In this document: piece by piece, positions 1 through 64,000 of the stretch | How positions within the stretch are numbered: the stretch's first letter is position 1 | How the letters are laid out: each line of letters opens with the position of its first letter | Source: a virus | DNA length: 64,000 nucleotides | Virus record (IMG/VR): IMGVR_UViG_3300006854_000019 | Reading direction: 5' to 3' (one strand) | Notes under the pieces: generated by a model | The model's input: only the letters and a program-made list of their open reading frames with translations | Databases searched by the model: none | Told to the model about the DNA's origin: nothing | Program-made: the position numbers and the translations under genes

Positions 1-754
1 GGTGGAGATATAGCGGCACTTCGACGAACACAGGCACTTGCTTGCCTGTCGTGGCGGACTTCTCGGTGCCCACGCGCACGCGCGCTTTCGTGTAGGCGTG
101 GCGGCGGCCCTTCCTGGTATCCCATTGCGTTTCGGGCAGCGGGTCCACCTGGAACATCTGCGATTTCCCATCCACGATGTCCGACCATTTCACGTGGTGG
201 AGCTGGATGCCGATGCGGCCGGTGCCGCGCCATTTGGCAAAGCGCGGGTCCATCTTGCTCCGGCGCGCCGTCTCGACGGCTTTTTCGATCAGAAGATACG
301 TGCCCCAGTAGACGCCGCTTGATTTGCGGGCAGCGCGGACCTTGCCGCTCACGACTTCCTTTTCTTTCTCCTGGAGCTTCTTCAGTTCCGGGGAGTTTTT
401 CATTTCGAGCCGGAGGGCCTTGAGCTTTTCGCCGATCGCTTTACGCGCATCCTTCAGGCGCTTGAGCTCGCCCGTGTCGTCCTTCTTCTTTTTCTCCGCC
501 TTCATGGTGGCGCGGAACAGATCCACGGCCTTATCGAGCTCGAGGAATTCGGCCTCGAACTTTTCGATGTCGGGGCAAAGCTTGGCGCGATCTTTTCGGT
601 ACTCGGCGCGCCGGTCGCGCTCGATTTCGATCAACGTGTTGTAATACACGTGCGCTTTACGCAGCTGATCGAAGAATGCGTCCGTGTTCGTGGTCGGTCG
701 AAGGCAGCCGTAGCTCCAGATGCGGGTCGGTAGCGGGCTCGTTCGTCGCTTCAT
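1..754 (-). CDS. tnpB: TnpB-family RNA-guided endonuclease / IS200-IS605 OrfB-type 'transposase', N-terminal ~251 aa; gene runs off the window
   Basis: Absent from the ORF track (no stop in window). Hand translation from ATG 754..752: MKRRTSPLPTRIWSYGCLRP..AHVYYNTLIEIERDRR..K/E coiled coil..SGVYWGTYLLIEKAVETARRS..DPRFAKWRGTGRIGIQL..VRVGTEK..VPLYLH. This layout and the GVYWGTY / DPRF-W-G-GR-G-Q motifs match TnpB-family proteins of high-GC bacteria as I remember them. Confidence 0.65.
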   Translation of the reverse strand, partial: MKRRTSPLPTRIWSYGCLRPTTNTDAFFDQLRKAHVYYNTLIEIERDRRAEYRKDRAKLCPDIEKFEAEFLELDKAVDLFRATMKAEKKKKDDTGELKRLKDARKAIGEKLKALRLEMKNSPELKKLQEKEKEVVSGKVRAARKSSGVYWGTYLLIEKAVETARRSKMDPRFAKWRGTGRIGIQLHHVKWSDIVDGKSQMFQVDPLPETQWDTRKGRRHAYTKARVRVGTEKSATTGKQVPVFVEVPLYLH

Positions 755-798
755 GCCACCACTGATAGCAGTGACAGCACGGCGGGGTCAATTCTTTT

Positions 799-1155
799 TC
801 AGGTGGGGATCGCGCGGTGCTTTCGCCAGGGGCGATCGAAGCTCCCGCTACGGCGCGACTTAGGCGCTGTTTTGTGCCCTTTTTTCTCGACATACCAGAC
901 TACGGCGCCGAGCGTGAGAAGACCTGCAATGCTGAGGACGAGCCCTGTCTTCGACGGGGGCGTTGCGTCGCCCATGCCCGAGGTGGCCTTGCCCGAGCAG
1001 GCGCAGCCAACGCCCTGCTGGCGGGGACCGACGAGATTTGGGTTATCGCCCCAGGTAACCCATGGCGATTCCTTCCAGCCGTCTGCATCCGCCTGCCACG
1101 GCGTACCGGGCTGAAACATCTGGTAGTACTCGGGCGTCGTCGATACGTAGCTCAT
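799..1155 (-). CDS. tail-anchored membrane protein, hypothetical (118 aa)
   Basis: Internal ATG of track ORF 799..1242. Begins MSYVSTTPEYY; single C-terminal helix GLVLSIAGLLTLGAVVWYV then a K/R-rich tail; ATGA overlap with upstream gene at 1152..1155. Confidence 0.7.
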   Translation of the reverse strand: MSYVSTTPEYYQMFQPGTPWQADADGWKESPWVTWGDNPNLVGPRQQGVGCACSGKATSGMGDATPPSKTGLVLSIAGLLTLGAVVWYVEKKGHKTAPKSRRSGSFDRPWRKHRAIPT

Positions 1156-1436
1156 GGCTTCTTCTTTCGGAGGAGAACGAACGCGGTCACGACGAGCCCG
1201 CCGCCGATGATCCAGGGCCAGTTCTTTTTCGTGCGATCCCACACGTCCGCTGCCATCGCGTTCACGGCGTCATGCATGATCTGCTGAAGCGGGACATCGA
1301 CCCGGAGCGTCGGGAAGAGCGGAACGTTCGTGGGGATGTCGTACGGCACACCGAGCCCGGCGGCGACGCTGCCCCATTCGGCAGTGCCGTTCGATCGGAT
1401 GATGGCGACCTTGCCACTCAAGTCGGCGTAGCTCAC
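1152..1436 (-). CDS. tail-anchored membrane protein, hypothetical (94 aa)
   Basis: GTG-AGC-TAC start (MSYADLSG); C-terminus WPWIIGGGLVVTAFVLL-RKKKP; GTGA overlap with upstream gene at 1433..1436. Confidence 0.7.
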   Translation of the reverse strand: MSYADLSGKVAIIRSNGTAEWGSVAAGLGVPYDIPTNVPLFPTLRVDVPLQQIMHDAVNAMAADVWDRTKKNWPWIIGGGLVVTAFVLLRKKKP

Positions 1437-1690
1437 GGAACACGCCCCAGGTTATTCGCGCGGACCTCGATTCGCTCGAACACGCTTGCCTCGGGATCTT
1501 CGTCGTACATCTCGACAGCTTCGTCCCCGCCATACCAGCGCGCGCCTTTGCGGCTGTGGATGATGACGTCGAGCGTAGCGCGGCCCCGCTGCAGCGCTTC
1601 TTCTATGGCCGCCAAACAGGCTAGCGAGTAGTCGTCGAAGTAACCGTCGCCGGCGGCATATTCGACATCCGGATGTGTAGGGCTCTTCAT
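1433..1690 (-). CDS. hypothetical acidic soluble protein (85 aa)
   Basis: ATG 1690..1688 overlaps stop of the J-domain gene (ATGA); natural-looking sequence (DVEYAAGDGYFDDYSLACLAAIEEALQRG). Confidence 0.65.
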   Translation of the reverse strand: MKSPTHPDVEYAAGDGYFDDYSLACLAAIEEALQRGRATLDVIIHSRKGARWYGGDEAVEMYDEDPEASVFERIEVRANNLGRVP

Positions 1691-2313
1691 GCCGCAGCCT
1701 TCCGTTTCTCGTACTCAGCCGTGAGGAGATCGAACGCACGCTGGATCTGCTTGAACTTCGCCTCAGCCTTCATCTTCGCTTTTTTCGCTTGGAACTTGTC
1801 CGGGTGCCACTGGCCAGAAAGTTTTCGGTGCGCCTTCTTCACGTCGTCCCAGGAGGACTTTAGATTCACGCCGAGTTGCTTCCGGGCCCACATGAGCTCT
1901 TTCTCATGCTCGGCCACCTGTTCATCGTCGACCTGTGCACGGGTCTTTCCGCCCGGCGCTTCGCGGCGGCGCGAGGAGGTCGCCATCGCTTCGGCAACGC
2001 ACTGGTAGCAAATGGCGTCGCCCTTCACGTCGATGCACGCGTGGGTCAGGCAACAGGGCTGGCGGCACACACCGCAGGCCGTGATCGCGACGCCCGGGCA
2101 CGAGCCGGCGGCTTTGCCGTTCTTGTAGACCAAGACCTCGCAGGCAAACCCCGCCGATAGGCGCGGGAGCCATTTGGGCACGGCATCGATTGCTAGGCTC
2201 TTGAGCCATGGGCGGAGCTCTTGCCAGATACGGGCCGTGCCCGGCGGATCGGCTTGGATGGAGCTTGCAATGCGTGTGAAGGCATCGAGGACCTGGGCGG
2301 CGTTCATAGCCAC
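1687..2313 (-). CDS. J-domain (DnaJ-like) protein with Cys-rich N-terminal region (208 aa)
   Basis: C-terminus WDDVKKAHRKLSGQWHPDKFQAKKAKMKAEAKFKQIQRAFDLL = J-domain helix II / HPD loop / helix III. N-terminal half has a Cys cluster (CPGVAITACGVCRQPCCLTHACIDVKGDAICYQC). GTG at 2313 or ATG at 2307. Confidence 0.85.
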   Translation of the reverse strand: MAMNAAQVLDAFTRIASSIQADPPGTARIWQELRPWLKSLAIDAVPKWLPRLSAGFACEVLVYKNGKAAGSCPGVAITACGVCRQPCCLTHACIDVKGDAICYQCVAEAMATSSRRREAPGGKTRAQVDDEQVAEHEKELMWARKQLGVNLKSSWDDVKKAHRKLSGQWHPDKFQAKKAKMKAEAKFKQIQRAFDLLTAEYEKRKAAA

Positions 2314-2318
2314 CGATG

Positions 2319-2792
2319 TTATCGCTTCTTTTGCAAAACCACTGCACCGACGAGGGCGGCGGCGGCGACAGCGCCGGCGATCATGAGCATTTTCTTCTTT
2401 TTCGCCGCTTCATCGTCCGCGGGCGCGGGCGTGGGCGTCGCATCGGCGCCGAAGCCGAAGCCGGTCAGCGCGGACTTGCGCATGAAGAGTGGCTGGGTCC
2501 GGTGGGGGATGCGCCAAGCGCCAAGTCCACTCATCTGCATCTTCCGGAGGAAGAGCGGGCGGCGGCGGCGCGGGATATGCCACCTGCCAAGGACGCCATC
2601 CGAAAAGGACGTGAGCATCTGCTCGTAACGCGCCGCTGGATCGGCCTGGGAAAACAGCCCATCGCGAAAGCTCCGCGGCTGATCGAAGCCGAGGCTTCCG
2701 TCCGCGTAGGCTTCGCGCTTGGCGCCAAATGCCGCCTGGGGGGTCGAAGTCGAAAAGATCCCGTCCCGAAATGAACGCTCGTTTAACGCCAT
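2319..2792 (-). CDS. tail-anchored membrane protein with RSFRDG(I/L)FS repeats (157 aa)
   Basis: ATG 2792 with GGAG about 10 nt upstream; internal repeats RSFRDGIFS / RSFRDGLFS and RIPxRxxPLFxRK; C-terminus KKKKMLMIAGAVAAAALVGAVVL-QKKR. Confidence 0.75.
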   Translation of the reverse strand: MALNERSFRDGIFSTSTPQAAFGAKREAYADGSLGFDQPRSFRDGLFSQADPAARYEQMLTSFSDGVLGRWHIPRRRRPLFLRKMQMSGLGAWRIPHRTQPLFMRKSALTGFGFGADATPTPAPADDEAAKKKKMLMIAGAVAAAALVGAVVLQKKR

Positions 2793-2851
2793 TGTCCGTA
2801 TCTCCTACAAGCGAGTGTAGGGGGAGCCGGGCAGCGCGCCAAGAAAAAGGG

Positions 2852-3073
2852 CTAAAGTTTCAGCCGCTTCTTGATCTCGGGGCCGTACTTCACGCCCACG
2901 AAGAGCGTCGCGCCTACGAGGATCGTGCCCCAGGCCCAGCCCGGGATCCCCGCCCGTTGCTCGGCCGCGCCGAGCCCAAGAAGCCTGCCGGCGAGGCGTA
3001 TCGGATTGTCGTCGATACGCTCGGCCGCTTCGGCGAGCTTCATCAGATCCTGGGGCGAGCTCGTGAATTCCAC
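2852..3073 (-). CDS. small membrane protein (73 aa)
   Basis: GTG 3073 directly after the TAA of the upstream small ORF; C-terminal helix GWAWGTILVGATLFVGV then KYGPEIKKRLKL. Confidence 0.65.
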   Translation of the reverse strand: MEFTSSPQDLMKLAEAAERIDDNPIRLAGRLLGLGAAEQRAGIPGWAWGTILVGATLFVGVKYGPEIKKRLKL

Positions 3074-3220
3074 TTAGCGCCCGAGCCGGAGACGCGGCGG
3101 CGAGACCATGGCCCAGAAAAGAAGCCCCGCGAAGCCGGCGAGAAGAAGCCAGGCGGCGATCTTGCCGGAAGGCGCAGCCTCATCACCGAGACCGCTGACG
3201 GCCACGATCGGCCGTTTCAC
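3074..3220 (-). CDS. small tail-anchored membrane protein (48 aa), below the ORF-track size cut-off
   Basis: Hand translation: GTG 3220..3218 overlaps the TGA of gene 3217..4023 (GTGA). MKRPIVAVSGLGDEAAPSGKIAAWLLLAGFAGLLFWAMVSPPRLRLGR, stop TAA 3076..3074. Same helix-plus-basic-stub design and coupling as its neighbours. Confidence 0.45.
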   Translation of the reverse strand: MKRPIVAVSGLGDEAAPSGKIAAWLLLAGFAGLLFWAMVSPPRLRLGR

Positions 3221-4023
3221 CGCCGGCCCTGCCAGTAGCGGTAGCCGAGGTAGGCGGCGCCGGCGAAGAGTGCCGTGCCGACGAGCAGCTTGCCGGTCGA
3301 TGGGGGCGCGGCAACGGGCGGCGCCGGCACGCTGGTCGGCGGCGTAGATGTGGGCGCTGCGTGGATCTGCGCGCCGAGGGCGATGCCAAAGGGGAGATCA
3401 GGATGCTGCCGCTCGCTGCCCGAGCGGGGCACTTGCACCGGGAACACGAGCTGGCCATTCAGGCGCCGGGCCGCGTCGTCCATCGTGCCGCGGCCGCCGT
3501 CGCGATCGTCGGGATCGGTGCGCGCTGTGGCCCAGTACAAAAACTGGATCTGCGGCACGGGCTTCGGATCGTCCTGCCGGTAGACGCCTTCGGCGGCGAA
3601 GAGCTTGTAGGGGCGCCCGGTGAACGCCGTCTCGGCCGCCATGTACTCGACCGGAACGGGCGTAAGTACGCCGACCCAACCGATGTCGTGGCCGAAGGCC
3701 GCCGATGACGCCATCGATAGGATCTGCTGGCTCAGCGGGTAGACGATGATGTTCTGGTCGGGCGTACGGATGTCCTGCCAGTCAATGCTGCCCTCTTGCT
3801 CGCCCCACGCCGTGTACACACCGATGGGTTGCACAGGCGTCGTGGCGCCGGGGAACTGGCCGCGAAGAATGGCCTCGAGTGTCTGTTCGCCGAAGCCCAT
3901 GCCGCTTGGCATTTCGGCGATCGAACCGAGCCCATTGATCGGCTGGTTGTACGCGTTCTTGTAGTAGGCGCCGAGACCGTTGATGGCCTGGTTGTACTGG
4001 TTTTTGTAGTAGGCGCCGAGCAT
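3217..4023 (-). CDS. tail-anchored membrane protein with N-terminal GLGAYYKN-YNQ-INGLG repeats (268 aa)
   Basis: ATG 4023 with GGAG 8 nt upstream; two N-terminal repeats LGAYYKNQYNQAINGLG / AYYKNAYNQPINGLG; Pro/Thr linker; C-terminus GKLLVGTALFAGAAYLGYRYW-QGRR. Confidence 0.8.
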   Translation of the reverse strand: MLGAYYKNQYNQAINGLGAYYKNAYNQPINGLGSIAEMPSGMGFGEQTLEAILRGQFPGATTPVQPIGVYTAWGEQEGSIDWQDIRTPDQNIIVYPLSQQILSMASSAAFGHDIGWVGVLTPVPVEYMAAETAFTGRPYKLFAAEGVYRQDDPKPVPQIQFLYWATARTDPDDRDGGRGTMDDAARRLNGQLVFPVQVPRSGSERQHPDLPFGIALGAQIHAAPTSTPPTSVPAPPVAAPPSTGKLLVGTALFAGAAYLGYRYWQGRR

Positions 4024-4173
4024 CGTTCGACTCCGTTTAAAAAGCCTGATGACCCGCGAAGCTCACCGGTCCCGATGCACGAGCGCGGCTGAGTTTTTTT
4101 AATCCCAGCCGGGCCGCACTTCGTCCTCGATGCGAACGCACCGGCTCCGCGGGCCACCAAACAATCTGTTCGA

Positions 4174-5124
4174 TCACACGCCACCGCCCGGCGATTGGCA
4201 GGGCTCCATCGCGCGCATGAGATCTTGGAAGGTGTTGTAGGGGACGAGTAGCCCTGTCACGTCGAGCTCGAAGAACGCGATCGGGATCGGCACGGGACGA
4301 AACACGATCACCTGAAATTCCGCGTTGTCGTTCTCGGTCACCGCTTGCATGAACGGGAGCTGGAGCGCGCCCAGGCGCTCGGTGCGCTGGGGCAGAAGCG
4401 ACAGGCCTCCGCCTGCGGTCTGGCTTGATTTGGATGTGCGCGCGAGATTGAACTCAGCCTGCGTAGCGCGCACCGTGCGCCCCGTCTCCGCATTGAAACT
4501 CGTGCTGAAGGTGGTCGTGGCAGCGAAGGCATCGGCCTGATCGGCGGGCGTCACCGGATCGATCTCCATCCGGATGTTGGCCGATTGGTGCGATGTGATG
4601 TTCCACTTGTAGCCGAGTAGGGTCGACAGGCGGCGCGCTTCGATCGGTGCCGTGTCGCCCGCAGCGATCCCGCTTAGTCGGTAGATGTCGAAGCGGTAGT
4701 CGATGATGAGCAGGGCCATGTTGCCCGGCACGGTGAACGAGCCGAGCGAGATCTTTTCGGGCCGCTCGGGCGTCGCGTTGAAGATGCCCTGCACCGGGAG
4801 CTTTCTGTAGAGCTGCTCGAACGGCACCCAGGTGGGATTGGTGAGTAGCTGCGAGAGCTGGCCGCCGGCGAGAACGACGCGTTCGGCGTTACACGGACCG
4901 AAGTAGTTCACCGGATCGGGCGGCGCGAACGGCTCGGGCTGGGTGAAATGCGGATTGGTTTCCCGGAAGCTCCGCACGAGTTCTTGCCCACTGGGGTTCG
5001 GGCGGATGGGCGGCAAGTGCGGCCCCTTGGCGACGGGGCGACCGGGCGCACCCGGCGGCCTTCCGCCACCACTTGGCGGGGTGATGATCCCGAGCGACTG
5101 CATGGGGCGAAGCGGGCCTGCCAT
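4174..5124 (-). CDS. beta-rich structural protein candidate (316 aa; possible capsid / vertex protein)
   Basis: Track ORF 4174..5169; I prefer ATG 5124 (MAGPLRPMQSLG), start uncertain. Pro-rich N-arm, then a long beta-strand-like sequence (ALLIIDYRFDIYRLSG, FQVIVFRPVPIPIAFFELDVTGLLVP). No enzyme motif. Confidence 0.6.
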   Translation of the reverse strand: MAGPLRPMQSLGIITPPSGGGRPPGAPGRPVAKGPHLPPIRPNPSGQELVRSFRETNPHFTQPEPFAPPDPVNYFGPCNAERVVLAGGQLSQLLTNPTWVPFEQLYRKLPVQGIFNATPERPEKISLGSFTVPGNMALLIIDYRFDIYRLSGIAAGDTAPIEARRLSTLLGYKWNITSHQSANIRMEIDPVTPADQADAFAATTTFSTSFNAETGRTVRATQAEFNLARTSKSSQTAGGGLSLLPQRTERLGALQLPFMQAVTENDNAEFQVIVFRPVPIPIAFFELDVTGLLVPYNTFQDLMRAMEPCQSPGGGV

Positions 5125-5181
5125 TTTCTGGTCCAAGCGTACCGCCGAACGGCGAGCGCCTCCTAACAATTCGGTGAAAAC

Positions 5182-5457
5182 TTACGCCGTGTACACGGCT
5201 CCATCGATGACGTGCCCGTGCCACTGGCAGCCTGTGGGCAGGAGGATCGACGGGCGCAGGGTCAGGTTTGCGAGGCCGGTTCCGGTCGCATGCCAGCGCC
5301 CGGGCCCTGGCGTCACGCCGGCGGGCACGTTTCGCCCGGCGAACCAGACCAGGAGCGAATGCTGGTCGGTGAAGCGGCACTTCGGGCAGAGGAAAGTAAC
5401 GCCGCCGGCAAGCGAGAGATCGTCCGTGTGGACGAGAAGCTCGCGATCGCCCTCCAT
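5182..5457 (-). CDS. small Cys/His protein, DUF6527-like (91 aa)
   Basis: FLCPKC...W(x)GTGLANLTLRPSILLPTGCQWHGHVIDGAV resembles the CPxC ... PS(I/L) ... C-x-H-G-x-(I/V)-x-x-G pattern of a phage-associated family I recall as DUF6527. Confidence 0.5.
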   Translation of the reverse strand: MEGDRELLVHTDDLSLAGGVTFLCPKCRFTDQHSLLVWFAGRNVPAGVTPGPGRWHATGTGLANLTLRPSILLPTGCQWHGHVIDGAVYTA

Positions 5458-5504
5458 CGTGTGGATGACGAGCTGCGGCTCGAGGTCGATGAGCCGGAGC
5501 GTAC

Positions 5505-6452
5505 TCAGTAAGGACCGTACCCCGCAGGCTGCACGATGCGGTAGCCGTGAAAGCCGATCGTCAGAATGCCGTTCGGCAGCCGCGTGACCGGGTCGGTGTC
5601 GCCCGCGTCCGCGTTGTTCGTGTCGTTGATGCCTTCGACCGCATCCCAGCCCGCGTCGAGGAAGGGGAAGTTCGTGTTCGGGGCACCGAATCCGGAGAGG
5701 TTTCCGTAGGCGGCGTTGTTGGCGTGCAGGGGCAGGATCTTGAAGGTCAGGACCTCGCCCCGCTCGAACACGTCGAGCGCACCCAGGGGGAAGGGATCGT
5801 TGATCTGCTTACACCAGAGCGAGCTCGGCACTTCGAGGTTCGTTCGGGGGAAGCTCGAGCCGGCGTTCTCGAACTTGATCCGGAAGTCGCCTTCCATCGA
5901 GCGCCAGGGCGAGAGCGTCGGCGGACTCGTCACGTGTGGAGCGCCGGTGCCGGGCGAGGCCTGCACCATCGTGACCTCGACGACGGGCTTACTGTCGCCG
6001 ATGTCCCAGACGCTGGCGATGGGGCGGTAGCGGCCGTTGCTCCGGCCGAGAAACGAGGCGCGGTCTCCGGTCACGGGATCGATGAACTGAAATTCGTAGT
6101 CGGACTGGAAGGTCGCGTAGCGGGCCACTGCCACGAACGGGCCTTCTTGCGAGATGGTGATCGAGCCCTGAAGGACACTCGTCACGCTCGCGCCGACGTT
6201 GATGTCGACCAACAGATCGAACGGGATGCGCCGGCCGGGAATGTTCTCCACGTACTGGATCTTGGGATCACCCGTACGCGAGGCCTCGACCTTTTGAATC
6301 GCCTGCGACAATCGGGCGAGCTCGCCGCGGATCGCATTGGCATCTTGGGACTGAAGTCCTGCTTGCTGCGCGAGTTGAAGGGCCTGCCGGGCAGTGCCCG
6401 ACGCGTAGCCCACTTGGTTCACGAGCTGCGCAAACTGCTGATCGGTAATCAT
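5505..6452 (-). CDS. structural protein candidate: N-terminal coiled coil + beta-rich domain (315 aa)
   Basis: ATG 6452 (MITDQQFAQLV) preceded by GGAGG 6 nt upstream. About 60 aa of helical heptad-like sequence, then a beta-rich body ending GILTIGFHGYRIVQPAGYGPY. Confidence 0.7.
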   Translation of the reverse strand: MITDQQFAQLVNQVGYASGTARQALQLAQQAGLQSQDANAIRGELARLSQAIQKVEASRTGDPKIQYVENIPGRRIPFDLLVDINVGASVTSVLQGSITISQEGPFVAVARYATFQSDYEFQFIDPVTGDRASFLGRSNGRYRPIASVWDIGDSKPVVEVTMVQASPGTGAPHVTSPPTLSPWRSMEGDFRIKFENAGSSFPRTNLEVPSSLWCKQINDPFPLGALDVFERGEVLTFKILPLHANNAAYGNLSGFGAPNTNFPFLDAGWDAVEGINDTNNADAGDTDPVTRLPNGILTIGFHGYRIVQPAGYGPY

Positions 6453-6578
6453 CACGTGCCTCCACAATCGAGGGAGTACCGGCGCGCGGGGTGCGCGCGC
6501 CGTGCCGTTAAGTCGAAGGGCCTAAGCGCGCCGCATCGCCCGCGAAGTGGGAAAGGAGGGAGCCTTTTAGAGGAAGCT

Positions 6579-6610
6579 CGCGAACCACTTCGCGGGCAAT
6601 TGTCGCCCGC
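6579..6610 (-). terminator. two adjacent GC stem-loops just downstream of the capsid-candidate gene
   Basis: CGCGAA-ccac-TTCGCG (6579..6594) and GCGGGC-aattgtc-GCCCGC (6592..6610). A third, GGCGCGCG-gggtg-CGCGCGCC, lies at 6481..6501. No U-tracts. Confidence 0.3.
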
Positions 6611-6636
6611 GGCGCTTGGCGTTTCGGGAGGAGTTC

Positions 6637-7389
6637 TTACTGAACGTCTCGCGAGAACAGACCGTCGAACGTGAAGGTCACGACCTTTTGGATCGCGTCG
6701 ATCGCGTTCAGGTTGTCCCGGAGGCTCAGCATGTCGCGCGACCCTTGGGTCGTGCCGAACAGCTGCGCGTTGCCGTTCGCGCTCATGCCGAAGATCTTTG
6801 CCTGGCAAAGGATGTTCTGGCGGGGCGGGAGCAGGATCGCGCGCGCGAGCCGGAGGATGCCCGAGTGGCCATCGTTGCCGGAGTTCTGCCAGTGGATGAG
6901 GTCGGTCGTGCCGCCCATGTCACCGGAGATTCCGCCGCCGGCCGGGAAGTACCAGGTCGGCATGTTGTCGATGGAGTTCTTGAGGCCGGTGCCGAAGCTC
7001 CAGTGCAGCTGCTCTGCCGTCTGCCAAATCAGACGGTAGTAGTCCTGCACGGTGCCCGGGGCCTGACCCTCGGCGATACCGCCAGTGAGCCACGCCTCGA
7101 GAGAGCCGTAGTCACCGTTCTGCGCCACTTCACCGTCGGCGCCGCCGTCGATCCGCAGGATCGGATTGCGGTACCAGGCGAAGACGCGCAACGCGAGAAC
7201 GACGTGGCTCTGATCGGACGGCAGAGTCGAGCCGTTGATCAGGTTGGTCGTCGACTCGTTGCGTTGCCCGTTCGAGGTGAACAGGCTCGTCGTGTCGGTG
7301 AGGGAACCGGCGCTGAGGCCGGCTGTGCGAACGAGCGTATCCCAAAATGGCTGATGAACGCGCTCGCGAATCGAAACTACCTTTGCCAT
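6637..7389 (-). CDS. major structural protein candidate (250 aa; possible single jelly-roll capsid protein)
   Basis: ATG 7389 (MAKVVSIRERVHQPFWDT). N/G/T/S-rich all-beta-looking sequence ending KVVTFTFDGLFSRDVQ. Preceded by a 276-nt structured leader and followed by clustered hairpins, as expected for a highly expressed capsid gene. Fold assignment is inference only. Confidence 0.6.
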   Translation of the reverse strand: MAKVVSIRERVHQPFWDTLVRTAGLSAGSLTDTTSLFTSNGQRNESTTNLINGSTLPSDQSHVVLALRVFAWYRNPILRIDGGADGEVAQNGDYGSLEAWLTGGIAEGQAPGTVQDYYRLIWQTAEQLHWSFGTGLKNSIDNMPTWYFPAGGGISGDMGGTTDLIHWQNSGNDGHSGILRLARAILLPPRQNILCQAKIFGMSANGNAQLFGTTQGSRDMLSLRDNLNAIDAIQKVVTFTFDGLFSRDVQ

Positions 7390-7614
7390 TGTGTCTTTTG
7401 TCCTTACAGGGCTTCCATTTTTAGAGTGGCTGGTTCCACTTCGTGGATCCCTTTCGGAAGAGCCACAATTCGACCCTGTTGTCGGATGTTCGGGCTGGCA
7501 CTACACGGCACAACCATTGTTCCGTGTGAGCGCCTTCAACGCCCCAAGGCCCGAGCTCCTGGTTTTCCAGGAGACATCGAGCCCGGGAGCGCGGCTGGAT
7601 TCCCTTCTCAGGGA

Positions 7615-7640
7615 CTCACGGTCACCCGCATGACCGTGAG
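7615..7640 (-). terminator. perfect 10-bp stem-loop 26 nt downstream of the polybasic-protein gene
   Basis: CTCACGGTCA-cccgca-TGACCGTGAG; no U-tract follows, so termination is only a possibility. Confidence 0.3.
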
Positions 7641-7665
7641 GGAGCGCACCAGCCTTCGTGATGGA

Positions 7666-9735
7666 TCAACCGAAGACGCCCTGGCCTCCGTCGGTCTGGA
7701 GAATCCCAGCCGGGGTGAGAGCGCTCGCGCTTTGCGGCGAGCTCACCGGCCGGACGCCTGCCCACAGCTGTGGGTCACTCGTCCCGGGGATCCACGTGTC
7801 CGCAGAGGGCACGCGGCTGATAGCGCCGAGACCATTCATGCTCTCGGCGAAGTACTCGCCAACGCCTGCACTGGCCTCGTACGGTTGAACACGACCCATG
7901 CCCGCCGCCGCCTCGTAAGGCGGAAGCTGGCCGACGCCTGCCGCCGCTTCGGCGATCGTGAGCTCGCGCTCGAGATCGCTTGCCGGGTCGATGTGATTGG
8001 TGTTGGTGTTCGGCATCGCGCCGATGCCCGCTGCCGCTTGGTAGAAGTCGGGATTCGGTCCGTAATTGCCGAGACCATTCATGCTCTCGGCGAAGTACTC
8101 GCCCATCCCGCTCATCGGCTCGTTGAAGTACTCGCCCACGCCGCGCCCACCGCTGATCGCGGCGTAGTGCGGCATGATGCTCGCGCCCGCGCCGAGGCCG
8201 TACATGGCGGACAGGCGTGCAGCCGTTCCGTCATCGTACCCAGCGAGGTAGCCCGAGGCCTGCGGAGCAACCTTGTCGAACACGGTAACGAGCACCGTGT
8301 GCAGGAAGGCTGCGGCGAGACCGCCGGTGAGCAAGTACTGCGTCTTGACGTCCTTCACCACCGCGGTCGTGAGCGCGATGCCAGCGATGGCGCCGACAGC
8401 GCCGCCGATGAGTGCCTTGTAAGGCTGAAGGGCTTCGAGACCGCTCGTGGCCGGAGGGGTCGCCGGCGCTGCGGGGGTAGCCGCTTTGCCGAGCACCTTG
8501 TCGAGGACGAGATCGCCCAGGACTTTGGTGATGACCTTCTGACCAGCGAAACCGAGCGCGATGAAGGCGCCTGCTTTGAAGGCGGCTTCGAGATTGCCGA
8601 GAGCGCTGTTCTTACGGAACACGCTCTTCGACCGACGGCTCTTGCGCGCCCGGCGACGGCCGTGATGCCGGCTCCGGTTCGGAGTGTGCCGGCGATTCTT
8701 GCGGTGCGTGCGGCGCTTCGCGTGCGACCGGCGACGGGCATGCACCCGGCGGCGATTGCGACGATGCGTACGGCGCTTGGCCGCGTGGCGGCGGTTCTTG
8801 CGATGCGTGCGGCGCTTTGCAGCACGGCGGCGCGGCGAACGACGCTTGGCCGAAGCCTTGCGGCGCTTCCTACGGCGCGGTGCGGCCACCTTCACAGCAC
8901 GGCGGCGGCGCTTGGCCGACGCTTTCCGCTTCTTCCGGCGGCGCTTCCGCGGGTTTGCCACGTAATCGCTCTCGCTCGAGCGCATGGCGCGGCGGCGCGC
9001 GCGGCGCTGGGCCGAAGCGTACGACGCCCGACGCCGACGACGCCGGCTACGGCGCTTCTTCGGCGTGGCTGCCCGCTTGGCAGCGGCGCGGCGGCGCTTT
9101 CGGGGCGCGCTCTTACGCTTGCCTGCGCTTCGGCGCCTTTTCTTGTGGGTACGCTTGGCTGCATGAGTGCGGCGGTTCGCGGCGAGCCGCGAGCGCCGAC
9201 GACGACGTCGCTTCATGGTGCTTTTCCTTCCTGCGTGCTTCCGAATGCGCTTTCGCGTACTCGAAGTTTTTCGGGTTCGTTTTGCCGAAACCTTGCGCTT
9301 GCGCGACTTTTTGGCGACCTTGCGGCGGTGCCGCGCGGGACGCGCAGCCGCGACGGTCGGCGTGTGCCGGCGGAACTTGCGGCGGCGGGGCGAGCCGAAC
9401 CGCGATCCGCTATGCGTGAGCGGGTGGGCGCGGACCGTGCGACGTTTCGCGTTCTTCCGGTGCGACGCGCTGTGCACCCGCTTGGCAAACGCGGACCGTT
9501 CGGACGCCGTCAGCTTTCTGGCACGTGCGAGGCGCGCATTCGGGGAGAGCCCCGTCATCGCCCGGCGGGCGGAGGTCGGCCGGCGGCGGAATCGCCTACG
9601 GTAGGCGCCCCGGCCGTTCACCGCGGCAATCGCGGTGACCCCTGGATTTGCCCGCATCCCGGGCCGCGCGTAGCCGTAGCTCTTCGCCGCCCTCTTCGGG
9701 ATCGGGAATGCGCGTCCTACTGCTCGTCGCTTCAT
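7666..9735 (-). CDS. polybasic (protamine-like) N-terminus + hydrophobic core + GxGEYF-repeat C-terminus protein (689 aa)
   Basis: ATG 9735. First ~380 aa are dominated by R/K/H with tandem AAKRRTHRKNRRH-type repeats. Middle has hydrophobic helices (GGAVGAIAGIALTTAVV, LLTGGLAAAFLHTVLVTVF). C-terminus carries GVGEYFNEPMSGMGEYFAESMNGLG and a second GVGEYFAESMNGLG. Confidence 0.8.
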   Translation of the reverse strand: MKRRAVGRAFPIPKRAAKSYGYARPGMRANPGVTAIAAVNGRGAYRRRFRRRPTSARRAMTGLSPNARLARARKLTASERSAFAKRVHSASHRKNAKRRTVRAHPLTHSGSRFGSPRRRKFRRHTPTVAAARPARHRRKVAKKSRKRKVSAKRTRKTSSTRKRIRKHAGRKSTMKRRRRRRSRLAANRRTHAAKRTHKKRRRSAGKRKSAPRKRRRAAAKRAATPKKRRSRRRRRRASYASAQRRARRRAMRSSESDYVANPRKRRRKKRKASAKRRRRAVKVAAPRRRKRRKASAKRRSPRRRAAKRRTHRKNRRHAAKRRTHRRNRRRVHARRRSHAKRRTHRKNRRHTPNRSRHHGRRRARKSRRSKSVFRKNSALGNLEAAFKAGAFIALGFAGQKVITKVLGDLVLDKVLGKAATPAAPATPPATSGLEALQPYKALIGGAVGAIAGIALTTAVVKDVKTQYLLTGGLAAAFLHTVLVTVFDKVAPQASGYLAGYDDGTAARLSAMYGLGAGASIMPHYAAISGGRGVGEYFNEPMSGMGEYFAESMNGLGNYGPNPDFYQAAAGIGAMPNTNTNHIDPASDLERELTIAEAAAGVGQLPPYEAAAGMGRVQPYEASAGVGEYFAESMNGLGAISRVPSADTWIPGTSDPQLWAGVRPVSSPQSASALTPAGILQTDGGQGVFG

Positions 9736-9827
9736 CGGTGACTACCTCGTCAGGCAGATCCCTGCGTTGCTCGCAGGGACAGCCGGTCAGTCCGATGAAG
9801 GAGATCCGGTGTTTCGCGGTAAAACCC

Positions 9828-9863
9828 ACGCTACTGGGCGTGCCGGATTAGGTCAAGAAATCG
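9828..9863 (-). promoter_or_regulatory. promoter-like motif CGATTTCTTGACC-N17-TAGCGT upstream of the polybasic-protein gene
   Basis: Minus strand: -35 TTGACC = 9856..9851, -10 TAGCGT = 9833..9828. The 13-mer CGATTTCTTGACC is identical to the one at 53128. Confidence 0.5.
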
Positions 9864-9870
9864 AGCGAAA

Positions 9871-10044
9871 CTATTTCTTGCGCGCCAGCCAAAGAATGCC
9901 GGCAGCAGCAAGAAGGCCGATTCCGATGATCCCGCGAGTGGTCAGGAGCTTCGTTTGCGGGTGCGATTCGTTGTAGGACGGGGCGTTCGTAAGGACCGGC
10001 GGCGGGTGGAGGTCATCACCTACGGGGAAGTTTGCGTACGACAT
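9871..10044 (-). CDS. tail-anchored membrane protein (57 aa)
   Basis: ATG 10044 (MSYANFPVGDD) overlaps TGA of upstream gene by 1 nt; C-terminus RGIIGIGLLAAAGILWL-ARKK. Confidence 0.6.
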   Translation of the reverse strand: MSYANFPVGDDLHPPPVLTNAPSYNESHPQTKLLTTRGIIGIGLLAAAGILWLARKK

Positions 10045-10916
10045 CAGCGGGTCCTCCAAAGCACGAGTCCGAGGGCAGCGGCGCCGGCGACGAGAAGTGC
10101 CGTGTTGCGGATCGTCTCCGATTGTTTCTGTGCGTGGCCAACGAGATGCTCATGCTCGCGCACGACGGCAGTGTAACGGAGTAGCACGCGCGGGGTCGCG
10201 CCGAGGAGCGCGTTCGTGGCATCGGCCAAACGCTGCACAGACACCGCCGGCGGGAAGCTGCAGACGTTGTAGGGCACCGTGTTTGGTGGGAGAGACGAGG
10301 GGGATCCGTTCCAGCCTGGTGGCGGGAACAGATCCATTGCACCAGCGGCCACGAGCTCAGCCCACGAATTGATCGGTGTGAGCGCGCCCTTGTACATGGC
10401 AGTCGGCGGCTTCACTTCCGGATGGGCGCGGCGCGCATCATCGACCGCCTTGATCGAAGCATTCTGCTGGCGCAAGTACTGCTCGTGCAGCGGCGCACAC
10501 GCGCGGAGCTCGGCTGCGGCGCGCATGCGTTCGCCAGCGTGGTCCAGGTAGTCCTGGCAGGCTGGCGTGTTGTGGAACGTCGCGCCGCCCGCGCGCATCT
10601 GTTCGCAGAAGTTACACGGATCGAAACTGTGCACGGTGTTGCAGTCGATCGGGTGACTCACGCCGAAGATGTCATCGAGGACATCGGCCACGGCGCCCAC
10701 GATGGCGCCGGCGACTGCGCCGCAGGGCCCTGGCGGAATGCCGTAGGCCGCGCAGTACGCGTTCGCGGCGCAGCTTGCGCCGTTTTTCGCGGCGTTTTTT
10801 CGCCCGTCGCCCGTCGATAGATCACCGTGGGCAGCGAGTTTCGCGCAATTGCCCATCTTGACGTCGATGTCTTTGCCTTTGTCGTCGCCGAGACCGCGGA
10901 AGAATTGGTAGCTCAT
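10044..10916 (-). CDS. Cys-rich tail-anchored membrane protein (290 aa)
   Basis: ATG-AGC-TAC start (MSYQFFRGLGDD), ATGA overlap at 10913..10916; many Cys in the ectodomain; C-terminus NTALLVAGAAALGLVLW-RTR. Confidence 0.75.
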   Translation of the reverse strand: MSYQFFRGLGDDKGKDIDVKMGNCAKLAAHGDLSTGDGRKNAAKNGASCAANAYCAAYGIPPGPCGAVAGAIVGAVADVLDDIFGVSHPIDCNTVHSFDPCNFCEQMRAGGATFHNTPACQDYLDHAGERMRAAAELRACAPLHEQYLRQQNASIKAVDDARRAHPEVKPPTAMYKGALTPINSWAELVAAGAMDLFPPPGWNGSPSSLPPNTVPYNVCSFPPAVSVQRLADATNALLGATPRVLLRYTAVVREHEHLVGHAQKQSETIRNTALLVAGAAALGLVLWRTR

Positions 10917-11470
10917 CCGGTGATCCCGTCCTTTTCCACGTCGAGTACTTCGCCGGTCACGAGCGCATGCACGCCGGCTTGCGTGTACACGATGAGCATC
11001 ATCTGCCCTGTCTCGGGATGCTTCGTAGCACCGAGCCAGCCGGCAAGATTGATCTGGTAGTAGCCGCCGCGATCGGGAATGCCGTAGTCATCGGGCGTGC
11101 CTTCGTGCAGGCGGGCCTGGATGCCAAGGATCTTGGCGAGCACGGCAAAGCCTTCAGGCATGGGCCGCGGGAGTTCGAGCATCGGGCCCACAAAGTCGTC
11201 GTCATCTTCGGCGAAGATCACAGAACCCGGGGTGAGAAGGAGATTCTGGTTACCTTCGGCGATGTGCTTGTAGTCGACCGGCACTTTCTCGCGCCACTTG
11301 TCGGAGCTGTACATCACCGCCTCGCACGTGCCCACGTGCTGCATCCGCCGCGGCCAGGTCCAGGAGACCGGCGTGATCTTGTTCGCGGGTTCGTCATAGA
11401 ACGTCTCGCGGATCTTTTTGGCCCGCTCGATGTCGCTTTTTCGGTTCGGCGTGTAGATGCGGCGGATCAT
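10913..11470 (-). CDS. hypothetical soluble protein (185 aa)
   Basis: Internal ATG 11470 (MIRRIYTPNRK) forms an ATGA overlap with the stop of 11467..11793; no TM helix; no motif recognised. Confidence 0.7.
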   Translation of the reverse strand: MIRRIYTPNRKSDIERAKKIRETFYDEPANKITPVSWTWPRRMQHVGTCEAVMYSSDKWREKVPVDYKHIAEGNQNLLLTPGSVIFAEDDDDFVGPMLELPRPMPEGFAVLAKILGIQARLHEGTPDDYGIPDRGGYYQINLAGWLGATKHPETGQMMLIVYTQAGVHALVTGEVLDVEKDGITG

Positions 11471-11793
11471 CGGTTTCGCTTCCAGATCCACCAGCCGATG
11501 CCGATGCCGAGGGCGAGCATGCCGATGTTGCCGATGCCGATGCTCATGCTGGCGCCGAGTACGCCCGAGCGGGACATGGGCGCAACGAGCCCGCGCGCTA
11601 CGGGTCCGGAACCGACACGGGTCGAACCCGAGGGGATGGAACGGCCCGCTTCGTTACTCGGGATCCCGATGTCGGTACCGCCTGACAGGCGTGGCACGGG
11701 CAGATCATCGCCGATGCCGACCGATTGACCGGGCGCATCGTAGTAGTCGTACCCGCCGATGTCCGGGCGCCATTGAGAGTAGATCACGCCCAA
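11467..11793 (-). CDS. tail-anchored membrane protein (about 106-108 aa)
   Basis: TTG 11793 or GTG 11787 start; high third-position G+C in this frame across 11705..11793; C-terminus MSIGIGNIGMLALGIGIGWWIW-KRNR. Confidence 0.6.
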   Translation of the reverse strand: MGVIYSQWRPDIGGYDYYDAPGQSVGIGDDLPVPRLSGGTDIGIPSNEAGRSIPSGSTRVGSGPVARGLVAPMSRSGVLGASMSIGIGNIGMLALGIGIGWWIWKRNR

Positions 11794-12145
11794 GTATGAT
11801 CCGCTGGCTTACGCGGGAGGTCCAGATTTCGCGCCGGAACTGCTGCCCACGATCTGAAACGCCACCTGATCGACAGCGCCTACGGTAGTTCCATCGCCGA
11901 AGGGGCAGGGGCGCGAGCATCCACTCGAGGCTCGGGATCGTGTCGGCGTCATCCTTCATGGCATCGAATTCTGCCTGGGTGATCCCGATCACGAGAAAGC
12001 CCTGCCGCTTGTAAACTTGCCGGCGGCGGTCGCGGGCTGGCCGCTTCGCCTCTTCATGGGCCAGTTGAACCGCCCCCTCGAAGCTCACGATTTCCAGACC
12101 TCGGCGGCGACGTGCGATCCGGCGGTCAGCGGGCGTTTCTTTCAT
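11705..12145 (-). CDS. hypothetical basic protein (146 aa as read); 3' end doubtful
   Basis: ATG 12145 in ATGA overlap with upstream gene. The N-terminal ~85 aa look coding. The last ~100 nt have poor third-position G+C and overlap the next gene by 89 nt (see finding). Confidence 0.5.
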   Translation of the reverse strand: MKETPADRRIARRRRGLEIVSFEGAVQLAHEEAKRPARDRRRQVYKRQGFLVIGITQAEFDAMKDDADTIPSLEWMLAPLPLRRWNYRRRCRSGGVSDRGQQFRREIWTSRVSQRIILGRDLLSMAPGHRRVRLLRCARSIGRHRR

Positions 12146-13209
12146 GGCAGATCGGCTAGCTCGGCCCAGCGGGTTTGTTCCCGGGCGTCTTCGACCGCGC
12201 GCATCCCGCCCTGGTTTGCACGAAAAAGCCTGCCTTGGCGGTTTTCGGTGCCGGGATCGAGGTTCGCTTCCCAGCGGTAGCGCATGTCATCCACGTCGTT
12301 TTCGCTGAGGCCCGAAGCGATGTACGCGAGGCTCAAGAAGTTCACGGCGTCCGGATCAAGCCCGCGGACGTCGAGCGCAAGAAGCGTTGTCGATTCGGCA
12401 GCGTAGATCGTGCCCGGTGTTTTCAAGATTTCCTTCCAAAGCCAAAGGATCGCGCTTTCGTCGGGCACGCTTTCCGGGATCGCCACGCCGAGCTCGACCG
12501 CTACCAGGTTGTGTTTCTCCGCACTTTCGTACTCGTAAATGTCGTACGAGACTTCCTTCTCGCGCTCGATGTCCACGTTCAGCGTGTTGACGTATCGGAC
12601 TTTGGCGTCCTCGTAGTCGAGCGTGACGCAGCCTTCAATTTCGTCGGCGGTGATGTTGAGGTCCACGCCCTCTTCGACTTCTTCTTCGGTCTCGGTGTGC
12701 TCTTCGGTAAGGCCCTTGCTTGCGGCTGCCGACCACCAGCGCGATGCGGCGTGCGAGCGGGAGCTCGAGGCCGAGGAGATGCCATCCTTCGACTGGTTCT
12801 TCGGCCACATGTCGATCGCGACATCCGGCAGGTTGTAGTTCGCGTACGCACCAAGACTCAAGGCGGTATAGAGCGAGGTGCCGTAGCCGCCGCCCTTGAT
12901 CGCGACGCCATCGGGCGTGTGCGCGCGTGGGTAGCCCGTGATGCGCGCCGGCTCGGCGTAGTCCGAATGGCGATCGCTTTCGTAGTAGCCGACGCCGAGA
13001 CGGGCGAGAAAGTTATTGGCGCGGAGGCTTCGGATGCCCACGTAGTCCCCATCGGTGATGGTGATGAGCGGCTCCTGGAGTTTCGGGTTCACCACGATGC
13101 CAAGAAGCATGCGGCCGCTGAGCTCGATCTTTGGGCGGCCGGCGCCGGGCGTCGGCGCGCTGAGCTCAAGTCCGGTGTTTCTGCGGTAGCGCGGCATGCC
13201 CCGCCTCAC
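12142..13209 (-). CDS. hypothetical protein with central acidic stretch (355 aa)
   Basis: GTG 13209 in GTGA overlap with the stop of 13206..13487 (alternative ATG 13197); acidic EEHTETEEEVEEGVD segment; no motif recognised. Confidence 0.75.
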   Translation of the reverse strand: MRRGMPRYRRNTGLELSAPTPGAGRPKIELSGRMLLGIVVNPKLQEPLITITDGDYVGIRSLRANNFLARLGVGYYESDRHSDYAEPARITGYPRAHTPDGVAIKGGGYGTSLYTALSLGAYANYNLPDVAIDMWPKNQSKDGISSASSSRSHAASRWWSAAASKGLTEEHTETEEEVEEGVDLNITADEIEGCVTLDYEDAKVRYVNTLNVDIEREKEVSYDIYEYESAEKHNLVAVELGVAIPESVPDESAILWLWKEILKTPGTIYAAESTTLLALDVRGLDPDAVNFLSLAYIASGLSENDVDDMRYRWEANLDPGTENRQGRLFRANQGGMRAVEDAREQTRWAELADLP

Positions 13210-13487
13210 TTCGGGCGGCGCATTACGACGAGGCCGATGGCCAGGACGCCGAGTCCGAGCGCCCAGAGCATCGTCTTGTCACTCGAGCGCTCGCAGGTGC
13301 CGGCGCAGTAGTCGAGGCTCAGGAGGTGCGCGATCTGTTCGGGGGTGCAGAGACCGCCTTGGTTCGTTTGGCAATCTTCGACGATCTTCTGGTTCAGCTC
13401 GTCGCTGTAGCAGGTGTACGACTGATCGGCGGGCTTTGCCGTCGGTGTCGAGTCGAAGGGCCAGACGCCCATCGCCTGATAGCTCAT
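13206..13487 (-). CDS. Cys-containing tail-anchored membrane protein (93 aa)
   Basis: Internal ATG 13487 (MSYQAMGVWPF), ATGA overlap with upstream stop; C-terminus TMLWALGLGVLAIGLVVM-RRPK. Confidence 0.65.
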   Translation of the reverse strand: MSYQAMGVWPFDSTPTAKPADQSYTCYSDELNQKIVEDCQTNQGGLCTPEQIAHLLSLDYCAGTCERSSDKTMLWALGLGVLAIGLVVMRRPK

Positions 13488-14380
13488 GCTGTAGCCGCCG
13501 TTTTCTTCGCGCTCATGAAGCGCTCGGTCACCTGGGGCAAGAATTCGATGAGCAGAAAGACGCCGACACCGATGCCGCCGATGTACATCGCGGTCTTGTA
13601 CCAATCGACGTTCGCGCCTTCGGCGAGCTTGTTGCAGAGATCTTTTTGATCCTGGGTCGGGTTCGGCATCTGCTGGCAGAGCCGGATGTCTTCGTGCAGG
13701 CGCCGGTTATTCGTTGCTGCGTACTCGTAGAGCGCAACGATCGTGGCCAGGCCCAGGATCAACGCCACGGCGGCAACCAGAATGCCGACCGGGATCACGG
13801 GCACTTCGCCGAGCCCGGACGCGCCGCCTTGCGACTTCATGAGCGCGATCGAATGCGCGACCGCTGCGTCCACCTGGTGCACGGTGCCCGATTGGAGCTC
13901 GGGGCTCGTGATGATGTACTTCTGAAGAATGCCGCTTTCGCCGATCTTTGCGACGGCCTGGAAAAGCGTGAGCCGGGCCTGGTAGTCCAGGCCGAATTGT
14001 TCGGGGCCGAGTTTCGCCTGGGCGGCGACCACGTTCGCGTGGCCCCAGTGCGCCGGCGCGCCGTCCGCTGCCGCGATGAAGGCTGCAACCAGGATGTCCC
14101 GGAGCACATCGAACGATGTCTGCACCGCGAGCGAGACGGGAACCGAGGCGTAACCAAGAAATCCGAGCACGCCGTCGGCGCGCTTCGTGAGATCTTTTCG
14201 CATCGCCGCCATTTCGGCGAACGCATTCCGGGGCGCGATCGCGTCGATGCCGGGCAGCATGTTGATCTGCACGAGCGCGCGCGTGTACCACTGGTCGAGC
14301 CAGAGGGCGCGGGTGACTTCATCGTTCGAGGGGGACGACTCGACCGTGAAGCGGACTGCAAGATCCTTGTAATCGGCCAT
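13484..14380 (-). CDS. membrane protein, two helices in the C-terminal third (298 aa)
   Basis: ATG 14380 (MADYKDLAV); helices VPVIPVGILVAAVALILGLATIVALY and AMYIGGIGVGVFLLIEFL. Confidence 0.75.
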   Translation of the reverse strand: MADYKDLAVRFTVESSPSNDEVTRALWLDQWYTRALVQINMLPGIDAIAPRNAFAEMAAMRKDLTKRADGVLGFLGYASVPVSLAVQTSFDVLRDILVAAFIAAADGAPAHWGHANVVAAQAKLGPEQFGLDYQARLTLFQAVAKIGESGILQKYIITSPELQSGTVHQVDAAVAHSIALMKSQGGASGLGEVPVIPVGILVAAVALILGLATIVALYEYAATNNRRLHEDIRLCQQMPNPTQDQKDLCNKLAEGANVDWYKTAMYIGGIGVGVFLLIEFLPQVTERFMSAKKTAATA

Positions 14381-14386
14381 CGTGGT

Positions 14387-14776
14387 TCAGGCGTGCTTCG
14401 GCTTCTTCTTGTGCTTCTCCCACTCCTTGTAGCCGTAGTACGCGCTACCGAGGGAAGCGACGGCGATGAGGCCGTAGGCCCAGAAGGGAACCTGGTTCAA
14501 GGCAGAAGCAATGTCGCGCTTCCACGCCGGCATCTCCGCGCCCGTTTCCACGAAGCGGCGGAACGCCTCGGGCAGGATGCTCGAATCGGTCGGTACATCG
14601 CCGAGGCCGTCGGGCGTCCGGCCCATGTCCGTGTAGTACCCATCGTCATACGGAGCGCGGAAGTTCGACACGTCACCGTACATGCGTCCCGGCGGCCAGG
14701 CGGCGCCGAGGCCCTGAAACGGTACGCCGATGAACGGCGACCGAAAGGACTGCATGCCGATGTACTTCCGACTCAT
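14387..14776 (-). CDS. tail-anchored membrane protein (129 aa)
   Basis: Internal ATG 14776 (MSRKYIGMQSF) in ATGA overlap with upstream stop; C-terminus VPFWAYGLIAVASLGSAYYGY-KEWEKHKKKPKHA. Confidence 0.65.
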   Translation of the reverse strand: MSRKYIGMQSFRSPFIGVPFQGLGAAWPPGRMYGDVSNFRAPYDDGYYTDMGRTPDGLGDVPTDSSILPEAFRRFVETGAEMPAWKRDIASALNQVPFWAYGLIAVASLGSAYYGYKEWEKHKKKPKHA

Positions 14777-15384
14777 GCGTGTATCCAACCCTTCTTTTTG
14801 GCGATCGCGTAGCCGATGACGCCGACGGCCGCGATGCCGCCACCGACCATCAGCATGCTGGCCGTGGTCATCTTCGGCTTGGTCGGCGCAAGCACGGGAT
14901 TGGTCACCGGCGTCGGGGTCGGCGCGGGCGGCGGCGGGGGTGGTGGTGGCGGGGCCAGGTGCGGATCGTAGGAGAACGACTTGCACGTGCCGGGCACGGA
15001 GAAGCCCGAGCCGCCATTGTCGAGCGCCCACTTGAGCGCGCCGCAGGTGCCGGGGCCGAGCTTTCCGTCAGCGCCGACCGTGGCCGCGCCCTTCGAGGCG
15101 AGGAAATTATTCAGGGTGCGCTGCATGAGCGCGGTGTTCGAGCTGTACGTACCCCAGGGGTATGAGCTTGCCGGTCCGCCGCCGCCGGCATTGATCCCGT
15201 GCTGCAGGCCGCCCGTTGCGCAGTTCGCCTGGCAGATGGTGCGATTTCGCGTATCGTCCTCGTCGAAGGACGGGTACTGCGCGCCGCACTTGTCCAGGCA
15301 CTGGTTGAAGCTGAAATCGTCGAGGCCGGAGTCGTCAGCGCCGACGCCGCGATTTTTCGTCTTGAAAATACCCATCCCTTGCAT
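14773..15384 (-). CDS. tail-anchored protein with peptidoglycan-binding-like domain and poly-Pro linker (203 aa)
   Basis: LMQRTLNNFLASKGAATVGADGKLGPGTCGALKWAL fits the PG_binding_1 pattern (LQ..LN..G....vDG.fGp.T). Then PPPPPPPPPAPTPTP and the helix MLMVGGGIAAVGVIGYAIA-KKKGWIHA. Confidence 0.7.
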   Translation of the reverse strand: MQGMGIFKTKNRGVGADDSGLDDFSFNQCLDKCGAQYPSFDEDDTRNRTICQANCATGGLQHGINAGGGGPASSYPWGTYSSNTALMQRTLNNFLASKGAATVGADGKLGPGTCGALKWALDNGGSGFSVPGTCKSFSYDPHLAPPPPPPPPPAPTPTPVTNPVLAPTKPKMTTASMLMVGGGIAAVGVIGYAIAKKKGWIHA

Positions 15385-15390
15385 GGCGGA

Positions 15391-16104
15391 CTATCCTTTC
15401 CTCTTCTTCATGAAATAGATGAGCGCGGCGGCAGCGATCCCGCCGACCACGAGAGCCTTGGTTTCCGAGCTCATGTTCGCCGGCGAATAGCGCCCGGGGA
15501 GTTTCGTGCCGGTGGGCGGGGGAACGACCGAGCCGCCGGGCGGCTTCGTGCCGCCACCCCCGCCGCCGGAACCACCACCCGATGCGCCGCAGTTCGGGCC
15601 CTTCTTCGGGGGCGTGCCGAAACCCTGGCATGTAGAAGGTGGCGGCATGCCGATCGGGATCATCGCGGCGCAGGTGCCGGCGCCGAGTTTTCCGTCAACT
15701 GGGATCGGGCAGTATCCGGCGGCGACGAGCGCGAGATTGATCGAGCCCTGAAGGCCGACCGTGGCCGTGCTGTACTCGCGCCACGGGTAGCCCGCGTCAT
15801 CGCCGAGCCCGCGGAGCCCGCTGATCCCGTTGTTGAAGATCCCGCCGCCCGCCTCTTCGGTGCCGAAGATGCCGCGTTTGGTTTCCCACAAGAGTTCGCC
15901 GAGGCCGGAGAGGCCAGAGAGTCCCGACATGGATGATCCTTTTTCCTGCCAGATGTCTTCGGGCTTGAAGACCGACTGGGGCGAGGTCCTGTAGATGAGG
16001 GGGCCCGTGACCGGACGCGTGTAGATCGGGCCGTGGAACCGCGTGGGCCACGGATGCACCGTCCAAACGAACGGTGAGGGGACGCCCGAATCTTGATACC
16101 GCAT
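15391..16104 (-). CDS. tail-anchored protein with peptidoglycan-binding-like domain, paralogue of 14773..15384 (237 aa)
   Basis: ATG 16104 with AAGGA/GAGGA upstream (track start 16113 is TTG). VGLQGSINLALVAAGYCPIPVDGKLGAGTCAAM; Gly/Pro linker; C-terminus ALVVGGIAAAALIYFM-KKRKG. Confidence 0.7.
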   Translation of the reverse strand: MRYQDSGVPSPFVWTVHPWPTRFHGPIYTRPVTGPLIYRTSPQSVFKPEDIWQEKGSSMSGLSGLSGLGELLWETKRGIFGTEEAGGGIFNNGISGLRGLGDDAGYPWREYSTATVGLQGSINLALVAAGYCPIPVDGKLGAGTCAAMIPIGMPPPSTCQGFGTPPKKGPNCGASGGGSGGGGGGTKPPGGSVVPPPTGTKLPGRYSPANMSSETKALVVGGIAAAALIYFMKKRKG

Positions 16105-16116
16105 CGTCCTCAATCC

Positions 16117-16533
16117 TTACCGATGGTGAAGCGCGACTGCCGCCTCGATACCGAGACCGAGCGGTCCGAGAAAGAGTCCCGCCGCAACGCCCCAGAGGGC
16201 GTACTTCATTTGCTTATCGCGCGAGGGAGCGACCGCCTTGCCCACGAAGTAGCCGGCACCGGCGCTGATGGCGGCGCCGAGCAGCGCCATGCCGAGACCG
16301 ACGGGATAGTTATGACCCGTGGCCGGGACGTTCGTGGTTGGCGGCGTTGCGTCTGCCGAGAGCGCGCCGAGCGCACTGAGCGCGGGAGAATACTTGCCGA
16401 GCGAGGAGAGCACGCCGGGGCGACGCTGGGGCGTGCGCGCGATCGCGCCGAGCCCTGACATGGGCTCGTTGAAATACTCGCCCATGCCGCTCATCGGTTC
16501 GTCGAAGTATTCGCCCAGTCCAAGTTGGTTCAT
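16117..16533 (-). CDS. membrane protein with N-terminal GLGEYF-EPMSG-G repeats (138 aa)
   Basis: MNQLGLGEYFDEPMSGMGEYFNEPMSGLG, then two C-terminal helices (VGLGMALLGAAISAGAGYFVG, YALWGVAAGLFLGPLGLGIEAAVAL); ATGA overlap at 16530..16533. Confidence 0.75.
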   Translation of the reverse strand: MNQLGLGEYFDEPMSGMGEYFNEPMSGLGAIARTPQRRPGVLSSLGKYSPALSALGALSADATPPTTNVPATGHNYPVGLGMALLGAAISAGAGYFVGKAVAPSRDKQMKYALWGVAAGLFLGPLGLGIEAAVALHHR

Positions 16534-17219
16534 TTGCCTTTCCTTCGTTTCGAGCTCCGGAGCGATGCGTACGCGGCGCCGGCAGCAAGACCGGCAAGGC
16601 CGATGAGGCCGATGACTTTCCAGTTCGAGGAGAGACCCGGCGCAGGCGCGTCGTCGGCGCCGATCGCTTGCGGGTTCTGCCGCACGTTGACGATCGATTG
16701 CATCGCCATGGGCGAGCCCTGGCCCGCGCGCATCACGGGACGCGGGGGCGCGTAGACGCCGCCTTCGAGGTAGGCGATCTGCGCGGCGCTATCCATGCTC
16801 ACCGCACCGCTCGGCACGTACACGACGGGGCGGCCCGTCGTCACATCGACCACTTCACTCGGCTCCCACATCCGCTCGCGCGCGAGGTAGCCGGGGAGAT
16901 CGAAGCGCGCGGCAAGAATGCCGGCGTCCGCGTTGATGTTCGGGCGCGTACCGGGCGGATCGAAGACCCCGTTGCCTTGGATGTCGTCGGCTTCGGCGTA
17001 GACCGCGAGCTCGTTCGCGGCGTAGGCCTGATCGGCCGCTTCGTCCTGCACATCGACATCGGAACCGGCGAGATGGCGGCCGTGCGCACGATCGATCGCG
17101 GTCTGGTAAAATGGAGCCGTGCCTGAGGAGTAGCGAAGATCGCTCGGGCCCACCTGGGTCATCCGGGGGAGCTCCCCGCTCCAGGGCTGGTTGTCGTAGT
17201 CGGGATAAATCGGGCTCAT
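16530..17219 (-). CDS. tail-anchored membrane protein (229 aa)
   Basis: ATG 17219 (MSPIYPDYDN); C-terminus WKVIGLIGLAGLAAGAAYASL-RSSKRRKGK. Confidence 0.75.
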   Translation of the reverse strand: MSPIYPDYDNQPWSGELPRMTQVGPSDLRYSSGTAPFYQTAIDRAHGRHLAGSDVDVQDEAADQAYAANELAVYAEADDIQGNGVFDPPGTRPNINADAGILAARFDLPGYLARERMWEPSEVVDVTTGRPVVYVPSGAVSMDSAAQIAYLEGGVYAPPRPVMRAGQGSPMAMQSIVNVRQNPQAIGADDAPAPGLSSNWKVIGLIGLAGLAAGAAYASLRSSKRRKGK

Positions 17220-17223
17220 CGGT

Positions 17224-17562
17224 TCACCGTTTCTTCTTCATCGATCGGTAGGCGATGATGCCACCACCGACGACGAGGGCGGCGACGAGGCCGCCGATGA
17301 CGAGCTTCTTTTTCTGATCGTCTTCACCCGATCCGGCTCCGGCTCCGCTGTCGGTCGGCGTGCCGCGGTCGGTGTGCGTCGGCACCGACGTCATGGACAC
17401 GCACGGGCGAAGCGTCTGCACCCAGCACGGATCGGCGCCTGCGAAGCGGCCGCTGAGCGCGCCGAGACCCGCGATCACGGGGTGGCAGTTCGCGCGCGCT
17501 TCGATGAGCTCGGCCTGCGTTGCGCAGGTGGGGTATCCACCGTTTCCGAGTCCGCTGTACAT
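17224..17562 (-). CDS. tail-anchored protein with YPTCATQA...ADPCWVQTL domain (112 aa)
   Basis: Internal ATG 17562 (MYSGLGNGGYPTCATQAELIEARANC...GADPCWVQTLRPC) overlapping the upstream stop by 1 nt; C-terminus KKLVIGGLVAALVVGGGIIAY-RSMKKKR; paralogue of 17936..18604. Confidence 0.65.
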   Translation of the reverse strand: MYSGLGNGGYPTCATQAELIEARANCHPVIAGLGALSGRFAGADPCWVQTLRPCVSMTSVPTHTDRGTPTDSGAGAGSGEDDQKKKLVIGGLVAALVVGGGIIAYRSMKKKR

Positions 17563-17921
17563 CACGCTGCCTTTCGATGGCGGTAGTAAAGAAATCCGGC
17601 GATGGCGACCGCCGCTGCGATGCCGCCATAGAGCGCATAGTTCGGTTTGCTCGAGGCCGGAGGGACATCGCTCCGCGGCGGAACGAGACTGCCGCCGTTC
17701 GGCGGCGTGTTCGTGTTCGGCGGGGGCTGCGTTCCGCCACCACCACCGCCGCCGCCACCGGTCCACCACGAGTCGTGCGTGGTCGGCGGGACGTTGGTCA
17801 TTTTCGGCGCCACGTGGCTGTCGGTCGGCACACTCGAAAGGCGCGGGGCGATGTGCTCGTCACCGGGCGGCGTGTAGTCCGATTGGACCTTGATATTGAT
17901 GTCTCCGATGGCGGCGTACAT
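17562..17921 (-). CDS. tail-anchored membrane protein, Gly/Pro-rich (119 aa)
   Basis: ATG 17921 (MYAAIGDINIKVQ); GGGGGGGGG / PPPNTNTPP stretch; C-terminus YALYGGIAAAVAIAGFLYY-RHRKAA. Confidence 0.65.
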   Translation of the reverse strand: MYAAIGDINIKVQSDYTPPGDEHIAPRLSSVPTDSHVAPKMTNVPPTTHDSWWTGGGGGGGGGTQPPPNTNTPPNGGSLVPPRSDVPPASSKPNYALYGGIAAAVAIAGFLYYRHRKAA

Positions 17922-17935
17922 CGTCTCGGTGCTCC

Positions 17936-18604
17936 TTACTTTTTCCGTTTCTTCCAGACACGATAAGTGACGTACGCGCCGCCGACCAGAAAAGCAGCCA
18001 AAACTCCAACCGAGCGAAGTCCACCGGCGTTTTTCTGGTCCGTTGTCTCAGGCGTCGGGATCGGCGGCGGTTCGTAGATCCCGGGATCCGGCGTTTCGGT
18101 CACCGATGATTTCGGTGGCGGTGGCGGCGGCGCGAACGGCGGCGAACGCGTGGGTGGTGGCGGGGGCGGTGTGTTTTGCTTCGGCGGTGGTGGCGGCGGC
18201 GTGGTGTACCAGGGGCCCGTCGGCGAAGGTTTCGGGGGCGGGGGCGGGGTGGGCTTCGGGCGTGGCGGCGGCGGCGTGAACCACGTGCCGACCTTGGGCG
18301 GCGGCTTCGGTGGGGGTGGCGGCGGAGGCGTGGGCTTTGGGCGCGGCGGCGTAAACCAGTTGCCGACTTTGGGCGGCGGGGGTTTCGGTGGCGGCGGCGC
18401 GGAACGGGCGGGCGGCGTGAACCAGGTGCCGGTTCTGCAAAGCGGCAGCGTCTGCACCCAGCAGGGATCGGCGCCGCCGAAGCTCCCGGTCATGCCGAGG
18501 CCGGCAAGGTTACGGGCGCGGCATTCGATCTTGGCCTGATCGATATCCGCTTGTGTCGCGCACGTGGGATAGGCACCGAGGGGAGGGATTGCTGCGTAGC
18601 TCAT
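17936..18604 (-). CDS. tail-anchored protein: YPTCATQA...ADPCWVQTL domain + (T/N)WFTPP-polyPro repeats (222 aa)
   Basis: ATG-AGC-TAC start (MSYAAIPPLGAYPTCATQADIDQAKIEC...GADPCWVQTLPLC); four repeats of xWFTPPxxxPKPxPPPP; C-terminus LRSVGVLAAFLVGGAYVTYRVW-KKRKK. Confidence 0.75.
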   Translation of the reverse strand: MSYAAIPPLGAYPTCATQADIDQAKIECRARNLAGLGMTGSFGGADPCWVQTLPLCRTGTWFTPPARSAPPPPKPPPPKVGNWFTPPRPKPTPPPPPPPKPPPKVGTWFTPPPPRPKPTPPPPPKPSPTGPWYTTPPPPPPKQNTPPPPPPTRSPPFAPPPPPPKSSVTETPDPGIYEPPPIPTPETTDQKNAGGLRSVGVLAAFLVGGAYVTYRVWKKRKK

Positions 18605-18607
18605 CGA

Positions 18608-19132
18608 TCAATCCGTTTTGAAGGCGCGCCAGGTTTTCACGCGGCGGAGCATTTGCGCTTCGGTCGTGCCGGCCACCGGATCGCACACGATCCACTTGTT
18701 CGATTTCGGTTCGTGCACGCGCGCGAACACGTGGCTGAACTGGTTCGGGGCGCCGAAGCCCACGATCACGAACTCCGCTTCGCGGCCGACTTGCCGGGCG
18801 CAGGTCGCGATGAGCACCGCGATGTCGTCGCAGTCGCCGGAAGCGACGCCGCGCGCTTCGATCTCTTCCACCATCCGCTCGGCATCCTTACTGAGCTCGG
18901 TGGTCAGGGGATCGTTCACGTAGCGGACCTTTTCGGCGACCGCGTTTCGGATGGCCAGGATTTCGCCGAGGTAGTCTTTGGGCTGGAGACCCGACACGAT
19001 CGACTCGGTGAAGGACCGCACCCTGATGCTCCGCTCGCCGCGCTGGCCGCGAACGTGCGCGATCATCTGGCGAATGGTCGTTTCCGGCCCGCGGAAGGGG
19101 GCGTACGTGGTAGGCGGCGCGGCATCGAGCAT
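18608..19132 (-). CDS. transglutaminase-like cysteine peptidase-fold protein (174 aa)
   Basis: GDCDDIAVLIATCARQVGREAEFVIVGFGAPNQFSHVFARVHEPKSNKWIVCDPV supplies the Cys / His / Asp triad in the order and spacing of the transglutaminase-like core. First gene downstream of a promoter-like motif. Confidence 0.6.
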   Translation of the reverse strand: MLDAAPPTTYAPFRGPETTIRQMIAHVRGQRGERSIRVRSFTESIVSGLQPKDYLGEILAIRNAVAEKVRYVNDPLTTELSKDAERMVEEIEARGVASGDCDDIAVLIATCARQVGREAEFVIVGFGAPNQFSHVFARVHEPKSNKWIVCDPVAGTTEAQMLRRVKTWRAFKTD

Positions 19133-19177
19133 AGTTCGGCCCTTGCTGCCGAACCGGTGACGCCGACTGCACCACCC

Positions 19178-19214
19178 ACTCTACGGGCGTGGGCTTAAAG
19201 TTGGCAAGAAAGCG
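19178..19214 (-). promoter_or_regulatory. promoter-like motif GCTTTCTTGCCA-N18-TAGAGT upstream of the peptidase/membrane-protein block
   Basis: Minus strand: -35 TTGCCA = 19207..19202, -10 TAGAGT = 19183..19178; about 45 nt upstream of ATG 19132. Confidence 0.4.
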
Positions 19215-19233
19215 CGCTGAAACTTCTTCGGGC

Positions 19234-19566
19234 CTACCGGGCGTCCCGCGCGGCGGGGCGGCAGAGCCATTCGAGGAAGAGCTCTTCGGTAGAAACCACG
19301 ACTTCCTTCACCGGGCCGCAGTTCATTTCGATGTAGCGGCTGCCGCCGATGTAGCCCTTCATGCCGCCCGTCCAGGTGCCCTTTCGATGGTAGCGAACCA
19401 CGGTGCCAGGCGGGTCGCTGAGCAGTAAGGGTGTGCCTTGCATGAGGTGCGGCAGGATGATCCTGTCCACGTCCTCAATCGGCATCTCGAAGGTCTTCAC
19501 CTCTGCTTCCAACAGATAAGCCTGGCACTTCTCGCACCACCAGCGCTTTTCGGTCGGCATGTCCAT
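19234..19566 (-). CDS. hypothetical protein (110 aa)
   Basis: Internal ATG 19566 (MDMPTEKRWWCEKCQAYLLE) 10 nt downstream of the upstream stop; the longer track ORF start lies inside gene 19577..19819. Confidence 0.6.
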   Translation of the reverse strand: MDMPTEKRWWCEKCQAYLLEAEVKTFEMPIEDVDRIILPHLMQGTPLLLSDPPGTVVRYHRKGTWTGGMKGYIGGSRYIEMNCGPVKEVVVSTEELFLEWLCRPAARDAR

Positions 19567-19576
19567 GGCGGTGTCC

Positions 19577-19819
19577 TTAGGCGTACACGGACGCCATCCA
19601 CACGGCGTGGATGCGCAGGGCGCGGCGGCCCGAATCGGTGATGCGCCAGACCTTGTACTGCGTTTCACCCTCGTACTCGATCGTGCGGCGCACGAAACCT
19701 AGCGTGGTGAGCTCATCGAGAATCGGCGCTTCGCCGTCACGAACATCCAATAGAAACGGCGGGAGCTCAGTCGCCATTTCGGCGAGCGATCGATGTTCTT
19801 CAGGATTCATCGCGCGCAT
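19577..19819 (-). CDS. small winged-helix-like protein (80 aa)
   Basis: ATG 19819 (MRAMNPEEH) 5 nt after the upstream TAA; ILDELTTLGFVRRTIEYEGETQYKVWRITDSGRRAL resembles a wHTH recognition helix plus wing (weak). Confidence 0.5.
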   Translation of the reverse strand: MRAMNPEEHRSLAEMATELPPFLLDVRDGEAPILDELTTLGFVRRTIEYEGETQYKVWRITDSGRRALRIHAVWMASVYA

Positions 19820-19824
19820 AGGGG

Positions 19825-20175
19825 TTATTGAAATTCTGAAATGTGGCAGCCGCAAAAGCACGGGCGGTCCCTGGCTTTGCGGCAGAGCTCGGCGAGCTTT
19901 GCGTAGCTCTCCGCTTCAGGTACGCGCTTCAGTGCTTGGCCGATGCCGTTCAAGAATCGGCTTGCCTCGCGTTTGACGATGTAAAGCTCTTTCGCAAGCT
20001 CGGTAGGTGCCGTCGTCGAGTCGGCAATTAGTTTCGCGAGTTCCCTAACTTCATCAGGAATCTCTCCGCCGCACTCTTGGCACCAGATATTTTCGCAGCC
20101 CGCTTCTTCAAAATCTTCTGCGGTCGCGAGCTTCTTTGCGAAGTCGACCATGCGCGCATGCACATCATCAGTCAC
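19825..20175 (-). CDS. hypothetical Cys-containing protein (116 aa)
   Basis: GTG 20175 (MTDDVHARM); CQECGG ... CFCGC motifs. Confidence 0.65.
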   Translation of the reverse strand: MTDDVHARMVDFAKKLATAEDFEEAGCENIWCQECGGEIPDEVRELAKLIADSTTAPTELAKELYIVKREASRFLNGIGQALKRVPEAESYAKLAELCRKARDRPCFCGCHISEFQ

Positions 20176-20178
20176 GAG

Positions 20179-20412
20179 TCATTCTCCTCGGTGAACCTTA
20201 CAGAACACGCCGCCCTTCCCAGGCGCCCCACACTCGTCCGAGATCGGACATTTGTTGTTAGCGCGCCGGGTGAGCCACAGCGCGTCGACTTCTTCGGAGA
20301 AGGGTTGGCCGGTGTGGGCGATGTGCGCGGCTAGTCGCTCCCGCTCTTCCTGAATCCAGGTCGGGGCCCAAAGGCCGACCTTTTCGTGGATGGTGCGCTC
20401 GAGCGGGGTCAC
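20179..20412 (-). CDS. hypothetical protein (77 aa)
   Basis: I place the start at GTG 20412, one nt after the TGA of the 839-aa gene. The longer track ORF (to 20502) would overlap that gene by 89 nt. Confidence 0.5.
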   Translation of the reverse strand: MTPLERTIHEKVGLWAPTWIQEERERLAAHIAHTGQPFSEEVDALWLTRRANNKCPISDECGAPGKGGVFCKVHRGE

Positions 20413-20413
20413 T

Positions 20414-22933
20414 TCAGCCGGTTCCGAAAATTTGCTGCACCTTCTGCAAGGTGGCGCGGAGCCACTTCTGCCCGGCGGGGCGGACCAGCGCGCTGGAAGC
20501 ACCTTCGGCAGAATTGCTGATGGCCGAAATCACCTGGCCGGCTTTGAGGGCGGCGGCGATCGCGGCGGCCTGATCGCGGCCGATTCGTTCGGCCAGCATG
20601 TGGGCGAAGTGATTGGCGGCCTCGTCGGGCGTTGCGCCCTGGTCGAGCGCGCTTTCCGCGTAGGGCTTGATGAACTGCAAGATTTCTTCATCAGTGATCC
20701 GAACCGCGGCGGGCGGGGCCGCGGGGTCGGCCTGCGGCGTGGGCGGCGGGCGCGCTGGCGGCGGGGCGGGCGGGACGGCGACGACTGGTGGGGCTTGCTG
20801 CGGCTGGGGCGCGACCTGCTGCGGTGGCGCCGCGGGGGCTGCTTGTTGCGGGCGGGCGATGGGCCCGCTTGGGCCGTGGCCTTCGGGGAAGGTCGGCGGC
20901 ATGTAGGGGATATCGGCGGGGCCCGCGAACTCCGGGCCGTCTTCGGTGGCGAATGCGTAGGGCTGGCCCGACGGGAGGGCGGGGCGTGAGGGGCCGGGCG
21001 CGGGGAGCGCGCGGGGGGGCGCCGCGCCGGGCATCATCATATGGGGCTGGACGGGGGCGCCGTTCTGCTGGCGGAGCGCGGCGATCGTTTTTCCGGCGCT
21101 CTCGACCATCTCGGGCAAGCGCGCGGCCAGGCGGATACCGACCTGCTGCCAGTTCATTTCGCCCTCGGCTTCATCGCCGCCACCTTCGCGCATGCCGAGT
21201 TCTTCGGCAGCAAGCTTGATCTCGTTGATGCGACCGGTGATGTCCTTGCTCTTCAGGATCTCGCGCTTCTGCTCGTGCACTTCGCCGCGCATCCGGGCGA
21301 GCTCCTGATCCTTGGCACTCATCTGTAGCTCGAAGGTCGTCTTCTGCGTTTCGAGCCGTGACGTGTACGTGGACTCGAAGCTTCGTAGCTCGCGCTCGTG
21401 CTGGCGGGTCTGATCATCCATCCGCTCTTTGGTGCGCCGGTCGGCGTCTTCGAGCTGGCGGCGGCAATTGGTTTCGACCTCGGTCACGCGGGAGGCGGAC
21501 GCTTCGCGGAGCTCGCGCATGCGATCTTCGCAGCGCCGCTCGACATCGATGACGCGTTGGTTCGCGCGATCTTCGGCGTCTTTGATCATTCGATCGGCGC
21601 GGGCGGCGGCTTCTGCAGTCCGCTTCATCTCGCGCTCGAGATCTTCTTGGTGCGCTTTGGTCAGCCGCTCGATGTGCGCCTGATGCTCGGCTGTCATCTG
21701 CCGGAGGTGCGCTTCGGATGCGCTCGCGTTACCGCCGCCCATCGTTTTGCTGAGCTCGGCGACAGCGCGCATCATCTCGACCGGATCCTGGCGTTGTTCG
21801 TTCACCATGCGAAGCTTCTCGGCCGCGTCCCGTTCCGCACGGGCGACGGCTTCCTTTCGTTCGCGTTCGATGCGCAGGATGTCCTGCTCGCGCATGTTGC
21901 TCACGAGCTGCACCATGGAAAGCGAGTCGCGCTCTTTTTCGCGGCGCAGATCGTCTTCCTTCTGCGAACGCTCTTTCTCGCGCTGCTCTTGGCGATCCTG
22001 CTGCCGCTCTTCGTGCCCGAGCTGGGCTTCGTACATCTTGGCGTCGGCAGGTGTAGCCGGCCGGCGGGTGAACCCTGGTTGCATGGCACTCCTCGGATCG
22101 TCGTCGTCGTCTTCCTCGCTCTCGTCGGAAACGACGATGGGCGGGGAGCCGTCAATCGGTATTGTGTACGTGACCGCGGGCGAAAGTCTTTTGGGGCGGA
22201 CCTTTTTGGTGACCGGATCGATCACGCCCATTCCATTTTTTGACGGGGGGCCATAGAGGATCAGGTTGTACTTGCCGCCGCCGTACGTGTACTGAAATTC
22301 CTGCGCCGTCATGGGCTCGGTGATCGGCCTCTGCATGCCGCGGACGGACAGTGAGCCCCAGGCTGTGGGCCACTTGCGATCGACCGTGATGTAGTAGTTG
22401 CCGTCGCCGATCGGCGCGAAGCTCATGAGGTCGTCGAGCGTTTCGGGTGTGAAGTCCGTGCCCACGTGATCGGTGACTTCGATGGTCGGCCGATCGCGTT
22501 TGGATGGGTCGGTCTCCTCGGGCGGGATGGGCGAGCCGGCGGAGTAGAACTCTGTGCGCTGGGCTACCTCTTTGATCGACGGGAGATTGTCTTCGGGGAT
22601 CGGCTCTTCTTCGGGCGGCGGGCGGCCGGCGAAGCGGCGCTGGAGGTACTCATCAAGCTCCGTACTAGGTGCGGGATCAGGAGGTGGTCGAGCAGCATCT
22701 GTTCCGTTGCGGCGCTTCTGACGAGGGACGCGAACGAGGCGTTGTCCATTTTCAATCTCTTCGCTTTCGGGCGGGAGCTCATCGAGCGCGGGGGCACGCT
22801 CGGTTTCCGATTGGACTTCGCTGCGCTTCTCGGCACGGCGCGCACGGCCGCGTGCGAGCGCGGCGAGTTGCGCGTCCGACAACGTGCGCTTCGGCTTCGG
22901 CGCGGGGATTCTTTCTTCACTCGTCTCGCTCAT
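20414..22933 (-). CDS. large coiled-coil protein with Pro-rich C-terminal third (839 aa)
   Basis: ATG 22933. Acidic/basic N-terminus, a small beta-like domain (GNYYITVDRKWPTAWGSLSV), about 330 aa of uninterrupted E/R/K/Q heptad-like sequence, then a P/A/Q-rich segment and a helical C-terminal domain. Confidence 0.8.
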   Translation of the reverse strand: MSETSEERIPAPKPKRTLSDAQLAALARGRARRAEKRSEVQSETERAPALDELPPESEEIENGQRLVRVPRQKRRNGTDAARPPPDPAPSTELDEYLQRRFAGRPPPEEEPIPEDNLPSIKEVAQRTEFYSAGSPIPPEETDPSKRDRPTIEVTDHVGTDFTPETLDDLMSFAPIGDGNYYITVDRKWPTAWGSLSVRGMQRPITEPMTAQEFQYTYGGGKYNLILYGPPSKNGMGVIDPVTKKVRPKRLSPAVTYTIPIDGSPPIVVSDESEEDDDDDPRSAMQPGFTRRPATPADAKMYEAQLGHEERQQDRQEQREKERSQKEDDLRREKERDSLSMVQLVSNMREQDILRIERERKEAVARAERDAAEKLRMVNEQRQDPVEMMRAVAELSKTMGGGNASASEAHLRQMTAEHQAHIERLTKAHQEDLEREMKRTAEAAARADRMIKDAEDRANQRVIDVERRCEDRMRELREASASRVTEVETNCRRQLEDADRRTKERMDDQTRQHERELRSFESTYTSRLETQKTTFELQMSAKDQELARMRGEVHEQKREILKSKDITGRINEIKLAAEELGMREGGGDEAEGEMNWQQVGIRLAARLPEMVESAGKTIAALRQQNGAPVQPHMMMPGAAPPRALPAPGPSRPALPSGQPYAFATEDGPEFAGPADIPYMPPTFPEGHGPSGPIARPQQAAPAAPPQQVAPQPQQAPPVVAVPPAPPPARPPPTPQADPAAPPAAVRITDEEILQFIKPYAESALDQGATPDEAANHFAHMLAERIGRDQAAAIAAALKAGQVISAISNSAEGASSALVRPAGQKWLRATLQKVQQIFGTG

Positions 22934-22942
22934 TCGTGTTTT

Positions 22943-23134
22943 TCACTCATCGGGCAGGCGCCACCCCGTATCGTGCCACTCATCAGTGTACCGCGGCGGG
23001 GTGGAGGGCGGGGAGCTCGTTCGGAGAAGAAAGGCGATGATCGCGCGGAGCGGGGACAGAAGAAGATCCAGGACTAGAAAGAACAAGTCGTCGATTGATT
23101 CAGAGATCCATTCGCTCGCAAAATCCACGACCAT
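22943..23134 (-). CDS. possible small protein (63 aa)
   Basis: ATG 23134, 12 nt after the upstream TAG; about two thirds of third positions are G/C by hand count; hydrophobic centre (LFFLVLDLLLSPLRAIIAFLL). Weak. Confidence 0.35.
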   Translation of the reverse strand: MVVDFASEWISESIDDLFFLVLDLLLSPLRAIIAFLLRTSSPPSTPPRYTDEWHDTGWRLPDE

Positions 23135-23146
23135 CGCCCGGGGTCT

Positions 23147-23740
23147 CTACGCAGGGGAACCGTTTGGCTCGAGCGCCGGCGGCGCTTCGGTCTCGGCTTC
23201 GTTCTCTTCTTCTTCGGCGTTCTCTTCTTCGTCCTCTTCGGGCTCCTCTTCCTCTTCGGGCTCGTCCTCGAGCGTGATCTCCTGCACGCGGGCGAGTGCC
23301 TTATCGATCGTGGCACGCATGGCGCTCGCCTGGCGCACGTAGCTCTCGTCGGTCGCCGTACCGATCGTGATCTCGAGCGCGGCGCGGCCGGCGGCGAGGG
23401 CTGCAATGATGAGCTTCGCGTCGGTGATGAGCAGGCGCGAATCGAACTCCTCCGGCTCGCCGATGAGGTCGTCGACACTATCGGCCCACTCGTCGGTGTC
23501 CGACGCGTACTCCGCGACGGCGCCGGCGAGATCGGCAAGGAGCGAAAGTACGGTGTCCCGCATCTCGCCGAAGGCTAGCTCGGGGGTCATCTGACTCTTT
23601 TTGATGAGCTTCAGCCGGGTCTGGTTTTCTACTATCTCGTCCACAATGCGGGCGAGCACATCGGCCGGCGTCTTCTCCGGGCCGAACTCTTCGCCGTCGT
23701 CGTCTTCATCATCGTCTACAGGGCGCGGGTTCTTTGCCAT
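23147..23740 (-). CDS. highly acidic protein (197 aa)
   Basis: DDDEDDDGEE at the N-terminus and EDEPEEEEEPEEDEEENAEEEENEAE at the C-terminus flank a helical core. Confidence 0.75.
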   Translation of the reverse strand: MAKNPRPVDDDEDDDGEEFGPEKTPADVLARIVDEIVENQTRLKLIKKSQMTPELAFGEMRDTVLSLLADLAGAVAEYASDTDEWADSVDDLIGEPEEFDSRLLITDAKLIIAALAAGRAALEITIGTATDESYVRQASAMRATIDKALARVQEITLEDEPEEEEEPEEDEEENAEEEENEAETEAPPALEPNGSPA

Positions 23741-23754
23741 CCTTCGGGTACCTT

Positions 23755-24399
23755 TCAGGTCTGGTTCGCTAGGGCCGTTTCCACGTCGAACGTCTGCTGC
23801 TCGAGGCGCGCTTTGCCTTCCGCGAGCTTCTTTTCGTCGAACGTGTCGAGATCCCGCTCTTCCGTTGCCGGGTCACGGGGTGATCGCATGTCGCATGCGT
23901 GGACGCGATTGTCACGCACGCTGAAAAACTCACCGTTTTCTCCGCGCTGGGCGGTGCACACGCGGCGGATGATGCGGTGGGTTGCGTCCATCTCGAAATC
24001 CACCATTTGCCGCTTGTAGTGCGCGCAGGCCGGGCGAATCGGCTCGACTTCGATCTCGCTGCGCATCGGCGCGGCGGTCCAGCCCATCACGGCGCGGGCA
24101 GTGTTATACTTGACGATGTAGCTCCCGTCGGGCAGCTGCTCCACTTGATCGGGGGTGAAGCGGGCGACGATGCGGCGGTGGCTATCGCGGATCACGAAAG
24201 CGCTCTTGTCCGCCATGCATACGAATGTCTCGAGCTCGAAAGGCGGCACGAACGCATCTTCGAGGGCGCTCGAGACGGCGGGCTTCGGCAGGCCGTCGAT
24301 CGGATCGGTGCCGAACACGCTCGGTTCGAGCGGGAAGGCGTCGTAGATTTCGTGGTCGGGGCGCGGGCCGCCGAAGCCGCCTGAAGATTCGTCGCTCAT
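23755..24399 (-). CDS. hypothetical protein (214 aa)
   Basis: ATG 24399 (MSDESSGGFGGPRPDHE); good third-position G+C; no motif recognised. Confidence 0.75.
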   Translation of the reverse strand: MSDESSGGFGGPRPDHEIYDAFPLEPSVFGTDPIDGLPKPAVSSALEDAFVPPFELETFVCMADKSAFVIRDSHRRIVARFTPDQVEQLPDGSYIVKYNTARAVMGWTAAPMRSEIEVEPIRPACAHYKRQMVDFEMDATHRIIRRVCTAQRGENGEFFSVRDNRVHACDMRSPRDPATEERDLDTFDEKKLAEGKARLEQQTFDVETALANQT

Positions 24400-24434
24400 C
24401 GAAAACTCCGAGATTAGTTCTGAATTCTAGCCCT

Positions 24435-25073
24435 TCAACCGGCAGCTTGCGGTCCAGGCTCCGATTCTTGGGTTTTTGGCACTGTCAAGTCTTTTTCGGA
24501 TTCGAGCTGTCGGGTTACGAACTCGAGTCGGAATTCTTGGGCCACAATCTGGGCCGCTCTGCCTAGTTTGAGCTTTCGGCGGGCTGCAACGTGGGCGTCT
24601 TCGAGCGACTTCGATGCTGTGACAAGCCGTGTCAGCCCTTCGTATTGCCGCACACAGGCCTCGAGCTCTCGAAGAAGTAAGTCCTGTGCGGCGGCGTGCG
24701 CTCGGGCTTGGGACTGGTAGAGGTCACTCCAGCTCTTCTTCTCACCCAGGATGCCTTCTATCTTGGCGACGACCTCTTCTCGCTTTCGCATCTCGTTCGC
24801 GAGCTCGGCCTTTTGAAGGGTGGCGGCGGCGCGAGCTTCGGTCTCGACCGACTCGCGGAGCGCGCGTTCGGCGAGCGCGGCATCATACGAGGTCTTCACA
24901 GCGTCGTCGGCCACGCGGATGGCGCCTTGCAGCTTCTCGAAGAGGTCGTCCACCGTTTTGCGGCGTTGCAAACCAAGGGGCGGGGGAAGGATGCCGAGGA
25001 GTACGAGGGTGTAGAGGGCGATGACGCAAAACGCCACAATAAATGGTTCGTAAACAATTAGGTGATTGAACAC
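24435..25073 (-). CDS. N-terminally anchored coiled-coil membrane protein (212 aa)
   Basis: GTG 25073 with GGAG 8 nt upstream; N-terminal helix IVYEPFIVAFCVIALYTLVLLGIL, then coiled-coil-like sequence. Confidence 0.7.
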   Translation of the reverse strand: MFNHLIVYEPFIVAFCVIALYTLVLLGILPPPLGLQRRKTVDDLFEKLQGAIRVADDAVKTSYDAALAERALRESVETEARAAATLQKAELANEMRKREEVVAKIEGILGEKKSWSDLYQSQARAHAAAQDLLLRELEACVRQYEGLTRLVTASKSLEDAHVAARRKLKLGRAAQIVAQEFRLEFVTRQLESEKDLTVPKTQESEPGPQAAG

Positions 25074-25099
25074 AGCGGGACTCCTGCCCTTTACGCGGA

Positions 25100-25945
25100 T
25101 TATTGATCTTCAGGGAAGATCCGGTTAAAAACCATGTCGGCCTCAGCGAAGTTTCCGCAGCAGAGCGTGACCCGGATTCCGTTGTTACCGAAAGACTCGA
25201 CCTTGACTTTTACGCCGGCTTTGCGCTCCATGCGAAGCTCGAGGTCGCGCAGGTTCGGGTTCACCACGGGAGGCACGCGCGGGCCGCGGCGCTTCGGGCT
25301 CACTATATTGCGAAGCTCGCGGCGGCTCGCCCCATTGAGGACCTTTTTCGTGAGCTCGGCGAGTTGCTCCCCGTTCTTCGCTTTAAGGAGCACGTTCGCG
25401 CGAGCCGTGGGGACTTTCCCGCTGCGGACAGCTTCTCTGACTGGCTCTGGAAGTTTCAATAGCCTAAGGATTTCACTCACGTGACCCTGGGACAGTCCGA
25501 TCGTTTTCGCGGCCATCTCCTGGCTGTAACCGAAGTCCTCAATGAGGTGGTGAACCCCCTCGGCCACATCGATCGAGTTCAAATCCTCGCGCTGCAAGTT
25601 TTCGATGAGCGCGATCGCTCGCTCGACGGGCGGGGCATCGTTACGAAGGAGGCACGGAACCTCGCGTAGTCCCGCGCGCTGCGCGGCACGCCAGCGGCGT
25701 TCGCCAGCAGTGATTTCGTAGGCGTCATCGCCGGTTCGGCGCACGAGCAGGGGCTCGAGGACGCCATGCTCGCGGATGGACTGGGCGAGCTCTTCTAACT
25801 TATCGGGGTCGAAGGATTTACGGGGCTGGTCCTTCGCTGGCGCAATCTTTTCCACCGGGATGGTGAGGAGGGCGGAGATCTCCCCAGCGCGGGGTGGTAA
25901 AAGCGCCTCAAGGCCGCGGCCTAAACCGCGCGCTTTTGTCGGCAT
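25100..25945 (-). CDS. parB: ParB/Spo0J-type partition protein (281 aa)
   Basis: MPTKARGLGRGLEALLP; GERRWRAAQRAGL arginine patch; HTH (QEMAAKTIGLSQGHVSEILRLLKLP); C-terminal dimerisation-like strand region. Confidence 0.9.
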   Translation of the reverse strand: MPTKARGLGRGLEALLPPRAGEISALLTIPVEKIAPAKDQPRKSFDPDKLEELAQSIREHGVLEPLLVRRTGDDAYEITAGERRWRAAQRAGLREVPCLLRNDAPPVERAIALIENLQREDLNSIDVAEGVHHLIEDFGYSQEMAAKTIGLSQGHVSEILRLLKLPEPVREAVRSGKVPTARANVLLKAKNGEQLAELTKKVLNGASRRELRNIVSPKRRGPRVPPVVNPNLRDLELRMERKAGVKVKVESFGNNGIRVTLCCGNFAEADMVFNRIFPEDQ

Positions 25946-26442
25946 GCTGAACCCCTTAACAGGCGATCTTGGATTGGGTCAAGGGTCGATGCCACAGGGC
26001 AGAGGGCGGCGGCGGTCGCTAGGACCACGCGCCGATCGCGGGAGGGGAGGGTGTGCACGAACGAGCTCACCGCGCGGCCGATTTGCTTCGTGCGATCGGC
26101 GGCGAGGGCGGTCACCACTGCGTTCTTGTCCGCGTAGCGGAGGACGCGGATCTGGGCGAGCTGGGCGATGGCGGAGAGGAGCTCTTCGACCGCCTGCACG
26201 CACGCGGGGTCTTCGGTGGGGTCGACCGGCGGGCCGATCGCGAGCACGCGCGGCATGTGCCGCTCGAAGACGACCCCGAGCACGAGCTGGTGCACGCGCC
26301 GGCGCTTATTAACGCTTGACTCCGAGGAAAGGGCGCGGGCGTGAAGGACATCGGCGTCGATGACCACGGCCCGGTTCATGTCGACGACGATCACGCTGTA
26401 GGCAAGGGCAGAAAGCCCGGGCGCGACGCCGATAACCCTCAT
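25921..26442 (-). CDS. RuvC-like (RNase H fold) protein lacking the catalytic acidic residues (173 aa)
   Basis: MRVIGVAPGLSALAYSVI aligns by eye with RuvC MR(I/V)LGIDPGL..GyGvi, but the Asp is Ala. VLAIGPP replaces a.aiEe.F. VVLATAAALC replaces DAaDAlAiAl. Sits where parA would be, overlapping parB by 25 nt. Confidence 0.6.
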   Translation of the reverse strand: MRVIGVAPGLSALAYSVIVVDMNRAVVIDADVLHARALSSESSVNKRRRVHQLVLGVVFERHMPRVLAIGPPVDPTEDPACVQAVEELLSAIAQLAQIRVLRYADKNAVVTALAADRTKQIGRAVSSFVHTLPSRDRRVVLATAAALCPVASTLDPIQDRLLRGSACRQKRAV

Positions 26443-26637
26443 CTACAGATCTCGTGACGCAAGGACGCGTGCGTACAGGCGTAGCGCGTCGAGCAGTACT
26501 TCATCGACTGATGTATCTCCGAGCTTGGCGGCAAGCTCGCGGGCGAGTGCGAGTGTAGTACCACTAACCTCGAGTGGTCTCAAGGTAGTCCGTTCGGCGG
26601 ATTCCGGTTCGCTGTCGTCAGTCGGAGTTCTCACCAT
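26443..26637 (-). CDS. ribbon-helix-helix-like small protein (64 aa)
   Basis: ATG 26637 (MVRTPTDD); the TTG-extended track start has low third-position G+C. LRPLEVSGTTLALARELAAKLGDTSVDEVLLDALRLYARVL = beta strand + two helices typical of RHH/CopG. Confidence 0.5.
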   Translation of the reverse strand: MVRTPTDDSEPESAERTTLRPLEVSGTTLALARELAAKLGDTSVDEVLLDALRLYARVLASRDL

Positions 26638-26678
26638 TGATCGAAGCGTAAGCCGAAGTCGAGCGGGCAATCAAACTT

Positions 26679-26876
26679 TCACACTGGAACGAACTCCCAT
26701 TCTTCCCACTCGAACTCGTCGCCGCGCCCGGGCCATGACTCGCCGGTGATACCGAATCGGAGAAGTCGGTACTGCCCTTCGCCGCGCGCTTCCCGTGGAT
26801 GGGTGAGCGGGCCGCTTTCGGTCGCGACGTGCTCGCTCTTTGGTTCGCCGCAGATCTTACAAATCTCGGTGGCCAT
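26679..26876 (-). CDS. small Cys-containing protein (65 aa)
   Basis: Internal ATG 26876 (MATEICKICGEPKSEH) overlapping the upstream stop by 1 nt. Confidence 0.55.
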   Translation of the reverse strand: MATEICKICGEPKSEHVATESGPLTHPREARGEGQYRLLRFGITGESWPGRGDEFEWEEWEFVPV

Positions 26877-27235
26877 CAGGCCTCGTCTTCTTGAGGCAGC
26901 ATCACGTCGGCCGTCCACCCGCAGGCTGGTTTGCTGCACACGTAGCGCGCTGTCTCGCGGAGCCACTGCACCGGTCGGCTGCAGCGCGGGCACTGGTGCC
27001 AGACGGTCTGGTTTTTCGGGATGTCTTCCTTGTCGATGTATCTGACGTGGCGCTCGAGCGTCTCTGCCGCGTAGCGAAGGTTCAGCGCGATGTATTCGAC
27101 GCTCTCGAGGTGCATCTTTGCGGCAGACCCGACCGCGCCGTTCAGGTTTCGCCACTGCTCAGCGAGGATGGCCACGTCTGCTTCCACCCGTTCGATGAGC
27201 TCGGCCGTGGCGAGAATCGGGTCCATGTCTTTCAT
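26876..27235 (-). CDS. hypothetical protein with C-terminal zinc-ribbon-like CxxC...C..C (119 aa)
   Basis: Internal ATG 27235 (MKDMDPILATAELIERV) in ATGA overlap; HQCPRCSRPVQWLRETARYVCSKPACGW. Confidence 0.6.
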   Translation of the reverse strand: MKDMDPILATAELIERVEADVAILAEQWRNLNGAVGSAAKMHLESVEYIALNLRYAAETLERHVRYIDKEDIPKNQTVWHQCPRCSRPVQWLRETARYVCSKPACGWTADVMLPQEDEA

Positions 27236-27648
27236 TGATCGCCGCGCTCCTTGGCCTTCGCGAGTTCCATCTCGCGCTTGGCCCAGGACATGGTGCCGAC
27301 GACGTTTGCTGGATCGGTTCTGGCGTCGATCTCTGCCTCGAGCTCGAGGACCCTCGCCAGTAGCTCGCGCATGATCCGCATCGCGGACTCGAAGACATTT
27401 TCTCCGCACGGATGCTTCTCGGCCTCACCCGGCATCTCGGCCAGGATGAAGTGGCTGAGCTCAATGAGCCTTTGCACGCCTTTGTCGCGAGCGCGCAGAA
27501 GATCTTGTTGCGTTCGGATGATCCGAATCGCCGTGTCGATCGCGCCTTCGCTTTGACTCGGCTCACCGGGCACCTCGGCCATGATGAAGTCTGCGAGCTT
27601 TTTGATCTGCGCGTCGAGTCGGAGGGCGTCTTGCGAAACGATGGTCAT
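27232..27648 (-). CDS. hypothetical protein with an internal duplication (138 aa)
   Basis: AAGGAG RBS upstream of ATG 27648; repeats LADFIMAEVPGEPSQSEGAIDTAIRIIRTQQDLL / LSHFILAEMPGEAEKHPCGENVFESAMRIMRELL. Confidence 0.7.
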   Translation of the reverse strand: MTIVSQDALRLDAQIKKLADFIMAEVPGEPSQSEGAIDTAIRIIRTQQDLLRARDKGVQRLIELSHFILAEMPGEAEKHPCGENVFESAMRIMRELLARVLELEAEIDARTDPANVVGTMSWAKREMELAKAKERGDQ

Positions 27649-27660
27649 GGTTCTCTCCTT

Positions 27661-29130
27661 TTACGGTGGTGGCGGGTCGTAGTCATCGTAATCGTCTTCG
27701 TACGCGGGCTCGGACGGCGTGAACTTCATCGTGCCGCCCGAGAAGTGAAACTCGATCGTGCAGGTCGGACCGTTTCGCTGCTTGGCAATGATCTGCTCGG
27801 TCGGCTTCGAGGCTTGGGAGCGGTCGTAGTAACCGGGGCGGTAGAGAAACCACACGTTGTCGGCGTCCTGCTCGATGGCGCCCGACTCGCGGAGATCGGA
27901 GAGCTGGGGGCGCTTGTTGGCGCCGCGGTTTTCGACGGCGCGATTGAGCTGCGAGACCTCGATGACGTGGACGTTCAGATCTTTGGCGATCGTTTTCAGG
28001 TCGCGCGTGAGGCTCGCGATCACTTGCTCGCGCGGGACGCCATCTTCTTTTCTGCCCTTCATGAGCTGGAGGTAATCGAAGGCGACTACGGATAGACGGG
28101 TGCACGGTGTGCTCGCGCGGCCGGTTTCGATTTCGCGCTGCAGCTTTCGGATCCGGCTTCTGGCATCGAGTGCGGTGATGGCTGCCGTGTCGTCGATCCA
28201 GATCGGCACGTTCTGCAGCGTGTGCGCGGCGGCGACCACGCGGCTCCATTCGGCCCCGGACATCGACCCACTGCGGATGGCGGAGAAGTCGACGCCGGCT
28301 TCCTGGCTGATGCAGCGCATGGCCATCTGCTCGCGCGGCATCTCGAGCGAAAACAGAAGCGCGCCTTCGGTGCGATCGATCGTGTCCGTGACGCGGCGGT
28401 GCGTGATGCCGCGGAAGAGTGAGACCAGGAACGCGGTCTTGCCCATGCCGGGGCGTCCGGCGAGCACAGTGGTGTCGCCCGAGTGGAGACCCGTCATCTT
28501 CTTATCGAGCTCGACGAAGCCCGTCTCCGTTCCCGTGATGAGCTCGCCCCGCTCGCGCGCACGGCCGCGATCTTCGATCACGCGCCGGACGATGGCACCG
28601 AGTGCTTCGACCTTCGTGTCCTGGTAGACATGGGCGACGGCGGACGTCTCGTTTTCGATCTGCTCGAGCCAGGTCTGGATGGACGCGAGACCGTCGGCGT
28701 CCGCCGGAAACTCGAGTTTATAACCTTCGGCGATCCGGGTGTGAAACTGGTCGAGCGTCACGCGCACGCGCCACGCGTCGCGGATCGCCTTGGCGTGCTC
28801 TTCGATGTGCAGGTAGTAGGGTTGGTTCGAGACGAGTGAAGCGATGTAGGCGGCGCCGCCGACCTGCTGCAGGCGGCCGCGGGCGTTCAGCTCGTTGGCG
28901 ATGATGCCGAGGTCGATGGGCTTTCCGGCGGCGGTGAGATCGGTGAGGACCTCGTAGATCCGGCGGTTCGCTTCCGAATAGAAATAGTCGGGTTTGAGGA
29001 TCGTGTTGACGCGATCGAAGACCGATGGGCTCTCGATCACCTGCGAGAGAACGGCGGCTTCGGAATCGAGTACGTGAGGTGCGACTCTCCCAGTTGGGCG
29101 AGGAGCAGGGGCCTCACGGGGCTGCATCAT
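27661..29130 (-). CDS. dnaB: replicative DNA helicase DnaB (489 aa)
   Basis: Internal ATG 29130 (MMQPREAP) overlapping the upstream TAA. DnaB N-terminal domain (DSEAAVLSQVIESPSVF), Walker A LAGRPGMGKTAF, Walker B VVAFDYLQLM, SQLNRAVENR, arginine finger region. Confidence 0.9.
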   Translation of the reverse strand: MMQPREAPAPRPTGRVAPHVLDSEAAVLSQVIESPSVFDRVNTILKPDYFYSEANRRIYEVLTDLTAAGKPIDLGIIANELNARGRLQQVGGAAYIASLVSNQPYYLHIEEHAKAIRDAWRVRVTLDQFHTRIAEGYKLEFPADADGLASIQTWLEQIENETSAVAHVYQDTKVEALGAIVRRVIEDRGRARERGELITGTETGFVELDKKMTGLHSGDTTVLAGRPGMGKTAFLVSLFRGITHRRVTDTIDRTEGALLFSLEMPREQMAMRCISQEAGVDFSAIRSGSMSGAEWSRVVAAAHTLQNVPIWIDDTAAITALDARSRIRKLQREIETGRASTPCTRLSVVAFDYLQLMKGRKEDGVPREQVIASLTRDLKTIAKDLNVHVIEVSQLNRAVENRGANKRPQLSDLRESGAIEQDADNVWFLYRPGYYDRSQASKPTEQIIAKQRNGPTCTIEFHFSGGTMKFTPSEPAYEDDYDDYDPPPP

Positions 29131-30074
29131 TACTCGACCACCACGTGTGCAGCTTCTGAGAGCTCCTGGATGTAGCGGCCTGCCAGATCGGCGATCGGAG
29201 CCGGGCTTGCGATGATGGTGTTCGCTTTTCGTTTCCAGCGATCGAGGATCAGGTCCCGGAGCTCGAAGAGGTACCAGTCGGGCACGTTCTTCACGGCCAG
29301 CCCATCGATCACCGCGAGCTCGCACTCGCGCAGGTTGTCGAGGGGATCGATCTCTTCGGTGTCTTTTCGGAAGTACTGCTTGAAGCGGCGCTGCATCGTG
29401 GGCGCGTACTCGTAGCGGGCCCAGATGCGGTGATTGCGGCGAAGGACGTTTTGGAGGATGGAGACCGAAAGCGTGGTGTGGACAGGGGCTTTTGCGGTGA
29501 TGACGAGCCAGGCGTCTTCAGAAACGCAGGCGCTCGTTACGAACGAATCGATCTTCTCGATCTCCTCGTCGCCCAGGACCACGTTCTGCCGCTCTAGATC
29601 GGCCATGCTCAGGCGCGAGCTACGCTGGTCGACGCCGGCATCCATCAGCCGGGCCCGCATCGCGTAGGCGCGCCAGGGATCGCAGCGCTCGGCCACCAGC
29701 TTGTCGCCATCCCATCGCGGTTTCATGCCGCGCTTCAGGCACGGGACCTGGTGTTTTTTGCAGGCGGCACCATCAGGAGGGCATGTCAAGCACAATTGAA
29801 TGCGCTCGTCGCACGCGCTGAAGTAGGCCGCTGTCTCGTCGAGGAGCGCGGCCTCAGGCAAGTCCACGCTGTTTGAGCTTTTGGAGCCAGAGAGGCGGAG
29901 ATTTACTAACGCCGGATGGAGCTTCTGAAGGTACGCCAGGGGGCCCCCCGCTTGCACCATTTCCTGACGCATCGCGTCCCGTTCTGTCGCGCGCTGCGTC
30001 AACAATCGGTCGTGTATCGACTGGAATTCTCCCTGACTCGACGGATCCAGCTTGCTCCCTCTGTCCTCGGCCAT
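29130..30074 (-). CDS. helicase-loader-position protein with a degenerate P-loop (314 aa)
   Basis: ATG 30074 (MAEDRGSKL) with GGAG 7 nt upstream. C-terminal half (LVITAKAPVHTTLSVSILQNV...ECELAVIDGL...RKANTIIAS) has DnaC/IstB-like strand order, but no GxxGxGK(T/S). Gene order is initiator - this - DnaB. Confidence 0.5.
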   Translation of the reverse strand: MAEDRGSKLDPSSQGEFQSIHDRLLTQRATERDAMRQEMVQAGGPLAYLQKLHPALVNLRLSGSKSSNSVDLPEAALLDETAAYFSACDERIQLCLTCPPDGAACKKHQVPCLKRGMKPRWDGDKLVAERCDPWRAYAMRARLMDAGVDQRSSRLSMADLERQNVVLGDEEIEKIDSFVTSACVSEDAWLVITAKAPVHTTLSVSILQNVLRRNHRIWARYEYAPTMQRRFKQYFRKDTEEIDPLDNLRECELAVIDGLAVKNVPDWYLFELRDLILDRWKRKANTIIASPAPIADLAGRYIQELSEAAHVVVE

Positions 30075-30984
30075 TGATGTCTCCTGCCCCCGCAGTGGAT
30101 ACCCCATCGAACCTTACGGATACCCCATCCCCGGTGCCCCCTGGGGCAAGAATGGGATATCCACCACCCGGGGTCGAGCGCCCACGTGAACAAGAGTTTA
30201 CGCTAATGGCTTGGTAGGGTGGGAAAGTCTTGGGATCTTCAGAACATGAGCTACTAAGAATGTGTGTGTGTGCTTCAGGTTCGGATGGGGTATCGGATGG
30301 GGTATCGAAGGGGTACAAAGAAGAAGAAGAAGAGAAAGACAAAGATACACACACAGGAAATGAATCTTTTTCTTCTCCGGAGGCGGATGGGGTATCGGAT
30401 GGGGTATCGACCTCGGATGGGGTATCCTGGAACCGAAATTCCAAGCCGATCATCGAATCCGCATTAGAGGCACCAGGATCGTCTTTCCCGCTGGCGATGA
30501 CGTGTTGGGTCGTCGAGACGAGCGCGGGGACCGTATAGCCCGCCCTAAGCCCGGCAATCACTATTCCGAAGGAACTGTTCCAACACCGTACGAGCCCAGG
30601 GTTCTCCGGATTGATGGAACTCGTGAGATTTTTGACATGTGAGAACTTTAGTCCACACACGGGCAGCTTCTTCCAGGTGTTCCACCAGGAGATCAGGGTC
30701 TTCCAGGAGTAACAAAGGTCATAACGCGCTGCGCGAGGAATCGAGATGAGCCGCGTGCCACGGTCGACTTGGATGATCCCCCGCCGCTCGAGGACAGCGA
30801 GCCCCTCCTCGACGTACTCTTCTGGCCGCACGATCTCGTCGCCGATGACCCTGGGGCTCGCCACCACGATGCCGGGAACTTTGATAATCAGGGTCCCATC
30901 GAGAAAAAATTTCAGCACCTGTCGCGCTGGATCCGGCAACGCCTTGAAAAACTGTTCTTGCCAGATGGGATGTGTTAGGCCCAT
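29854..30984 (-). CDS. putative replication initiator (wHTH-like N-terminal domain); ORF reads through the iteron origin, 3' boundary uncertain
   Basis: ATG 30984. N-terminal ~185 aa look coding (EEGLAVLERRGIIQVDRGTRLISIP). From ~30430 the frame translates the iterons (DTPSDTPS). From 30074 it has low third-position G+C while the overlapping loader frame is high. Confidence 0.5.
   Translation of the reverse strand: MGLTHPIWQEQFFKALPDPARQVLKFFLDGTLIIKVPGIVVASPRVIGDEIVRPEEYVEEGLAVLERRGIIQVDRGTRLISIPRAARYDLCYSWKTLISWWNTWKKLPVCGLKFSHVKNLTSSINPENPGLVRCWNSSFGIVIAGLRAGYTVPALVSTTQHVIASGKDDPGASNADSMIGLEFRFQDTPSEVDTPSDTPSASGEEKDSFPVCVSLSFSSSSSLYPFDTPSDTPSEPEAHTHILSSSCSEDPKTFPPYQAISVNSCSRGRSTPGGGYPILAPGGTGDGVSVRFDGVSTAGAGDINGRGQREQAGSVESGRIPVDTRPIVDAARDRTGRDASGNGASGGPPGVPSEAPSGVSKSPPLWLQKLKQRGLA
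30097..30426. other. putative origin of replication: 12-bp iterons GGATGGGGTATC + purine/AT-rich spacer
   Basis: Exact direct copies at 30283-30294, 30295-30306, 30385-30396, 30397-30408, 30415-30426. Exact inverted copies (GGATACCCCATC) at 30097-30108 and 30118-30129. Degenerate copies at ~30152-30162 and 30307-30316. (TG)6 at 30261-30272. Low-GC (GAA)n tract at 30317-30384. Confidence 0.7.
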
Positions 30985-31094
30985 AAATACAGCCGTTTTC
31001 GCAATGTCAAGCGAAATACCAGTTCCGCGCGAGCGGACGAAATCCCCCCGCCGCCCGCGCTGTTAGATTGTGTTCGGAGGCGTTTGCGAGCTAA

Positions 31095-31376
31095 TCAGCC
31101 AGCGCGGCGCTGCCCGAGCTCGGCCGCTTCGGCTGCGGCGTCAGCGCGGAGCTTCCGGGTGTATCCGCGAAGGGCGCGGCGAATGACTTCGGAAATCGTC
31201 GCTCGATCGAGCGTTCGGGCTTCCTGCAGGAGGTTCTCGTCTACGTCGTCGAGCTCTACACGTAGGACCCTCGGTCTGGCTGCGCGGCGCTTACGGTCGG
31301 GTGAATCTGCCATCGTAGAGCAATAGTCCGCACATTCGTTCGGCGTCAACAACTTCGTCACGTAACGCACGTTCAT
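31095..31376 (-). CDS. ribbon-helix-helix protein, VapB/antitoxin-like (72-93 aa)
   Basis: RVLRVELDDVDENLLQEARTLDRATISEVIRRALRGY matches the RHH antitoxin pattern (i.iD.eLl.eA..l....t..e.v..AL). Start is ATG 31376 or ATG 31313. Confidence 0.55.
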   Translation of the reverse strand: MNVRYVTKLLTPNECADYCSTMADSPDRKRRAARPRVLRVELDDVDENLLQEARTLDRATISEVIRRALRGYTRKLRADAAAEAAELGQRRAG

Positions 31377-31458
31377 GTGACCGATCGAAACAATTGGGAT
31401 GGTATCGCAACGTGGCGCTTAGCGGGCTTGACGGGTGCGGCAGTTTAGGCCTGAAAAC

Positions 31459-31486
31459 TTTACCAGGAGTGTGAGCCGAGTAGCAT
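31459..31486 (+). promoter_or_regulatory. promoter-like motif TTTACC-N16-TAGCAT upstream of the spike gene
   Basis: GTAGCATCG core identical to the 53.1 and 53.4 kb copies; the -10 ends 9 nt before ATG 31496. Confidence 0.4.
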
Positions 31487-31495
31487 CGGTCCTTG

Positions 31496-33262
31496 ATGAC
31501 GACGCAGCTTTACGCCGCCGTTGAGTACCGGGTCTTGCCGCCGTGCGATGTGCCAACGGGCGCCACGAAGCAAAATCCCGCCGCGCTCGATGGCCAACCG
31601 GTCGACAAGCTGCCGAACGGCGCGCTCTGCTGGGTGAGCTCCTCGAACACGAGCTACCGCTGGATTCAGACCTCGCTCGCCTCCCCCGATGGCGTGCAGG
31701 TGATTCTCCCGGTAGGGCGGCATGTGCTTCAGCCGGGACGCTGGATCATTTCGTCGAACATCACGAGCACGACGGCCATCGCAAACCCCGTCGACACCAT
31801 CGAGCTCACGAGCGATTCGCGCCTGGTTGACGTCGACACGTCGCTTCTCACGAACGGCACGATCATCATCGTCTTGTCGGTGAACGACATGTTTCAACTC
31901 GACACCGACCCGAGTGCCGAGCTTCTTGCAGCGACCGATCAGATCACCGTCGTCCAGCCGATCCAGGTGCCGACGCATCGGTGGGTGCGGCGAAACTTCT
32001 CGAGCCTACAGTGGCGGCTTCAGGCCCAGTACAACATCAACGCGACCACGGGCAACGACGAGAACATCGGCGATTCGACCGCGCCGCTTCAGACGATCTC
32101 CGAGTGGCAGCGCCGCATCGGAAGGAACGAAATCATCCCGCAGGACATGACGATCATCATCGAAACGGATCTGCCTGCGACGGACCCGTTTTCGATCAAC
32201 TTCATCGTCGGCGATGGCGCGCTCATCAAGTTCCGAGGCCAGGAGACGGTCCTGCACTCCGGCACGTTCACGGCCACGACCAGCATCAATCGCGCAACGC
32301 AGCAGATGCAGGAAGTCGAAGACACGAACCTCGTCGGCGGCTTCGCGCCCTACGTGGGCGCCGTGATCTTCCGCGACACGGGCGCCGAGAGCGCGTTCAT
32401 CGCCAAGTCCACCGGCGCATTCACCGCGCGTACCTCGCGCTTCGGAACCGGCGCAAACGAATACAACCACCTGCCGGGCACGTACACCGAGCCCACGGCA
32501 GGCGATACGTACGAGATCTGGGACATCCCCAAGGTGCACCTCGGCATTGTAGATGTGCGCGGTCAAAGCACGACCGGCACGATCATTTCGACCTTCGCGA
32601 TGTCGCGGATCGAATTCGATGGGCTCGGCGGCATCGGGCTCATCTCGAGCTCGGGCATCGCCACGCTTTTGAACCGCTGCATTTGTAACGACATCACGCT
32701 CACCTCCGACAGCATGTACATCACGGTCACGAGCTTCGTGACCACGCAGTCCGGGTGCTTCTTCTTCAAGACCGGCGGCGTGCAGCGGAACGTTGCGATC
32801 TACCACTACGATGGCGCCGTCCTCTACGCGTGCATGGCGCTGAACGGCCCGCTCAAAGTCGGCGCTCGCTCGAACCTCACGCTCGACGTCGACACGCTCG
32901 GCCAGGGCGGCGGGCTCTGCCAACTCCAAAACGGATCCTTTTTGCAGATCGGCACCGCCTGCTCGTTCGACAGCACGAACAATAACCTCGCGGTCGAAGT
33001 GCAGCGCGGCTCCTTCGCCTACCAGGCTTCGCTTACCGACGGCATCAACGCCTACTGGGGCACCGGTAACGCCCAGCACGGGCTCGTGGTCCGGACGGGA
33101 GGCATGTACGTTTACAACGCCATCAAGCCCTCGTGTAACGATGGGCTAGGCGCCGGGCGCGAAGCGCTCATCGGCGGCGCCGATACCCTCTACGCCGGTG
33201 GTATCCCGGTGTTCAAGACGGTCGGGACGGGTGGCGGCGCTGGGGTTTGCGTCGAGGCTTAG
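31496..33262 (+). CDS. right-handed beta-helix protein, receptor-binding spike / depolymerase candidate (588 aa)
   Basis: ATG 31496 (track start 31493 is TTG). Long run of short beta-rung-like segments rich in N/G/T/S/I/V (NRCICNDITLTSDSMYITVTSFV, LTLDVDTLGQGGGLCQLQNGSFLQIG). Lone plus-strand gene between minus-strand blocks. Confidence 0.6.
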   Translation: MTTQLYAAVEYRVLPPCDVPTGATKQNPAALDGQPVDKLPNGALCWVSSSNTSYRWIQTSLASPDGVQVILPVGRHVLQPGRWIISSNITSTTAIANPVDTIELTSDSRLVDVDTSLLTNGTIIIVLSVNDMFQLDTDPSAELLAATDQITVVQPIQVPTHRWVRRNFSSLQWRLQAQYNINATTGNDENIGDSTAPLQTISEWQRRIGRNEIIPQDMTIIIETDLPATDPFSINFIVGDGALIKFRGQETVLHSGTFTATTSINRATQQMQEVEDTNLVGGFAPYVGAVIFRDTGAESAFIAKSTGAFTARTSRFGTGANEYNHLPGTYTEPTAGDTYEIWDIPKVHLGIVDVRGQSTTGTIISTFAMSRIEFDGLGGIGLISSSGIATLLNRCICNDITLTSDSMYITVTSFVTTQSGCFFFKTGGVQRNVAIYHYDGAVLYACMALNGPLKVGARSNLTLDVDTLGQGGGLCQLQNGSFLQIGTACSFDSTNNNLAVEVQRGSFAYQASLTDGINAYWGTGNAQHGLVVRTGGMYVYNAIKPSCNDGLGAGREALIGGADTLYAGGIPVFKTVGTGGGAGVCVEA

Positions 33263-33272
33263 ACCGGCTCGG

Positions 33273-33458
33273 TCATTCCATCGCCGTCGGTGCCCTGAGG
33301 ACGAACACGAAGCAGTCGTCGCAAAGCGCCGGCATGTTGTCCCAAGCGCCGTAGCACCAGCCGCAAATGTTTCCGCACCGCGTGCACTGGTAGACGCCGC
33401 CGCACCCCTCGCAACCCGGCGCATGGATCACCGGTGGGATCGATTCGGGGAGGTTCAA
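33273..33458 (-). CDS. possible small Cys-rich (zinc-finger-like) protein (61 aa)
   Basis: TTG 33458 overlapping the upstream TGA, AAGGAA upstream; CEGCGGVYQCTRCGNICGWCYGAWDNMPALCDDC. No ATG start available. Confidence 0.35.
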   Translation of the reverse strand: MNLPESIPPVIHAPGCEGCGGVYQCTRCGNICGWCYGAWDNMPALCDDCFVFVLRAPTAME

Positions 33459-33667
33459 GTGCGTTCCTTTTTGCAGTCTGGGCAGGTCGCCATGTCCGGC
33501 GAGGCGATGTACTCGCCCGTTGCCGTGCCGGTCCAGCCGCCGCCGGCGGCGTACGTGTTCGTGAAGCGCTTGCCGCAAGCCGTGTAGAGGCCGTACACGT
33601 CGGCGTTCGACAGGCGCGGGCCGCCGGGGGCATGAATGAAGGGCCAGGTTCCGATCCGTTCGCGCAT
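33455..33667 (-). CDS. small Cys-containing protein (70 aa)
   Basis: Internal ATG 33667 (MRERIGTWPF) with AAGGAG 8 nt upstream; ends ATCPDCKKERT. Confidence 0.6.
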   Translation of the reverse strand: MRERIGTWPFIHAPGGPRLSNADVYGLYTACGKRFTNTYAAGGGWTGTATGEYIASPDMATCPDCKKERT

Positions 33668-33678
33668 TGGAAATCTCC

Positions 33679-34092
33679 TTAAACAGGAACGTTGGTACCC
33701 ACGAAGGCGTGGGCCCGGCAAGCCAGTTGCTGAAGCGTTGCGGTGTCGGGCACGGCGATCTTGCCGTGCGCATCCGGCCAGATCGTACGCTCGAGCCGGA
33801 TCTCGCGCCCCTTGTACATGAGCCGCACGCGGAAACATCCGAGTGTCTCGGGAGAATAGATCACGCTGCCGAGCCGGTCCCCCGTGTAGTTGAAGACGAC
33901 CAGGGGGACGAGCGTGATCTCGAGCCGCGGCCGCGCGCGCGGGCGCGCAATGGGCGTCGGCAGTTCCCGGCACGCGTTCTCGAGCTCGAGAAGCGACTGG
34001 ACGACCAATAGCTTCCGCGGGAAGGCGCGGTGACTTGCCGCCGCCCTCCGTCGCTTTGTTTTGCGTTGCGGTCGCGCCACGTTCTCAGCCAT
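33679..34092 (-). CDS. hypothetical protein (137 aa)
   Basis: ATG 34092 (MAENVARPQRKTKRRR), overlaps the dnaN stop by 8 nt. Confidence 0.65.
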   Translation of the reverse strand: MAENVARPQRKTKRRRAAASHRAFPRKLLVVQSLLELENACRELPTPIARPRARPRLEITLVPLVVFNYTGDRLGSVIYSPETLGCFRVRLMYKGREIRLERTIWPDAHGKIAVPDTATLQQLACRAHAFVGTNVPV

Positions 34093-35176
34093 CCATGACG
34101 ATGGGCGAGATCATCGACAGAAATCCTTCGTCGGAGTCGAAGAGCAGCGGATCAGAGGGACCGCCGTGATCCAGTCGGACGATGCCGCCGGCCGAGTTCA
34201 GGATCTCGCAGACAAGCCGTGCGTTCAACCGGATCACGAAAAAGCCGTTCCCGTCGACCGGCACGACGTCTTCGCCGGTCGAGTCCTTGCCGCTCAAGGA
34301 GACCCGGATTTCGCCATTGGCGAGCTCGAGTCGCACACCGATGTCGTCCTCGGCGCTTCGGGCCGCGTACACGGCGGCGACCGATCGGGCGAGTGTGTCG
34401 GCGTCCACGCGGCACTGCAGGCCCCGCGGCGCGTTTCGCAGCACTTCTTCCCAGGGAACGAACGGCGCTTGCGGGAGCGCGGCAGCGACCACAGTTTTTC
34501 CCGACTCGGCGAAGATCCAGTGGTCGGTGGCGACGAGCGCGACGTCAGCGCCGCCGAGCATGCGGAGCGCTGGGATGGCGGGCGCCGGCACGAACATGCG
34601 GACGCCACCGGCTTCGGCCTTGATCGAAGCGGTCGCCAGCATGGCCCCGCGCGCGGCCACAGCAGTGATCGACGCGGCGGTGCCCAAGAGCTCGACGCCC
34701 ATCCAGCCCGGCCGCGATCGGTCATCACCGATGGCAAAGCCCACGCGCTTCAAGAGCCCCAAGAGTGCCTTGTGCGGCAGGGTGAAGCGCTTCGCGGCCT
34801 TCGGCGGCGCCTCGATCACCGGGTAATCCGCGCCGGGTAGGGCACCCAGCGTGTACTTGCGCTTTGCGGCCGAGAAGAGGATCCTGGAGTCCTTCGGCGT
34901 GTGTTCGAGCTTCACGACGCCCGGCGGCATGTTGGCGGTGAGCTCGCGGATCTTGACTGCGCTGACGGCCCACTTGCCCGGCGTCTCCACGCTTTCAGCC
35001 CGTGCGACCGTATGGATGGCCAGGATGGTGTTCGTGGCCGAGAAGTGCACTTCCCCGTCGGGCCGCGCGTCGATGAGCAGGCGCGAGTACATGTCGTGCG
35101 GGGATTTCGCTTCGGTCGCCAAGATGGTGACAGCGAGCGCCTCTTCGAGCGCTTTCTGTTGGATCGTGAATTTCAC
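34085..35176 (-). CDS. dnaN: DNA polymerase III beta sliding clamp (363 aa)
   Basis: GTG 35176 in GTGA overlap with upstream stop gives (M)KFTIQQKALEEAL. Three-domain length; DYPVIEAP and C-terminal ISPIVMDG resemble clamp landmarks. Confidence 0.85.
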   Translation of the reverse strand: MKFTIQQKALEEALAVTILATEAKSPHDMYSRLLIDARPDGEVHFSATNTILAIHTVARAESVETPGKWAVSAVKIRELTANMPPGVVKLEHTPKDSRILFSAAKRKYTLGALPGADYPVIEAPPKAAKRFTLPHKALLGLLKRVGFAIGDDRSRPGWMGVELLGTAASITAVAARGAMLATASIKAEAGGVRMFVPAPAIPALRMLGGADVALVATDHWIFAESGKTVVAAALPQAPFVPWEEVLRNAPRGLQCRVDADTLARSVAAVYAARSAEDDIGVRLELANGEIRVSLSGKDSTGEDVVPVDGNGFFVIRLNARLVCEILNSAGGIVRLDHGGPSDPLLFDSDEGFLSMISPIVMDG

Positions 35177-35784
35177 TTCGGATTCTCCTTGGGGATGGCC
35201 TCGACGGCGACCTTGAGCTCGTTCTCGCGGGCTGCATCGAGTTCGTTGAAGGCGCCGGTGATGAGCTCGATTTCCTCGTCGTTCCAGCTGTCGTTGACGA
35301 TCATGCACGCTTTGCCGATCATCGACTGCGCGCGCAGGGTCGAATTGAGCAGGGCGTCGCGCGCCGCGTTTGCCTCTTGGAGCGCATTGGTGAGGTGCAT
35401 CACGCGCCGCTGAAGATGGATGCAGTTCTGTTCGAGCATGGGCACGGCGCCGCGCGCACTGAAGAGTGTTTTCGTCTCGAACGCCATGAGCCCGATCTGG
35501 ATGGCGTTGCCGACGGTCCATTCGTCCGGCGCAGCGCCCTGGGTCGCCGACCGCGCCGCCTCGATGAGCTCGCGCGCGTTGTTACGGATGGCAATCAAGA
35601 AGGCGGCATCGTTGTGGCTGTAGGTCTGGTTGTGCCGGAGAACCGTGTGCACGCACCCGTGATGCTGAATCCTCAGCACACCGGCACCGCGGTGTTCGAT
35701 GTCCCCGTGGTATTCAGGGTCCCACGTCCACGGTGCCGGCGTCGCCGCCCGCTCTTTCTCGGCGAGGTCGTCGAAATCGATCAT
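35173..35784 (-). CDS. hypothetical protein (203 aa)
   Basis: ATG 35784 (MIDFDDLAEKERAATPAPWTWD) in ATGA overlap. Confidence 0.7.
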   Translation of the reverse strand: MIDFDDLAEKERAATPAPWTWDPEYHGDIEHRGAGVLRIQHHGCVHTVLRHNQTYSHNDAAFLIAIRNNARELIEAARSATQGAAPDEWTVGNAIQIGLMAFETKTLFSARGAVPMLEQNCIHLQRRVMHLTNALQEANAARDALLNSTLRAQSMIGKACMIVNDSWNDEEIELITGAFNELDAARENELKVAVEAIPKENPK

Positions 35785-36089
35785 GGGTTATGGGGGCGCT
35801 CGAGTAGCTCCATCACGTCGCCGAACAACGTCTCCGCGTCGGCCGCGTACGACACGTTGAGAAGATCGCAGAGCTTCGCCCAGCGCTCCTCGTAATCCGT
35901 CGAACGCGCTTTCCAGCCGGTCCGCTCGTCCATGACCTCTTTGACCCGCGCGGCCACGTACTCGACTGGCGTGTCCTTCGGAAGGCCCACGGTAGCGCGG
36001 ATGGTCTCAAGCTCGTAAACGAGCTTTTGGAGCATAACGCTCGATTCTTCAATGAGCGCATCGAGCTCAGCTTCATTCATCGGTATCAT
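35781..36089 (-). CDS. hypothetical protein (99-102 aa)
   Basis: ATG 36089 (MIPMNEAELD) or ATG 36080; overlaps the upstream gene end by 8-17 nt. Confidence 0.6.
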   Translation of the reverse strand: MIPMNEAELDALIEESSVMLQKLVYELETIRATVGLPKDTPVEYVAARVKEVMDERTGWKARSTDYEERWAKLCDLLNVSYAADAETLFGDVMELLERPHNP

Positions 36090-36411
36090 CGTCGTCTTCC
36101 TTTTCGTCAGTGATGGGTATTGCTTTTCGGATCGCGCGCTCAACGGCATCTTGGACAACCGTGATGATCCGGTCGCGCTCGAATTCAAGGACGCTGCTCA
36201 CGTTGTCGAGGTCTTCCCAGAGCCAGACGATCGTTTCCCGGATCGATTTGACCGGGTCGGTGCATTTGATGTAGGTATCCCCGCCGCACTCCGGGCACGC
36301 AGCGTCAAACCCTTCCCAGAAGCATTTCGTGCATAGGCGGACCGGACGGATCGCAGCGAGCTCGGCCAGTTGGACGCGGATAGCTTCGAGCTCGGTTGCT
36401 GCATCAGTCAT
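36073..36411 (-). CDS. small zinc-ribbon-like protein with acidic tail (112 aa)
   Basis: CTKCFWEGFDAACPECGG; ends EKEDDDDTDE. Confidence 0.65.
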   Translation of the reverse strand: MTDAATELEAIRVQLAELAAIRPVRLCTKCFWEGFDAACPECGGDTYIKCTDPVKSIRETIVWLWEDLDNVSSVLEFERDRIITVVQDAVERAIRKAIPITDEKEDDDDTDE

Positions 36412-36414
36412 CGA

Positions 36415-36912
36415 CTAGCCTTCCTTCGGGTGAAATGCAGCGTGGGCGCGCCGGCCCGATTCGCGGAGTTCATTCATCGTGATGGTACGGATTTGGGCGA
36501 TGAGTCTTCCCATCTCGGCCCGATATTCGTCATCGTCCCAGGCGTAGGGCCCGCGCCCCTCGGTCACCCACGAGTAGCTCACGGCGATGCGGTGGATCTC
36601 GGCGAGCGCCGCTGCGAGCCCGGTTTGGTCCCGGTCGAGCAGACCCTTGAGCCGCACGGTTTCGGCGCGTTCGGCGGCTAGCGCGCGCTTCAGGTCGGCG
36701 ACTTCTTTGTTGAGCCCGACGGCATGGCCGACGACGATCTCGTGCCACTTGTCCGCATCGCGAAGGATGCGATCGGATCCCGGACCCTCGAGAATCTCTT
36801 CCGGAAACGCAGCCATGAAAAGCTGCATGTACTTTCTCTTCCAGGTCTCGAGCTCGTCCGAGCTCCGCTTCCGTTCCGCGAGCGCGCGATTGCCCTCGTC
36901 ATCCGACATCAT
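36415..36912 (-). CDS. hypothetical protein (165 aa)
   Basis: ATG 36912 (MMSDDEGNR) with AGGAG 11 nt upstream. Confidence 0.65.
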   Translation of the reverse strand: MMSDDEGNRALAERKRSSDELETWKRKYMQLFMAAFPEEILEGPGSDRILRDADKWHEIVVGHAVGLNKEVADLKRALAAERAETVRLKGLLDRDQTGLAAALAEIHRIAVSYSWVTEGRGPYAWDDDEYRAEMGRLIAQIRTITMNELRESGRRAHAAFHPKEG

Positions 36913-36925
36913 GGTTCCGGTTCTC

Positions 36926-38542
36926 CTAAAACAGGCTGAGCTGCCGCCCCGACTTGGCGACGAACGCGATGCGCGCACGCGCAATGCTCACGAACGGCTC
37001 GTCCTCGGTGTCCTGCTTTTCAATCCCCACGAATCGAAATCCCTCCGCCCAGGCCGCCCTCCCTACCGAGCCACTCCCGCAGAAAGGATCGAGAACGACG
37101 CCGCCCGGCGGCGTGACGAGCCGCACCCGCCAGCGCTCGAGCGCATCAGGCTTCACGTTCGGGTGTGCATTGCGCACGGCGCCGGCCGTTCTTCCCGCGC
37201 CCGCTCGCGGGTTATTCACGCCGTCCGAACCAGCTTCCCGCCTCACCGCCTTCGATCCAGCCCGTGACGAAATCCCATCGCATCCCGCTTCCCGTTCGGC
37301 CCGCGAGGCCTTCGGCGTGTAGAGAAACGGGTCGCCGGGATCCTGATCCCAATCGAACTGTGGGAAGAACCTGCCGAGCTCGCCGCCCAGATCTTCTAGA
37401 AGTTTCACCGGGCAATCGTCGGAGCACTCGTTCACGCAACCGGGGGTGTGCGCAAAGAGCACATTCGGCGGGTAGCGTCCGCCCGGATGGCAGTCGATCC
37501 CATCGCCCGGCGGCGCCGCGAGCTTCTCCGCCTCCGGTTTTCGGCTATGCCCGCTTTTCCGCCACGATGCTGGCCTGTCCGGTTCGTTCCAGTCGGTCCG
37601 CACCCGGCAGGCGTCGATGTTCATCGCGCCCGTCCCATGCTTCAGCACGTTCTCGGCCACGGTTCCTTCCAGGGGCTTTCGCGCCACGACAATCGGCTCG
37701 AACCCCGGCTTCAGCGCCGTGGTCCACCCATCCCACGCCCGCGCTTCTTTCGTCGCGCCCCGGGTCACCGTGAGCTCGATCGCCTCAGCCCCTTTGCTAT
37801 CGGCCCCGACCACGTACGTGCCGCCCTTTTCCTCGATCGAGATCGCGGCATTGCCGCCGGCGGCGTAGCGGTGGATCACTTCCCGCTTCTTGCCCCACGC
37901 CGCCTTGACCATCTCCCGGGCCTGCTTGATCCGCTTCTTCCACACCGGATCCCGTTCGCCCACGGGGATCTGTTTCACCCAGCGCGTGAGAACGGCAGAA
38001 GCCTTCCACCAGCCGTCAGCTTCAGGGTTCAGCTCCAGCCATTTGCCGAACAGGTGATCGTCGATGGCCTTGCTGACGTTCAGGTATTTAGGAAAACCAG
38101 ATCCGAAAAGCCATGCCTTCGCATCCCGGATCTCGAACCCAGCATCTTCGATCCCGGCGGTCATCCGGTGGTAGGTGCGCGGCGCGCCGGTGGCAAGCAA
38201 GTAGCCGCCTGGCTTCAGCACACGCAAGAGCTCCTTCGCCCATTCGGTGCACCACGCCTGGTAGCGGCGGTTCCCTTCCAGCGTCACGTCGTACTCGACA
38301 TACGCGTCCGATGCGATGTCGCCGCCCGCGCCCGGCGGCACTTCCGTCTCCGTCCGTCCCCGCCCGCGCCCCCGGAACTTGTCCCACGTGTTGCCCATGA
38401 ACGCGATGCCGTACGGCGGATCAGTCACCACCGAATCGATGCACGCATCCGGTAGCCCCCGCAGCACCTCCAGGCAGTCGCCGTGCTCCACACACCAGCT
38501 TCGCCGGCGGCCGAGAACGTCCAGGATCTCATCGGTGCTCAC
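36926..38542 (-). CDS. N4/N6 DNA methyltransferase, beta class, with a large central insertion (538 aa)
   Basis: GTG 38542 in GTGA overlap. Motif IV DSVVTDPPYGIAF near the N-terminus and motif I VVLDPFCGSGSVGRAA near the C-terminus (order IV then I = beta class). No adjacent restriction endonuclease recognised. Confidence 0.85.
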   Translation of the reverse strand: MSTDEILDVLGRRRSWCVEHGDCLEVLRGLPDACIDSVVTDPPYGIAFMGNTWDKFRGRGRGRTETEVPPGAGGDIASDAYVEYDVTLEGNRRYQAWCTEWAKELLRVLKPGGYLLATGAPRTYHRMTAGIEDAGFEIRDAKAWLFGSGFPKYLNVSKAIDDHLFGKWLELNPEADGWWKASAVLTRWVKQIPVGERDPVWKKRIKQAREMVKAAWGKKREVIHRYAAGGNAAISIEEKGGTYVVGADSKGAEAIELTVTRGATKEARAWDGWTTALKPGFEPIVVARKPLEGTVAENVLKHGTGAMNIDACRVRTDWNEPDRPASWRKSGHSRKPEAEKLAAPPGDGIDCHPGGRYPPNVLFAHTPGCVNECSDDCPVKLLEDLGGELGRFFPQFDWDQDPGDPFLYTPKASRAEREAGCDGISSRAGSKAVRREAGSDGVNNPRAGAGRTAGAVRNAHPNVKPDALERWRVRLVTPPGGVVLDPFCGSGSVGRAAWAEGFRFVGIEKQDTEDEPFVSIARARIAFVAKSGRQLSLF

Positions 38543-38760
38543 AGTCCCGCCTTTCGCACGGCATGGGCCCACTGAAGCTCACGCCGATACTCGTCGGGCG
38601 CGTGCCAGTCGCACCGATGCTCGTACACCGCCTTGTCGATCCACGTGGCCAGCTGTTCGCACATCGAACAGTGCGGCAGCGCCGCCACGATCTCGCGCAA
38701 GAGCTCGAGCTCGGTGTGCCCACCCACGACTTCGACCGTAGCTCCCTTGAGACCCTTCAT
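38539..38760 (-). CDS. small Cys/His protein (73 aa)
   Basis: ATGA overlap at 38757..38760; HCSMCEQ...HRCDWH. Confidence 0.6.
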   Translation of the reverse strand: MKGLKGATVEVVGGHTELELLREIVAALPHCSMCEQLATWIDKAVYEHRCDWHAPDEYRRELQWAHAVRKAGL

Positions 38761-39095
38761 TCGTCCGGTTTCCCTGGTGGTGGTTTCAAGATCTTCATGT
38801 AGCCCGGCGTCTCATGCGGCAGGACCACAGCCCGTGCCCGGGCCCGGTGCTCCCGCTGCGCCGCCGGATCAAGTGCAGAAAAAAGGTTTGCGGAAGGCGC
38901 AGCCCCGATGATGCCGTGCCGCTCGGCCGCATCCTGAATCCACGCGACCTGTTTCAGGCTCAAGCGCTTGTAGAGAACCTGCTTACTCATCGCCTCGAAC
39001 GCGATACGTTCGGTCGCGGTCAAGCACGGCTCGTCCGCATCTTTGGCGATGAGCCGCTCGAGAAGCTCCCGGACGTCGGGTTCCGCGTCGGTCAT
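38757..39095 (-). CDS. hypothetical protein (112 aa)
   Basis: ATGA overlap at 39092..39095; MTDAEPDVRELLERL. Confidence 0.65.
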   Translation of the reverse strand: MTDAEPDVRELLERLIAKDADEPCLTATERIAFEAMSKQVLYKRLSLKQVAWIQDAAERHGIIGAAPSANLFSALDPAAQREHRARARAVVLPHETPGYMKILKPPPGKPDE

Positions 39096-39523
39096 CGCTT
39101 CTTGCCCGGGCGGCGTTTCTTTGGCTTGGGCTTTCGTGCCTTCAGAAGGGCAGCGACATCGATCCCGTTCGCCCGTGCTGCGCGGGATACCTTCGCGAGT
39201 TTGAACCGAAGCTTATCGATCCGGTCCTCCAATTTCATGACTTCGACCTGGTCCATGAGGCCGTACTGGTATCTCAGGAGCTGTTCCGCATCTTTCTCGC
39301 CTTGCCGGCTCATCCATTCGTTCCAGTCCTGCTCTCTCCTGTAGTCGCGGTCCAGCTCCTCGTTCTGCTCGCGGAGCTCCCGGATGGTGGCCCGGGCTAG
39401 ATTCAGCTGAACGCCGAGCGAGAGAAGCTTGATGTTGTTCTCGCGGACCTTGCTCTTCCAGTGCTCGCAATCTTTCTCGAGCGCAGTGAACTCGGACAAC
39501 GAAACAATGCGCCCGTCGGTCAT
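39092..39523 (-). CDS. coiled-coil protein with KPKPKKRRPGKKR tail (143 aa)
   Basis: SLSEFTALEKDCEHWKSKV N-terminus, coiled coil, basic tail; paralogue of the next gene. Confidence 0.7.
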   Translation of the reverse strand: MTDGRIVSLSEFTALEKDCEHWKSKVRENNIKLLSLGVQLNLARATIRELREQNEELDRDYRREQDWNEWMSRQGEKDAEQLLRYQYGLMDQVEVMKLEDRIDKLRFKLAKVSRAARANGIDVAALLKARKPKPKKRRPGKKR

Positions 39524-39894
39524 CGCTTCTTGCCAGGTTTGCGCTTCTTCGGCTTCGGCTTCGCTTTCGGCTTTGGTCGCGGCTTTCGCTTCGGGGGCTT
39601 CGGCGGGGCAGCAACGTTAGCTGCGCGGGCTTCCGCGAGTGCCTGCTCGAGCTCGCGAATCCGGGCGTTCAAGGTATCGACCTCCCGGGCCCGCTCGTCG
39701 GCCCGATCCCCCAGTCGCCGGAAAATAACATTGAAGTCCGCTTTCGCACGATCCAGTGTGTCCTGAGACTTCGCGACCTCTTTCTGCGCCCACGCATTGG
39801 CCGCGTCCACCTTACCCTTCCAGTAATCGCGATCCTTTTCGAGCGCGGTGAACTGGGAAAACGTGATGCGTGGATTCGTGCGCTTCGGTGTCAT
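39520..39894 (-). CDS. coiled-coil protein with KPKPKKRKPGKKR tail (124 aa)
   Basis: Internal ATG 39894 (MTPKRTNPRITFSQFTALEKDRDYWKGKV); paralogue of 39092..39523. Confidence 0.65.
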   Translation of the reverse strand: MTPKRTNPRITFSQFTALEKDRDYWKGKVDAANAWAQKEVAKSQDTLDRAKADFNVIFRRLGDRADERAREVDTLNARIRELEQALAEARAANVAAPPKPPKRKPRPKPKAKPKPKKRKPGKKR

Positions 39895-39946
39895 CGGACT
39901 CACCCGCACCCTACGCGGCCGCACGAGAAGTCCTTCCCCGATCCAG

Positions 39947-40174
39947 CTAGCAGAGGACGCCATCGTCCCAGAGCGCCACGACTTCGCCGTTCTTCACGGC
40001 GCGCACCATCCCCCCAAACCGTAGCGCCGTGGTCGCCGCAGCAGTCAAGTGCGGCGCGCCCGCAATCAGGATCCACACGCCATCGCGCTGCCGCTCGAGC
40101 TGGAGCGCATACGCCGCCACGGGTTTGAAACCCACGAACGCCATTCGCCCAAAATCCCCAGACGTCCACTTCAT
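39947..40174 (-). CDS. hypothetical protein (75 aa), first gene of the 40.2-to-33.3 kb minus-strand block
   Basis: Internal ATG 40174 (MKWTSGDFGRMAFVGFKP) with AAGGGAG upstream. Confidence 0.55.
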   Translation of the reverse strand: MKWTSGDFGRMAFVGFKPVAAYALQLERQRDGVWILIAGAPHLTAAATTALRFGGMVRAVKNGEVVALWDDGVLC

Positions 40175-40227
40175 GTTTCGACTCCCTTTTCTTCCCGGCG
40201 CGTTAACGGGCACGCCGAAAGGAAACG

Positions 40228-40255
40228 TTGACATCGGTGACAGCATTGATAGCAT
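40228..40255 (+). promoter_or_regulatory. promoter-like motif TTGACA-N16-TAGCAT (with TG extension) at the 40.2-kb divergent region
   Basis: TTGACA 40228..40233; TGATAGCAT with -10 at 40250..40255. An ATG 7 nt downstream opens only a 20-codon ORF before the first long gene. Confidence 0.45.
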
Positions 40256-40334
40256 AGCCACCATGCCCGGATCGAGGGAATTGTGTGACCCGCGCGAGGG
40301 AAGGACTCCGCCAGCGCGCCCGTAACCCACGGTC

Positions 40335-40547
40335 ATGAAGCCATCCCCCGATAACCCGTACACGCCGAACATGCGCGGCTGCCTGCTCGCGCTTGCTTCC
40401 GGCAGAAGCCTTGCTCTCTACGGCTTGCCCACGAAGCTTCGCCTCGTGAAGTATGGGCTGGCCCGCTGGGTCGATAAACCGGTCACGCTCGAGATCACGG
40501 ACGCCGGCCGCGCGAAGCTCGGGGAAGAGGGGCTGCCGTGCCGATAG
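40335..40547 (+). CDS. hypothetical protein (70 aa), first gene of the plus-strand block
   Basis: ATG 40335, about 80 nt downstream of the promoter-like motif at 40228..40255. Confidence 0.6.
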   Translation: MKPSPDNPYTPNMRGCLLALASGRSLALYGLPTKLRLVKYGLARWVDKPVTLEITDAGRAKLGEEGLPCR

Positions 40548-41254
40548 ATAAGGAAGATCTCATCAACGCACTGCTAGAGCTCGTCGATCGCGAAGCACAG
40601 AAGCGGCTTATGGGGAAGGCCGAGCGGCAGGAGGGGCCCGAAGACTGCGTCTGTGGGCATCAAGATGCCGAGCACACTCGCGAGCCAATGAACGTGAATC
40701 GATTGGGTCCCTGTGCACGGTGTGTCTGCGTGCGGTTTACCCCGGAGTCTAGCGAAGGGAAGGCGGCACGCTGCGTCTGTGGGCATCGGGACGCCGAGCA
40801 CGCCCGTGACCTAATGAAGGTGAATCGATTGGGTCCCTGTGCACGGTGTGTCTGCGTGCGGTTTACCCCGGAGTCTAGCGAAGGGAAGGCGGCACGCTTT
40901 GCGACCTTGATCCGCGAAGCCCGCGACGATCTCGATGCGGTAGAGCGTCACCACGGTGGAAAGCACCGCGCCGACCCAAACGTTATGCGCCGCCTGATAG
41001 ACGCGCTTGATGTGGTCATGGCCCAGCGAAACCTGGCCATGAACGAAGTTAAGAAGCTCAACGGACAGCTGGGCGAGCTCAAGGGGCAGTTTAGAGAACT
41101 GGGAACGTTCTGCGACAGGCTGCTTTTCAGTCGCCGCGATGCGTACCAAGCTCTCAAGGAAGCCGAAGTCGAATGCTCGATGCCGGCCGCCGGCGCCGCT
41201 GCGATTGCGCGAGCGATGGAGCATCTGCTCGGGGAGAAGGAACCGAAGCCATGA
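40538..41254 (+). CDS. Cys/His-rich protein with a 42-aa tandem duplication and a C-terminal coiled coil (238 aa)
   Basis: GTG 40538; CVCGH(Q/R)DAEH...RLGPCARCVCVRFTPESSEGKAAR occurs twice. Confidence 0.7.
   Translation: MPIDKEDLINALLELVDREAQKRLMGKAERQEGPEDCVCGHQDAEHTREPMNVNRLGPCARCVCVRFTPESSEGKAARCVCGHRDAEHARDLMKVNRLGPCARCVCVRFTPESSEGKAARFATLIREARDDLDAVERHHGGKHRADPNVMRRLIDALDVVMAQRNLAMNEVKKLNGQLGELKGQFRELGTFCDRLLFSRRDAYQALKEAEVECSMPAAGAAAIARAMEHLLGEKEPKP
40645..40896 (+). repeat. 126-bp tandem duplication (2 copies) inside gene 40538..41254
   Basis: Unit starts CTGCGTCTGTGGGCATC at 40645 and again at 40771. The last ~80 nt of each unit (GAATCGATTGGGTCCCTGTGCACGGTGTGTCTGCGTGCGGTTTACCCCGGAGTCTAGCGAAGGGAAGGCGGCACGCT) appear identical by eye. 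Confidence 0.85.
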
Positions 41255-41394
41255 TCTGGCCCCTGTTCTTTGTAGCCCTGGTCCTTCTGGCCTATCTTCT
41301 GACGAGAATCGGCCTAGAGCCCGACACCGAATTGCACCGCGCCATCAAGCTCGACGCAAGCGGGGTGCGCCGCCGGAAGAAGGAAACGTTTTGA
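41251..41394 (+). CDS. small membrane protein (47 aa)
   Basis: ATGA overlap at 41251..41254; MIWPLFFVALVLLAYLLTRIG, then a basic tail. Confidence 0.55.
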   Translation: MIWPLFFVALVLLAYLLTRIGLEPDTELHRAIKLDASGVRRRKKETF

Positions 41395-41771
41395 TGGAGA
41401 CGACGACCTTTTTTCCACTGCACACCACGGTGGGTCTGGTGGTTGGCCTGATCGCAGCGCTTGCCGGCTTGCCGTATCTTCTAACCAACATACATGACCG
41501 GCTTGCGCAGGTAGCGACCGGGATCATCGCCGCGCTCGTAGCGACGATCCTCCTCGTCGCCCTGGGCGAAAGCTGGGCCGCGAAAAGCGAGATCAGGCAG
41601 ACCATCGGTGTGTGCGCGCTTTACGGCGTTCCGATCGCCGCCGGCATCTACGCCGCAGCCGCGCACACCCTTTTCACCACGGCCTTCTGGCGATGGCACG
41701 ATCGGCGCCGGCTCCGAAAGGAATCAGAGCCCGTGTGCCCGGAGTGCAAGCGCCGGAGCGCGTACCGGTGA
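41394..41771 (+). CDS. multi-pass membrane protein (125 aa)
   Basis: TGATG junction at 41392..41396; three or four hydrophobic helices; C-terminal CPECKRR. Confidence 0.65.
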   Translation: METTTFFPLHTTVGLVVGLIAALAGLPYLLTNIHDRLAQVATGIIAALVATILLVALGESWAAKSEIRQTIGVCALYGVPIAAGIYAAAAHTLFTTAFWRWHDRRRLRKESEPVCPECKRRSAYR

Positions 41772-41857
41772 CCCGCCCAAAGTTTCTGCGCCGCCCCGAC
41801 TCCATCGTGTTCATAGCGAGCCGGTGGCGCAGAAATCCACGCGATCTTGGAGGAAGC

Positions 41858-42100
41858 ATGAAAACGATCACCATGATTCACAGAGGCGGCTTCAAGCGTT
41901 CGGTCGAAGTGCTGAAGGTCACCGAAGCGATCATCTACATCCACTGGCCGATCGCCGGCACCTACGAGGTCGACCTCTTCACCGGAAAAATGATCGGGGA
42001 TCCGGAGTCGCCGCCCAGGCGCGCCCAGAAAAACTACCTCGACTGGGAAGCCGATGCGCGGGACCTGGCAGCGGCGCGGCGTGAAGCTTCGGCGGCGTGA
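41858..42100 (+). CDS. hypothetical protein (80 aa)
   Basis: GGAGGA RBS 4 nt upstream of ATG 41858 (MKTITMIHRGG). Confidence 0.6.
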   Translation: MKTITMIHRGGFKRSVEVLKVTEAIIYIHWPIAGTYEVDLFTGKMIGDPESPPRRAQKNYLDWEADARDLAAARREASAA

Positions 42101-42125
42101 AGGGCGGGAAGGAAAGGGAAGAAGA

Positions 42126-42461
42126 ATGGTTGCGACAGCGAGGGTTCAGACGGAAGCGGACCGCTTGCAGATAGCGGTCGGATCAATGGAGCTCCCCGCG
42201 TTTTGCATGGGGCTACTCGTGTACGGTGCCCGAAAACATCTGCTCAGTCCGACGCTTGCCGGGCGCTGGGCTGAGGCGGCGTACTGGGCTGCGAACTCGA
42301 TGAACGCGTTGGCGGAGCACCTCAGATCGATCACAGCCGGAGAAGTTGCCGATGCCCTCTGGTACCGCCGCCTGGCAGAAGCCTGCGCCGAGCGAGGCGT
42401 GACCCGGCTTCAGGCCTACGAAGAGATACTGGCCGAGGACAACCCGGGCCCGAGCGAATAG
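42126..42461 (+). CDS. hypothetical protein (111 aa)
   Basis: ATG 42126 after a purine-rich RBS region. Confidence 0.6.
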   Translation: MVATARVQTEADRLQIAVGSMELPAFCMGLLVYGARKHLLSPTLAGRWAEAAYWAANSMNALAEHLRSITAGEVADALWYRRLAEACAERGVTRLQAYEEILAEDNPGPSE

Positions 42462-42667
42462 TGGGGCGCCCGCGAAAGACACCGGCATCCACGTTGTCCG
42501 AAATCCACGTGTATGTGGACGAGGAGCGCTGGGCGCGCGTGAAGAAGATCTCCGAACAGACCGGAGTCCCCGCGTCCGAGCTCGTGCGCCAAGCGCTCGA
42601 CACCGTGCTCGATATTGCAGAAAAGCAAATGGACACACTAGAAAAACTCCAAGTGAAGCCGTGCTGA
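42461..42667 (+). CDS. ribbon-helix-helix (CopG-like) DNA-binding protein (68 aa)
   Basis: GTG 42461; SEIHVYVDEERWARVKKISEQTGVPASELVRQALDTVL = strand-helix-helix. Confidence 0.55.
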   Translation: MGRPRKTPASTLSEIHVYVDEERWARVKKISEQTGVPASELVRQALDTVLDIAEKQMDTLEKLQVKPC

Positions 42668-42900
42668 ACCTCAACATCACGGTCATGGTGTATCGGGAGT
42701 ACACCGAAGAATTCAAGCAGCTCGCCACGCAGCTGATGCTCAGGCTCGACCACGAGACCGTGCTCATGATCCAGCTCAGCGGCCGGCTTCGGATCTCTCT
42801 CGAACGCGACGAGCCGGCGACCACCCTGCGCGTCGTCGATCGCCTGCTCGACCTCACTACCGAACCGCGCCGGCTAGTGCTGATTACGGTGATCGAATGA
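42661..42900 (+). CDS. hypothetical protein (79 aa)
   Basis: GTG 42661 overlapping the previous gene; ends in ATGA overlap with ruvC. Confidence 0.55.
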   Translation: MLNLNITVMVYREYTEEFKQLATQLMLRLDHETVLMIQLSGRLRISLERDEPATTLRVVDRLLDLTTEPRRLVLITVIE

Positions 42901-43427
42901 ATTCCCCGACAGTCGTCATCGGCATCGATCCCGGTCTCGTCTGCCCCGGCCTGGCGCTGATCTTAGGCGGCGATCTATCGCTCACCTGCTCGTACAAACC
43001 GAACCGGAAGCTAGCGCTGGCAGACAGACTCCGCGTGATCAGTGATTGCTTCGCCAAGGAGATCCTGACGCACAAGCCAGACGCGGTGGCCATCGAAGAA
43101 CAGCGTTTCGTGCAGGTCGGCAAGCGCGCGCGCGGGCAAATGGGCGAGCACAACTCGAAAACACTTATCGTCGTCGGTATCGCTGTGGCGCTCGCGTCAG
43201 TGGTCGGTGCAGAAGTCCTGTTCATCCCGCCCCAGAAGGCGAAGATCGCGGCCCTGGGCAAAGGCTACGGCAACGCATCGAAGGGCGCCGTACAGGTCGC
43301 GCTCCGCAGCTTGTTCCGGAAAGTACAATTCGAGGATGAAGCGCAGGCTGATGCCGCCGCCATCGCCATCGCCGGCTACAGGATGATGGGGCTTCCGAAG
43401 GAGCTCCGGCAGAAGGCCAGGCGATGA
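42897..43427 (+). CDS. ruvC: RuvC-family Holliday junction resolvase (176 aa)
   Basis: VVIGIDPGL (Asp 1), AVAIEEQRF (Glu), EDEAQADAAAIAIAGY (Asp/Asp region): all catalytic positions are present. Confidence 0.8.
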   Translation: MNSPTVVIGIDPGLVCPGLALILGGDLSLTCSYKPNRKLALADRLRVISDCFAKEILTHKPDAVAIEEQRFVQVGKRARGQMGEHNSKTLIVVGIAVALASVVGAEVLFIPPQKAKIAALGKGYGNASKGAVQVALRSLFRKVQFEDEAQADAAAIAIAGYRMMGLPKELRQKARR

Positions 43428-43849
43428 CCGACGAAAAGAAGCCCGTCGCCCCCGCGCTGGCCCGCGAGGCAATGCGTAACCTGTGGGCGCATCTGTGGAT
43501 GCTGCACCGGTTTGGATTTGCGGAAAAGGACTGCAAAGCAGGATACGTAGAAAGTGAGCAGGGCTTTGGGATCATCGTCAGCCAGGGCACTTCCGTGTTC
43601 AAATTCATCATCGAACCCGCCGTCGAGCTCACCGACGAGGAGGAAAAGGCGTACCAGAACAGCTTTTACGAAGAGCTAACCAAGCTTTCGGCAGAAGGGG
43701 TGATGGAGTTTCTGGACCAGTCAGGCATCGTTGACACAGCCGAGTCACTCGCCGTCGCCATGACCGATGCTGGACTCAGGATCCCGAGCGATGAAGTTCG
43801 CGGCTTGGCGGAAGAGCGAATCAAGGAGCGCGATGCCAACGCTAACTAG
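43424..43849 (+). CDS. hypothetical protein (141 aa)
   Basis: ATGA overlap at 43424..43427. Confidence 0.65.
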   Translation: MTDEKKPVAPALAREAMRNLWAHLWMLHRFGFAEKDCKAGYVESEQGFGIIVSQGTSVFKFIIEPAVELTDEEEKAYQNSFYEELTKLSAEGVMEFLDQSGIVDTAESLAVAMTDAGLRIPSDEVRGLAEERIKERDANAN

Positions 43850-44273
43850 CTCGCGCACGCCTTGCGATGGCGTCGTGGATTCGATCTGGGTCTGCCGCCA
43901 CAAGTCGAGCAGGGAGTGGCAGATCATCGTGCACCAGCGGAACGCCTTCTACGCCCGCGCCGAAGCGCAGCTTCACATGCACTGCGGCTATGATGAAGTG
44001 GAGCTCGTCGCCCATTCGGTCTGGGTGAGCCAGGGCAAACCACCGTGGGTGGGCCATGTCGTGATCGAAGGCATCGGCGCGCCGGTCACCGGCTCGGGCA
44101 CGAAAGCAAAGAAAAGCGAGTGCCCGACCTGCAAGTCGTTCATCAGAAAAGTGCGGCGCCTATTCGAGTGTACGGATGCGTGGCACCGGGGCCCGACGGT
44201 GTGCCTCACGCCCGCCGAGATGTCGGACGATCACATGCGAGCCTGGTGGGGAAGGTACGAAGCACAGAAATGA
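43833..44273 (+). CDS. hypothetical protein (146 aa), paralogue of the next gene
   Basis: Internal ATG 43833; shares VVIEG(I/V)G(A/I)PV(T/I)G and the C-terminal AWW motif with 44270..44608. Confidence 0.6.
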   Translation: MPTLTSSRTPCDGVVDSIWVCRHKSSREWQIIVHQRNAFYARAEAQLHMHCGYDEVELVAHSVWVSQGKPPWVGHVVIEGIGAPVTGSGTKAKKSECPTCKSFIRKVRRLFECTDAWHRGPTVCLTPAEMSDDHMRAWWGRYEAQK

Positions 44274-44608
44274 ACAAAACCATCAGCGAAGGCCGGGTCG
44301 TGATCGAAGGTGTCGGCATCCCGGTAATCGGCTACGAAGAGAACTACATCCAGTTCGAGGACGGCAGAGACATCGTCGCAATAGCAGATCTCACAGAAGC
44401 CGCCGGCGCTGATTCCATCGATTGGGAACACGCGACCGGCTTCGAGTACGCAGGAGATGACCACTGGGCCGAACCCCGTGCGGAGTTTCGCGCGAAGACA
44501 GGCCGCGCCCTGCCGCGCGTCTACCGGATGAAGTTCACCTGCGAGGTCGAGGCGCTGAGCGAAGCCGATACCGAAGCCTGGTGGAAGAAACAACAGAGGC
44601 CCACATGA
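44270..44608 (+). CDS. hypothetical protein (112 aa)
   Basis: ATGA overlap at 44270..44273; MNKTISEGRVVIEGVGIPVIG. Confidence 0.6.
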   Translation: MNKTISEGRVVIEGVGIPVIGYEENYIQFEDGRDIVAIADLTEAAGADSIDWEHATGFEYAGDDHWAEPRAEFRAKTGRALPRVYRMKFTCEVEALSEADTEAWWKKQQRPT

Positions 44609-44994
44609 GTGACTACGAAGGACGGGAATGCGCCTGCGAAGGCTGTAGCAAGATAGAGGCCTGCGCCCAGCACCGGCAGGGCCCTTGGCTCTGCTACGAC
44701 TGCTGGCACGCGGCGCGCGAGAAGGAAGAGCCGTTCAACGTGGTCTGGCAGGTGGACGGTATGATCTGCAACACCGACGGTGTTTACCTGAAGGAAGAAG
44801 CGGACGACTTCGCGCGCGAGCTGAACGAGCGGAACAAGACGACGCGCTACTACGCCCATCCCGCGCATTCGTGGGTCGGCGAGCGGATGGCGCACCCGGG
44901 CTACATGCAGCGGCGCCGGCGCGCGATCTTCGCCAAGCATCCTGAGCTCAAAACGGACCCGCACTTCGGGTTCACGCCGGGCAAGGACGGGTAG
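44605..44994 (+). CDS. Cys-rich hypothetical protein (129 aa)
   Basis: ATGA overlap at 44605..44608; CACEGCSKIEACAQH...CYDCWH. Confidence 0.6.
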   Translation: MSDYEGRECACEGCSKIEACAQHRQGPWLCYDCWHAAREKEEPFNVVWQVDGMICNTDGVYLKEEADDFARELNERNKTTRYYAHPAHSWVGERMAHPGYMQRRRRAIFAKHPELKTDPHFGFTPGKDG

Positions 44995-45000
44995 CAGCAA

Positions 45001-45267
45001 ATGAGCGACGGCATATCCGACGCCCATGAAGAAAGCGACCTAGCCCGTGCGATCTGGGAGGCAGCGTTCCACTTTCGCGAAGCCACCTCAAAGCTCGGCC
45101 GTGCCATCAGGCGCGCCAGAAACGGCCATCGCGGCTGGGCGATCGCCAGGGTTTTCATCGTGCGCGAAACGAACGAGGCGCTTCAGAGCACAGGCTTCAA
45201 GCTAGTCGATGCCGATCCCCAAAAAGCGTTCGAGTACTACCCCGACGCCTACGGACCCGACGAATGA
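45001..45267 (+). CDS. hypothetical protein (88 aa)
   Basis: ATG 45001; ATGA overlap with the next gene. Confidence 0.6.
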   Translation: MSDGISDAHEESDLARAIWEAAFHFREATSKLGRAIRRARNGHRGWAIARVFIVRETNEALQSTGFKLVDADPQKAFEYYPDAYGPDE

Positions 45268-45533
45268 ACGACGTGGCCATTGTCACGGTTGCCGCGGTCC
45301 TGAACATCATAATCATCACCGCTGCTGGTCTCTGGTACTTCGCGCAGACGCGCGTGGAGATGGTGATTCTCGAGAAGCGCATGAACGACAAGCTCGCCGA
45401 CCTGGAGAAGAAAAACGAACAGCTCCGGTTCTTGTACAATGAGGTCGCAGCCAAGGTCCTGCACAACGACCATCAGTACTCGGCCTGGCTCCTGCCCGCC
45501 TACGTGAAGAAGACCAAGCGCACCCTTAACTAG
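45264..45533 (+). CDS. N-terminally anchored small coiled-coil membrane protein (89 aa)
   Basis: VAIVTVAAVLNIIIITAAGLWYF helix, then KRMNDKLADLEKKNEQLRFLYNEV. Confidence 0.65.
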   Translation: MNDVAIVTVAAVLNIIIITAAGLWYFAQTRVEMVILEKRMNDKLADLEKKNEQLRFLYNEVAAKVLHNDHQYSAWLLPAYVKKTKRTLN

Positions 45534-45542
45534 GAGCACACG

Positions 45543-46214
45543 ATGGGAACTAGACTGGACACGGCGAAGGGCGCCGAGCTCGACGAGCTTGGGAAAACGA
45601 TCGGCCGCCAGAGGCTCTCCATTTCATTTGGCACGACGGTGAATTCCGTGGCCGCGATCGCGGGCGAGCCCCAAATCGATGACGCCTATCGTGCGCGTCT
45701 GCGTGACGTGTGGCCCCGCGATCGCACGAACAGACTGCTCTACGTTGGCGACAGGATCCGCCTGGACGACCTCACCGCCGGACCGATCCGGGAGTTCCGG
45801 CAATGGGGCAGATACTGGGTAGCCATTCTGCACAACGATCGGTACGTCTACACGCACCTCGCCCGCTGCGACACAGAAGAGCATGAGGACGCGCCGGTTA
45901 CCGAGGCGTCGAAGCCCCCGGCGCCGCCGCCCCCCGACGCGCATGCAGAAAAGAAAGTCTGGGAGCGGATGCGCCACGATCGACTCACCAGATGGCAAGA
46001 AGAGCTCAACTGGCTCACGAGCAAGCTGCCCGCCGGCTGGCGCATGATCTTCGATACCCGCGGCCACTTCTCGCACCCGATCGCCGTCGTGATCGAGCCA
46101 AGCGGCAAGGAATGGACGGTCTTCGAGGACAACCCGACGGGCGACGATCTGATCCTGATTCTCCGGCGCCACATCGAGCTCACCGAAGCCGCCCGCGCTC
46201 GAAAGAAGCGCTGA
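45543..46214 (+). CDS. member A of a three-gene paralogue family (223 aa)
   Basis: N-terminal GAELDELGKTIGRQR...DDAYRARLRDVWP and C-terminal LPAGWRMIFD modules, shared with 49304..50572 and 58769..59827. Confidence 0.7.
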   Translation: MGTRLDTAKGAELDELGKTIGRQRLSISFGTTVNSVAAIAGEPQIDDAYRARLRDVWPRDRTNRLLYVGDRIRLDDLTAGPIREFRQWGRYWVAILHNDRYVYTHLARCDTEEHEDAPVTEASKPPAPPPPDAHAEKKVWERMRHDRLTRWQEELNWLTSKLPAGWRMIFDTRGHFSHPIAVVIEPSGKEWTVFEDNPTGDDLILILRRHIELTEAARARKKR

Positions 46215-46633
46215 TGTCACTCCTGAACTGGTCGGAGCTGATTCTAGCCCCGGGCGGCGAACCCACCATCATCGACATCCCGCTGTCCCCCGGTGGCGTT
46301 GAGGTCGAGATCTACAAGAACTGGGTCAGTGTGCGCGATCGTAGTGCATGGCGCGAGGGTACGTTCGTATACCCTGTCGTCATGCAGATCGTGCGCGGCG
46401 AAGTCATGTACATGGACGCGCGCATCATCGCCGAACGCGGACCCCAGAATGGCGTGTATGCCGCCGTCTGGTACGCAGGGGAAGCCGCATTCGCCGGGTG
46501 CGGGGTCGAACGGTACCGGGATCACGATGGCGCCGAGATCGGCATATCGGACGAGGCGCGGGGCTTTCTCTTGGGCTTCGCCGAGCGCTACGATTTCCCA
46601 ATCGATTCGGCTTCGGCCGCAAACCCGGCCTAA
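46214..46633 (+). CDS. hypothetical protein (139 aa)
   Basis: TGATG junction at 46212..46216; MSLLNWSELILAPGG. Confidence 0.65.
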   Translation: MSLLNWSELILAPGGEPTIIDIPLSPGGVEVEIYKNWVSVRDRSAWREGTFVYPVVMQIVRGEVMYMDARIIAERGPQNGVYAAVWYAGEAAFAGCGVERYRDHDGAEIGISDEARGFLLGFAERYDFPIDSASAANPA

Positions 46634-46672
46634 AACTCGACACTCGCTAGCCCCGCCCGGTACCCTTCCCGG

Positions 46673-47812
46673 GTGGCGACCGACATCATCATTTCGGCGT
46701 TCGCGACCCCGCCCCAATCCAGGGCCCGCGCCATCGCCCAGCCGACGAACCTTTTCTCCCACGCTCCGGTAGTCCTGGACGTGAACGGCATCGGCAGCGA
46801 TGTGTTCATGGGTCCAAGCGACACGGAGAAAAAGCCGCGCGAGCCGTGGGGCGGATCCCCTTTCAGCCGCGAAGCGGCGATGTACCGCGCGAAGGGCGAC
46901 GGCAGCGTGCTTCAGGGGATCTTGCGCACCAAGGCCCGCGGCATCGAACCCCGCCGGATCTGCGCGATCGGATTTTCCGCCGGTGGCACGTTCATCAAAA
47001 ACCTGGTGGAAAGCGAGCAGGACAGAAGCGCGCTCGACATGGTGATGATGCTCGACGCGTTGAACCTGCCGAAAGCCTGGAACGGCGATCAGATCCCATC
47101 GACCCTCACCGGTTACGCGAACTTCGGCGCCAATGCGCTCCTTGCCGGCGTGCGCGCCGCGCGCGGCACCGACAACAAGGATCCTTTTCTCGGCCCCACA
47201 TTCATCACGTCGCATACGAACATCAAGCAATCCTCCGCGCTCGAGGCCCAGGTTGCGAACACGACGCTTGCCAGCGAATGGGTCTTCAACGCGAGCCTTG
47301 ACGTGCTCCGCGGCTGGCAGGAGTCCGGCCACGTCGAGCTCGGCGGGATCAAGACGATCAACGTCGACTGGGCCCAGATGACCCAGTCCCTCCCAGCAGG
47401 CGCCTTCCCGGTCACGATCGGCGATCGGCCGGACAGCGCCGGCAACCGCCCCTGGGCCACGACACCGGGTCCCACGAAAACCTGGAAGGAAATGCCCTTC
47501 CCGAACGTACGGGTCGCCGCCGGCAACTTCTACGATTTCGACTACGGCGGAAACGTGGCCGCCGATCACGTCTTCGAGGCCTGGCACGTCCAGGGCGCGC
47601 TGTGGCGCACGTTCCTGATTCCCCGCTGGAACGCCGAATTTAACAGCCCGTACGCCGTAGCAGGCCTGGGCGACTGGTCAACCTGCTGCCCCGGGCGCGG
47701 CGGAAACCTCCTTCCCCCTGGCTACTTCGACACCGGCATGTCGACCCTGAAGCTAGCCGCCATCGGCGCCCTGGGCTTTCTGGCCGGCAAATCGATCGTC
47801 GAGCTTCTCTGA
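46673..47812 (+). CDS. alpha/beta-hydrolase-like (serine esterase) protein with a C-terminal membrane anchor (379 aa)
   Basis: RICAIGFSAGGTFI = G-x-S-x-G nucleophile elbow after a beta strand; C-terminus LKLAAIGALGFLAGKSIVELL. GTG 46673 start is uncertain. Confidence 0.55.
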   Translation: MATDIIISAFATPPQSRARAIAQPTNLFSHAPVVLDVNGIGSDVFMGPSDTEKKPREPWGGSPFSREAAMYRAKGDGSVLQGILRTKARGIEPRRICAIGFSAGGTFIKNLVESEQDRSALDMVMMLDALNLPKAWNGDQIPSTLTGYANFGANALLAGVRAARGTDNKDPFLGPTFITSHTNIKQSSALEAQVANTTLASEWVFNASLDVLRGWQESGHVELGGIKTINVDWAQMTQSLPAGAFPVTIGDRPDSAGNRPWATTPGPTKTWKEMPFPNVRVAAGNFYDFDYGGNVAADHVFEAWHVQGALWRTFLIPRWNAEFNSPYAVAGLGDWSTCCPGRGGNLLPPGYFDTGMSTLKLAAIGALGFLAGKSIVELL

Positions 47813-47816
47813 CCCA

Positions 47817-47848
47817 GGGGAAGAATCCCGCCACCCCCACGTAGGAAA
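47817..47848 (+). promoter_or_regulatory. conserved intergenic element GGGGAAGAATCCC...CACGTAGGAAA (copy 1)
   Basis: Same two blocks recur at 48214..48240. Both sit between a stop codon and the next ATG. Confidence 0.3.
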
Positions 47849-47855
47849 TCAAGCC

Positions 47856-48209
47856 ATGAACGCCGCCGACTTTTTCTACAAGTACGCCGGATACAGTTAT
47901 CCGACTGGCGCGACGCGCGCGAAAAAGGAAAGCGCTCGCCGCGCCGCCGCCCGCAAGCTCGCACGGGCCGAAGCGCGCGCAGTGGCGGAGGGCTACCGGT
48001 TCGAGTGGGAAGAGGATCCCGAGGGTTGGGATAACCTTGGCGATGTCGATCCCGAAGAGATCACCGAGGTGCTTTCGGTGGTGATGTTCGATGGCGACGG
48101 CGAAGTTGTGCAGGCCCTGGGCGGCGTCCAGTTCGGGAGAAATCAGGTTGACAACAGACGCACCGCCCGTGTGATCGAGGCCGAACTCGCGCTCGAACAC
48201 TTCGGTTGA
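47856..48209 (+). CDS. hypothetical protein (117 aa)
   Basis: ATG 47856 downstream of the conserved intergenic element. Confidence 0.65.
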   Translation: MNAADFFYKYAGYSYPTGATRAKKESARRAAARKLARAEARAVAEGYRFEWEEDPEGWDNLGDVDPEEITEVLSVVMFDGDGEVVQALGGVQFGRNQVDNRRTARVIEAELALEHFG

Positions 48210-48213
48210 TCGA

Positions 48214-48240
48214 GGGGAAGAATCCCCCACACGTAGGAAA
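48214..48240 (+). promoter_or_regulatory. conserved intergenic element GGGGAAGAATCCC...CACGTAGGAAA (copy 2)
   Basis: GGGGAAGAATCCCC can fold as a 5-bp stem with an AGAA loop; spacing between the two blocks is 5 nt shorter than in copy 1. Confidence 0.3.
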
Positions 48241-48250
48241 GAACACGAAC

Positions 48251-49207
48251 ATGGCCCGCGACGAAGCCGACGAGATCCCGATTGCGAATGCGTCTGACTT
48301 GTCCTTCGAGTCGGGCCTTTACCTCCTCACCTTCGGCGCCTACGGGACGACCAAGGTATTCGTGTGGGCCGACAGCGTGGAAGTCGCATTCGAGGTGGCC
48401 GCCGAATGGCTCGACGACAACGCCCCCGGCCACCTGGTGAGCATCGACGAAGAGGAGCTCAAGGCCGCCGCCAAGGATCTTGGCATCCCGTGGAATCCGA
48501 AGTGGATCGGACCGGACGGCAATGACGATCGGGATTTCCAGAAAGTCATCGAGCACGCCGAAGCCGACCTCACCCAGATCGGCCACACCACGCTGCAGCA
48601 CGGCCAGTACGTGCTGAGCTACGAGTGGTGGGTAGACGAGGTCGACGCGGGCACCGACGACTACCGGATCGTGAAGGCCCGGTCGTACACCGAATACCCG
48701 GAAGGGATCCGTAGCGACATCGAAGCCGAGCTTACCCGCATGGCCAATGACGCTGCAGTCGTTGCCCTGTCCACGGTGGACGACATGACCGTGCAAGAAA
48801 TCGGGAGTCGCGAAGATGAGTTCTCGATCGTGGGCGTAGCCGAAGCCGGCGATGCACTTGCGGTCGATGGCGACATCCTGATCCCCCGCCGCTGGCAGGA
48901 GCGACTCGGCCTTCCTGGCAGCCAATCCGCCGAGCTCTTCGGCGATGTAACGAGCTCCGCCGCCGTTGGTCACTGGCTCCGCGAGAACGGCTACGAAGAA
49001 ACGCGCTACGGCGGTGATGTGCCGGGCGGCATCGAAGAAGAGATCCCGATCGAGCACGTGGCCCGCGCCCTCGCCAAAGAGAAGGACATCCCCGAAGAGT
49101 TCGCAGCGGACGCAATCCGCGCCGCGCTGAAGCTAAAACCCGACGCCGAGCTCGTCTACTGGGGCTCCTCGAACGCCTACACGTCCGTTTACGTGAAGCA
49201 GCTCTGA
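48251..49207 (+). CDS. acidic hypothetical protein (318 aa)
   Basis: Internal ATG 48251 (MARDEADEIPIAN) downstream of the second copy of the intergenic element. Confidence 0.7.
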   Translation: MARDEADEIPIANASDLSFESGLYLLTFGAYGTTKVFVWADSVEVAFEVAAEWLDDNAPGHLVSIDEEELKAAAKDLGIPWNPKWIGPDGNDDRDFQKVIEHAEADLTQIGHTTLQHGQYVLSYEWWVDEVDAGTDDYRIVKARSYTEYPEGIRSDIEAELTRMANDAAVVALSTVDDMTVQEIGSREDEFSIVGVAEAGDALAVDGDILIPRRWQERLGLPGSQSAELFGDVTSSAAVGHWLRENGYEETRYGGDVPGGIEEEIPIEHVARALAKEKDIPEEFAADAIRAALKLKPDAELVYWGSSNAYTSVYVKQL

Positions 49208-49223
49208 GCTTCACCGCACCCGA

Positions 49224-49253
49224 TTGACACGCCGGTGCTGTCAGTGATAGCAC
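49224..49253 (+). promoter_or_regulatory. promoter-like motif TTGACA-N18-TAGCAC (with TG extension)
   Basis: TTGACA 49224..49229; TGATAGCAC with -10 at 49248..49253; about 50 nt upstream of ATG 49304. Confidence 0.4.
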
Positions 49254-49303
49254 TGATGGCGTTCGTTCCGAATCCCGCCCGCGCCGGGGAAAGGTCGACC
49301 TGC

Positions 49304-50572
49304 ATGACGAAGTTATCCTACACGGGGATGCCGAGCTCGGCGGAGCTCGATGAACTTGGCAAGATCATCGGGATCGAAAGGGATACATCCGAACCGGACA
49401 CAGCCTACTACTGGCGCCTACTCAACATCTGGCCTTGCGCCCGCATCGGCACAGGCGGCTCAACCTGCATCTACCCGGGAGACTGGATCCAAAACCTGGA
49501 CGGGACGCTGACGCTCGAGGTCGAGCGATTCACCCAGGGTAACTCAGGCGCACCCGGCTTTTGGGCGCACGGGACGGTCGTGGCGGGCAATTGCGTGGGC
49601 GAAAAGAGCTACGCTCACAGCTTGCAAGAGTTCTGGAAGAAGCTTGCGCGCCCGGAAGTGAAGCCGGGGAAGGACGGCCCGCGCGATCGAACGGGGTCGC
49701 CGCTACGTGTCGGCGACAGGATCGAGAATGAGTACGGCGAAGTGGTGGACATAACCAGCATTCGCGAGTCCCTGGCCGAAGGCTTCTGCGCGAAGGGTAC
49801 GAACGCCCAGGGCGGCTGCGTAGGTGCCTTTGATCTCGGGACGCGCTGGCGCAGGGTCGAGCCCGCGGAATCGATGCCGGCGGATCCGCCGAAGGAGATC
49901 GAAACGATGAAGGACGTCGTCAGCGTGATGAGCCCGGGAACTTACCCATGGAAATTGAAGGCCGTTCACGATGCTGCCAACAGAAACCTGGGCGAATGGA
50001 GCGGAACAGTCTCGGGGGATCCGTACTATGGCATGTTCGTCGTGAACACGAAGCGCGGCGCCGAGTCGTGCGAGTTCAGGATCCCCGCCGAACTCGTGCG
50101 CGAGGGAAACGAAGAAGAGATCGATGCATGCTTCCGGACACCCTGGAACATCATAAAGGTCATCCGTGCGCAAGATGAACTCAGAGCTGCCGAGAACAAC
50201 ACGGCGATGATGCCCGCCGATGTCGTTCCCGAATGGGTTTCGGTGGGCGATGACGCCGAAGATTATCGGCAGTACCAGAACAAGGTGAATCGGGCTGTCG
50301 GAGCGCTGCCACCAGGTTGGTCCATCGTGTTCGATAGGCACTTGATGTGCGAGAGTTACGCCCTGTACCAACCGGACGGGGTCCTGTTCGCGCGTGAGCG
50401 TGGACTCTGGGGACTCGATGGCCTCCGCGCTGCCATCACCGAAGCCCACGTGAAGCACTCACTCCACCCCGAACGTCTTCGCCGCCCCCGCCGCATCATG
50501 AAGTGGAAGCCACCCGAGGTGCAGAGCTTCGACGAATGGGTGAAGACGTTCACGAAACCGAAAGGATCTTGA
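49304..50572 (+). CDS. member B of the three-gene paralogue family (422 aa)
   Basis: ATG 49304 with GGAAAGG RBS; SAELDELGKIIGIERDTSEPDTAYYWRLLNIWP and LPPGWSIVFD modules. Confidence 0.7.
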   Translation: MTKLSYTGMPSSAELDELGKIIGIERDTSEPDTAYYWRLLNIWPCARIGTGGSTCIYPGDWIQNLDGTLTLEVERFTQGNSGAPGFWAHGTVVAGNCVGEKSYAHSLQEFWKKLARPEVKPGKDGPRDRTGSPLRVGDRIENEYGEVVDITSIRESLAEGFCAKGTNAQGGCVGAFDLGTRWRRVEPAESMPADPPKEIETMKDVVSVMSPGTYPWKLKAVHDAANRNLGEWSGTVSGDPYYGMFVVNTKRGAESCEFRIPAELVREGNEEEIDACFRTPWNIIKVIRAQDELRAAENNTAMMPADVVPEWVSVGDDAEDYRQYQNKVNRAVGALPPGWSIVFDRHLMCESYALYQPDGVLFARERGLWGLDGLRAAITEAHVKHSLHPERLRRPRRIMKWKPPEVQSFDEWVKTFTKPKGS

Positions 50573-50856
50573 TGTTCCCGACAATCCGATTGAAGGGCAC
50601 GTGCGGAACGTGCCGGTTCTGGAAACGGGCTGAACTCGCGGCCTACAAGGAGCTACCCAATCACCGGGTGTGCGAGAAGTTTCCGCCGGTGATCGAGGAC
50701 CGCCGCCCGTTCGCGCCCGAAGCCCCGCTGCTCGACCGGAGCACGCGATCCATCGAGCTCTCGAAGCGCCTGGCAAGCTGCCGCCCAGCCCTCGCCATCG
50801 TCACCGAGACGGGCCTCGTGAGCCAACAGAATTTCTCCTGCGCCTGCTGGGAGTGA
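50572..50856 (+). CDS. Cys-rich small protein (94 aa)
   Basis: TGATG junction at 50570..50574; GTCGTCRFW ... FSCACWE. Confidence 0.55.
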   Translation: MFPTIRLKGTCGTCRFWKRAELAAYKELPNHRVCEKFPPVIEDRRPFAPEAPLLDRSTRSIELSKRLASCRPALAIVTETGLVSQQNFSCACWE

Positions 50857-50859
50857 GCC

Positions 50860-51105
50860 ATGACTCTTGGTGAATGCCCCAAATGCGGCGGATCGAAAAT
50901 CCTCGGGCCCCGCTACACGCGCGTGCACGGCCGCGAGAAGCTCCGGTACACCTGCTACCAATGCAGCTACTCCTGGACGACGGCGCGCCGCGATGCCGAA
51001 GAGCGGAAGCGGCCCGATCGCGATCCAAAGACGCGTGCGATTCTGACCAAATGCTGCGGATGGAAGATCGTGCACGCCGACAACGGCGACTACGAGTTCC
51101 GCTGA
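50860..51105 (+). CDS. zinc-ribbon protein (81 aa)
   Basis: CPKCGG ... CYQC. Confidence 0.6.
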   Translation: MTLGECPKCGGSKILGPRYTRVHGREKLRYTCYQCSYSWTTARRDAEERKRPDRDPKTRAILTKCCGWKIVHADNGDYEFR

Positions 51106-51263
51106 TGAAACGCGGATTCGGTGTGCGTATCGTGCACGCGGCCCAGACGACGTACAGCCCGTACTGGGGTTGGGTAACGACCTACTGGCGGGAAGAGCCG
51201 CTGCCTTCGACGGTCTGTGCCCGCTGGCTTCTTGTGGACCAGTACCTGAATCGCGCAGTGTGA
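51105..51263 (+). CDS. possible small protein (52 aa)
   Basis: TGATG junction at 51103..51107; MKRGFGVRIVHAAQTTYSPYWGW. Confidence 0.4.
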   Translation: MKRGFGVRIVHAAQTTYSPYWGWVTTYWREEPLPSTVCARWLLVDQYLNRAV

Positions 51264-51265
51264 CG

Positions 51266-51895
51266 ATGCAGGCCTACGTTGCGACCTTTGAGGATTGCCA
51301 CGACGGCCCGCTTCAAGAAGTGGTGTGGGGCGCAAACGAAGCCGACGCGAGCGAAGAGGCATGCGGGTTCTTCGGCGGCGATCCGGATGAGATCGAGATC
51401 CGCCGCGCGCCGGAGTTCGATGCGTGCTGGGGCAAAACCTACAGCACGCTGCTTGAAGCCATGCTTGCCAATGGCTGGAGCTTCACGGGCTGCGCGTACT
51501 ACCACTGCCAGCGCCCGATCGGTGACGACGAAGACTACGCCGACGACGATGGGGAGAACGGGTATTGCCCCGATCGCGAGCCTGTGGTCCGCGGCACGCA
51601 TGTCTTCTGTTCGGAGTGGTGCGCCGGTGCCGATGCCGTATGGCACGTGGAACGCAGGATCCAGAGCTGGGAGTTTGCCGAGCAGGTGATCGCTGCCCTC
51701 GGGCCCGACATTGAAGTGACGAGCGCGGACGGCTACACGACGGCAGGGCCGGCCGTGCACTTCCGATTCCCCGGGGCAAAGTACGAAGCCGGCTGGGATC
51801 CATTCGAGAAATCCGCCTACGTCCCGAACGGCGATCACGAGGCATGGTTTGCCTGGCGCCGCCAGGTGAAGGAAAGAAATGGCACTCCCGGATAA
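51266..51895 (+). CDS. acidic Cys-containing hypothetical protein (209 aa)
   Basis: Internal ATG 51266 (MQAYVATFEDCHDGP). Confidence 0.65.
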   Translation: MQAYVATFEDCHDGPLQEVVWGANEADASEEACGFFGGDPDEIEIRRAPEFDACWGKTYSTLLEAMLANGWSFTGCAYYHCQRPIGDDEDYADDDGENGYCPDREPVVRGTHVFCSEWCAGADAVWHVERRIQSWEFAEQVIAALGPDIEVTSADGYTTAGPAVHFRFPGAKYEAGWDPFEKSAYVPNGDHEAWFAWRRQVKERNGTPG

Positions 51896-52166
51896 GAGGT
51901 TCGAGCCGCACCGCTGGCTCCTCATCCATCGCGACGTTCTGATGCTCCGGATGACAGGCGGCCCATCGGGTCCGGCAGGGATCGAGAGATGTGCAAGCGA
52001 GCTCAGGATCGCCGACTACCTGCTCACATTGACCGACGCCGAGCTTGAACAGAACCCGATCTGGCAAATGTGGATCCGGGTGGACAGGGGACTTTACGAA
52101 TGCCTGGGGGCGCGCGCCGAGGACAGCATGTTCTTTCACATCGTGACGCCCGGGAAGGACTCATGA
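51879..52166 (+). CDS. hypothetical protein (95 aa)
   Basis: ATG 51879, overlaps the previous gene by 17 nt. Confidence 0.55.
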   Translation: MALPDKRFEPHRWLLIHRDVLMLRMTGGPSGPAGIERCASELRIADYLLTLTDAELEQNPIWQMWIRVDRGLYECLGARAEDSMFFHIVTPGKDS

Positions 52167-52438
52167 GCCCGTACAGAAAGTCTGCGCCGCCTACGGAAGT
52201 GCCAAACTCGATCCAGTCGGCAACGCTCCCGCACTGGGCCAAAGCGATCCGCTGCATCAAGTGCGGACGCCGGCAGTATTCCCCGGATGCTTACTGCCAA
52301 GGCATTGAAGGCAAGGATGTTTTTGATCCATGTGTCGTTGTCGGCGAGCACCTGCATATCCGTTGCATGGGCTGCGGATACCGCTGGCTCACGCAATGTG
52401 CGGATGCGCCCGGCGCACCAACGAAAGAACAGAAATGA
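52163..52438 (+). CDS. zinc-ribbon-like protein (91 aa)
   Basis: ATGA overlap; CIKCGRR ... CMGCGYRW. Confidence 0.6.
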   Translation: MSPYRKSAPPTEVPNSIQSATLPHWAKAIRCIKCGRRQYSPDAYCQGIEGKDVFDPCVVVGEHLHIRCMGCGYRWLTQCADAPGAPTKEQK

Positions 52439-52641
52439 CCTACAATCACCCAATTGTGCAGGGAATCAATTGGCAGCTGTTCTACAGGTACGAGCTGGAT
52501 AGCCCACCTGTCTTGGGACTACGAGTTAACGATCCCAGTGGGCAGTACGCCGAGATCACGCTTCCCGCAGAAACCGCACGCGCCCTGGCAGCCGTCTTGA
52601 AGGAGTTTGCTGACTCACCGCCGCCACGCCCAAAGCCCTAG
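52435..52641 (+). CDS. hypothetical protein (68 aa)
   Basis: ATGA overlap; MTYNHPIVQGINWQLFYRY. Confidence 0.55.
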   Translation: MTYNHPIVQGINWQLFYRYELDSPPVLGLRVNDPSGQYAEITLPAETARALAAVLKEFADSPPPRPKP

Positions 52642-53108
52642 CGGAGCTTCGTCAGCGCCGCGACGAAGCCGGGATTGGTGAGCGAGTCCTGCCGGCGCGA
52701 CTGGATCCAGCGTACGCATTTCTCGCCCGACCAGTTATAGAGTCGATGGAGCACCACGGCCATGACGATGCCCGATCGGTTTCTGCCCTGCGCGCAGGTG
52801 ACCAAGATCCGCCGCCCGCCACGCAAGCGTCGATCGATCGCAGCGGCCACGGTCAGGATCGCGTTCCATTCGTAGCGTGTCGGCCCTTCCGGATTGTCCG
52901 CTAGCCGGCAGCGTAAGACTTCGACCGCGCTCCCGTACGCGCGCGCATCGGGCTGGAGTTCGGCAGCGGTTAAGACCAGTGTTTGAAACCCGGCCCGTTC
53001 GATCCGTTTGGCAGGATCGGGAAACGAGCCCTGGTAGAGCTTCGGTGCAATTTGCGACACATCGAGAATGGGGCGGTTCTTTAACGGGCCAAGGTCGACT
53101 TGAATCAT
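52638..53108 (-). CDS. dual-specificity / Cys-based protein phosphatase (156 aa)
   Basis: Internal ATG 53108 (MIQVDLGPL). ILVTCAQGRNRSGIVMAVVL = C-x5-R(S/T) P-loop, with an upstream candidate general-acid Asp in RLADNPEGP. Only minus-strand gene inside the 40-64 kb plus-strand block. Confidence 0.75.
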   Translation of the reverse strand: MIQVDLGPLKNRPILDVSQIAPKLYQGSFPDPAKRIERAGFQTLVLTAAELQPDARAYGSAVEVLRCRLADNPEGPTRYEWNAILTVAAAIDRRLRGGRRILVTCAQGRNRSGIVMAVVLHRLYNWSGEKCVRWIQSRRQDSLTNPGFVAALTKLR

Positions 53109-53127
53109 GAGATGACTCCATCCTACC

Positions 53128-53164
53128 CGATTTCTTGACCCGTCCTTCCCTCCATCCGTAGCAT
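53128..53164 (+). promoter_or_regulatory. promoter-like motif CGATTTCTTGACC-N18-TAGCAT, 7 nt from the ATG (leaderless geometry)
   Basis: -35 at 53135..53140, -10 at 53159..53164, ATG 53172. Confidence 0.5.
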
Positions 53165-53171
53165 CGAGTGC

Positions 53172-53363
53172 ATGCTGAGTATCATCATCGCGATCGTCGT
53201 GGTCGGCGTTGTTCTCTATTGCATCAACACCTTCGTTCCGATGGAGCAGAAGGTGAAGACCATCCTGAACGTGGTCGTAATCCTGGCCCTGGTGATCTGG
53301 CTCCTGCAGGTCTTCGGCGTCCTTGGGATGCTGGACCGCGTTCCGGTAGGCACACACCGGTAA
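53172..53363 (+). CDS. small two-helix membrane protein, Thivi_2564-family-like (63 aa)
   Basis: MLSIIIAIVVVGVVLYCINTFVPMEQKVKTILNVVVILALVIWLLQVFGVLG closely resembles a widespread small bacterial membrane protein family. The ATG is 7 nt from a TAGCAT -10-like element. Confidence 0.7.
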   Translation: MLSIIIAIVVVGVVLYCINTFVPMEQKVKTILNVVVILALVIWLLQVFGVLGMLDRVPVGTHR

Positions 53364-53394
53364 AAACCCGCGGCCTGCGGCGCCGGTTCTGGCC

Positions 53395-53431
53395 CGATTT
53401 CTTGCCCCCCGCCCAATCCCTCCCGTAGCAT
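53395..53431 (+). promoter_or_regulatory. promoter-like motif CGATTTCTTGCCC-N18-TAGCAT, 6 nt from the ATG (leaderless geometry)
   Basis: -35 at 53402..53407, -10 at 53426..53431, ATG 53438. Aligns base-for-base with the 53128 copy at CCCGATTTCTTG and CCGTAGCATCG. Confidence 0.5.
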
Positions 53432-53437
53432 CGGACC

Positions 53438-54061
53438 ATGATCCCCCTCGGCGTACTTTTCCTCGGTGCCCTTGGTGCCGCTTCCGCCGCGCGCGCGGCC
53501 TACCGCCCCTTCCGTGCGATCGTGCGGGACGGCTTCGTATCGGCCTGCGCCGGATCGCCCGGCACGGGCGCCTGCACGTCCGCCATGCGCATCGCCAGCT
53601 ACCGCGGCAAGGCGGAGATCTTTTCCCCGGTGGCCGGCAAGATCATCCAGCCCGGCGGCACGAACCCCGGCGGCACGCTTCGGATCGCATCGAGTAGCGA
53701 GCCCATCATCATCACGTACATGGGAGACGCCGCAAAGGGCGGTCTCGAAATCCAGGTGCAGGGTCCGGGGCAGAAGGTGCATGCCGGCCAGGTCGTGGCC
53801 CTCGGCGATGGCCTCGCGATGACCGTCGAGCAGGTCGTGCGCGACGCAAGCGGCCGGCTATCGACCGTGTTCATCGAGCCGGCGAGCTGGCTTGCTGCGC
53901 GCGGGATCCGGGTGAGTGCCAAGCGCCGCAGTGGCCAGGCGGCCCAGTGGTGCGACACCGGCCGAAAGCTCACCGTTCCCCAGTCGGTCGGCCGCTGCGG
54001 CATGCGCCTGCCCGCGCCGAGCGGCATGATGATCCTGCCCGTCTCCGTTTCGATGGAGTAA
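53438..54061 (+). CDS. secreted protein with degenerate LytM/M23-like beta-barrel (207 aa)
   Basis: N-terminal signal-like MIPLGVLFLGALGAASAARA. IFSPVAGKIIQPG...LRIAS...IIITYMGDA...VHAGQVVALGDG follows the M23/lipoyl-hybrid strand pattern, but I see no HxxxD / HxH metal ligands. Confidence 0.45.
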   Translation: MIPLGVLFLGALGAASAARAAYRPFRAIVRDGFVSACAGSPGTGACTSAMRIASYRGKAEIFSPVAGKIIQPGGTNPGGTLRIASSSEPIIITYMGDAAKGGLEIQVQGPGQKVHAGQVVALGDGLAMTVEQVVRDASGRLSTVFIEPASWLAARGIRVSAKRRSGQAAQWCDTGRKLTVPQSVGRCGMRLPAPSGMMILPVSVSME

Positions 54062-54063
54062 CG

Positions 54064-54357
54064 GTGGCGGCCCATCCCCCGCCCGTTCTCCAGGCCCCGC
54101 CAGCCAAGCTCGACTTTGCCGATGTGCTAATTGCTGGCGGCGCCGCGATTGGGCTCTTCACCATCGGCCGTGCCGCTGTCGATCACGTCCTTGCCTCCCG
54201 CGGCCCGGTAAAACCCACGAATTTGGCCCATGCAAAGCCGGGGGTTCCCAAGCGTGCCGCAGATGATGTAGTGGCATTTCTTGCCGCCATTGCCGGGCTC
54301 ACGATCACCGCAGTGGGCACGGTGGAGGCCGTCAAGGAGTGGCTCGGCACGAAGTAA
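54064..54357 (+). CDS. two-helix membrane protein (97 aa)
   Basis: GTG 54064, 2 nt after the upstream TAA; helices VLIAGGAAIGLFTIG and VVAFLAAIAGLTITAVG. Confidence 0.5.
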   Translation: MAAHPPPVLQAPPAKLDFADVLIAGGAAIGLFTIGRAAVDHVLASRGPVKPTNLAHAKPGVPKRAADDVVAFLAAIAGLTITAVGTVEAVKEWLGTK

Positions 54358-54551
54358 TGGCGGCACCGGAAGACGAAGACAGTCCCCGCCTCGAACAGCT
54401 CGAGCGGCTCATCGAAGCCGCCCTCACCGGCATTTCGCCCGAAGTCCACGAACGGCTGGTGCGAAAATTGATAGCCCGTTTGAAAGCTGCGTACGGCCCA
54501 CGCCGGACCGCCAGCGGGCGCTTGGATTTACGGAAGATTGATCCCGAATAA
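54357..54551 (+). CDS. small helical protein (64 aa)
   Basis: TAATG junction at 54355..54359; MAAPEDEDSPRLEQLERLIEAAL. Confidence 0.5.
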   Translation: MAAPEDEDSPRLEQLERLIEAALTGISPEVHERLVRKLIARLKAAYGPRRTASGRLDLRKIDPE

Positions 54552-54562
54552 GGAACTCGTCC

Positions 54563-54925
54563 ATGAAATCGCCCATCATCCTCGCAGCCCTCATCCTCGC
54601 CGCCTGCACCGGCTCCCTCGAACAGAATCGGCTTGCCGCGGCGCCGCCGCGCACAGTGGGCTCGCCCGCGGTGGCCCCGGAACAGGTCGCGCGCTGCAAC
54701 ACACTGGACGATCGGCGCCAATTCTGGGGCGCGCTTGGCAAGGGTGCCGCTGTTCTCGGCGGCGCATCGGGCCTCTCCACACTCCCCCTCGAAGATCCCA
54801 AATACGAAACCACGCGGGTGGGCCTTGCGATTGGCGGGGTCGCCGCAGCGGCCATCGCCGCCGGCGCCATCGTGATCTCCGAAGGCGCATCCGAAAGCTG
54901 GGCCCGGGAATGCAGCACGCAGTAA
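54563..54925 (+). CDS. lipoprotein (120 aa)
   Basis: MKSPIILAALILAAC: signal peptide with lipobox L-A-A-C; hydrophobic Gly/Ala-rich C-terminal segment. Confidence 0.7.
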   Translation: MKSPIILAALILAACTGSLEQNRLAAAPPRTVGSPAVAPEQVARCNTLDDRRQFWGALGKGAAVLGGASGLSTLPLEDPKYETTRVGLAIGGVAAAAIAAGAIVISEGASESWARECSTQ

Positions 54926-55296
54926 CCCTGGTCGCGCTTCTTGCCCTGTCCTGCCGCTGCATGCCGCCGCCGGACAAGCCAGACGCCGCACCGATCCCGA
55001 CCTCGGCGCCCGCACCGTATGGCGATGCAAGTGCCGCCACCACGGACGCTGGGCTCGATGACTGTGGCCGCGCCGAAGCGCGCATCGGCCCACGCGCCCT
55101 GCACCCCGCGCCCGATGGCCTGGAATGCCGGAAGCCGGATGGCACGCCGTGGTGGACGACGCCCGGCGGTACCCCGTTCGCTGTAGCCTGCCGCGCTGCC
55201 GCCGCCGATGGCCGCAACTGGGAACCCCGGTGCATCGCCACGATCCACGACTGCGCGGATCTCGATCGGGCCTACAGCGGGGAGCTTTGCAAATGA
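54910..55296 (+). CDS. Pro-rich lipoprotein with several Cys (128 aa)
   Basis: Internal ATG 54910; MQHAVTLVALLALSC lipobox, then PPPDKPDAAPIPTSAPAP. Confidence 0.6.
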   Translation: MQHAVTLVALLALSCRCMPPPDKPDAAPIPTSAPAPYGDASAATTDAGLDDCGRAEARIGPRALHPAPDGLECRKPDGTPWWTTPGGTPFAVACRAAAADGRNWEPRCIATIHDCADLDRAYSGELCK

Positions 55297-56081
55297 AGCA
55301 TCTCTGCGGCACATTGCCCGATCGCCCAGTCACACGCTTCAGCGATGCCGTGGCTGCAAACTACGGGAGCGCCAAGGCGCTGCCCGCGCCCGGCACGGGC
55401 CGGGTCCTTGCCGTGCCATCGCCCCGCCGGATCCAGTTTGCCCCGGCTTGCTTGGGCTACTCGGGTGCAGAAATCATCGACGCGGCGCACGGCAACGTCA
55501 TCACGGCTTCGGCCATCGGGATCTGGCGGGAGGCCCGGCGCCGGCAGGGCCTGATCGAAAACATCGACGAAGGCACGCGCACCGAATACATGATCGATGG
55601 GCTGATCCACCGCGGCTGGGATCACTATAAGGAGGGCGAAGACACCGATCCGGTAGAAGCCGGCCGCGGCGCCGCACCCGCCGGCGACGATCTCGCCTCC
55701 GAGCTCGACGCCTACGATCACCGCGGTACAACCATCACCCACTATCGGATCTTCGAGCTCGACGCGCTTTCAGATGCCACCGATCGCGGTCTCGGTGTAA
55801 GCGGCGCCTTCGGTCTCAAGGAGCCATTCTTCAATCTGAAGCCGAACGAGGTCGCAACAGCGGCGCACATGGGTGGCGAACAGAACGGCCACGCCGTCCG
55901 CATCGTGCGCGTGTGGAAGATGCCGGGTGGTCGCTATCGCGCGCTTGGGCAAAACCACTGGCCCGATCCCTGGGGCGGCGCGCACGATCCCGAAGGCCAG
56001 TACTGGCCCTGGTGCTTTTTGATCGACGAGGACGCCCTTGTCGGCGCGTGGGATCTCTACGCCCTAGAAGTAGCCCACTGA
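55293..56081 (+). CDS. possible papain-like cysteine peptidase (262 aa)
   Basis: ATGA overlap. APACLGYSGAEIIDAA (candidate Cys) and NGHAVRIVRV...ALGQNHWPDPWGG (His ... N-x-W-x-x-x-WG) follow the order of papain-family landmarks. Weak. Confidence 0.4.
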   Translation: MKHLCGTLPDRPVTRFSDAVAANYGSAKALPAPGTGRVLAVPSPRRIQFAPACLGYSGAEIIDAAHGNVITASAIGIWREARRRQGLIENIDEGTRTEYMIDGLIHRGWDHYKEGEDTDPVEAGRGAAPAGDDLASELDAYDHRGTTITHYRIFELDALSDATDRGLGVSGAFGLKEPFFNLKPNEVATAAHMGGEQNGHAVRIVRVWKMPGGRYRALGQNHWPDPWGGAHDPEGQYWPWCFLIDEDALVGAWDLYALEVAH

Positions 56082-56100
56082 CGAAAGGAAAAAACCGAGC

Positions 56101-56913
56101 ATGACACCCGCAGAGCTGCATCGCTGGGCACGGCCATTCGTGGTCGAAGGATTTAGGACGCGCATCGGCCGGGATCCCACCACTTCCGAAGCGCAGGCCG
56201 AGCAGGGGGTGAGCTGGATCGAAACGCGCGACGGGACAGCGTGGAAGACGGCGGGCCAGGGCTCGAACAACATGGGCGCGATCCAATCAAGCCGCCCGCC
56301 CTGCGATCTTGGCACCTCCTTCCAGTACGTCGACACGCACCCGAACCCCGACGGGTCATCGACCCCGTACACGATCTGCTTTGCGAAATACCCAACGCCC
56401 CAGGCAGGCTTCGATGCGCTGGCGCGCGAAGTGTACGTGAAGCGCCCGTCCGTTCTTGCCGCCGCGAGCTCGGGCAATCTTTACAATGTGTCCGCAGCCC
56501 TTCACGCCACGCGTTATTACGAAGGGTTCGGAAAAACGATCGCCGATAGGATCGAGAATCACTACCAGGCGATGCGAAGCGCGGTTTTAGCGATCGCCGG
56601 CGCACTCGGTGAGCCGGTGATGGACACGGGGCAACCCCCGGCGCTCGAGCCCTGGCAGCTCGATACGTTTCTGCCCGATAATCCACTCATCCTCCGCGGC
56701 TCGTTCGGACCCTACGTGAAGATCTGGCAGCACGTGGCTAACCCCTGGCTCGAAGCCAATGGCCACGATGCCCTGGTGGTCGATGGTCACTTCGGCTCCC
56801 TCACCGAATCGGCGACCAAATTCTTCCAGCGCGCGCACGTGTCCGGAACGGGCGCACCGCTCAAAGTCGACGGCAAGGTCGGCCGGGAGACGTGGGCAGC
56901 GGCGGGCGGCTGA
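56101..56913 (+). CDS. cell-wall hydrolase candidate with C-terminal peptidoglycan-binding domain (270 aa)
   Basis: C-terminus GPYVKIWQHVANPWLEANGHDALVVDGHFGSLTESATKFFQRAHV...LKVDGKVGRETWAAAG = PG_binding_1 pattern. N-terminal domain (EQGVSWIETRDGTAWKTAGQGSNNMGAIQ) is reminiscent of glucosaminidase/FlgJ-type enzymes (weak). Confidence 0.6.
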   Translation: MTPAELHRWARPFVVEGFRTRIGRDPTTSEAQAEQGVSWIETRDGTAWKTAGQGSNNMGAIQSSRPPCDLGTSFQYVDTHPNPDGSSTPYTICFAKYPTPQAGFDALAREVYVKRPSVLAAASSGNLYNVSAALHATRYYEGFGKTIADRIENHYQAMRSAVLAIAGALGEPVMDTGQPPALEPWQLDTFLPDNPLILRGSFGPYVKIWQHVANPWLEANGHDALVVDGHFGSLTESATKFFQRAHVSGTGAPLKVDGKVGRETWAAAGG

Positions 56914-57758
56914 TGGCATCGAAGAAAGCACCGAAGTACGGCGCCCGCGACGTCTTCGCCGCACTCGAGAAGAAATTCGCTGCTCCCGCCTGGGCGCTTC
57001 TTGCCGAAGTCGGGGACAAGACCGGATTCGGGTGCACCCGCCACGCCGATGCCGTGGCCGTATCGCTGTGGCCCTCGCGTGGGCTAGGGATCCACGGCAT
57101 CGAGATCAAGGTGAGCAGGCAGGACTGGCAGCGCGAGCTCATGAATCCCGACAAGGCCGACGCGATCCAGAAATTCTGTGACTTCTGGTGGGTAGCCGTG
57201 GGCGACGAGAGCATCATCGAGCCCGGCGAGCTCCCGCCGACCTGGGGGCTCATGGTGCTCGGTGGCCAGACCCTGAAGACGAAGCGCGAAGCCCCCGCGC
57301 TGAAACCAAAGCCACTCGACAAGGGATTCGTCGCAGCACTTCTACGCCGCGCTGCAGAAGGCCTCGATGCCCGGGTGACGACAGCCCGAAGCGACGGCCT
57401 TGCCGAGGGCCGCGGGCTTGGCCCACCCGAGCTCGAACGGAAGATCAAAGACCTCGAGAATGAAAACAAGAATCTCGAGACCGCGATCAAGGAGTTCGAG
57501 GAAAAAAGCGGCATCAAGATCGGCAAGTGGAACGCAGGCCGCATCGGCGCTGCCGTGGAAAAGATCATGATGCTCAGCCGCTACAATCACGAGCATTTTG
57601 ATCCCATCGTAGAAGTGGAGCAGGCCGAACGGGTGCTGCGCGAGCGGGCGGACAACCTCGCCCGTGCCGCCGAGGAGCTCCGCGCTGCCCGCAAAGCCGC
57701 CGATGGCGCCGCCCGGATCGTCCAGGTTGCCCAAGAGCTCGGCCGCAAAGCGGGCTAA
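56913..57758 (+). CDS. MmcB-like PD-(D/E)xK nuclease-fold protein + C-terminal coiled coil (281 aa)
   Basis: RHADAVAVSLWPSRGLGIHGIEIKVSRQDWQRELMNPDKADAIQKFCDFWWVAV follows D ... (E/D)xK ... K ... Cd.f(y/w), as I recall for MmcB-family proteins. Confidence 0.5.
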   Translation: MASKKAPKYGARDVFAALEKKFAAPAWALLAEVGDKTGFGCTRHADAVAVSLWPSRGLGIHGIEIKVSRQDWQRELMNPDKADAIQKFCDFWWVAVGDESIIEPGELPPTWGLMVLGGQTLKTKREAPALKPKPLDKGFVAALLRRAAEGLDARVTTARSDGLAEGRGLGPPELERKIKDLENENKNLETAIKEFEEKSGIKIGKWNAGRIGAAVEKIMMLSRYNHEHFDPIVEVEQAERVLRERADNLARAAEELRAARKAADGAARIVQVAQELGRKAG

Positions 57759-57761
57759 CGG

Positions 57762-57947
57762 GTGCCCGCGTGCGTGTGCGAAGAGTGCCTGACCCGCGAC
57801 CTCGAGTTCATCGTGGTCTTTCGGGGTGAGACCTGCAGGCGCTGTGGCCGCACCCCACGCCCCGGCGCACTCTTCCCGGGAGAAATCACCCAGCTAGTGC
57901 GTATGAAGCGAAAACGGGACAAGAAGAACGAACGGAAGGCGAAGTGA
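57762..57947 (+). CDS. small zinc-finger-like basic protein (61 aa)
   Basis: GTG 57762; CVCEEC ... CRRCG; KRKRDKKNERKAK tail. Confidence 0.5.
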   Translation: MPACVCEECLTRDLEFIVVFRGETCRRCGRTPRPGALFPGEITQLVRMKRKRDKKNERKAK

Positions 57948-58537
57948 ACGTGGATGCAGGGCTCCAGCCAGTGTTCGCGGCGATCGCTAGCGAAGTCGAC
58001 TACGTAGAACCGGAGTCGACCGGCGCGGCCGCCGGCAAGATCGCCGAAGATCTGGGCATGACGACGGCAGCGGTGAACCGCGCCGCGCGCACGCTCGCCC
58101 TCCGCGGCCTTGTCGTCGACACCGGCTCCGCTATGAAAAAGCGTGGCCGCCAATGGCACTGGATCGACGCACCCAAGACCGAAGGCGGCATGCGGAGTAA
58201 GCCGGGCGCATCCACGGTGTGGGGCTTGCCCAAAGCGGTCGCAGCCGATGTGGAAGAGCGCGGCGCGGACGCGGTGTTCGCGGATTCGGAGAAACCAGCC
58301 ATGAAATCGAACCCCGGCTTCTACGTGTGGGCCCTCGCCGTGGGCTCTTCCGAACCCCTGACCTCCGAAGGCCCCTGGGGCCCGTACGATTCACTCACCC
58401 GCGCCGCGCAGTTTGCGCGCATCGGCGCCACCGAAGGGATCCACGATCGGGTCGTCTCCCGCGGCAAGGACCCGAAGTCCGCGTCGTTCACCATCGTCCG
58501 CCGCTATCAGGCGAAGACGGGGAAGAGCCTGCTGTGA
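57944..58537 (+). CDS. winged-helix (MarR-like) domain protein (197 aa)
   Basis: GTG 57944; AAGKIAEDLGMTTAAVNRAARTLALRGLVVD = HTH plus wing. Confidence 0.5.
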   Translation: MNVDAGLQPVFAAIASEVDYVEPESTGAAAGKIAEDLGMTTAAVNRAARTLALRGLVVDTGSAMKKRGRQWHWIDAPKTEGGMRSKPGASTVWGLPKAVAADVEERGADAVFADSEKPAMKSNPGFYVWALAVGSSEPLTSEGPWGPYDSLTRAAQFARIGATEGIHDRVVSRGKDPKSASFTIVRRYQAKTGKSLL

Positions 58538-58764
58538 GCACAGAAAACTACAAATACAAAACCTGCGAGTACTGCGGCGCGTTGGAGAATGTGTCCTACT
58601 CCAGCGGAGTATCGTTTACCCAGCACGTGTCGTGCTGCACGGTCATTCAGAAGCTCACTGCCCGCGTGGCCGAGCTCGAAGCGTTTAAGGCGAAAGAAGA
58701 TGCCCGCCGCGCACTCATCGAAGAGACGGAAACGGAAGCTCCGCCTGGTTTCGACGGAGGATGA
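58534..58764 (+). CDS. small Cys-containing protein (76 aa)
   Basis: GTG 58534 in GTGA overlap; CEYCGA ... SCC; coiled-coil end. Confidence 0.5.
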   Translation: MSTENYKYKTCEYCGALENVSYSSGVSFTQHVSCCTVIQKLTARVAELEAFKAKEDARRALIEETETEAPPGFDGG

Positions 58765-58768
58765 AACG

Positions 58769-59827
58769 ATGAAACGCTACTCACCACCGGATCAACGCTA
58801 CTCACGGGATCTGCTCGATCATGCCGCCGGCCCCGAACTCACCGCGCTCGGCGCGCAGCAATCACGGCGCGACGAAGGGGAGACGGACGAGGCATACAAG
58901 GCGCGGCTCGCCGTCCATTGGCCAGTCGATTGCAAGGGCGCGCGCCTTTACGTAGGCGATCTGATCGAGAACAAGGTGGGAAACGCCCAGTGCCAGTTCA
59001 CGGTGGAGAAGCTCGACCTCGGTCTCTCCGTCGTTGGTTCGCTGAGCGAAGAAGACTGGGAAAAGTGGGGCAAGGAAATTGTTGGGTACGCGGACAGTTC
59101 CACATATCGGAGCCCAACCTGCGCTGCAGGGCTCCCAACGCGCCGCGCGATCGGCCTCTACGCCTACTCATCCGAGCTCATCACGCGCTACGGCGTGATG
59201 GAGATCGGCGACAAGGCGCGCCGCCAGCTTGGCCGGAAGGCCAGAGTCACCGAAATCGACCGCTTGGAGTGGGTCTATCGCATCGGGTGGCGCGGGAAGA
59301 CCTTTTGTGTGGGCTTTGATGACGAGGCGAACGGGTACGCGCAAGTGACAAGCTGTTTTCATTGCCCCGGGTGCGACGCGCTGATGGATGGCGAGAAGCT
59401 CCGCAGCGTGGGCTGTGAAGGCATCTGGAACTGCCCGGCCTGTCACCAGAAGCGCATCAAGGCCATGATGGATAAAAGCTTCATGGACCGTGTTCCCGAG
59501 CCCCACGGCTTGAGCATCGGGCACCCCGAGCCGCCGGCCGTGATCGCGCCCCGCCCGACCCGCCACGAGGCGCACGCCGCATTCGTCGCGCGAATGAAAG
59601 AGGGAGTAGAACCCGAGCTCCCGCCCGGGCACACGTGCGTGTGCGATATCGAAGCGTGCTGCGAGAACGGAAGCTTCTGCCGGATTTACGATGAGCGCGG
59701 CAAGGAAGCCAAATGGGCGGTGTTGACCGAGCGAACGACCGAGGCGCGCGCGTATGACGTCCTCAAGAGTCTGTCCCACAAGTACCTCGAGCGCCTGAAG
59801 GCCGGGGAGGGCCCGAAGCGCCGTTGA
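58769..59827 (+). CDS. member C of the three-gene paralogue family (352 aa)
   Basis: Internal ATG 58769 (MKRYSPPDQ); GPELTALGAQQSRRDEGETDEAYKARLAVHWP and LPPGHTCVCD modules. Confidence 0.7.
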   Translation: MKRYSPPDQRYSRDLLDHAAGPELTALGAQQSRRDEGETDEAYKARLAVHWPVDCKGARLYVGDLIENKVGNAQCQFTVEKLDLGLSVVGSLSEEDWEKWGKEIVGYADSSTYRSPTCAAGLPTRRAIGLYAYSSELITRYGVMEIGDKARRQLGRKARVTEIDRLEWVYRIGWRGKTFCVGFDDEANGYAQVTSCFHCPGCDALMDGEKLRSVGCEGIWNCPACHQKRIKAMMDKSFMDRVPEPHGLSIGHPEPPAVIAPRPTRHEAHAAFVARMKEGVEPELPPGHTCVCDIEACCENGSFCRIYDERGKEAKWAVLTERTTEARAYDVLKSLSHKYLERLKAGEGPKRR

Positions 59828-59859
59828 CGCTCTCGGCTCCCCGGTGCTAGTGGGGGAGA

Positions 59860-60519
59860 ATGGCCGATAGCGATAGTCCGGCTGATGTAGCGGCAGAAAA
59901 GCCTGCCAAAGAGATCGAGTCGCCGCTCGATGCCTGGGTCCGGGGAGGAACGACCTCGTTCGCGTACGACATGGACGTTGCCCGGCGCCACGCCGAAGCC
60001 GAGGAGCGCCGGAACGTGCAGGACGCGCAATTCGCCGCGACCCGCGGCGGCGCCCTTCCCGGTGCCCTGTCGCCTGACGGAAAGCCCATCGCATCCGATG
60101 CCACGACGCACGCCAGGATGATGAGCATGAAGCTCGGCGGCCGCTCGACGCACGCGAGCATCGTGCTCGGCATCAAGCGTCCCCGCTCGACGGAGATCAA
60201 AGAGTGGATGACCTGCGAGCTGTCGGAAGAGACGCACGAAGACGGGACGAAGGAATACACACTCACGATGTGCTGCCCGCGCTGCGTCTTCACGCTCGGC
60301 CGGCACATGGCCGACTCGCAGATGCACATCAAGCAATCGAACCGGCATTTCGAGGTCGACCCGAAGAACATGGGCGAGATCTGGATCAACCCAGACGACC
60401 CGAACGAAGTGGTCACGCTGGCCGGTACGATCGAGCTCGACGAATGGGCGACGTGCCCCCAGCTCGGCTGCGGCTACCGGTTCAAGATCGATCACTCAGT
60501 GGTGCGTGGCGATGAGTAA
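59860..60519 (+). CDS. hypothetical protein (219 aa)
   Basis: ATG 59860 with GGGGGAGA upstream; CCPRC ... CPQLGCGYRF. Confidence 0.7.
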   Translation: MADSDSPADVAAEKPAKEIESPLDAWVRGGTTSFAYDMDVARRHAEAEERRNVQDAQFAATRGGALPGALSPDGKPIASDATTHARMMSMKLGGRSTHASIVLGIKRPRSTEIKEWMTCELSEETHEDGTKEYTLTMCCPRCVFTLGRHMADSQMHIKQSNRHFEVDPKNMGEIWINPDDPNEVVTLAGTIELDEWATCPQLGCGYRFKIDHSVVRGDE

Positions 60520-60694
60520 GATGAAGGCGTCCAGCCATAGCGTGGATCTCATTTCCGTGTACCTGCTCATCGCCGCCGAAACGTGGAGCAACGGACATTG
60601 GTTCACGATGGGAGGCGCGCTCTTTTGCGTAGGCCTCCATATGTGGAGGGTTGTGAAGGCAAGTCTGGACGAAGCCCTTGAAGCCGATGAGTAA
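60512..60694 (+). CDS. small two-helix membrane protein (60 aa)
   Basis: ATG 60512 (MSKMKASSH) inside the junction GATGAGTAAG; helices LISVYLLIAAE and MGGALFCVGLHMW. Confidence 0.55.
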   Translation: MSKMKASSHSVDLISVYLLIAAETWSNGHWFTMGGALFCVGLHMWRVVKASLDEALEADE

Positions 60695-60881
60695 GTACAT
60701 TGTTCGCTGGCGGGAGTTTGGGGCAGCGGCTGCAACGCTCAGCTTTCTTGTCGGCTGTGAAGCGATCTCGTCGGGCCACCTGCCGCTGGCTTTAATTGCC
60801 GGCGCAAATGGTTTCTTTAATCTGTGGGTAGCGTGGACTGGCCACCGCGGCGAAGAACTCGAGAAGCGCGCGAAGGAGTAA
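60687..60881 (+). CDS. small two-helix membrane protein (64 aa)
   Basis: ATG 60687 (MSKYIVRW) inside a second GATGAGTAAG junction; helices AAAATLSFLVGC and LALIAGANGFFNLWVAW. Confidence 0.55.
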   Translation: MSKYIVRWREFGAAAATLSFLVGCEAISSGHLPLALIAGANGFFNLWVAWTGHRGEELEKRAKE

Positions 60882-60884
60882 GGC

Positions 60885-61598
60885 ATGGAGACGATTTCTG
60901 ACCCAGGGCTGCCGTGGCTGCACGAGCTCAACTTCGATCGACTCGTACGGCTCGAGAAGTGGGTAGAAGAAGATCAGATGAGCGAGCTCGGAATCGCAGT
61001 CGAGATCCACACACAATGGCGCGAAGCGATGCGCGTGGACGGATGGAAGCGCGGTGCGGCCGGCAACGATCACGAGCACCCGTGCATCGTGGACTGGAAC
61101 GACCTGCCATCCTGTGAAAAAGAGCAAGCCATAGGCTACGTGCTCGGCTTCAAACATGGACGGCTAATGCGCCCAGATGAAGAACCCGAGATCAGACCGG
61201 CCGATCCCGACGAACAGGAAGGCATCTTCCCGCCGATCGATCCCGACGGCGGACTGAAGCCGGCCTTCTTCTACAAGTCGGATCCACCGACGCTCCAAGA
61301 GCGCGTGAAGGCGCACGTCCGCAACGGGGTCATGATGGCCGTCGCGCACACGGCCTACAAGATCTCCGAAGAGCTCCGCGGCGAGCTCACGATCGACGTA
61401 CGCAAGGTGACGAAACCCCTGGGCCTGCACAAGATCCGCGAAGGCATCGCCGACTGGCTCGAGGCCTTCGGCAAGGAGTGCGACAAGAAGGCAGCCCTCT
61501 ACGCGTGCCAGAGCACGATCGAAGATGCGGGCGATCTCGCCGAAGACATCGCCGGCACGAACGGAACGCTCGGCCACCAGGGAGGCATTTTCGCATGA
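60885..61598 (+). CDS. RyR-domain-containing protein (237 aa)
   Basis: LGIAVEIHTQWREAMRVDGWKRGAAGNDHEHPCIVDWNDLPSCEKEQAIGYV fits the RyR-domain pattern (iHe.W......GW.yG.......hP.lv.w.eLp..eK..d). Confidence 0.55.
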   Translation: METISDPGLPWLHELNFDRLVRLEKWVEEDQMSELGIAVEIHTQWREAMRVDGWKRGAAGNDHEHPCIVDWNDLPSCEKEQAIGYVLGFKHGRLMRPDEEPEIRPADPDEQEGIFPPIDPDGGLKPAFFYKSDPPTLQERVKAHVRNGVMMAVAHTAYKISEELRGELTIDVRKVTKPLGLHKIREGIADWLEAFGKECDKKAALYACQSTIEDAGDLAEDIAGTNGTLGHQGGIFA

Positions 61599-61891
61599 AC
61601 CGCCAAGAACGCCGGGCAAGCCGAAAACGAATGCGCGTGATCCGCGGCGGCCGTGCCGAAGATCCGCCGGCGCCTGATCTACAAACCCCCGCCGGCGCAC
61701 TCGGCAAAGCCCTCGATGCTTTTCTGAAGCAACGGATGCTCACGGACAAGCGACTGACCCCCGAGATCACGACAGCCGTGGTCATGAACCTGGCCGCAGC
61801 GGTGGCCGTGGCAACCGGAGTCCCGCGCGAGGATTACGTGCGGGCAAGCGAAGTGCTGTACGACGCCGAAGTCGCGGTGAAGCGCGTATGA
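61595..61891 (+). CDS. hypothetical protein (98 aa)
   Basis: ATGA overlap; MNRQERRASRKRMRVIRGG. Confidence 0.55.
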   Translation: MNRQERRASRKRMRVIRGGRAEDPPAPDLQTPAGALGKALDAFLKQRMLTDKRLTPEITTAVVMNLAAAVAVATGVPREDYVRASEVLYDAEVAVKRV

Positions 61892-63207
61892 CCGATCTTC
61901 CCGCTACGGGCGGCAGCGCCGAAGTCCCGAAAGACGGATCGGTCCGCGGTTCCTACTTCGCCGCCGGCGCGCCCGCCGCGCACGCCTACGGTGTCCTTTA
62001 CAATGGCGAGTGGGCAACGCTCCACGACGGGACGGCGCGGGCCATCCGCCGCCACGCCCGCGCCCTGAACGACGCCGGGATCCCGGTACGCGTGGCGAGC
62101 ACGAGCGGGGTGGTGATGAGTGAAAAGGGCTACCCCGAGCCCCTTCACATCGGCATCCATCCTCTGGTCGCGGCCGAGGTCGGAGACTTGCGCGACATGT
62201 CGATCGGCGCGCACGTGCCCATCATCCGGCACCTGGTCGTGCAGGACGCAGAAAAGCTGTCCCGCGCCATCTTTCCCCGGAGCCTGATCCACGCCGAGCC
62301 GGCAAAGCTATTGGCCATGCGGAGCCAGATCGGCGCATCCACTGTAGTTTACAGCGTGTGGGAACGCGATCGCGTGGGCGAAGACATCGTGCGCGTCTTG
62401 AATCGCGTGGCCGAATGCTGGGTGCCCTGCGAACAGAACAAGCAAATGCTGGAGGCCTCGGGCGTCGAACGCGTGGCCGTGATCCCGCATCCCTATCTGC
62501 CGGATGCGCCGGTCCTTCAGTGCGTCCGGCGAAAGCCGATCGCGGAAAAGCGCTTCTACGCGATCGGCCGCTGGGAACCCCGCAAAGGCTTCGACCGGCT
62601 GATTCGCGCCTTCATCAGCGTCTACGGCAAGGACGAATCCGCAACTCTCACTATCAAGTACACGCCCAGCAAATGGAGCGCAGCGGTGAGCCCCGAGGCG
62701 TTTCTCGAAGCCGAGCTTAAGGCGCACCCGCGTGCCGCCGCGGTCCGCCCCCGCATCAAGCTGATTGGGGATGTGCTGCCGGAACCCGCGATCCTGAAGC
62801 TCCACTTCGACAACAACATCTACGTGGCCCCCTCCCACGGCGAGGCGTTCTGTTTCCCTGCCTTCGACGCCAAGCTCGCTGGCAATCAGCTCGTCCACGT
62901 CCCTTACGGCGGCACCGCCGATTTCTCCGATCCCGATCGCGACATTTCGCTCCCGTTTTTCATGGCGCCGGCGCACCCGAGCTACGGCTGGCCCGCCGGA
63001 TCGCAATGGGCGGACTACACCCAGGAAGATCTTGCCGCCGCGCTCGTCCAGGCCGCGCCGCCCCCGGACTTCACCCGCCCCGCAGCCATCGAATCCCGCT
63101 ACTCCATGGCCGAGGTAGGCCAGGCAATGGCCGCCCGGATCCTGGGGATCGCAGAATCGGTAGACAAAAAGGCGGCCGAGTACTACAGGGGCCGCGTTCG
63201 CGCCTAA
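61888..63207 (+). CDS. GT-B fold glycosyltransferase, group 1-like (439 aa)
   Basis: FYAIGRWEPRKGFDRLIRAF ... IKLIGDV ... VAPSHGEAFCFPAFDAKLAGNQLV = the R/K-G motif and E-x7-E region of retaining GT4-type enzymes. Confidence 0.7.
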   Translation: MTDLPATGGSAEVPKDGSVRGSYFAAGAPAAHAYGVLYNGEWATLHDGTARAIRRHARALNDAGIPVRVASTSGVVMSEKGYPEPLHIGIHPLVAAEVGDLRDMSIGAHVPIIRHLVVQDAEKLSRAIFPRSLIHAEPAKLLAMRSQIGASTVVYSVWERDRVGEDIVRVLNRVAECWVPCEQNKQMLEASGVERVAVIPHPYLPDAPVLQCVRRKPIAEKRFYAIGRWEPRKGFDRLIRAFISVYGKDESATLTIKYTPSKWSAAVSPEAFLEAELKAHPRAAAVRPRIKLIGDVLPEPAILKLHFDNNIYVAPSHGEAFCFPAFDAKLAGNQLVHVPYGGTADFSDPDRDISLPFFMAPAHPSYGWPAGSQWADYTQEDLAAALVQAAPPPDFTRPAAIESRYSMAEVGQAMAARILGIAESVDKKAAEYYRGRVRA

Positions 63208-63216
63208 AGTTTCGCT

Positions 63217-63252
63217 CGATTTCTTCGTGTTTTCTCGATCTGCCAGTAGCCT
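63217..63252 (+). promoter_or_regulatory. promoter-like motif CGATTTCTTCGTG-N17-TAGCCT, 6 nt from a GTG start
   Basis: -35 region at 63224..63229, -10 at 63247..63252, GTG 63259. Confidence 0.35.
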
Positions 63253-63258
63253 GATCGC

Positions 63259-63786
63259 GTGGCTGAGGCAGACGACGTACCGAGCGGCATTTTCGAGGAC
63301 CAGGGTGATCCCTGGGAGTTCCCTGAAGTGCCCCTTGCCGTCGATGAGGACGGAAACGGCGGTCCGCCGCCACCATCCGCGCCGCTCCCCGCGCTGCCGC
63401 CAGGCCCCAATCAAGAGCCGAAGGTTTACGCCGCCGAAGGGCCGCCCCCGCCGCCGCTCCCGCCCGTGCACACGCCCGTAGTTTTCGGCGAAGGATCGAA
63501 CCTGCCGGGTGGTGGCGGCAACGCGCGCCGGAGCGCCGGCATCACCCTGCTGACCGTTGCCGCCGGCGCCGGCATCGGCGCGCTTTTCGGTGGCGCCTGG
63601 GGCGCGGGTGCGGGCGCTTTCACGTTCGCCGCGTTCCGCAATGGCTGGCGCGCGAAATCAACCTGGGGCTCGACCGATGAAGCGGTACACGCCGAAGCGG
63701 TCAAGAGCATGACCGTTTCTGTCGTCGGCCTGGGCATCGGCGGTTACTGCGCGTACCGCGCGCACAAATTACGGAACGAGGACTGA
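63259..63786 (+). CDS. Pro-rich N-terminus + Gly-rich multi-helix membrane protein (175 aa)
   Basis: GTG 63259, 6 nt downstream of a TAGCCT -10-like element; helices ITLLTVAAGAGIGALFGGAWGAGAGAFTFAAF and VSVVGLGIGGYCAY. Confidence 0.6.
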   Translation: MAEADDVPSGIFEDQGDPWEFPEVPLAVDEDGNGGPPPPSAPLPALPPGPNQEPKVYAAEGPPPPPLPPVHTPVVFGEGSNLPGGGGNARRSAGITLLTVAAGAGIGALFGGAWGAGAGAFTFAAFRNGWRAKSTWGSTDEAVHAEAVKSMTVSVVGLGIGGYCAYRAHKLRNED

Positions 63787-63789
63787 AGG

Positions 63790-64000
63790 ATGAACTCGAG
63801 CGTTAACGTTCTTGCCGATGCGCAGTTTACGGTTGCCCGAACGCTGAAGCCGTTCAAGGGATTCGAGCGGGCCTACCAAGGGCAGGCGCCGAATATTCCG
63901 ATCGCGATCCCGGGCGGAACGGCGCCCGAAGCTGGAACGCCCGGGTATGCGCCGAATCTGGCCGCCGGCTTCCCCGTCCCGCTCGGCGCCCGCTGCACCC
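63790..64000 (+). CDS. hypothetical protein, 5' part (runs off the window)
   Basis: ATG 63790 with GAAGGA upstream; MNSSVNVLADAQFTVARTLKPFKGF. Confidence 0.5.
   Translation, partial: MNSSVNVLADAQFTVARTLKPFKGFERAYQGQAPNIPIAIPGGTAPEAGTPGYAPNLAAGFPVPLGARCT

What the first reader, a model, noticed from the sequence alone, without database searches (positions are those of the whole stretch)
799..18604. 18-kb block where about 19 of about 30 genes encode a tail-anchored membrane protein
Seen directly: on the minus strand, 17 genes share one architecture. They are 799-1155, 1152-1436, 2319-2792, 2852-3073, 3074-3220, 3217-4023, 9871-10044, 10044-10916, 11467-11793, 13206-13487, 14387-14776, 14773-15384, 15391-16104, 16530-17219, 17224-17562, 17562-17921 and 17936-18604. 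Each has a soluble, often G/P/Y/C-rich N-terminal part with no signal peptide that I can see. Each then has one hydrophobic helix at the extreme C-terminus and a short K/R stub (RKKKP, QKKR, QGRR, ARKK, KRNR, RRPK, KKRKG, KRRKGK, KKKR, RHRKAA, KKRKK). Two more genes (13484-14380, 16117-16533) have two helices near the C-terminus. Nearly all are coupled by ATGA/GTGA/TGATG overlaps, and six begin M-S-Y.

Established knowledge: tail-anchored topology is uncommon in bacteria. Membrane-containing icosahedral viruses (PRD1-like, PM2-like, P23-77-like) encode runs of small membrane proteins next to their capsid genes, but their genomes are several-fold smaller.

Inference: this block is either the membrane proteome of an internal-membrane virion of unprecedented gene count, or a new virus-encoded envelope-remodelling system.
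Basis: partly seen in the sequence, partly recalled or inferred. Interest (0 to 1): 0.9.

Follow-up and report, generated by a model that had tools for sequence, protein, structure and literature searches.

The report
Tail-anchored membrane-protein block of unknown virus
An 18-kb gene block in which most proteins are held in a membrane by one helix at their very end looks like the particle-building module of a widespread, undescribed family of large (about 135 kb, circular) bacterial viruses with no recognisable tailed-phage genes, so it may be a new kind of membrane-containing virus.

Summary
Of 28 genes in 799-18604 (minus strand), 17 have one C-terminal hydrophobic helix plus a basic stub and no N-terminal hydrophobic segment. 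Three more are multi-span. Controls: 13 strict cases against 2 of 79 genes elsewhere in the window, and 1.25 in residue shuffles.

The block is conserved. The window belongs to a 134.7-kb contig. Relatives are 95-182 kb IMG/VR contigs, one with identical 120-bp ends (circular, 135.4 kb). All keep a core of four genes surrounded by tail-anchored genes: a protamine-like membrane protein, then 250-, 315- and 280-aa proteins.

The 250- and 315-aa proteins are the most conserved and match no Pfam or PHROG family. AlphaFold models (pLDDT 56 and 70) are eight- to nine-strand beta sandwiches. Foldseek hits to single-jelly-roll capsid proteins of membrane viruses are not significant.

I found no terminase, portal, HK97 capsid, tail or packaging ATPase in 68% of this genome or 38% of the circular relative.

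Best reading (about 0.55): the morphogenesis module of a new lineage of large membrane-containing bacterial viruses, possibly of Planctomycetota. Membrane position, capsid fold and packaging mode are unproven. Rivals are a tailed phage with unsampled head genes and a vesicle-spread plasmid.

The parts
799..1155 (-). 118-aa membrane protein, starts MSY. Helix at residues 70-86, then a 32-aa basic tail.
   Evidence: orthologues in 7 relatives
1152..1436 (-). 94-aa tail-anchored protein (MSY start, tail RKKKP)
1433..1690 (-). 85-aa soluble acidic protein, translationally coupled to its neighbours
1687..2313 (-). J-domain (DnaJ) protein with a Cys-rich N-terminal part. Proposed co-chaperone that recruits host DnaK for the tail-anchored proteins.
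   Evidence: Pfam DnaJ E = 5e-12; present in 13 of 15 relatives and in distant L032
2319..2792 (-). 157-aa tail-anchored protein with repeated SFRDG(I/L)FS motif
2852..3073 (-). 73-aa tail-anchored protein, the most widely conserved of them (14 of 15 relatives)
3074..3220 (-). 48-aa tail-anchored protein
3217..4023 (-). 268-aa tail-anchored protein with N-terminal GLGAYY repeats (45-nt tandem repeat)
   Evidence: 13 relatives
4174..5169 (-). Core protein P280 (280-331 aa depending on start), soluble. Fourth gene of the conserved core.
   Evidence: 15 of 15 relatives at 27-44% identity; also in distant L031; no Pfam or PHROG hit
5182..5457 (-). 91-aa DUF6527/BubE-like protein. Not conserved, probably an insertion.
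5505..6467 (-). Core protein P315. N-terminal helical hairpin plus a beta sandwich. Candidate capsid protein.
   Evidence: >650 homologue clusters; AF2 pLDDT 70; weak Foldseek hits to HHIV-2, P23-77 VP16, SH1 and SPV1 VP4
6637..7389 (-). Core protein P250, the most conserved protein of the family. Eight-strand jelly-roll-like model. Candidate major capsid protein.
   Evidence: 51-81% identity in 15 of 15 relatives; 687 clusters; AF2 pLDDT 56, pTM 0.58; isolated family
7666..9735 (-). 689-aa protein. N-terminal 372 aa are protamine-like (33% Arg, 12% Lys). Then 2-3 membrane helices and GEYF repeats, ending in a conserved ...GGQGVFG C-terminus.
   Evidence: GC3 0.70-0.82 supports coding; homologues of 590-940 aa sit directly upstream of P250 in all relatives
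9871..10044 (-). 57-aa tail-anchored protein (MSY start)
10044..10916 (-). 290-aa Cys-rich tail-anchored protein (MSY start)
10913..11491 (-). 192-aa conserved soluble protein ending ...EKDGI(T/V)G. Candidate minor structural protein.
   Evidence: 13 relatives; also L032
11467..11793 (-). 106-108-aa tail-anchored protein (MIYSQWRPD...)
   Evidence: 11 relatives
12142..13209 (-). 351-aa soluble acidic protein, poorly conserved
13206..13487 (-). 93-aa Cys-rich tail-anchored protein (MSY start)
13484..14380 (-). 298-aa protein with 2-4 hydrophobic segments in its C-terminal part
14387..14776 (-). 129-aa tail-anchored protein
   Evidence: 9 relatives
14773..15384 (-). 203-aa tail-anchored protein, paralogue of 15391-16104
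15391..16104 (-). 237-aa tail-anchored protein
16117..16533 (-). 138-aa two-helix membrane protein. Its N-terminus carries the same G(L/M)GEYF.EPMSG repeat as the 689-aa protein.
16530..17219 (-). 229-aa tail-anchored protein
17224..17562 (-). 112-aa tail-anchored protein with a conserved Cys motif, paralogue of 17936-18604
17562..17921 (-). 119-aa Gly/Pro-rich tail-anchored protein
17936..18604 (-). 222-aa proline-rich tail-anchored protein (MSY start, 75-nt tandem repeats)
18608..19132 (-). 174-aa transglutaminase-core (papain-like) protein at the upstream edge of the block. Candidate maturation protease.
   Evidence: Pfam Transglut_core E = 3e-7; same position in 14 IMG/VR contigs at 47-66% identity
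20414..22933 (-). 839-aa coiled-coil and proline-rich protein. Candidate scaffold or size-determining protein.
   Evidence: conserved upstream of the protease in relatives; sequence
23147..25073 (-). Three genes conserved upstream of the 839-aa gene: a 197-aa protein with an acidic tail, a 214-aa protein, and a 212-aa protein with an N-terminal helix
31496..33262 (+). 588-aa beta-rich protein with tailspike-like (beta-helix-like) composition. Candidate receptor-binding spike, displaced from the block in this genome.
   Evidence: its homologue lies inside the tail-anchored block in L058; sequence; beta-helix assignment is inference only
46673..47812 (+). 379-aa protein with a GFSAGG (GxSxG) esterase-like motif and a C-terminal hydrophobic helix
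   Evidence: its homologue lies inside the block in L059; sequence
59860..63207 (+). A 219-aa zinc-ribbon-like protein and a 439-aa GT1-like glycosyltransferase. In relatives these directly follow the tail-anchored block.

Best explanation
The block is the virion-morphogenesis module of an undescribed family of large (about 95-180 kb, circular) double-stranded DNA viruses of bacteria, possibly of Planctomycetota. Their particle contains a lipid membrane packed with virus-encoded tail-anchored proteins.

Proposed mechanism. All steps are inferred unless marked as shown.
1. The roughly 17 unrelated proteins are made in the cytoplasm without signal peptides. They insert post-translationally through their moderately hydrophobic Gly/Ala-rich C-terminal helices. 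The N-terminal domains stay on the cytoplasmic face, and the Lys/Arg stub locks the helix. The architecture itself is shown.
2. The J-domain protein conserved inside the block recruits host DnaK to keep these proteins soluble until insertion.
3. The 689-aa protein anchors a 372-residue protamine-like domain to the same membrane and condenses the genome against it. The sequence features are shown.
4. The highly conserved soluble proteins P250, P315 and P280 form the protein shell on this membrane patch. The N-terminal domains and short aromatic motifs (GLGEYF, GLGAYY, DG(I/L)F, M-S-Y termini) of the membrane proteins act as capsid-membrane linkers and templates, as proposed for PM2 P3 and P6.
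5. The adjacent transglutaminase-like protease, the 839-aa coiled-coil protein and the acidic protein act as maturation protease and scaffold.
6. Genome enclosure may occur together with membrane and shell formation rather than by pumping into a procapsid, because no packaging ATPase was found.

Whether the membrane lies under the shell or around it is not resolved.
For: - The architecture is real and non-random.
- It is conserved. Every one of 15 IMG/VR relatives has 5-17 tail-anchored genes in the 21 kb around the P315 gene. 260 of 989 non-redundant proteins in related loci are tail-anchored, and 77% of their tails have net charge of +2 or more.
- Many window genes have orthologues in relatives although their sequences diverge fast.
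- The gene order basic membrane protein, P250, P315, P280 is kept even at about 30% identity.
- P250 and P315 are by far the most conserved proteins, at 51-81% and 35-63% identity. They have more than 650 clusters each and no annotation. This is the usual signature of capsid proteins.
- The AF2 models are beta sandwiches with jelly-roll-like strand order. The weak Foldseek hits are enriched for capsid proteins of membrane viruses: HHIV-2 6h82_A, P23-77 VP16 3zn5_H, SH1 6qt9_C and SPV1 VP4.
- The protamine-like domain is coding by GC3.
- A protease, a coiled-coil protein and an acidic protein are conserved at the upstream edge.
- Homologues of the beta-rich 588-aa protein and of the esterase-like anchored protein sit inside the block in relatives.
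- No terminase, portal, HK97 capsid or tail family appears in the window, in its flanks at record 24,620-116,077 of 134,701, or in relative R9 at 1-29,104 and 113,177-135,429.
- R9 has identical 120-bp ends, so it is a complete circular genome of 135.4 kb.
- The elements are in IMG/VR, and one flank gene belongs to a PHROG found in 163 tailed phages, so they share the phage gene pool.
- From the literature: DnaK prevents aggregation of bacterial tail-anchored proteins, and moderately hydrophobic anchors insert unassisted (PMC6794478). PM2 membrane proteins are proposed to template capsomers, with encapsidation concurrent with membrane and capsid formation (PMC6356626).
Against: - No significant structural or sequence match ties P250, P315 or P280 to any capsid protein. 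The best Foldseek PDB E-value is 0.035 for P315 and 0.59 for P250. The HMM search against PDB gave no match for P250 and, for P315, only matches with E >= 1 confined to its N-terminal helical region. The P250 model has low confidence (pLDDT 56).
- Beta sandwiches are common folds.
- No packaging ATPase lies in the module. The only Walker A protein in the window and its first two flanking loci (record 33,216-116,077, about 83 kb) is DnaB. The later stretch 24,620-33,215 has only precomputed Pfam labels, none of them a P-loop ATPase.
- The genome has plasmid-like features: ParB, a two-component system, glycosyltransferases, and in R9 a tyrosine recombinase.
- A lumenal protamine domain is topologically hard to reconcile with a PRD1-type internal vesicle derived from the cytoplasmic membrane.
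- About 43 kb of this genome was not read directly, or about 15 kb if synteny with R9 holds.
- Topology rests on hydropathy alone.
Confidence: 0.55

Rival explanations
1. The particle is enveloped, not internally lined. The membrane wraps a nucleoprotein or capsid core with its cytoplasmic leaflet facing inward. The N-terminal domains of the anchored proteins and the protamine domain then form a tegument or matrix around the DNA, as in phi6-like or SPV1-like architectures. This variant of the best explanation differs only in where the membrane sits.
For: - The protamine-like domain and the N-terminal domains of the tail-anchored proteins are on the same (cytoplasmic) side by the simplest topology, so DNA would lie on that side.
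- No packaging ATPase was found, as in SPV1, whose VP4 is among the weak fold hits.
Against: - No protein with a signal peptide and a large ectodomain that could serve as an outer spike is seen in the block.
- The short basic stubs would be the only exposed parts.
- The beta-rich spike candidate has no membrane anchor.
Confidence: 0.2
2. It is a tailed phage after all. The head, tail and terminase genes lie in the unsampled part of the genome. The block is an accessory system that remodels the host inner membrane, for example for a replication compartment, lysis, or superinfection exclusion.
For: - The genome size (about 135 kb) is typical of large tailed phages.
- Replication genes (DnaB, clamp, RuvC, methylases) and a PHROG shared with 163 tailed phages are present.
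- 32% of this genome was not read directly.
Against: - No hallmark was found in 91.5 kb of this genome or 51 kb of a circular relative. If the two are syntenic, only about 15 kb is left, which is too little for a full head-tail module of a 135-kb phage.
- The most conserved genes of the whole family sit in the middle of this block, where accessory genes are usually the least conserved.
- A protease, a coiled-coil protein and an acidic protein flank it like an assembly module.
Confidence: 0.12
3. It is not a virus but a large plasmid-like element. The block encodes membrane proteins that build transfer vesicles ('plasmidion', as described for haloarchaeal pR1SE) or another membrane organelle.
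For: - ParB, a two-component system, sugar-modifying enzymes, and a tyrosine recombinase in R9.
- Circular topology.
- Contigs binned into MAGs.
- No packaging motor found.
Against: - No relaxase, type IV secretion or coupling-protein ATPase: no Walker A protein other than DnaB.
- No match in 72,556 plasmid records.
- Gene organisation is phage-like: long co-directional runs of overlapping small ORFans.
- Extreme conservation of two small beta-sandwich proteins.
- A protamine-like DNA condenser.
Confidence: 0.12
4. The C-terminal helix plus basic stub is a cleavable sorting signal of the sortase, exosortase or rhombosortase type, not a permanent anchor.
For: The tripartite end (polar region, hydrophobic helix, Lys/Arg cluster) resembles LPXTG, PEP-CTERM and GlyGly-CTERM signals. 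This rests on established knowledge of those systems.
Against: - Those substrates need an N-terminal signal peptide, and none of the 17 has one.
- No conserved motif precedes the helices.
- No sortase, exosortase or rhombosortase family was found in the window.
Confidence: 0.02

Closest known systems
Single-jelly-roll, internal-membrane viruses (Thermus phage P23-77 / Matsushitaviridae; haloarchaeal SH1, HHIV-2, HCIV-1; kingdom Helvetiavirae)
   Same: - Several different small beta-sandwich proteins are encoded side by side next to many small membrane proteins.
- The only capsid-like fold hits of P315 include P23-77 VP16, HHIV-2 and SH1 capsid chains (not significant).
   Different: - The genome is 4-8 times larger (135 kb against 17-31 kb).
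- No FtsK/HerA-type ATPase gene lies next to the capsid genes, whereas there the ATPase-MCP-MCP block is the family signature.
- No sequence or significant structural similarity.
- The membrane proteins here are overwhelmingly tail-anchored.
- A protamine-like membrane protein is present.
Corticovirus PM2 and tectivirus PRD1 (double-jelly-roll, internal membrane)
   Same: - Runs of small virus-encoded membrane proteins lie in the structural module.
- In PM2, membrane proteins P3 and P6 are thought to template the capsomers, and the genome is enclosed while membrane and capsid form (PMC6356626). This is the assembly route proposed here.
   Different: - Genomes there are 10-15 kb with about 10 membrane proteins.
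- They have a double-jelly-roll capsid protein and a packaging ATPase. Neither was detected here.
- No protamine-like protein.
Sulfolobus polyhedral virus 1 (Portogloboviridae)
   Same: - Jelly-roll capsid proteins combined with a lipid layer and a condensed nucleoprotein core.
- No packaging ATPase.
- VP4 is among the weak BFVD hits of P315 (E = 7e-3, probability 0.75).
   Different: - Archaeal host and a 20-kb genome.
- No sequence similarity.
- No comparable set of tail-anchored proteins is known to me (own knowledge).
Virion membrane proteins of poxviruses and other nucleocytoplasmic large DNA viruses
   Same: - Many unrelated virion membrane proteins anchored by a C-terminal helix and inserted post-translationally.
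- Cys-rich cytoplasmic domains, a cysteine protease for maturation, basic DNA-condensing core proteins, and virus-encoded glycosyltransferases.
- This is an analogy from own knowledge, not tested here.
   Different: - Those viruses have eukaryotic hosts.
- The genes here are prokaryotic in organisation (4-nt overlaps, GTG/TTG starts) and accompany bacterial-type DnaB, beta clamp, RuvC and ParB.
- No homology detected.
Bacterial tail-anchored inner-membrane proteins (E. coli DjlC, Flk, ElaB/YqjD type)
   Same: - A single C-terminal helix and no signal peptide.
- DnaK prevents their aggregation, and moderately hydrophobic anchors insert unassisted (PMC6794478).
- A J-domain protein is encoded in the block.
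   Different: - Cellular tail-anchored proteins are few and scattered. Here 17 unrelated ones are clustered in 18 kb and make up about 26% of proteins in related loci.

Membership tests
Varidnaviria-type membrane-containing icosahedral viruses (PRD1, PM2, P23-77, SH1) | Vertical jelly-roll (single or double) major capsid protein | tested here: inconclusive
   AF2 models of P315 (pLDDT 70) and P250 (pLDDT 56) are 8-9-strand beta sandwiches. Foldseek hits to SJR capsid proteins have E about 0.07 and probability 0.2-0.4. P250 has none below E = 0.5. The HMM search against PDB gave nothing for P250 and only E >= 1 matches to the N-terminal helical region for P315.
Varidnaviria-type membrane-containing icosahedral viruses (PRD1, PM2, P23-77, SH1) | FtsK/HerA-superfamily genome-packaging ATPase, usually encoded next to the capsid gene(s) | tested here: not met
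   Apart from DnaB there is no Walker A protein in the window, in its flanks L020 and L023, or consistently near the core genes in 15 relatives. No such Pfam or PHROG family was found. The unsampled 15-43 kb could still hold one.
Varidnaviria-type membrane-containing icosahedral viruses (PRD1, PM2, P23-77, SH1) | Lipid bilayer between capsid and genome | not testable with these tools
   Only inferred, from 20 of 28 genes encoding membrane proteins.
Caudoviricetes (tailed phages) | HK97-fold major capsid protein, portal, terminase large subunit, tail genes | tested here: not met
   No such Pfam, PHROG or NCBIfam family among the 105 window proteins. For PHROGs and NCBIfam only the 25 top-ranked of 59 and 50 families were listed. 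None in 21 flank proteins or in further candidates. No precomputed Pfam hit in the flanking loci. Coverage is 68% of this genome and 38% of circular relative R9.
Conjugative or mobilisable plasmids | Relaxase, type IV secretion ATPases (VirB4, VirD4), plasmid replication initiator | tested here: not met
   None found by Pfam or NCBIfam. No Walker A protein except DnaB. No tblastn match of P250 in PLSDB. ParB is present.
Sortase / exosortase / rhombosortase C-terminal sorting signals | N-terminal signal peptide, a signature motif (LPXTG, PEP, GG) before the helix, and a cognate sorting enzyme | tested here: not met
   No N-terminal hydrophobic segment, no shared motif before the helices, and no sortase-type family in the window.
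Tail-anchored membrane proteins (topological class) | A single transmembrane helix within about 30 residues of the C-terminus, no signal peptide, N-terminal domain cytoplasmic | tested here: met
   The hydropathy criteria are met by 17 proteins. The orientation of the N-terminal domain is inferred, not measured.

The most novel reading that the evidence does not exclude
These elements are a new high-rank lineage of bacterial viruses, unrelated to both the HK97 and the known jelly-roll lineages. Their roughly 135-kb circular genome is not pumped by a motor. Instead it is condensed by a membrane-anchored protamine-like protein onto a membrane patch studded with dozens of tail-anchored proteins, and that patch then templates a shell of novel proteins (P250, P315, P280). 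That would be the largest membrane-containing phage by about threefold. It would also be a bacterial counterpart of the membrane-wrapping assembly route of poxvirus- and SPV1-like viruses.
Probability: 0.3. Interest if true: 0.95.

Novelty: new variant of a known kind. Interest (0 to 1): 0.8.

Why it matters
- **Size range.** All cultured membrane-containing phages have genomes of about 9-44 kb (own knowledge; the review PMC6356626 that I consulted covers their diversity). A widespread family of about 135-kb circular genomes built on a membrane would extend that range about threefold. It would also show that non-tailed phages can reach 'large phage' size.
- **Tail-anchored proteins.** The block is by far the densest cluster of tail-anchored proteins I know of in a prokaryotic system. 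Together with its own J-domain protein, it offers a natural model for post-translational membrane insertion in bacteria.
- **Hidden diversity.** The family has more than 650 protein clusters for each core gene and sits in IMG/VR without any recognisable hallmark gene. Whole virus lineages may therefore remain invisible to marker-based classification.
- **Host.** If the host is Planctomycetota, these would be among the first viruses characterised for that phylum.

Tried and rejected
- **Family scans of block and candidate proteins.** Pfam, PHROGs and NCBIfam gave nothing for the structural candidates. The only hits inside the block are the DnaJ domain (1687-2313) and a weak DUF6527 match (5182-5457). 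The transglutaminase-core match (18608-19132) lies just outside it.
- **Profile HMMs against PDB sequences.** P250 gave no match. P315 gave only matches with E >= 1 to coiled-coil chains, aligned to its N-terminal helical region.
- **hhalign of P315 against P250.** No relationship, so they are not paralogues.
- **Foldseek of both models.** No match with E <= 0.001 in PDB. The three BFVD matches below 0.001 have TM-scores below 0.2.
- **tblastn of P250 against GenBank phages and PLSDB plasmids.** No match. Two flank proteins had no match in phages.
- **Exhaustive profile search of P250 against 1.84 billion representatives.** Only 111 hits, many of them fragments, and no bridge to a known family.
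- **Search for a packaging ATPase by Walker A motif.** Only DnaB and a DnaB/primase in L058.
- **Genome walking.**
  - The single metagenome scan used the 906-aa protein, which turned out to be a cellular-type gene in bacterial chromosomes. It did not extend the genome.
- **Shared promoter motif upstream of the core genes.** No shared k-mer of 8 or more. The consensus sigma-70 and terminator scan was uninformative.
- **tRNA scan.** None found.
- **Literature searches.** No description of this family found.
- **Sorting-signal idea (sortase or exosortase).** Rejected, as set out under rival explanations.

Full report
**1. What is in the sequence**

The window is 64% G+C. Between 799 and 18604 all convincing genes lie on the minus strand. 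My codon-usage-based calls give 28 genes there, and they agree with the public gene calls on identical contigs.

- A hydropathy scan finds one hydrophobic segment ending within 25 residues of the C-terminus in 13 of the 28 proteins. The figure for the rest of the window is 2 of 79 (Fisher p = 1.6e-7).
- Residue shuffles of the same proteins give 1.25 +/- 1.04, with a maximum of 5 in 500 shuffles.
- A shorter window recovers the other four.
- None has an N-terminal hydrophobic segment.
- The tails are Lys/Arg-rich as quoted, and six proteins start M-S-Y.
- Nine junctions are 4-nt overlaps and two are 1-nt overlaps.

The anchored proteins are mostly unrelated to each other. Only two pairs align. 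So this is a shared architecture, not an expanded gene family. Including two multi-helix proteins and the 689-aa ORF, 20 of 28 genes encode membrane proteins.

**2. The block has a conserved soluble core**

Larger intergenic gaps (135-354 nt) occur almost only around four genes.
- **7666-9735.** Its first 372 residues are 33% Arg and 12% Lys. GC3 of 0.70-0.82 shows that this part is coding, although public gene callers skipped it. It continues with 2-3 hydrophobic helices and G(V/M)GEYF repeats.
- **6637-7389 (P250).**
- **5505-6452 (P315).**
- **4174-5016 (P280).**

P315 has more than 650 homologue clusters at about 60% identity. P250 has 687 at 70-88%. All are unannotated, on contigs of up to 138 kb.

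**3. The element**

The window is part of ENA contig k141_3898925, which is 134,701 bp. IMG/VR holds 15 relatives of 63-179 kb, most of them 110-140 kb. Further members of up to 182 kb turned up in later scans.

One relative, here called R9 (IMGVR_UViG_3300006854_000001, 135,429 bp), has identical 120-bp ends, so it is a complete circular genome.

In all relatives the core genes are flanked by 5-17 tail-anchored genes per 21 kb. Many window genes have orthologues there. Across 989 non-redundant proteins from related loci:
- 26% are tail-anchored;
- 77% of their tails carry a net charge of +2 or more;
- M-S-Y starts are six-fold enriched among them.

Distant relatives at about 30% identity, on contigs binned into Deltaproteobacteria, Planctomycetota and Phycisphaeraceae MAGs, keep the order basic membrane protein, P250, P315; on L031 the P280 homologue follows as well.

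Other conserved neighbours:
- Upstream of the block lie a transglutaminase-core protein (18608-19132), an 839-aa coiled-coil protein, an acidic protein and two more genes. Replication genes follow.
- In some relatives, homologues of window genes 31496-33262 (a beta-rich, spike-like protein) and 46673-47812 (an esterase-like protein with a C-terminal helix) lie inside the block.
- In relatives the block is followed directly by homologues of 59860-63207. The window genome is therefore rearranged. A TnpB-like gene (2-754, absent from relatives) sits at the junction.

**4. Tests of what it is**

- **Sequence families.** Pfam, PHROGs and NCBIfam identify replication and maintenance genes: DnaB, beta clamp, RuvC, ParB and methylases. 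They also identify a DnaJ domain, glycosyltransferases and a peptidoglycan-binding domain. They find no terminase, portal, HK97 capsid or tail family.
- **Flanks and relative.** The flanks that I could reach cover record 24,620-116,077, which is 68% of the genome. They add a two-component system, sugar enzymes and a cellular-type 906-aa protein, but no hallmark. In circular R9, positions 1-29,104 and 113,177-135,429 hold small ORFans, a tyrosine recombinase and another TnpB-like gene.
- **Packaging ATPase.** In the window and its first two flanking loci the only Walker A protein is DnaB.
- **Structure.** The P315 model (pLDDT 70) is a helical hairpin plus a beta sandwich. The P250 model (pLDDT 56, pTM 0.58) has eight strands in jelly-roll-like order. 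Foldseek gives no significant match. The weak P315 hits include capsid proteins of the membrane viruses HHIV-2, P23-77, SH1 and SPV1, and the P250 hits are noise.
- **Remote homology.** Profile searches against PDB sequences find nothing meaningful. P250 and P315 are not related to each other. An exhaustive profile search links P250 to no larger family.
- **Reference collections.** Neither GenBank phages nor PLSDB plasmids contain P250.

**5. Interpretation**

The best-supported reading is that this is the particle-building module of an undescribed family of large bacterial viruses whose virion includes a lipid membrane loaded with tail-anchored proteins.

Shown:
- the architecture, its non-randomness and its conservation;
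- the conserved core;
- the protamine-like membrane protein;
- the J-domain protein in the block;
- the absence of tailed-phage and conjugation hallmarks in what was sampled.

Inferred:
- P250, P315 and P280 form the shell.
- The anchored proteins link shell and membrane.
- The J-domain protein recruits DnaK for their insertion. This agrees with E. coli data that DnaK prevents aggregation of such proteins and that moderately hydrophobic anchors insert unassisted (PMC6794478).
- The genome is enclosed while membrane and shell form. This is the route proposed for PM2 (PMC6356626). It fits the missing ATPase.

The position of the membrane, internal or outer, is open. The simplest topology puts the protamine domain and the N-terminal domains on the same face. 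That fits a wrapping mechanism better than a PRD1-type vesicle.

**6. Rivals**

- **A tailed phage with unsampled head genes (0.12).** If R9 and this genome are syntenic, only about 15 kb remains unseen.
- **A plasmid-like element that spreads in vesicles (0.12).** It has ParB, a recombinase and regulatory genes. It has no transfer genes, and its gene organisation is phage-like.
- **Cleavable sorting signals (0.02).** Rejected for lack of signal peptides, motifs and enzymes.

**7. Host and novelty**

Four of nine MAG contigs carrying P250 are binned as Planctomycetota. This is weak evidence for the host.

I found no description of the family in the held literature. I rate it a new variant of a known kind (membrane-containing viruses). 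There is a substantial chance (about 0.3) that it is a categorically new lineage.

The main weaknesses are the non-significant fold evidence, the hydropathy-only topology and the incomplete genome coverage.

Noticed in passing
window 2-754 (-), continuing beyond the window start (L023 10402-12342): A 646-aa TnpB / Cas12f1-like protein (TNB domain, E = 8e-7) sits directly after the block. It is absent from all relatives and lies at the point where gene order differs from theirs, which suggests an IS-associated rearrangement. R9 carries another TnpB-like gene at record 27,479-28,945.
   Followed up: partly
window 7666-9735 (-): A protamine-like 372-residue domain (33% Arg, 12% Lys) is fused to membrane helices. 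Public gene callers missed the basic part. A spurious 1041-aa antisense ORF (6616-9741, +) covers the same DNA.
   Followed up: yes
window 8000-8200 and 16450-16530 (-); also 3930-4020 and 2700-2790: Short aromatic motifs recur in different membrane proteins: G(L/M)GEYF.EPMSG in the C-terminal part of the 689-aa protein and at the N-terminus of 16117-16533, GLGAYY in 3217-4023, and SFRDG(I/L)FS in 2319-2792. M-S-Y N-termini are six-fold enriched among tail-anchored proteins of the family (9.6% against 1.6%). They may be docking motifs.
   Followed up: partly
window 40645-40898: A 126-bp tandem repeat (2 copies, 92% match) lies at the divergent strand-switch region, where GC skew changes sign. 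It is a candidate origin or regulatory region.
   Followed up: no
L020 16904-19124 (just beyond window position 64000): A two-component system (response regulator, histidine kinase, response regulator) is encoded on the element. This is unusual for a virus.
   Followed up: no
L145 14703-17423: A 906-aa protein with a lactonase-type beta-propeller (weak CCP_MauG match) has more than 560 relatives at 50-59% identity in ordinary bacterial chromosomal contexts. It appears to be a cellular gene acquired by the element and could help identify the host.
   Followed up: partly
window 61888-63207; L023 15842-16921; L145 4462-5888 and 20309-end: Several glycosyltransferases, methyltransferase-like genes and an NAD-dependent sugar epimerase/dehydratase are present. 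Together they form a possible glycosylation toolkit, as seen in giant viruses.
   Followed up: no
L023 13702-15000: A 432-aa protein matches phrog_2319 (E = 1.5e-69), a family of unknown function present in 163 GenBank tailed phages (Vibrio, Aeromonas, Streptomyces and jumbo phages).
   Followed up: partly
L061/L062 (IMGVR_UViG_3300006854_000001): The first and last 120 bp of this 135,429-bp contig are identical, so it is a complete circular genome. It encodes a tyrosine recombinase at record 11,841-12,857.
   Followed up: yes
window 29130-31500: G+C drops locally to 0.58 at 30-32 kb, and there is about 1.4 kb with few convincing genes between the DnaB region and the isolated plus-strand 588-aa gene.
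   Followed up: no
window 46673-47812 (+): A 379-aa protein has a GFSAGG (GxSxG) nucleophile-elbow motif and a C-terminal hydrophobic helix. It may be a membrane-bound esterase or lipase. Its homologue lies inside the tail-anchored block in L059.
   Followed up: partly

What the first reader, a model, noticed from the sequence alone, without database searches (positions are those of the whole stretch)
4174..7389. Three beta-rich capsid-like proteins, but no portal, terminase or tail gene in 64 kb
Genes 4174-5124, 5505-6452 and 6637-7389 encode 316-, 315- and 250-aa proteins that look all-beta and carry no enzyme motifs. The 315-aa protein starts with about 60 aa of coiled coil, as trimeric vertex/spike proteins do. 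The 250-aa gene has the longest structured leader in the window and is followed by hairpins, which fits a very highly expressed capsid gene. I could not recognise any HK97-type capsid, portal, large terminase, tape-measure or baseplate signature in any frame. The only P-loop I found is in DnaB.

Inference: these could be vertical jelly-roll capsid proteins (two single jelly-roll MCPs plus a vertex protein, or similar). That would place the element with membrane-containing tailless viruses.
Basis: inference. Interest (0 to 1): 0.75.

Follow-up and report, generated by a model that had tools for sequence, protein, structure and literature searches.

The report
Jelly-roll virion genes, no known packaging motor
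The three genes belong to a conserved, very probably virion-forming gene block of an undescribed group of about 110-180 kb circular DNA elements from soil and other metagenomes; two of the proteins are predicted to fold as jelly rolls like the coat proteins of tailless membrane-containing viruses, and no head, tail or DNA-packaging gene of any known kind was found in the parts of these genomes that I could read.

Summary
Three real genes lie on the minus strand: A at 4174-5124, B at 5505-6452 and C at 6637-7389. None matches any Pfam, PHROG or PDB sequence family.

C has 687 homolog clusters and B has 653, all unnamed, on contigs of up to 180 kb. Two related contigs close into circles of about 135 and 138 kb.

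AlphaFold models show beta-sandwich, jelly-roll cores. B is modelled well (pLDDT 77, with an N-terminal helical hairpin) and C moderately (pLDDT 64). Their nearest structural neighbours include the single-jelly-roll coat proteins of SPV1, SH1, P23-77 and HHIV-2. No match is significant, and cellular jelly rolls score equally well. A was not modelled.

The genes sit in a syntenic block. It also holds a protamine-like membrane protein, many tail-anchored membrane proteins and a DnaJ protein.

I read 82 kb of this genome, 83% of a circular relative and 57-96 kb of four others. None contained a terminase, portal, HK97 capsid, tail gene or FtsK/HerA packaging ATPase.

The lineage appears undescribed.

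The parts
6637..7389 (-). Gene C, 250 aa: the most conserved protein of the block and the candidate single-jelly-roll coat protein
   Evidence: It has 687 homolog clusters, and the top 120 are 71-88% identical. It is present in 28 of 28 IMG/VR loci. The AF2 model has pLDDT 64 and pTM 0.64, with about 9 strands and 1 helix. Foldseek neighbours are almost all viral jelly-roll coat proteins, none significant.
5505..6452 (-). Gene B, 315 aa: N-terminal helical hairpin (residues 4-57) followed by a jelly-roll beta sandwich; candidate second coat protein
   Evidence: It has 653 homolog clusters at about 60% identity. A B homolog lies downstream of C in 27 of 28 loci, directly adjacent in most. The AF2 model has pLDDT 76.8, and all five models score 75-77. 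Foldseek hits include PHM, SH1, P23-77 VP16, FLiP, D13 and HHIV-2, with E = 0.004-0.06.
4174..5124 (-). Gene A, 316 aa (309 aa from a later start): proline-rich variable N-terminus plus a conserved core of about 230 aa; third structural candidate, fold not determined
   Evidence: It has 37 homologs at 31-60% identity. It occupies the same position in at least 17 of 28 loci. Profile comparison shows no homology to B or C.
5182..5457 (-). 91-aa zinc-ribbon protein between A and B
   Evidence: Gene calls and a weak PF20137 (BubE/DUF6527) hit.
7390..7665 (-). Highly structured 276-nt leader upstream of C
   Evidence: MFE is -127.5 kcal/mol against -96.9 for shuffles; z = -5.6.
6453..6636 (-). Hairpin-rich spacer between C and B
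   Evidence: z = -3.6, with two long GC-rich stems. No canonical T-tract terminator was found.
7666..9735 (-). 689-aa protein directly upstream of C. Its parts are an Arg/Lys-rich protamine-like N-terminal 340 aa, a transmembrane hairpin (441-486) and a C-terminal region with three GxGEYF motifs. It is a candidate membrane-anchored genome-condensing protein.
   Evidence: R+K is 30-54% and D+E at most 1% over residues 1-340. A homolog lies upstream of C in all 28 loci. Stop-to-stop ORFs of 597-824 aa with a basic N-half are kept in relatives A-E. Gene callers started it late, giving 318 aa.
3217..4023 (-). 268-aa conserved protein downstream of A, with two N-terminal LGAYY motifs and a hydrophobic C-terminus
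   Evidence: Homologs occupy the same position in 15 loci. Motif count is; the sequence is.
2319..3073 (-). Two small membrane proteins, each with a C-terminal hydrophobic segment and a basic tail (2319-2792 and 2852-3073)
   Evidence: The hydropathy scan flags 2319-2792 as tail-anchored; for 2852-3073 the hydrophobic segment is read from the sequence. The 2852-3073 homolog is present in 11 loci.
1687..2313 (-). 208-aa DnaJ (J-domain) protein inside the block
   Evidence: PF00226 with E = 5e-12. Homologs are present in 19 loci by BLAST.
9871..11793 (-). Tail-anchored proteins at 9871-10059, 10044-10916 and 11467-11793, plus a conserved 192-aa protein at 10913-11491
   Evidence: Hydropathy scan. 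The 192-aa protein has homologs in 20 loci and the 108-aa protein in 16 loci.
14387..17769 (-). Upstream part of the block. It contains paralogous 203- and 240-aa proteins and three tail-anchored proteins (16117-16533, which has two N-terminal GxGEYF motifs; 16530-17219; 17224-17769).
   Evidence: Synteny in relatives A, C, D and E. TM and motif scan.

Best explanation
A, B and C are late, highly expressed structural genes of the morphogenesis block of an undescribed lineage of large circular dsDNA viruses of bacteria. Genomes are about 110-140 kb, with some contigs to 180 kb.

The proposed mechanism has five parts.
1. C and B are two unrelated single-jelly-roll proteins that together build the icosahedral shell, as the two coat proteins of P23-77, SH1 and SSIP-1-type viruses do.
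2. A is a third beta-rich shell or vertex component.
3. The shell encloses a lipid vesicle that carries the many tail-anchored proteins encoded around these genes.
4. The genome is condensed by the Arg/Lys-rich domain of the membrane-anchored 689-aa protein encoded just upstream of C.
5. The C-terminal GxGEYF peptides of that protein, and those of other anchored proteins, may dock the membrane to the shell.

What is shown: the genes exist; they are conserved and syntenic; B and C are predicted jelly-roll-like beta sandwiches; relatives close into circles; and known head, tail and packaging genes are absent from the sequence examined.

What is inferred: virion localisation, shell formation, the internal membrane, genome condensation and peptide docking.
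For: Conservation typical of coat proteins:
- C has 687 homolog clusters and B has 653. C is above 70% identical among its 120 best hits.
- The order basic protein, C, B holds in 27-28 of 28 diverse IMG/VR loci. In most, A, the 268-aa protein and the DnaJ protein follow.
- In distant relatives a LAGLIDADG homing endonuclease sits between C and B.

Folds:
- B: pLDDT 76.8, all five models agree, beta sandwich after a helical hairpin.
- C: pLDDT 63.6, about 9 strands.
- For C, 48 of the 50 listed PDB neighbours are viral coat or capsid structures, almost all jelly-roll coat proteins; the best is SPV1 (E = 0.04, prob 0.6). The best BFVD hit has prob 0.96.
- For B, neighbours include SH1, P23-77 VP16, FLiP MCP, vaccinia D13, HHIV-2 and STIV.

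Context:
- 13 of 77 window genes end in a transmembrane anchor; 7 of these are among the 23 genes in 1-17.3 kb.
- The basic N-half of the 689-aa protein is kept in five relatives.
- The GxGEYF motif occurs 8 times against 0.08 expected.
- C has a strongly structured leader and trailing hairpins.

Viral rather than plasmid character:
- Relatives are filed in IMG/VR.
- Two close as circles through 120- and 127-nt terminal repeats.
- Endolysin, SLT and PG-binding genes are present.
- No relaxase or type IV secretion family appears in any Pfam list.
- C has no relative in PLSDB plasmids or GenBank phages, and B none in GenBank phages.

Non-tailed gene content: no terminase, portal, HK97 capsid or tail family was found in any of these:
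- 82 kb of this genome;
- 111.8 of 135.3 kb of circular relative D, whose gap is flanked by homologs of window positions about 35k and 53-58k;
- 57-96 kb of relatives A, B, C and E.
Against: - No Foldseek match passes E = 0.001, and TM-scores are low (0.2-0.4). For B, cellular jelly rolls (PHM, CBM4, APRIL, Cry toxin domain) rank with or above the viral ones.
- C's model is only moderate, with residues 147-184 unmodelled.
- A was not modelled.
- The FtsK/HerA packaging ATPase shared by nearly all known jelly-roll-capsid dsDNA viruses is absent from everything examined. It normally lies near the coat genes.
- There is no direct evidence of virions or lipids.
- 39% of the window's own genome was not read. 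The bulk scans listed only the top 25 families per batch (8, 27 and 3 families were hidden), and I re-scanned only the largest unannotated proteins one by one.
- ParB, DnaA-like, DnaB, DnaG and DnaN genes, an integrase, a two-component system and a CRISPR array would also fit a plasmid-like element.
Confidence: 0.45

Rival explanations
1. The element is a non-viral extrachromosomal replicon, a large plasmid-like element. Under this reading A, B and C are abundant secreted or envelope-associated beta-sandwich proteins, such as lectin-like, adhesin or surface-layer parts. They would work together with the neighbouring membrane proteins and would not be capsid proteins.
For: The element carries a bacterial-type replication and partition set: ParB, DnaB, a DnaC-like loader and DnaN in the window, and DnaG and a DnaA C-terminal domain in relatives. 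It also carries integrases, a two-component system, a CRISPR array, many glycosyl- and methyltransferases and IS/TnpB elements. No virion hallmark of any realm was found. Jelly-roll sandwiches are common in cellular proteins, and such proteins are among B's best hits.
Against: No relaxase, type IV secretion or coupling-protein family was listed in any Pfam scan. C has no relative in 72,556 plasmid records. Relatives are filed as viral in IMG/VR. Endolysin-type genes are present. A protamine-like domain of 340 aa is hard to explain outside DNA condensation. C's structural neighbours are almost exclusively viral coat proteins. B and C have no signal peptide visible in their sequences; this is my reading of the sequences, not a tool result.
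Confidence: 0.2
2. The element is a virus with a different virion design that needs no packaging motor. Examples would be a pleomorphic or enveloped particle, or a nucleoprotein core that is wrapped after condensation by the basic protein. B and C would then be membrane-associated or nucleocapsid jelly-roll proteins and would not form a PRD1/P23-77-style icosahedral lattice.
For: Both known packaging ATPase types are absent. A membrane-anchored protamine-like protein is conserved next to C. The block is dense in membrane proteins and includes a J-domain protein that could recruit host Hsp70 for assembly. Structural matches to vertical jelly-roll coat proteins are weak.
Against: Two or three distinct, strongly conserved jelly-roll proteins encoded side by side is the signature of icosahedral shells. 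C's conservation (above 70% among its 120 best hits) suggests lattice constraints. Nothing observed favours a particular non-icosahedral form.
Confidence: 0.2
3. The element is a tailed phage (Caudoviricetes). Its HK97 capsid, portal, terminase and tail genes would either lie in the unread parts or be too divergent for Pfam and PHROGs. A, B and C would be accessory virion proteins such as decoration, fibre or baseplate-associated beta sandwiches.
For: Genome size (110-180 kb) and features such as a CRISPR array, a sigma factor, DnaB/DnaG and endolysins are common in large tailed phages. Beta-helix, collagen-repeat and repeat-rich fibre-like proteins occur (window 31493-33262; L005 12697-14100; relatives C and E). 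39% of this genome and 17% of relative D were not read. A Walker A regex can miss terminases.
Against: Large terminase and portal are the most reliably detectable phage proteins. None appeared among about 340 protein-cluster representatives and about 70 individually scanned proteins from six genomes. The gap in D is flanked by homologs of known window regions. No ORF of terminase or portal size remains unannotated apart from beta-rich, coiled-coil or basic proteins. B and C are not HK97 folds.
Confidence: 0.12

Closest known systems
Vertical single-jelly-roll, two-coat-protein viruses with an internal membrane: Thermus phage P23-77 (VP16/VP17), haloarchaeal SH1 and HHIV-2 (VP4/VP7), and Salisaeta phage SSIP-1, which reviews group with them (PMC4958249, PMC6356626)
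   Same: Two different small beta-sandwich proteins are encoded side by side. The predicted jelly-roll cores have SH1, P23-77 VP16 and HHIV-2 among their nearest PDB neighbours. Many small membrane proteins lie in the same block. The genome is circular dsDNA. There are no tail genes.
   Different: The genome is 3-8 times larger (about 135 kb against 17-44 kb). There is no sequence or profile similarity, and the structural similarity is not significant. No FtsK/HerA-type packaging ATPase was found. A membrane-anchored protamine-like protein and a J-domain protein are present, and I know of no counterpart in those viruses.
Sulfolobus polyhedral virus 1 (Portogloboviridae), PDB 6oj0
   Same: It is the best PDB neighbour of C's model (E = 0.04, prob 0.60). 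SPV1 also has single-jelly-roll coat proteins, an internal membrane and, from my own knowledge, no identified packaging ATPase and a genome condensed by protein.
   Different: SPV1 is an archaeal hyperthermophile virus with a 20-kb genome. The match is not significant, there is no sequence similarity, and the hosts here are most likely bacteria.
PRD1/PM2-type double-jelly-roll viruses (Bamfordvirae: Tectiviridae, Corticoviridae, Autolykiviridae, FLiP)
   Same: Both are tailless with an internal membrane studded with small membrane proteins. Virion-associated or lysis peptidoglycan hydrolases are present. FLiP MCP and vaccinia D13 are among B's weak hits.
   Different: B and C each model as one sandwich, not a double jelly roll. 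No A32/P9-type ATPase was found. PRD1 replicates with a protein-primed polymerase; here the replication proteins are bacterial-type. The genome is 9-14 times larger.
Large tailed phages (Caudoviricetes), including CRISPR-bearing huge phages
   Same: Shared features are genome size, a CRISPR array with spacers against related sequences, a sigma factor, DnaB/DnaG, endolysins and fibre-like beta-helix proteins.
   Different: No HK97 capsid, portal, terminase, tail tube, sheath, tape-measure or baseplate family was detected in any genome of the group that I examined.

Membership tests
Helvetiavirae-type vertical single-jelly-roll viruses (Sphaerolipoviridae and allies) | Two major coat proteins, each with a single jelly-roll fold standing vertical to the shell | tested here: inconclusive
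   B and C model as jelly-roll-type sandwiches. SH1, P23-77 VP16 and HHIV-2 are among their neighbours, but E = 0.01-0.06 and cellular jelly rolls score alike. Orientation in a shell cannot be tested.
Helvetiavirae-type vertical single-jelly-roll viruses (Sphaerolipoviridae and allies) | FtsK/HerA-superfamily (A32-like) genome-packaging ATPase, usually next to the coat genes | tested here: not met
   No such Pfam or PHROG family was found, and no suitable Walker A protein lies within 10 kb of C in 28 genomes. None was found in 82 kb of this genome or in the 57-112 kb read from each of relatives A-E. The only small P-loop protein is AAA_28 kinase-like. Coverage of the genomes is incomplete.
Helvetiavirae-type vertical single-jelly-roll viruses (Sphaerolipoviridae and allies) | Internal lipid membrane under the protein shell | not testable with these tools
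   There is only an indirect hint: 13 tail-anchored proteins in the window, concentrated around A, B and C.
Helvetiavirae-type vertical single-jelly-roll viruses (Sphaerolipoviridae and allies) | Detectable sequence or profile homology to known members' coat proteins | tested here: not met
   Profile searches of all PDB chains found nothing. hhalign against SSIP-1 gp45, gp46 and gp47 gave E = 0.04-0.8.
Caudoviricetes (tailed phages, HK97 lineage) | HK97-fold major capsid protein, portal protein and large terminase | tested here: not met
   No such family appears in any Pfam or PHROG scan of the window, its extensions or five relatives. B and C are beta sandwiches, not HK97 folds. Caveats are the unread genome parts and the 25-family display limit.
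Bamfordvirae (double-jelly-roll capsid viruses: PRD1, PM2, FLiP) | One coat protein with two jelly rolls in one chain, plus a single-jelly-roll penton protein | tested here: not met
   The models of B and C each contain one sandwich of about 8-10 strands. D13 and FLiP hits are weak (E = 0.02-0.05). A was not modelled, so a double jelly roll in A is not excluded.
Conjugative or mobilisable plasmids | Relaxase, and type IV secretion or coupling proteins | tested here: not met
   None is listed in the Pfam scans. C has no relative in PLSDB. ParB and bacterial-type replication genes are present, so plasmid-like maintenance is not excluded.

The most novel reading that the evidence does not exclude
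This is a new, high-rank lineage of large (110-180 kb) bacterial dsDNA viruses. Its virions would be built from single-jelly-roll proteins around a protein-studded internal membrane. They would lack both known genome-packaging motors (terminase/portal and FtsK/HerA ATPase). Instead, the genome would be loaded by condensation on a membrane-anchored protamine-like protein, possibly with help from host Hsp70 recruited by the viral J-domain protein. That would make it by far the largest non-tailed prokaryotic virus group and a packaging strategy not known in bacteria.
Probability: 0.25. Interest if true: 0.92.

Novelty: new variant of a known kind. Interest (0 to 1): 0.8.

Why it matters
From my own knowledge, the known tailless membrane-containing viruses of bacteria and archaea have genomes of about 9-45 kb, and all large prokaryotic dsDNA viruses described so far are tailed.

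Here hundreds of related contigs, two of them closed circles of about 135-138 kb, carry a conserved block with predicted jelly-roll proteins and membrane proteins. In the sequence examined they carry none of the hallmark genes used to recognise any known virus realm.

If these are virions, three things follow:
- The size range of jelly-roll-capsid prokaryotic viruses is extended three-fold or more.
- A widespread soil group is revealed that hallmark-based virus discovery cannot classify.
- A concrete question is posed: how is a 135-kb genome encapsidated without a known motor?

B, C and the basic protein also give ready markers for finding and sorting this group in metagenomes and viromes.

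Tried and rejected
Searches that found nothing:
- Sequence searches of A, B and C against Pfam, PHROGs and PDB, both single-sequence and profile.
- C and B against GenBank phages, and C against PLSDB plasmids.
- Profile comparisons among A, B and C. They are not paralogs.
- Four literature searches. Three looked for a description of such a group and found none; the fourth only retrieved SSIP-1 background.

Leads that did not hold up:
- A deeper C profile with 50%-cluster representatives revealed a shorter (about 190-210 aa) subfamily but still no PDB relative.
- A Walker A hit 'GGTGHGKS' near C in some relatives turned out to be DnaB-like helicases, not packaging ATPases.
- A 519-aa P-loop protein in relative C is a classical CDC48/FtsH-type AAA protein. 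A 192-226-aa P-loop protein matches AAA_28 kinases.
- I recalled the 566-aa protein of relative E as tail-like. PHROGs and Pfam gave no hit, so I dropped that idea.
- The identity of the best BFVD hit, I1ZBH9, could not be verified. SSIP-1 gp46 has the right length (211 aa), but hhalign gives only E = 0.1. I treat it as a lead.

Technical attempts:
- An alignment with a concatenated B+A first row, meant to model both proteins in one job, came out misaligned, so I did not submit it.
- A single-protein query from this genome failed to find relatives in IMG/VR.
- Walking then worked with chimeric queries of six 24-aa edge fragments.
- A local hhalign sweep of all SSIP-1 proteins timed out.

Full report
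**1. The observation**

The window is about 64% G+C. The three ORFs lie on the minus strand exactly as described: A at 4174-5124 (316 aa; the longest ORF runs to 5169), B at 5505-6452 (315 aa) and C at 6637-7389 (250 aa). Third-position GC is 0.81-0.85. Gene calls on identical public contigs agree, giving 250 aa, 315 aa and 316 or 309 aa. The window is part of ENA contig ERZ27257952 k141_3898925, which is 134,701 bp long, so it covers less than half of the replicon.

None of the three proteins, nor their neighbours, matches Pfam or PHROGs. Single sequences and profiles find nothing among PDB chains.

The 276-nt leader of C is unusually structured (z = -5.6), and the C-B spacer carries strong hairpins (z = -3.6). 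Within the window the only Pfam-recognisable proteins are these:
- a DnaJ-domain protein;
- DnaB;
- a DnaC-like loader;
- DnaN;
- ParB;
- a DNA methylase;
- a PG-binding protein;
- a weak glycosyltransferase hit.

A Walker A motif in a credible ORF occurs only in DnaB.

**2. How widespread the genes are**

C has 687 homolog clusters at 90% identity, and the best 120 are 71-88% identical. B has 653 clusters at about 60% identity. A has 37 at 31-60% identity. All are unnamed and lie on contigs of up to 138 kb in that collection. A full HMM scan of 1.84 billion representatives finds 112 clusters for C, including a shorter subfamily of about 190-210 aa that lacks one loop. A, B and C are not detectably related to one another. 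C has no relative in GenBank phage records or PLSDB plasmids, and B none in GenBank phages.

IMG/VR holds 28 loci with C relatives at 30-82% identity, on contigs of 9-182 kb, 18 of them above 110 kb. MAG bins that contain C relatives come from inconsistent phyla. Four of ten are Planctomycetota, so the host is unknown.

**3. Folds**

- C: modelled from 55 sequences of low diversity, it gives pLDDT 63.6 and pTM 0.64, with about nine strands and one long helix. Residues 147-184 are unmodelled.
- C against the PDB: no Foldseek match is significant. Even so, 48 of the 50 listed neighbours are viral coat or capsid structures, almost all jelly-roll coat proteins. The best is SPV1 6oj0 (E = 0.04). 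Others include picornavirus VP1, circovirus, tymovirus, an iridovirus capsid component and HHIV-2.
- C against BFVD: the best hit, I1ZBH9, has E = 0.007 and prob 0.96, and many capsid proteins follow.
- B: modelled from 119 sequences, it gives pLDDT 76.8, with all five models at 75-77. Two helices (4-30 and 35-57) form a hairpin, followed by a sandwich of about 8-10 strands.
- B against the PDB: the neighbours, at E = 0.004-0.06, mix cellular jelly rolls with viral ones. The cellular ones are PHM, CBM4, APRIL and a Cry toxin domain. The viral ones are SH1 6qt9, P23-77 VP16 3zn5, FLiP MCP, vaccinia D13, HHIV-2 and STIV.

Both proteins are therefore jelly-roll-type sandwiches and not HK97 folds, but a specific relationship to any capsid family is not demonstrated. 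Its alignment shows a variable proline-rich N-terminus and a conserved core of about 230 aa.

**4. Context**

In the 28 IMG/VR loci a conserved order recurs:
- a 600-920-aa protein homologous to window 7666-9735;
- C;
- B;
- usually A;
- the 268-aa protein;
- small membrane proteins;
- a DnaJ protein.

In distant relatives a LAGLIDADG homing endonuclease sits between C and B.

The 689-aa protein has an N-terminal 340 aa with 30-54% Arg+Lys and almost no acidic residues. A transmembrane hairpin follows, then a C-terminal region with three GxGEYF motifs. The long basic ORF is kept in five relatives.

Thirteen of 77 window genes end in a transmembrane anchor, and seven of those are among the 23 genes in 1-17.3 kb. 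The GxGEYF/LGAYY motif occurs eight times against 0.08 expected. It is found in the basic protein, in a tail-anchored 138-aa protein and in the 268-aa protein.

**5. The rest of the replicon**

I applied it as follows.

- I extended the window by 9.2 kb on each side, giving 82.4 kb of 134.7 kb.
- I walked along five related IMG/VR contigs. Chimeric queries extended six contig edges per scan.
- Relative D (IMGVR_UViG_3300006854_000001, the same as JGI Ga0075425_100000037) closes on a 120-nt terminal repeat. Relative C closes on a 127-nt repeat, so both are complete circles.
- Coverage reached is shown below.

| Relative | kb read | Contig length (kb) |
|---|---|---|
| A | 88.7 | 110.7 |
| B | 64 | 125.7 |
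| C | 96.2 | 138.3 |
| D | 111.8 | 135.3 |
| E | 67 | 125 |

- D's remaining 23.5-kb gap is flanked by homologs of window positions about 35k (DnaN) and 53-58k. It is therefore probably syntenic with a part of the window that is already known.

Pfam and PHROG scans covered about 340 cluster representatives in bulk and about 70 proteins one by one. They found these proteins:
- replication: a DnaA C-terminal domain, DnaB, DnaG and DnaN;
- other DNA processing: ParB, SNF2/DEAD helicases, RuvC and integrases;
- gene expression and nucleotide metabolism: a sigma factor, ThyX and an RNA ligase;
- ATPases: a CDC48-like AAA protein and an AAA_28 kinase-like protein;
- modification enzymes: glycosyl- and methyltransferases;
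- cell-wall and other hydrolases: endolysin, SLT and PG-binding proteins, a GDSL/LamG protein and a subtilase;
- fibre-like proteins: a collagen-repeat protein;
- mobile elements: TnpB and IS elements.

They found no terminase, portal, HK97 capsid, tail, relaxase, type IV secretion or FtsK/HerA ATPase.

Three caveats apply. Bulk mode lists only 25 families per batch. 39% of the window's own genome is unread. Very divergent proteins could escape HMMs.

**6. Interpretation**

The best reading (confidence about 0.45) is that A-C belong to the virion module of an undescribed lineage of large circular dsDNA viruses. B and C would be single-jelly-roll shell proteins over a membrane that carries the tail-anchored proteins. 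The basic membrane protein would be a genome condenser.

Three rivals remain:
- a non-viral plasmid-like element with surface beta-sandwich proteins (0.2);
- a virus with a different, motor-less virion design (0.2);
- a tailed phage whose hallmark genes are unread or too divergent (0.12).

The closest known systems are the two-coat-protein vertical jelly-roll viruses P23-77, SH1, HHIV-2 and SSIP-1, as grouped in the reviews PMC4958249 and PMC6356626, and SPV1. Membership is not established. The fold test is inconclusive, the ATPase test is not met, and sequence homology is absent. The element may work like those viruses without being one of them.

**7. Novelty and score**

I found no paper describing such a group. 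On the best reading this is a new variant of a known kind: a jelly-roll, membrane-containing, tailless virus, but three to eight times larger and without the usual packaging ATPase. A categorically new packaging and virion strategy remains possible (probability about 0.25). Interest is 0.8.

Noticed in passing
L005 20695-21320 (same genome, about 8.6-9.2 kb right of the window end; L005 x = window x + 51887); targets at window 2808-2841 and 42322-42360: A CRISPR array of at least 9 repeats (36 nt, CTGTGAAGAGCATCCCGGGCGCGATGAGCTCGGGAC; spacers 36-40 nt) follows a two-component system. Spacer 6 matches the element's own DNA 34/34, in the spacer between two tail-anchored protein genes. Spacer 2 matches 35/39. 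No cas operon was seen nearby. This could be self-matching or targeting of close competitors.
   Followed up: partly
L036 10402-12342 (just left of window position 1); also relatives A and D: A 646-aa protein with a weak Cas12f1-like/TnpB nuclease-domain hit and a C-terminal zinc finger lies at the point where this genome's gene order departs from its relatives. TnpB-like 488-514-aa genes and an IS1-type transposase occur in relatives.
   Followed up: partly
window 7666-9735, 16117-16533, 3217-4023 (minus strand): A short peptide motif, G-x-G-E-Y-F (or LGAYY), recurs 8 times against 0.08 expected. It mostly occurs in membrane-anchored proteins, and it is kept in relatives, including a 171-aa tail-anchored protein of relative C with four copies. 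It may be a docking peptide.
   Followed up: partly
window 31493-33262 (+); L005 12697-14100 (+); relative E (L059 539-3466 and 3475-5175); relative C (L042 2932-4398): Several fibre- or spike-like candidates have no family match. They include a 589-aa beta-helix-like protein in a low-GC island, a 467-aa protein with repeats of about 45 aa ('GNSVSAGTVVFSNANxVSFGMAGSTVT'), a 975-aa beta-helix-like protein followed by a 566-aa protein with no family match, and a 488-aa collagen-repeat (GPT) protein. Any of these could be host-recognition proteins.
   Followed up: partly
window 25100-30107, 34085-35521 (minus strand) and relatives: The element carries a near-complete bacterial-type replication set: ParB, DnaB, a DnaC-like loader and DnaN in the window, and DnaG and a DnaA C-terminal domain in relatives. 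No DNA polymerase was seen, which suggests reliance on the host replicase.
   Followed up: partly
L027-L031 (IMG/VR), e.g. L030 10876-12546: In the relatives about 31% identical to C, a 556-aa LAGLIDADG homing endonuclease, followed by a PAPS-reductase/DUF3440 gene, is inserted between C and B.
   Followed up: no
relatives D (L055/L056) and C (L068/L069): Contig ends overlap by 120 and 127 nt, so both are closed circular assemblies of about 135.3 and 138.3 kb. Gene order outside the C block is heavily rearranged between relatives. For example, homologs of window 60-63 kb lie next to the block in relatives A, B, D and E.
   Followed up: yes
window 46673-47812 (+): A 379-aa protein with a GFSAGG serine-hydrolase motif and a C-terminal transmembrane anchor. 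It is conserved (31-58% identity) in relatives B and E.
   Followed up: no
L078-L086 (GTDB MAG contigs): C relatives are binned into MAGs of unrelated phyla, which is typical of mis-binned mobile DNA. The bins are Pirellulales (two), Planctomycetota, Phycisphaeraceae, Pseudomonadota, Pseudomonadales, Deltaproteobacteria, Acidobacteriota and a Methanomicrobiales archaeon, plus Gemmatimonadales in NCBI names. Planctomycetota are the most frequent.
   Followed up: no
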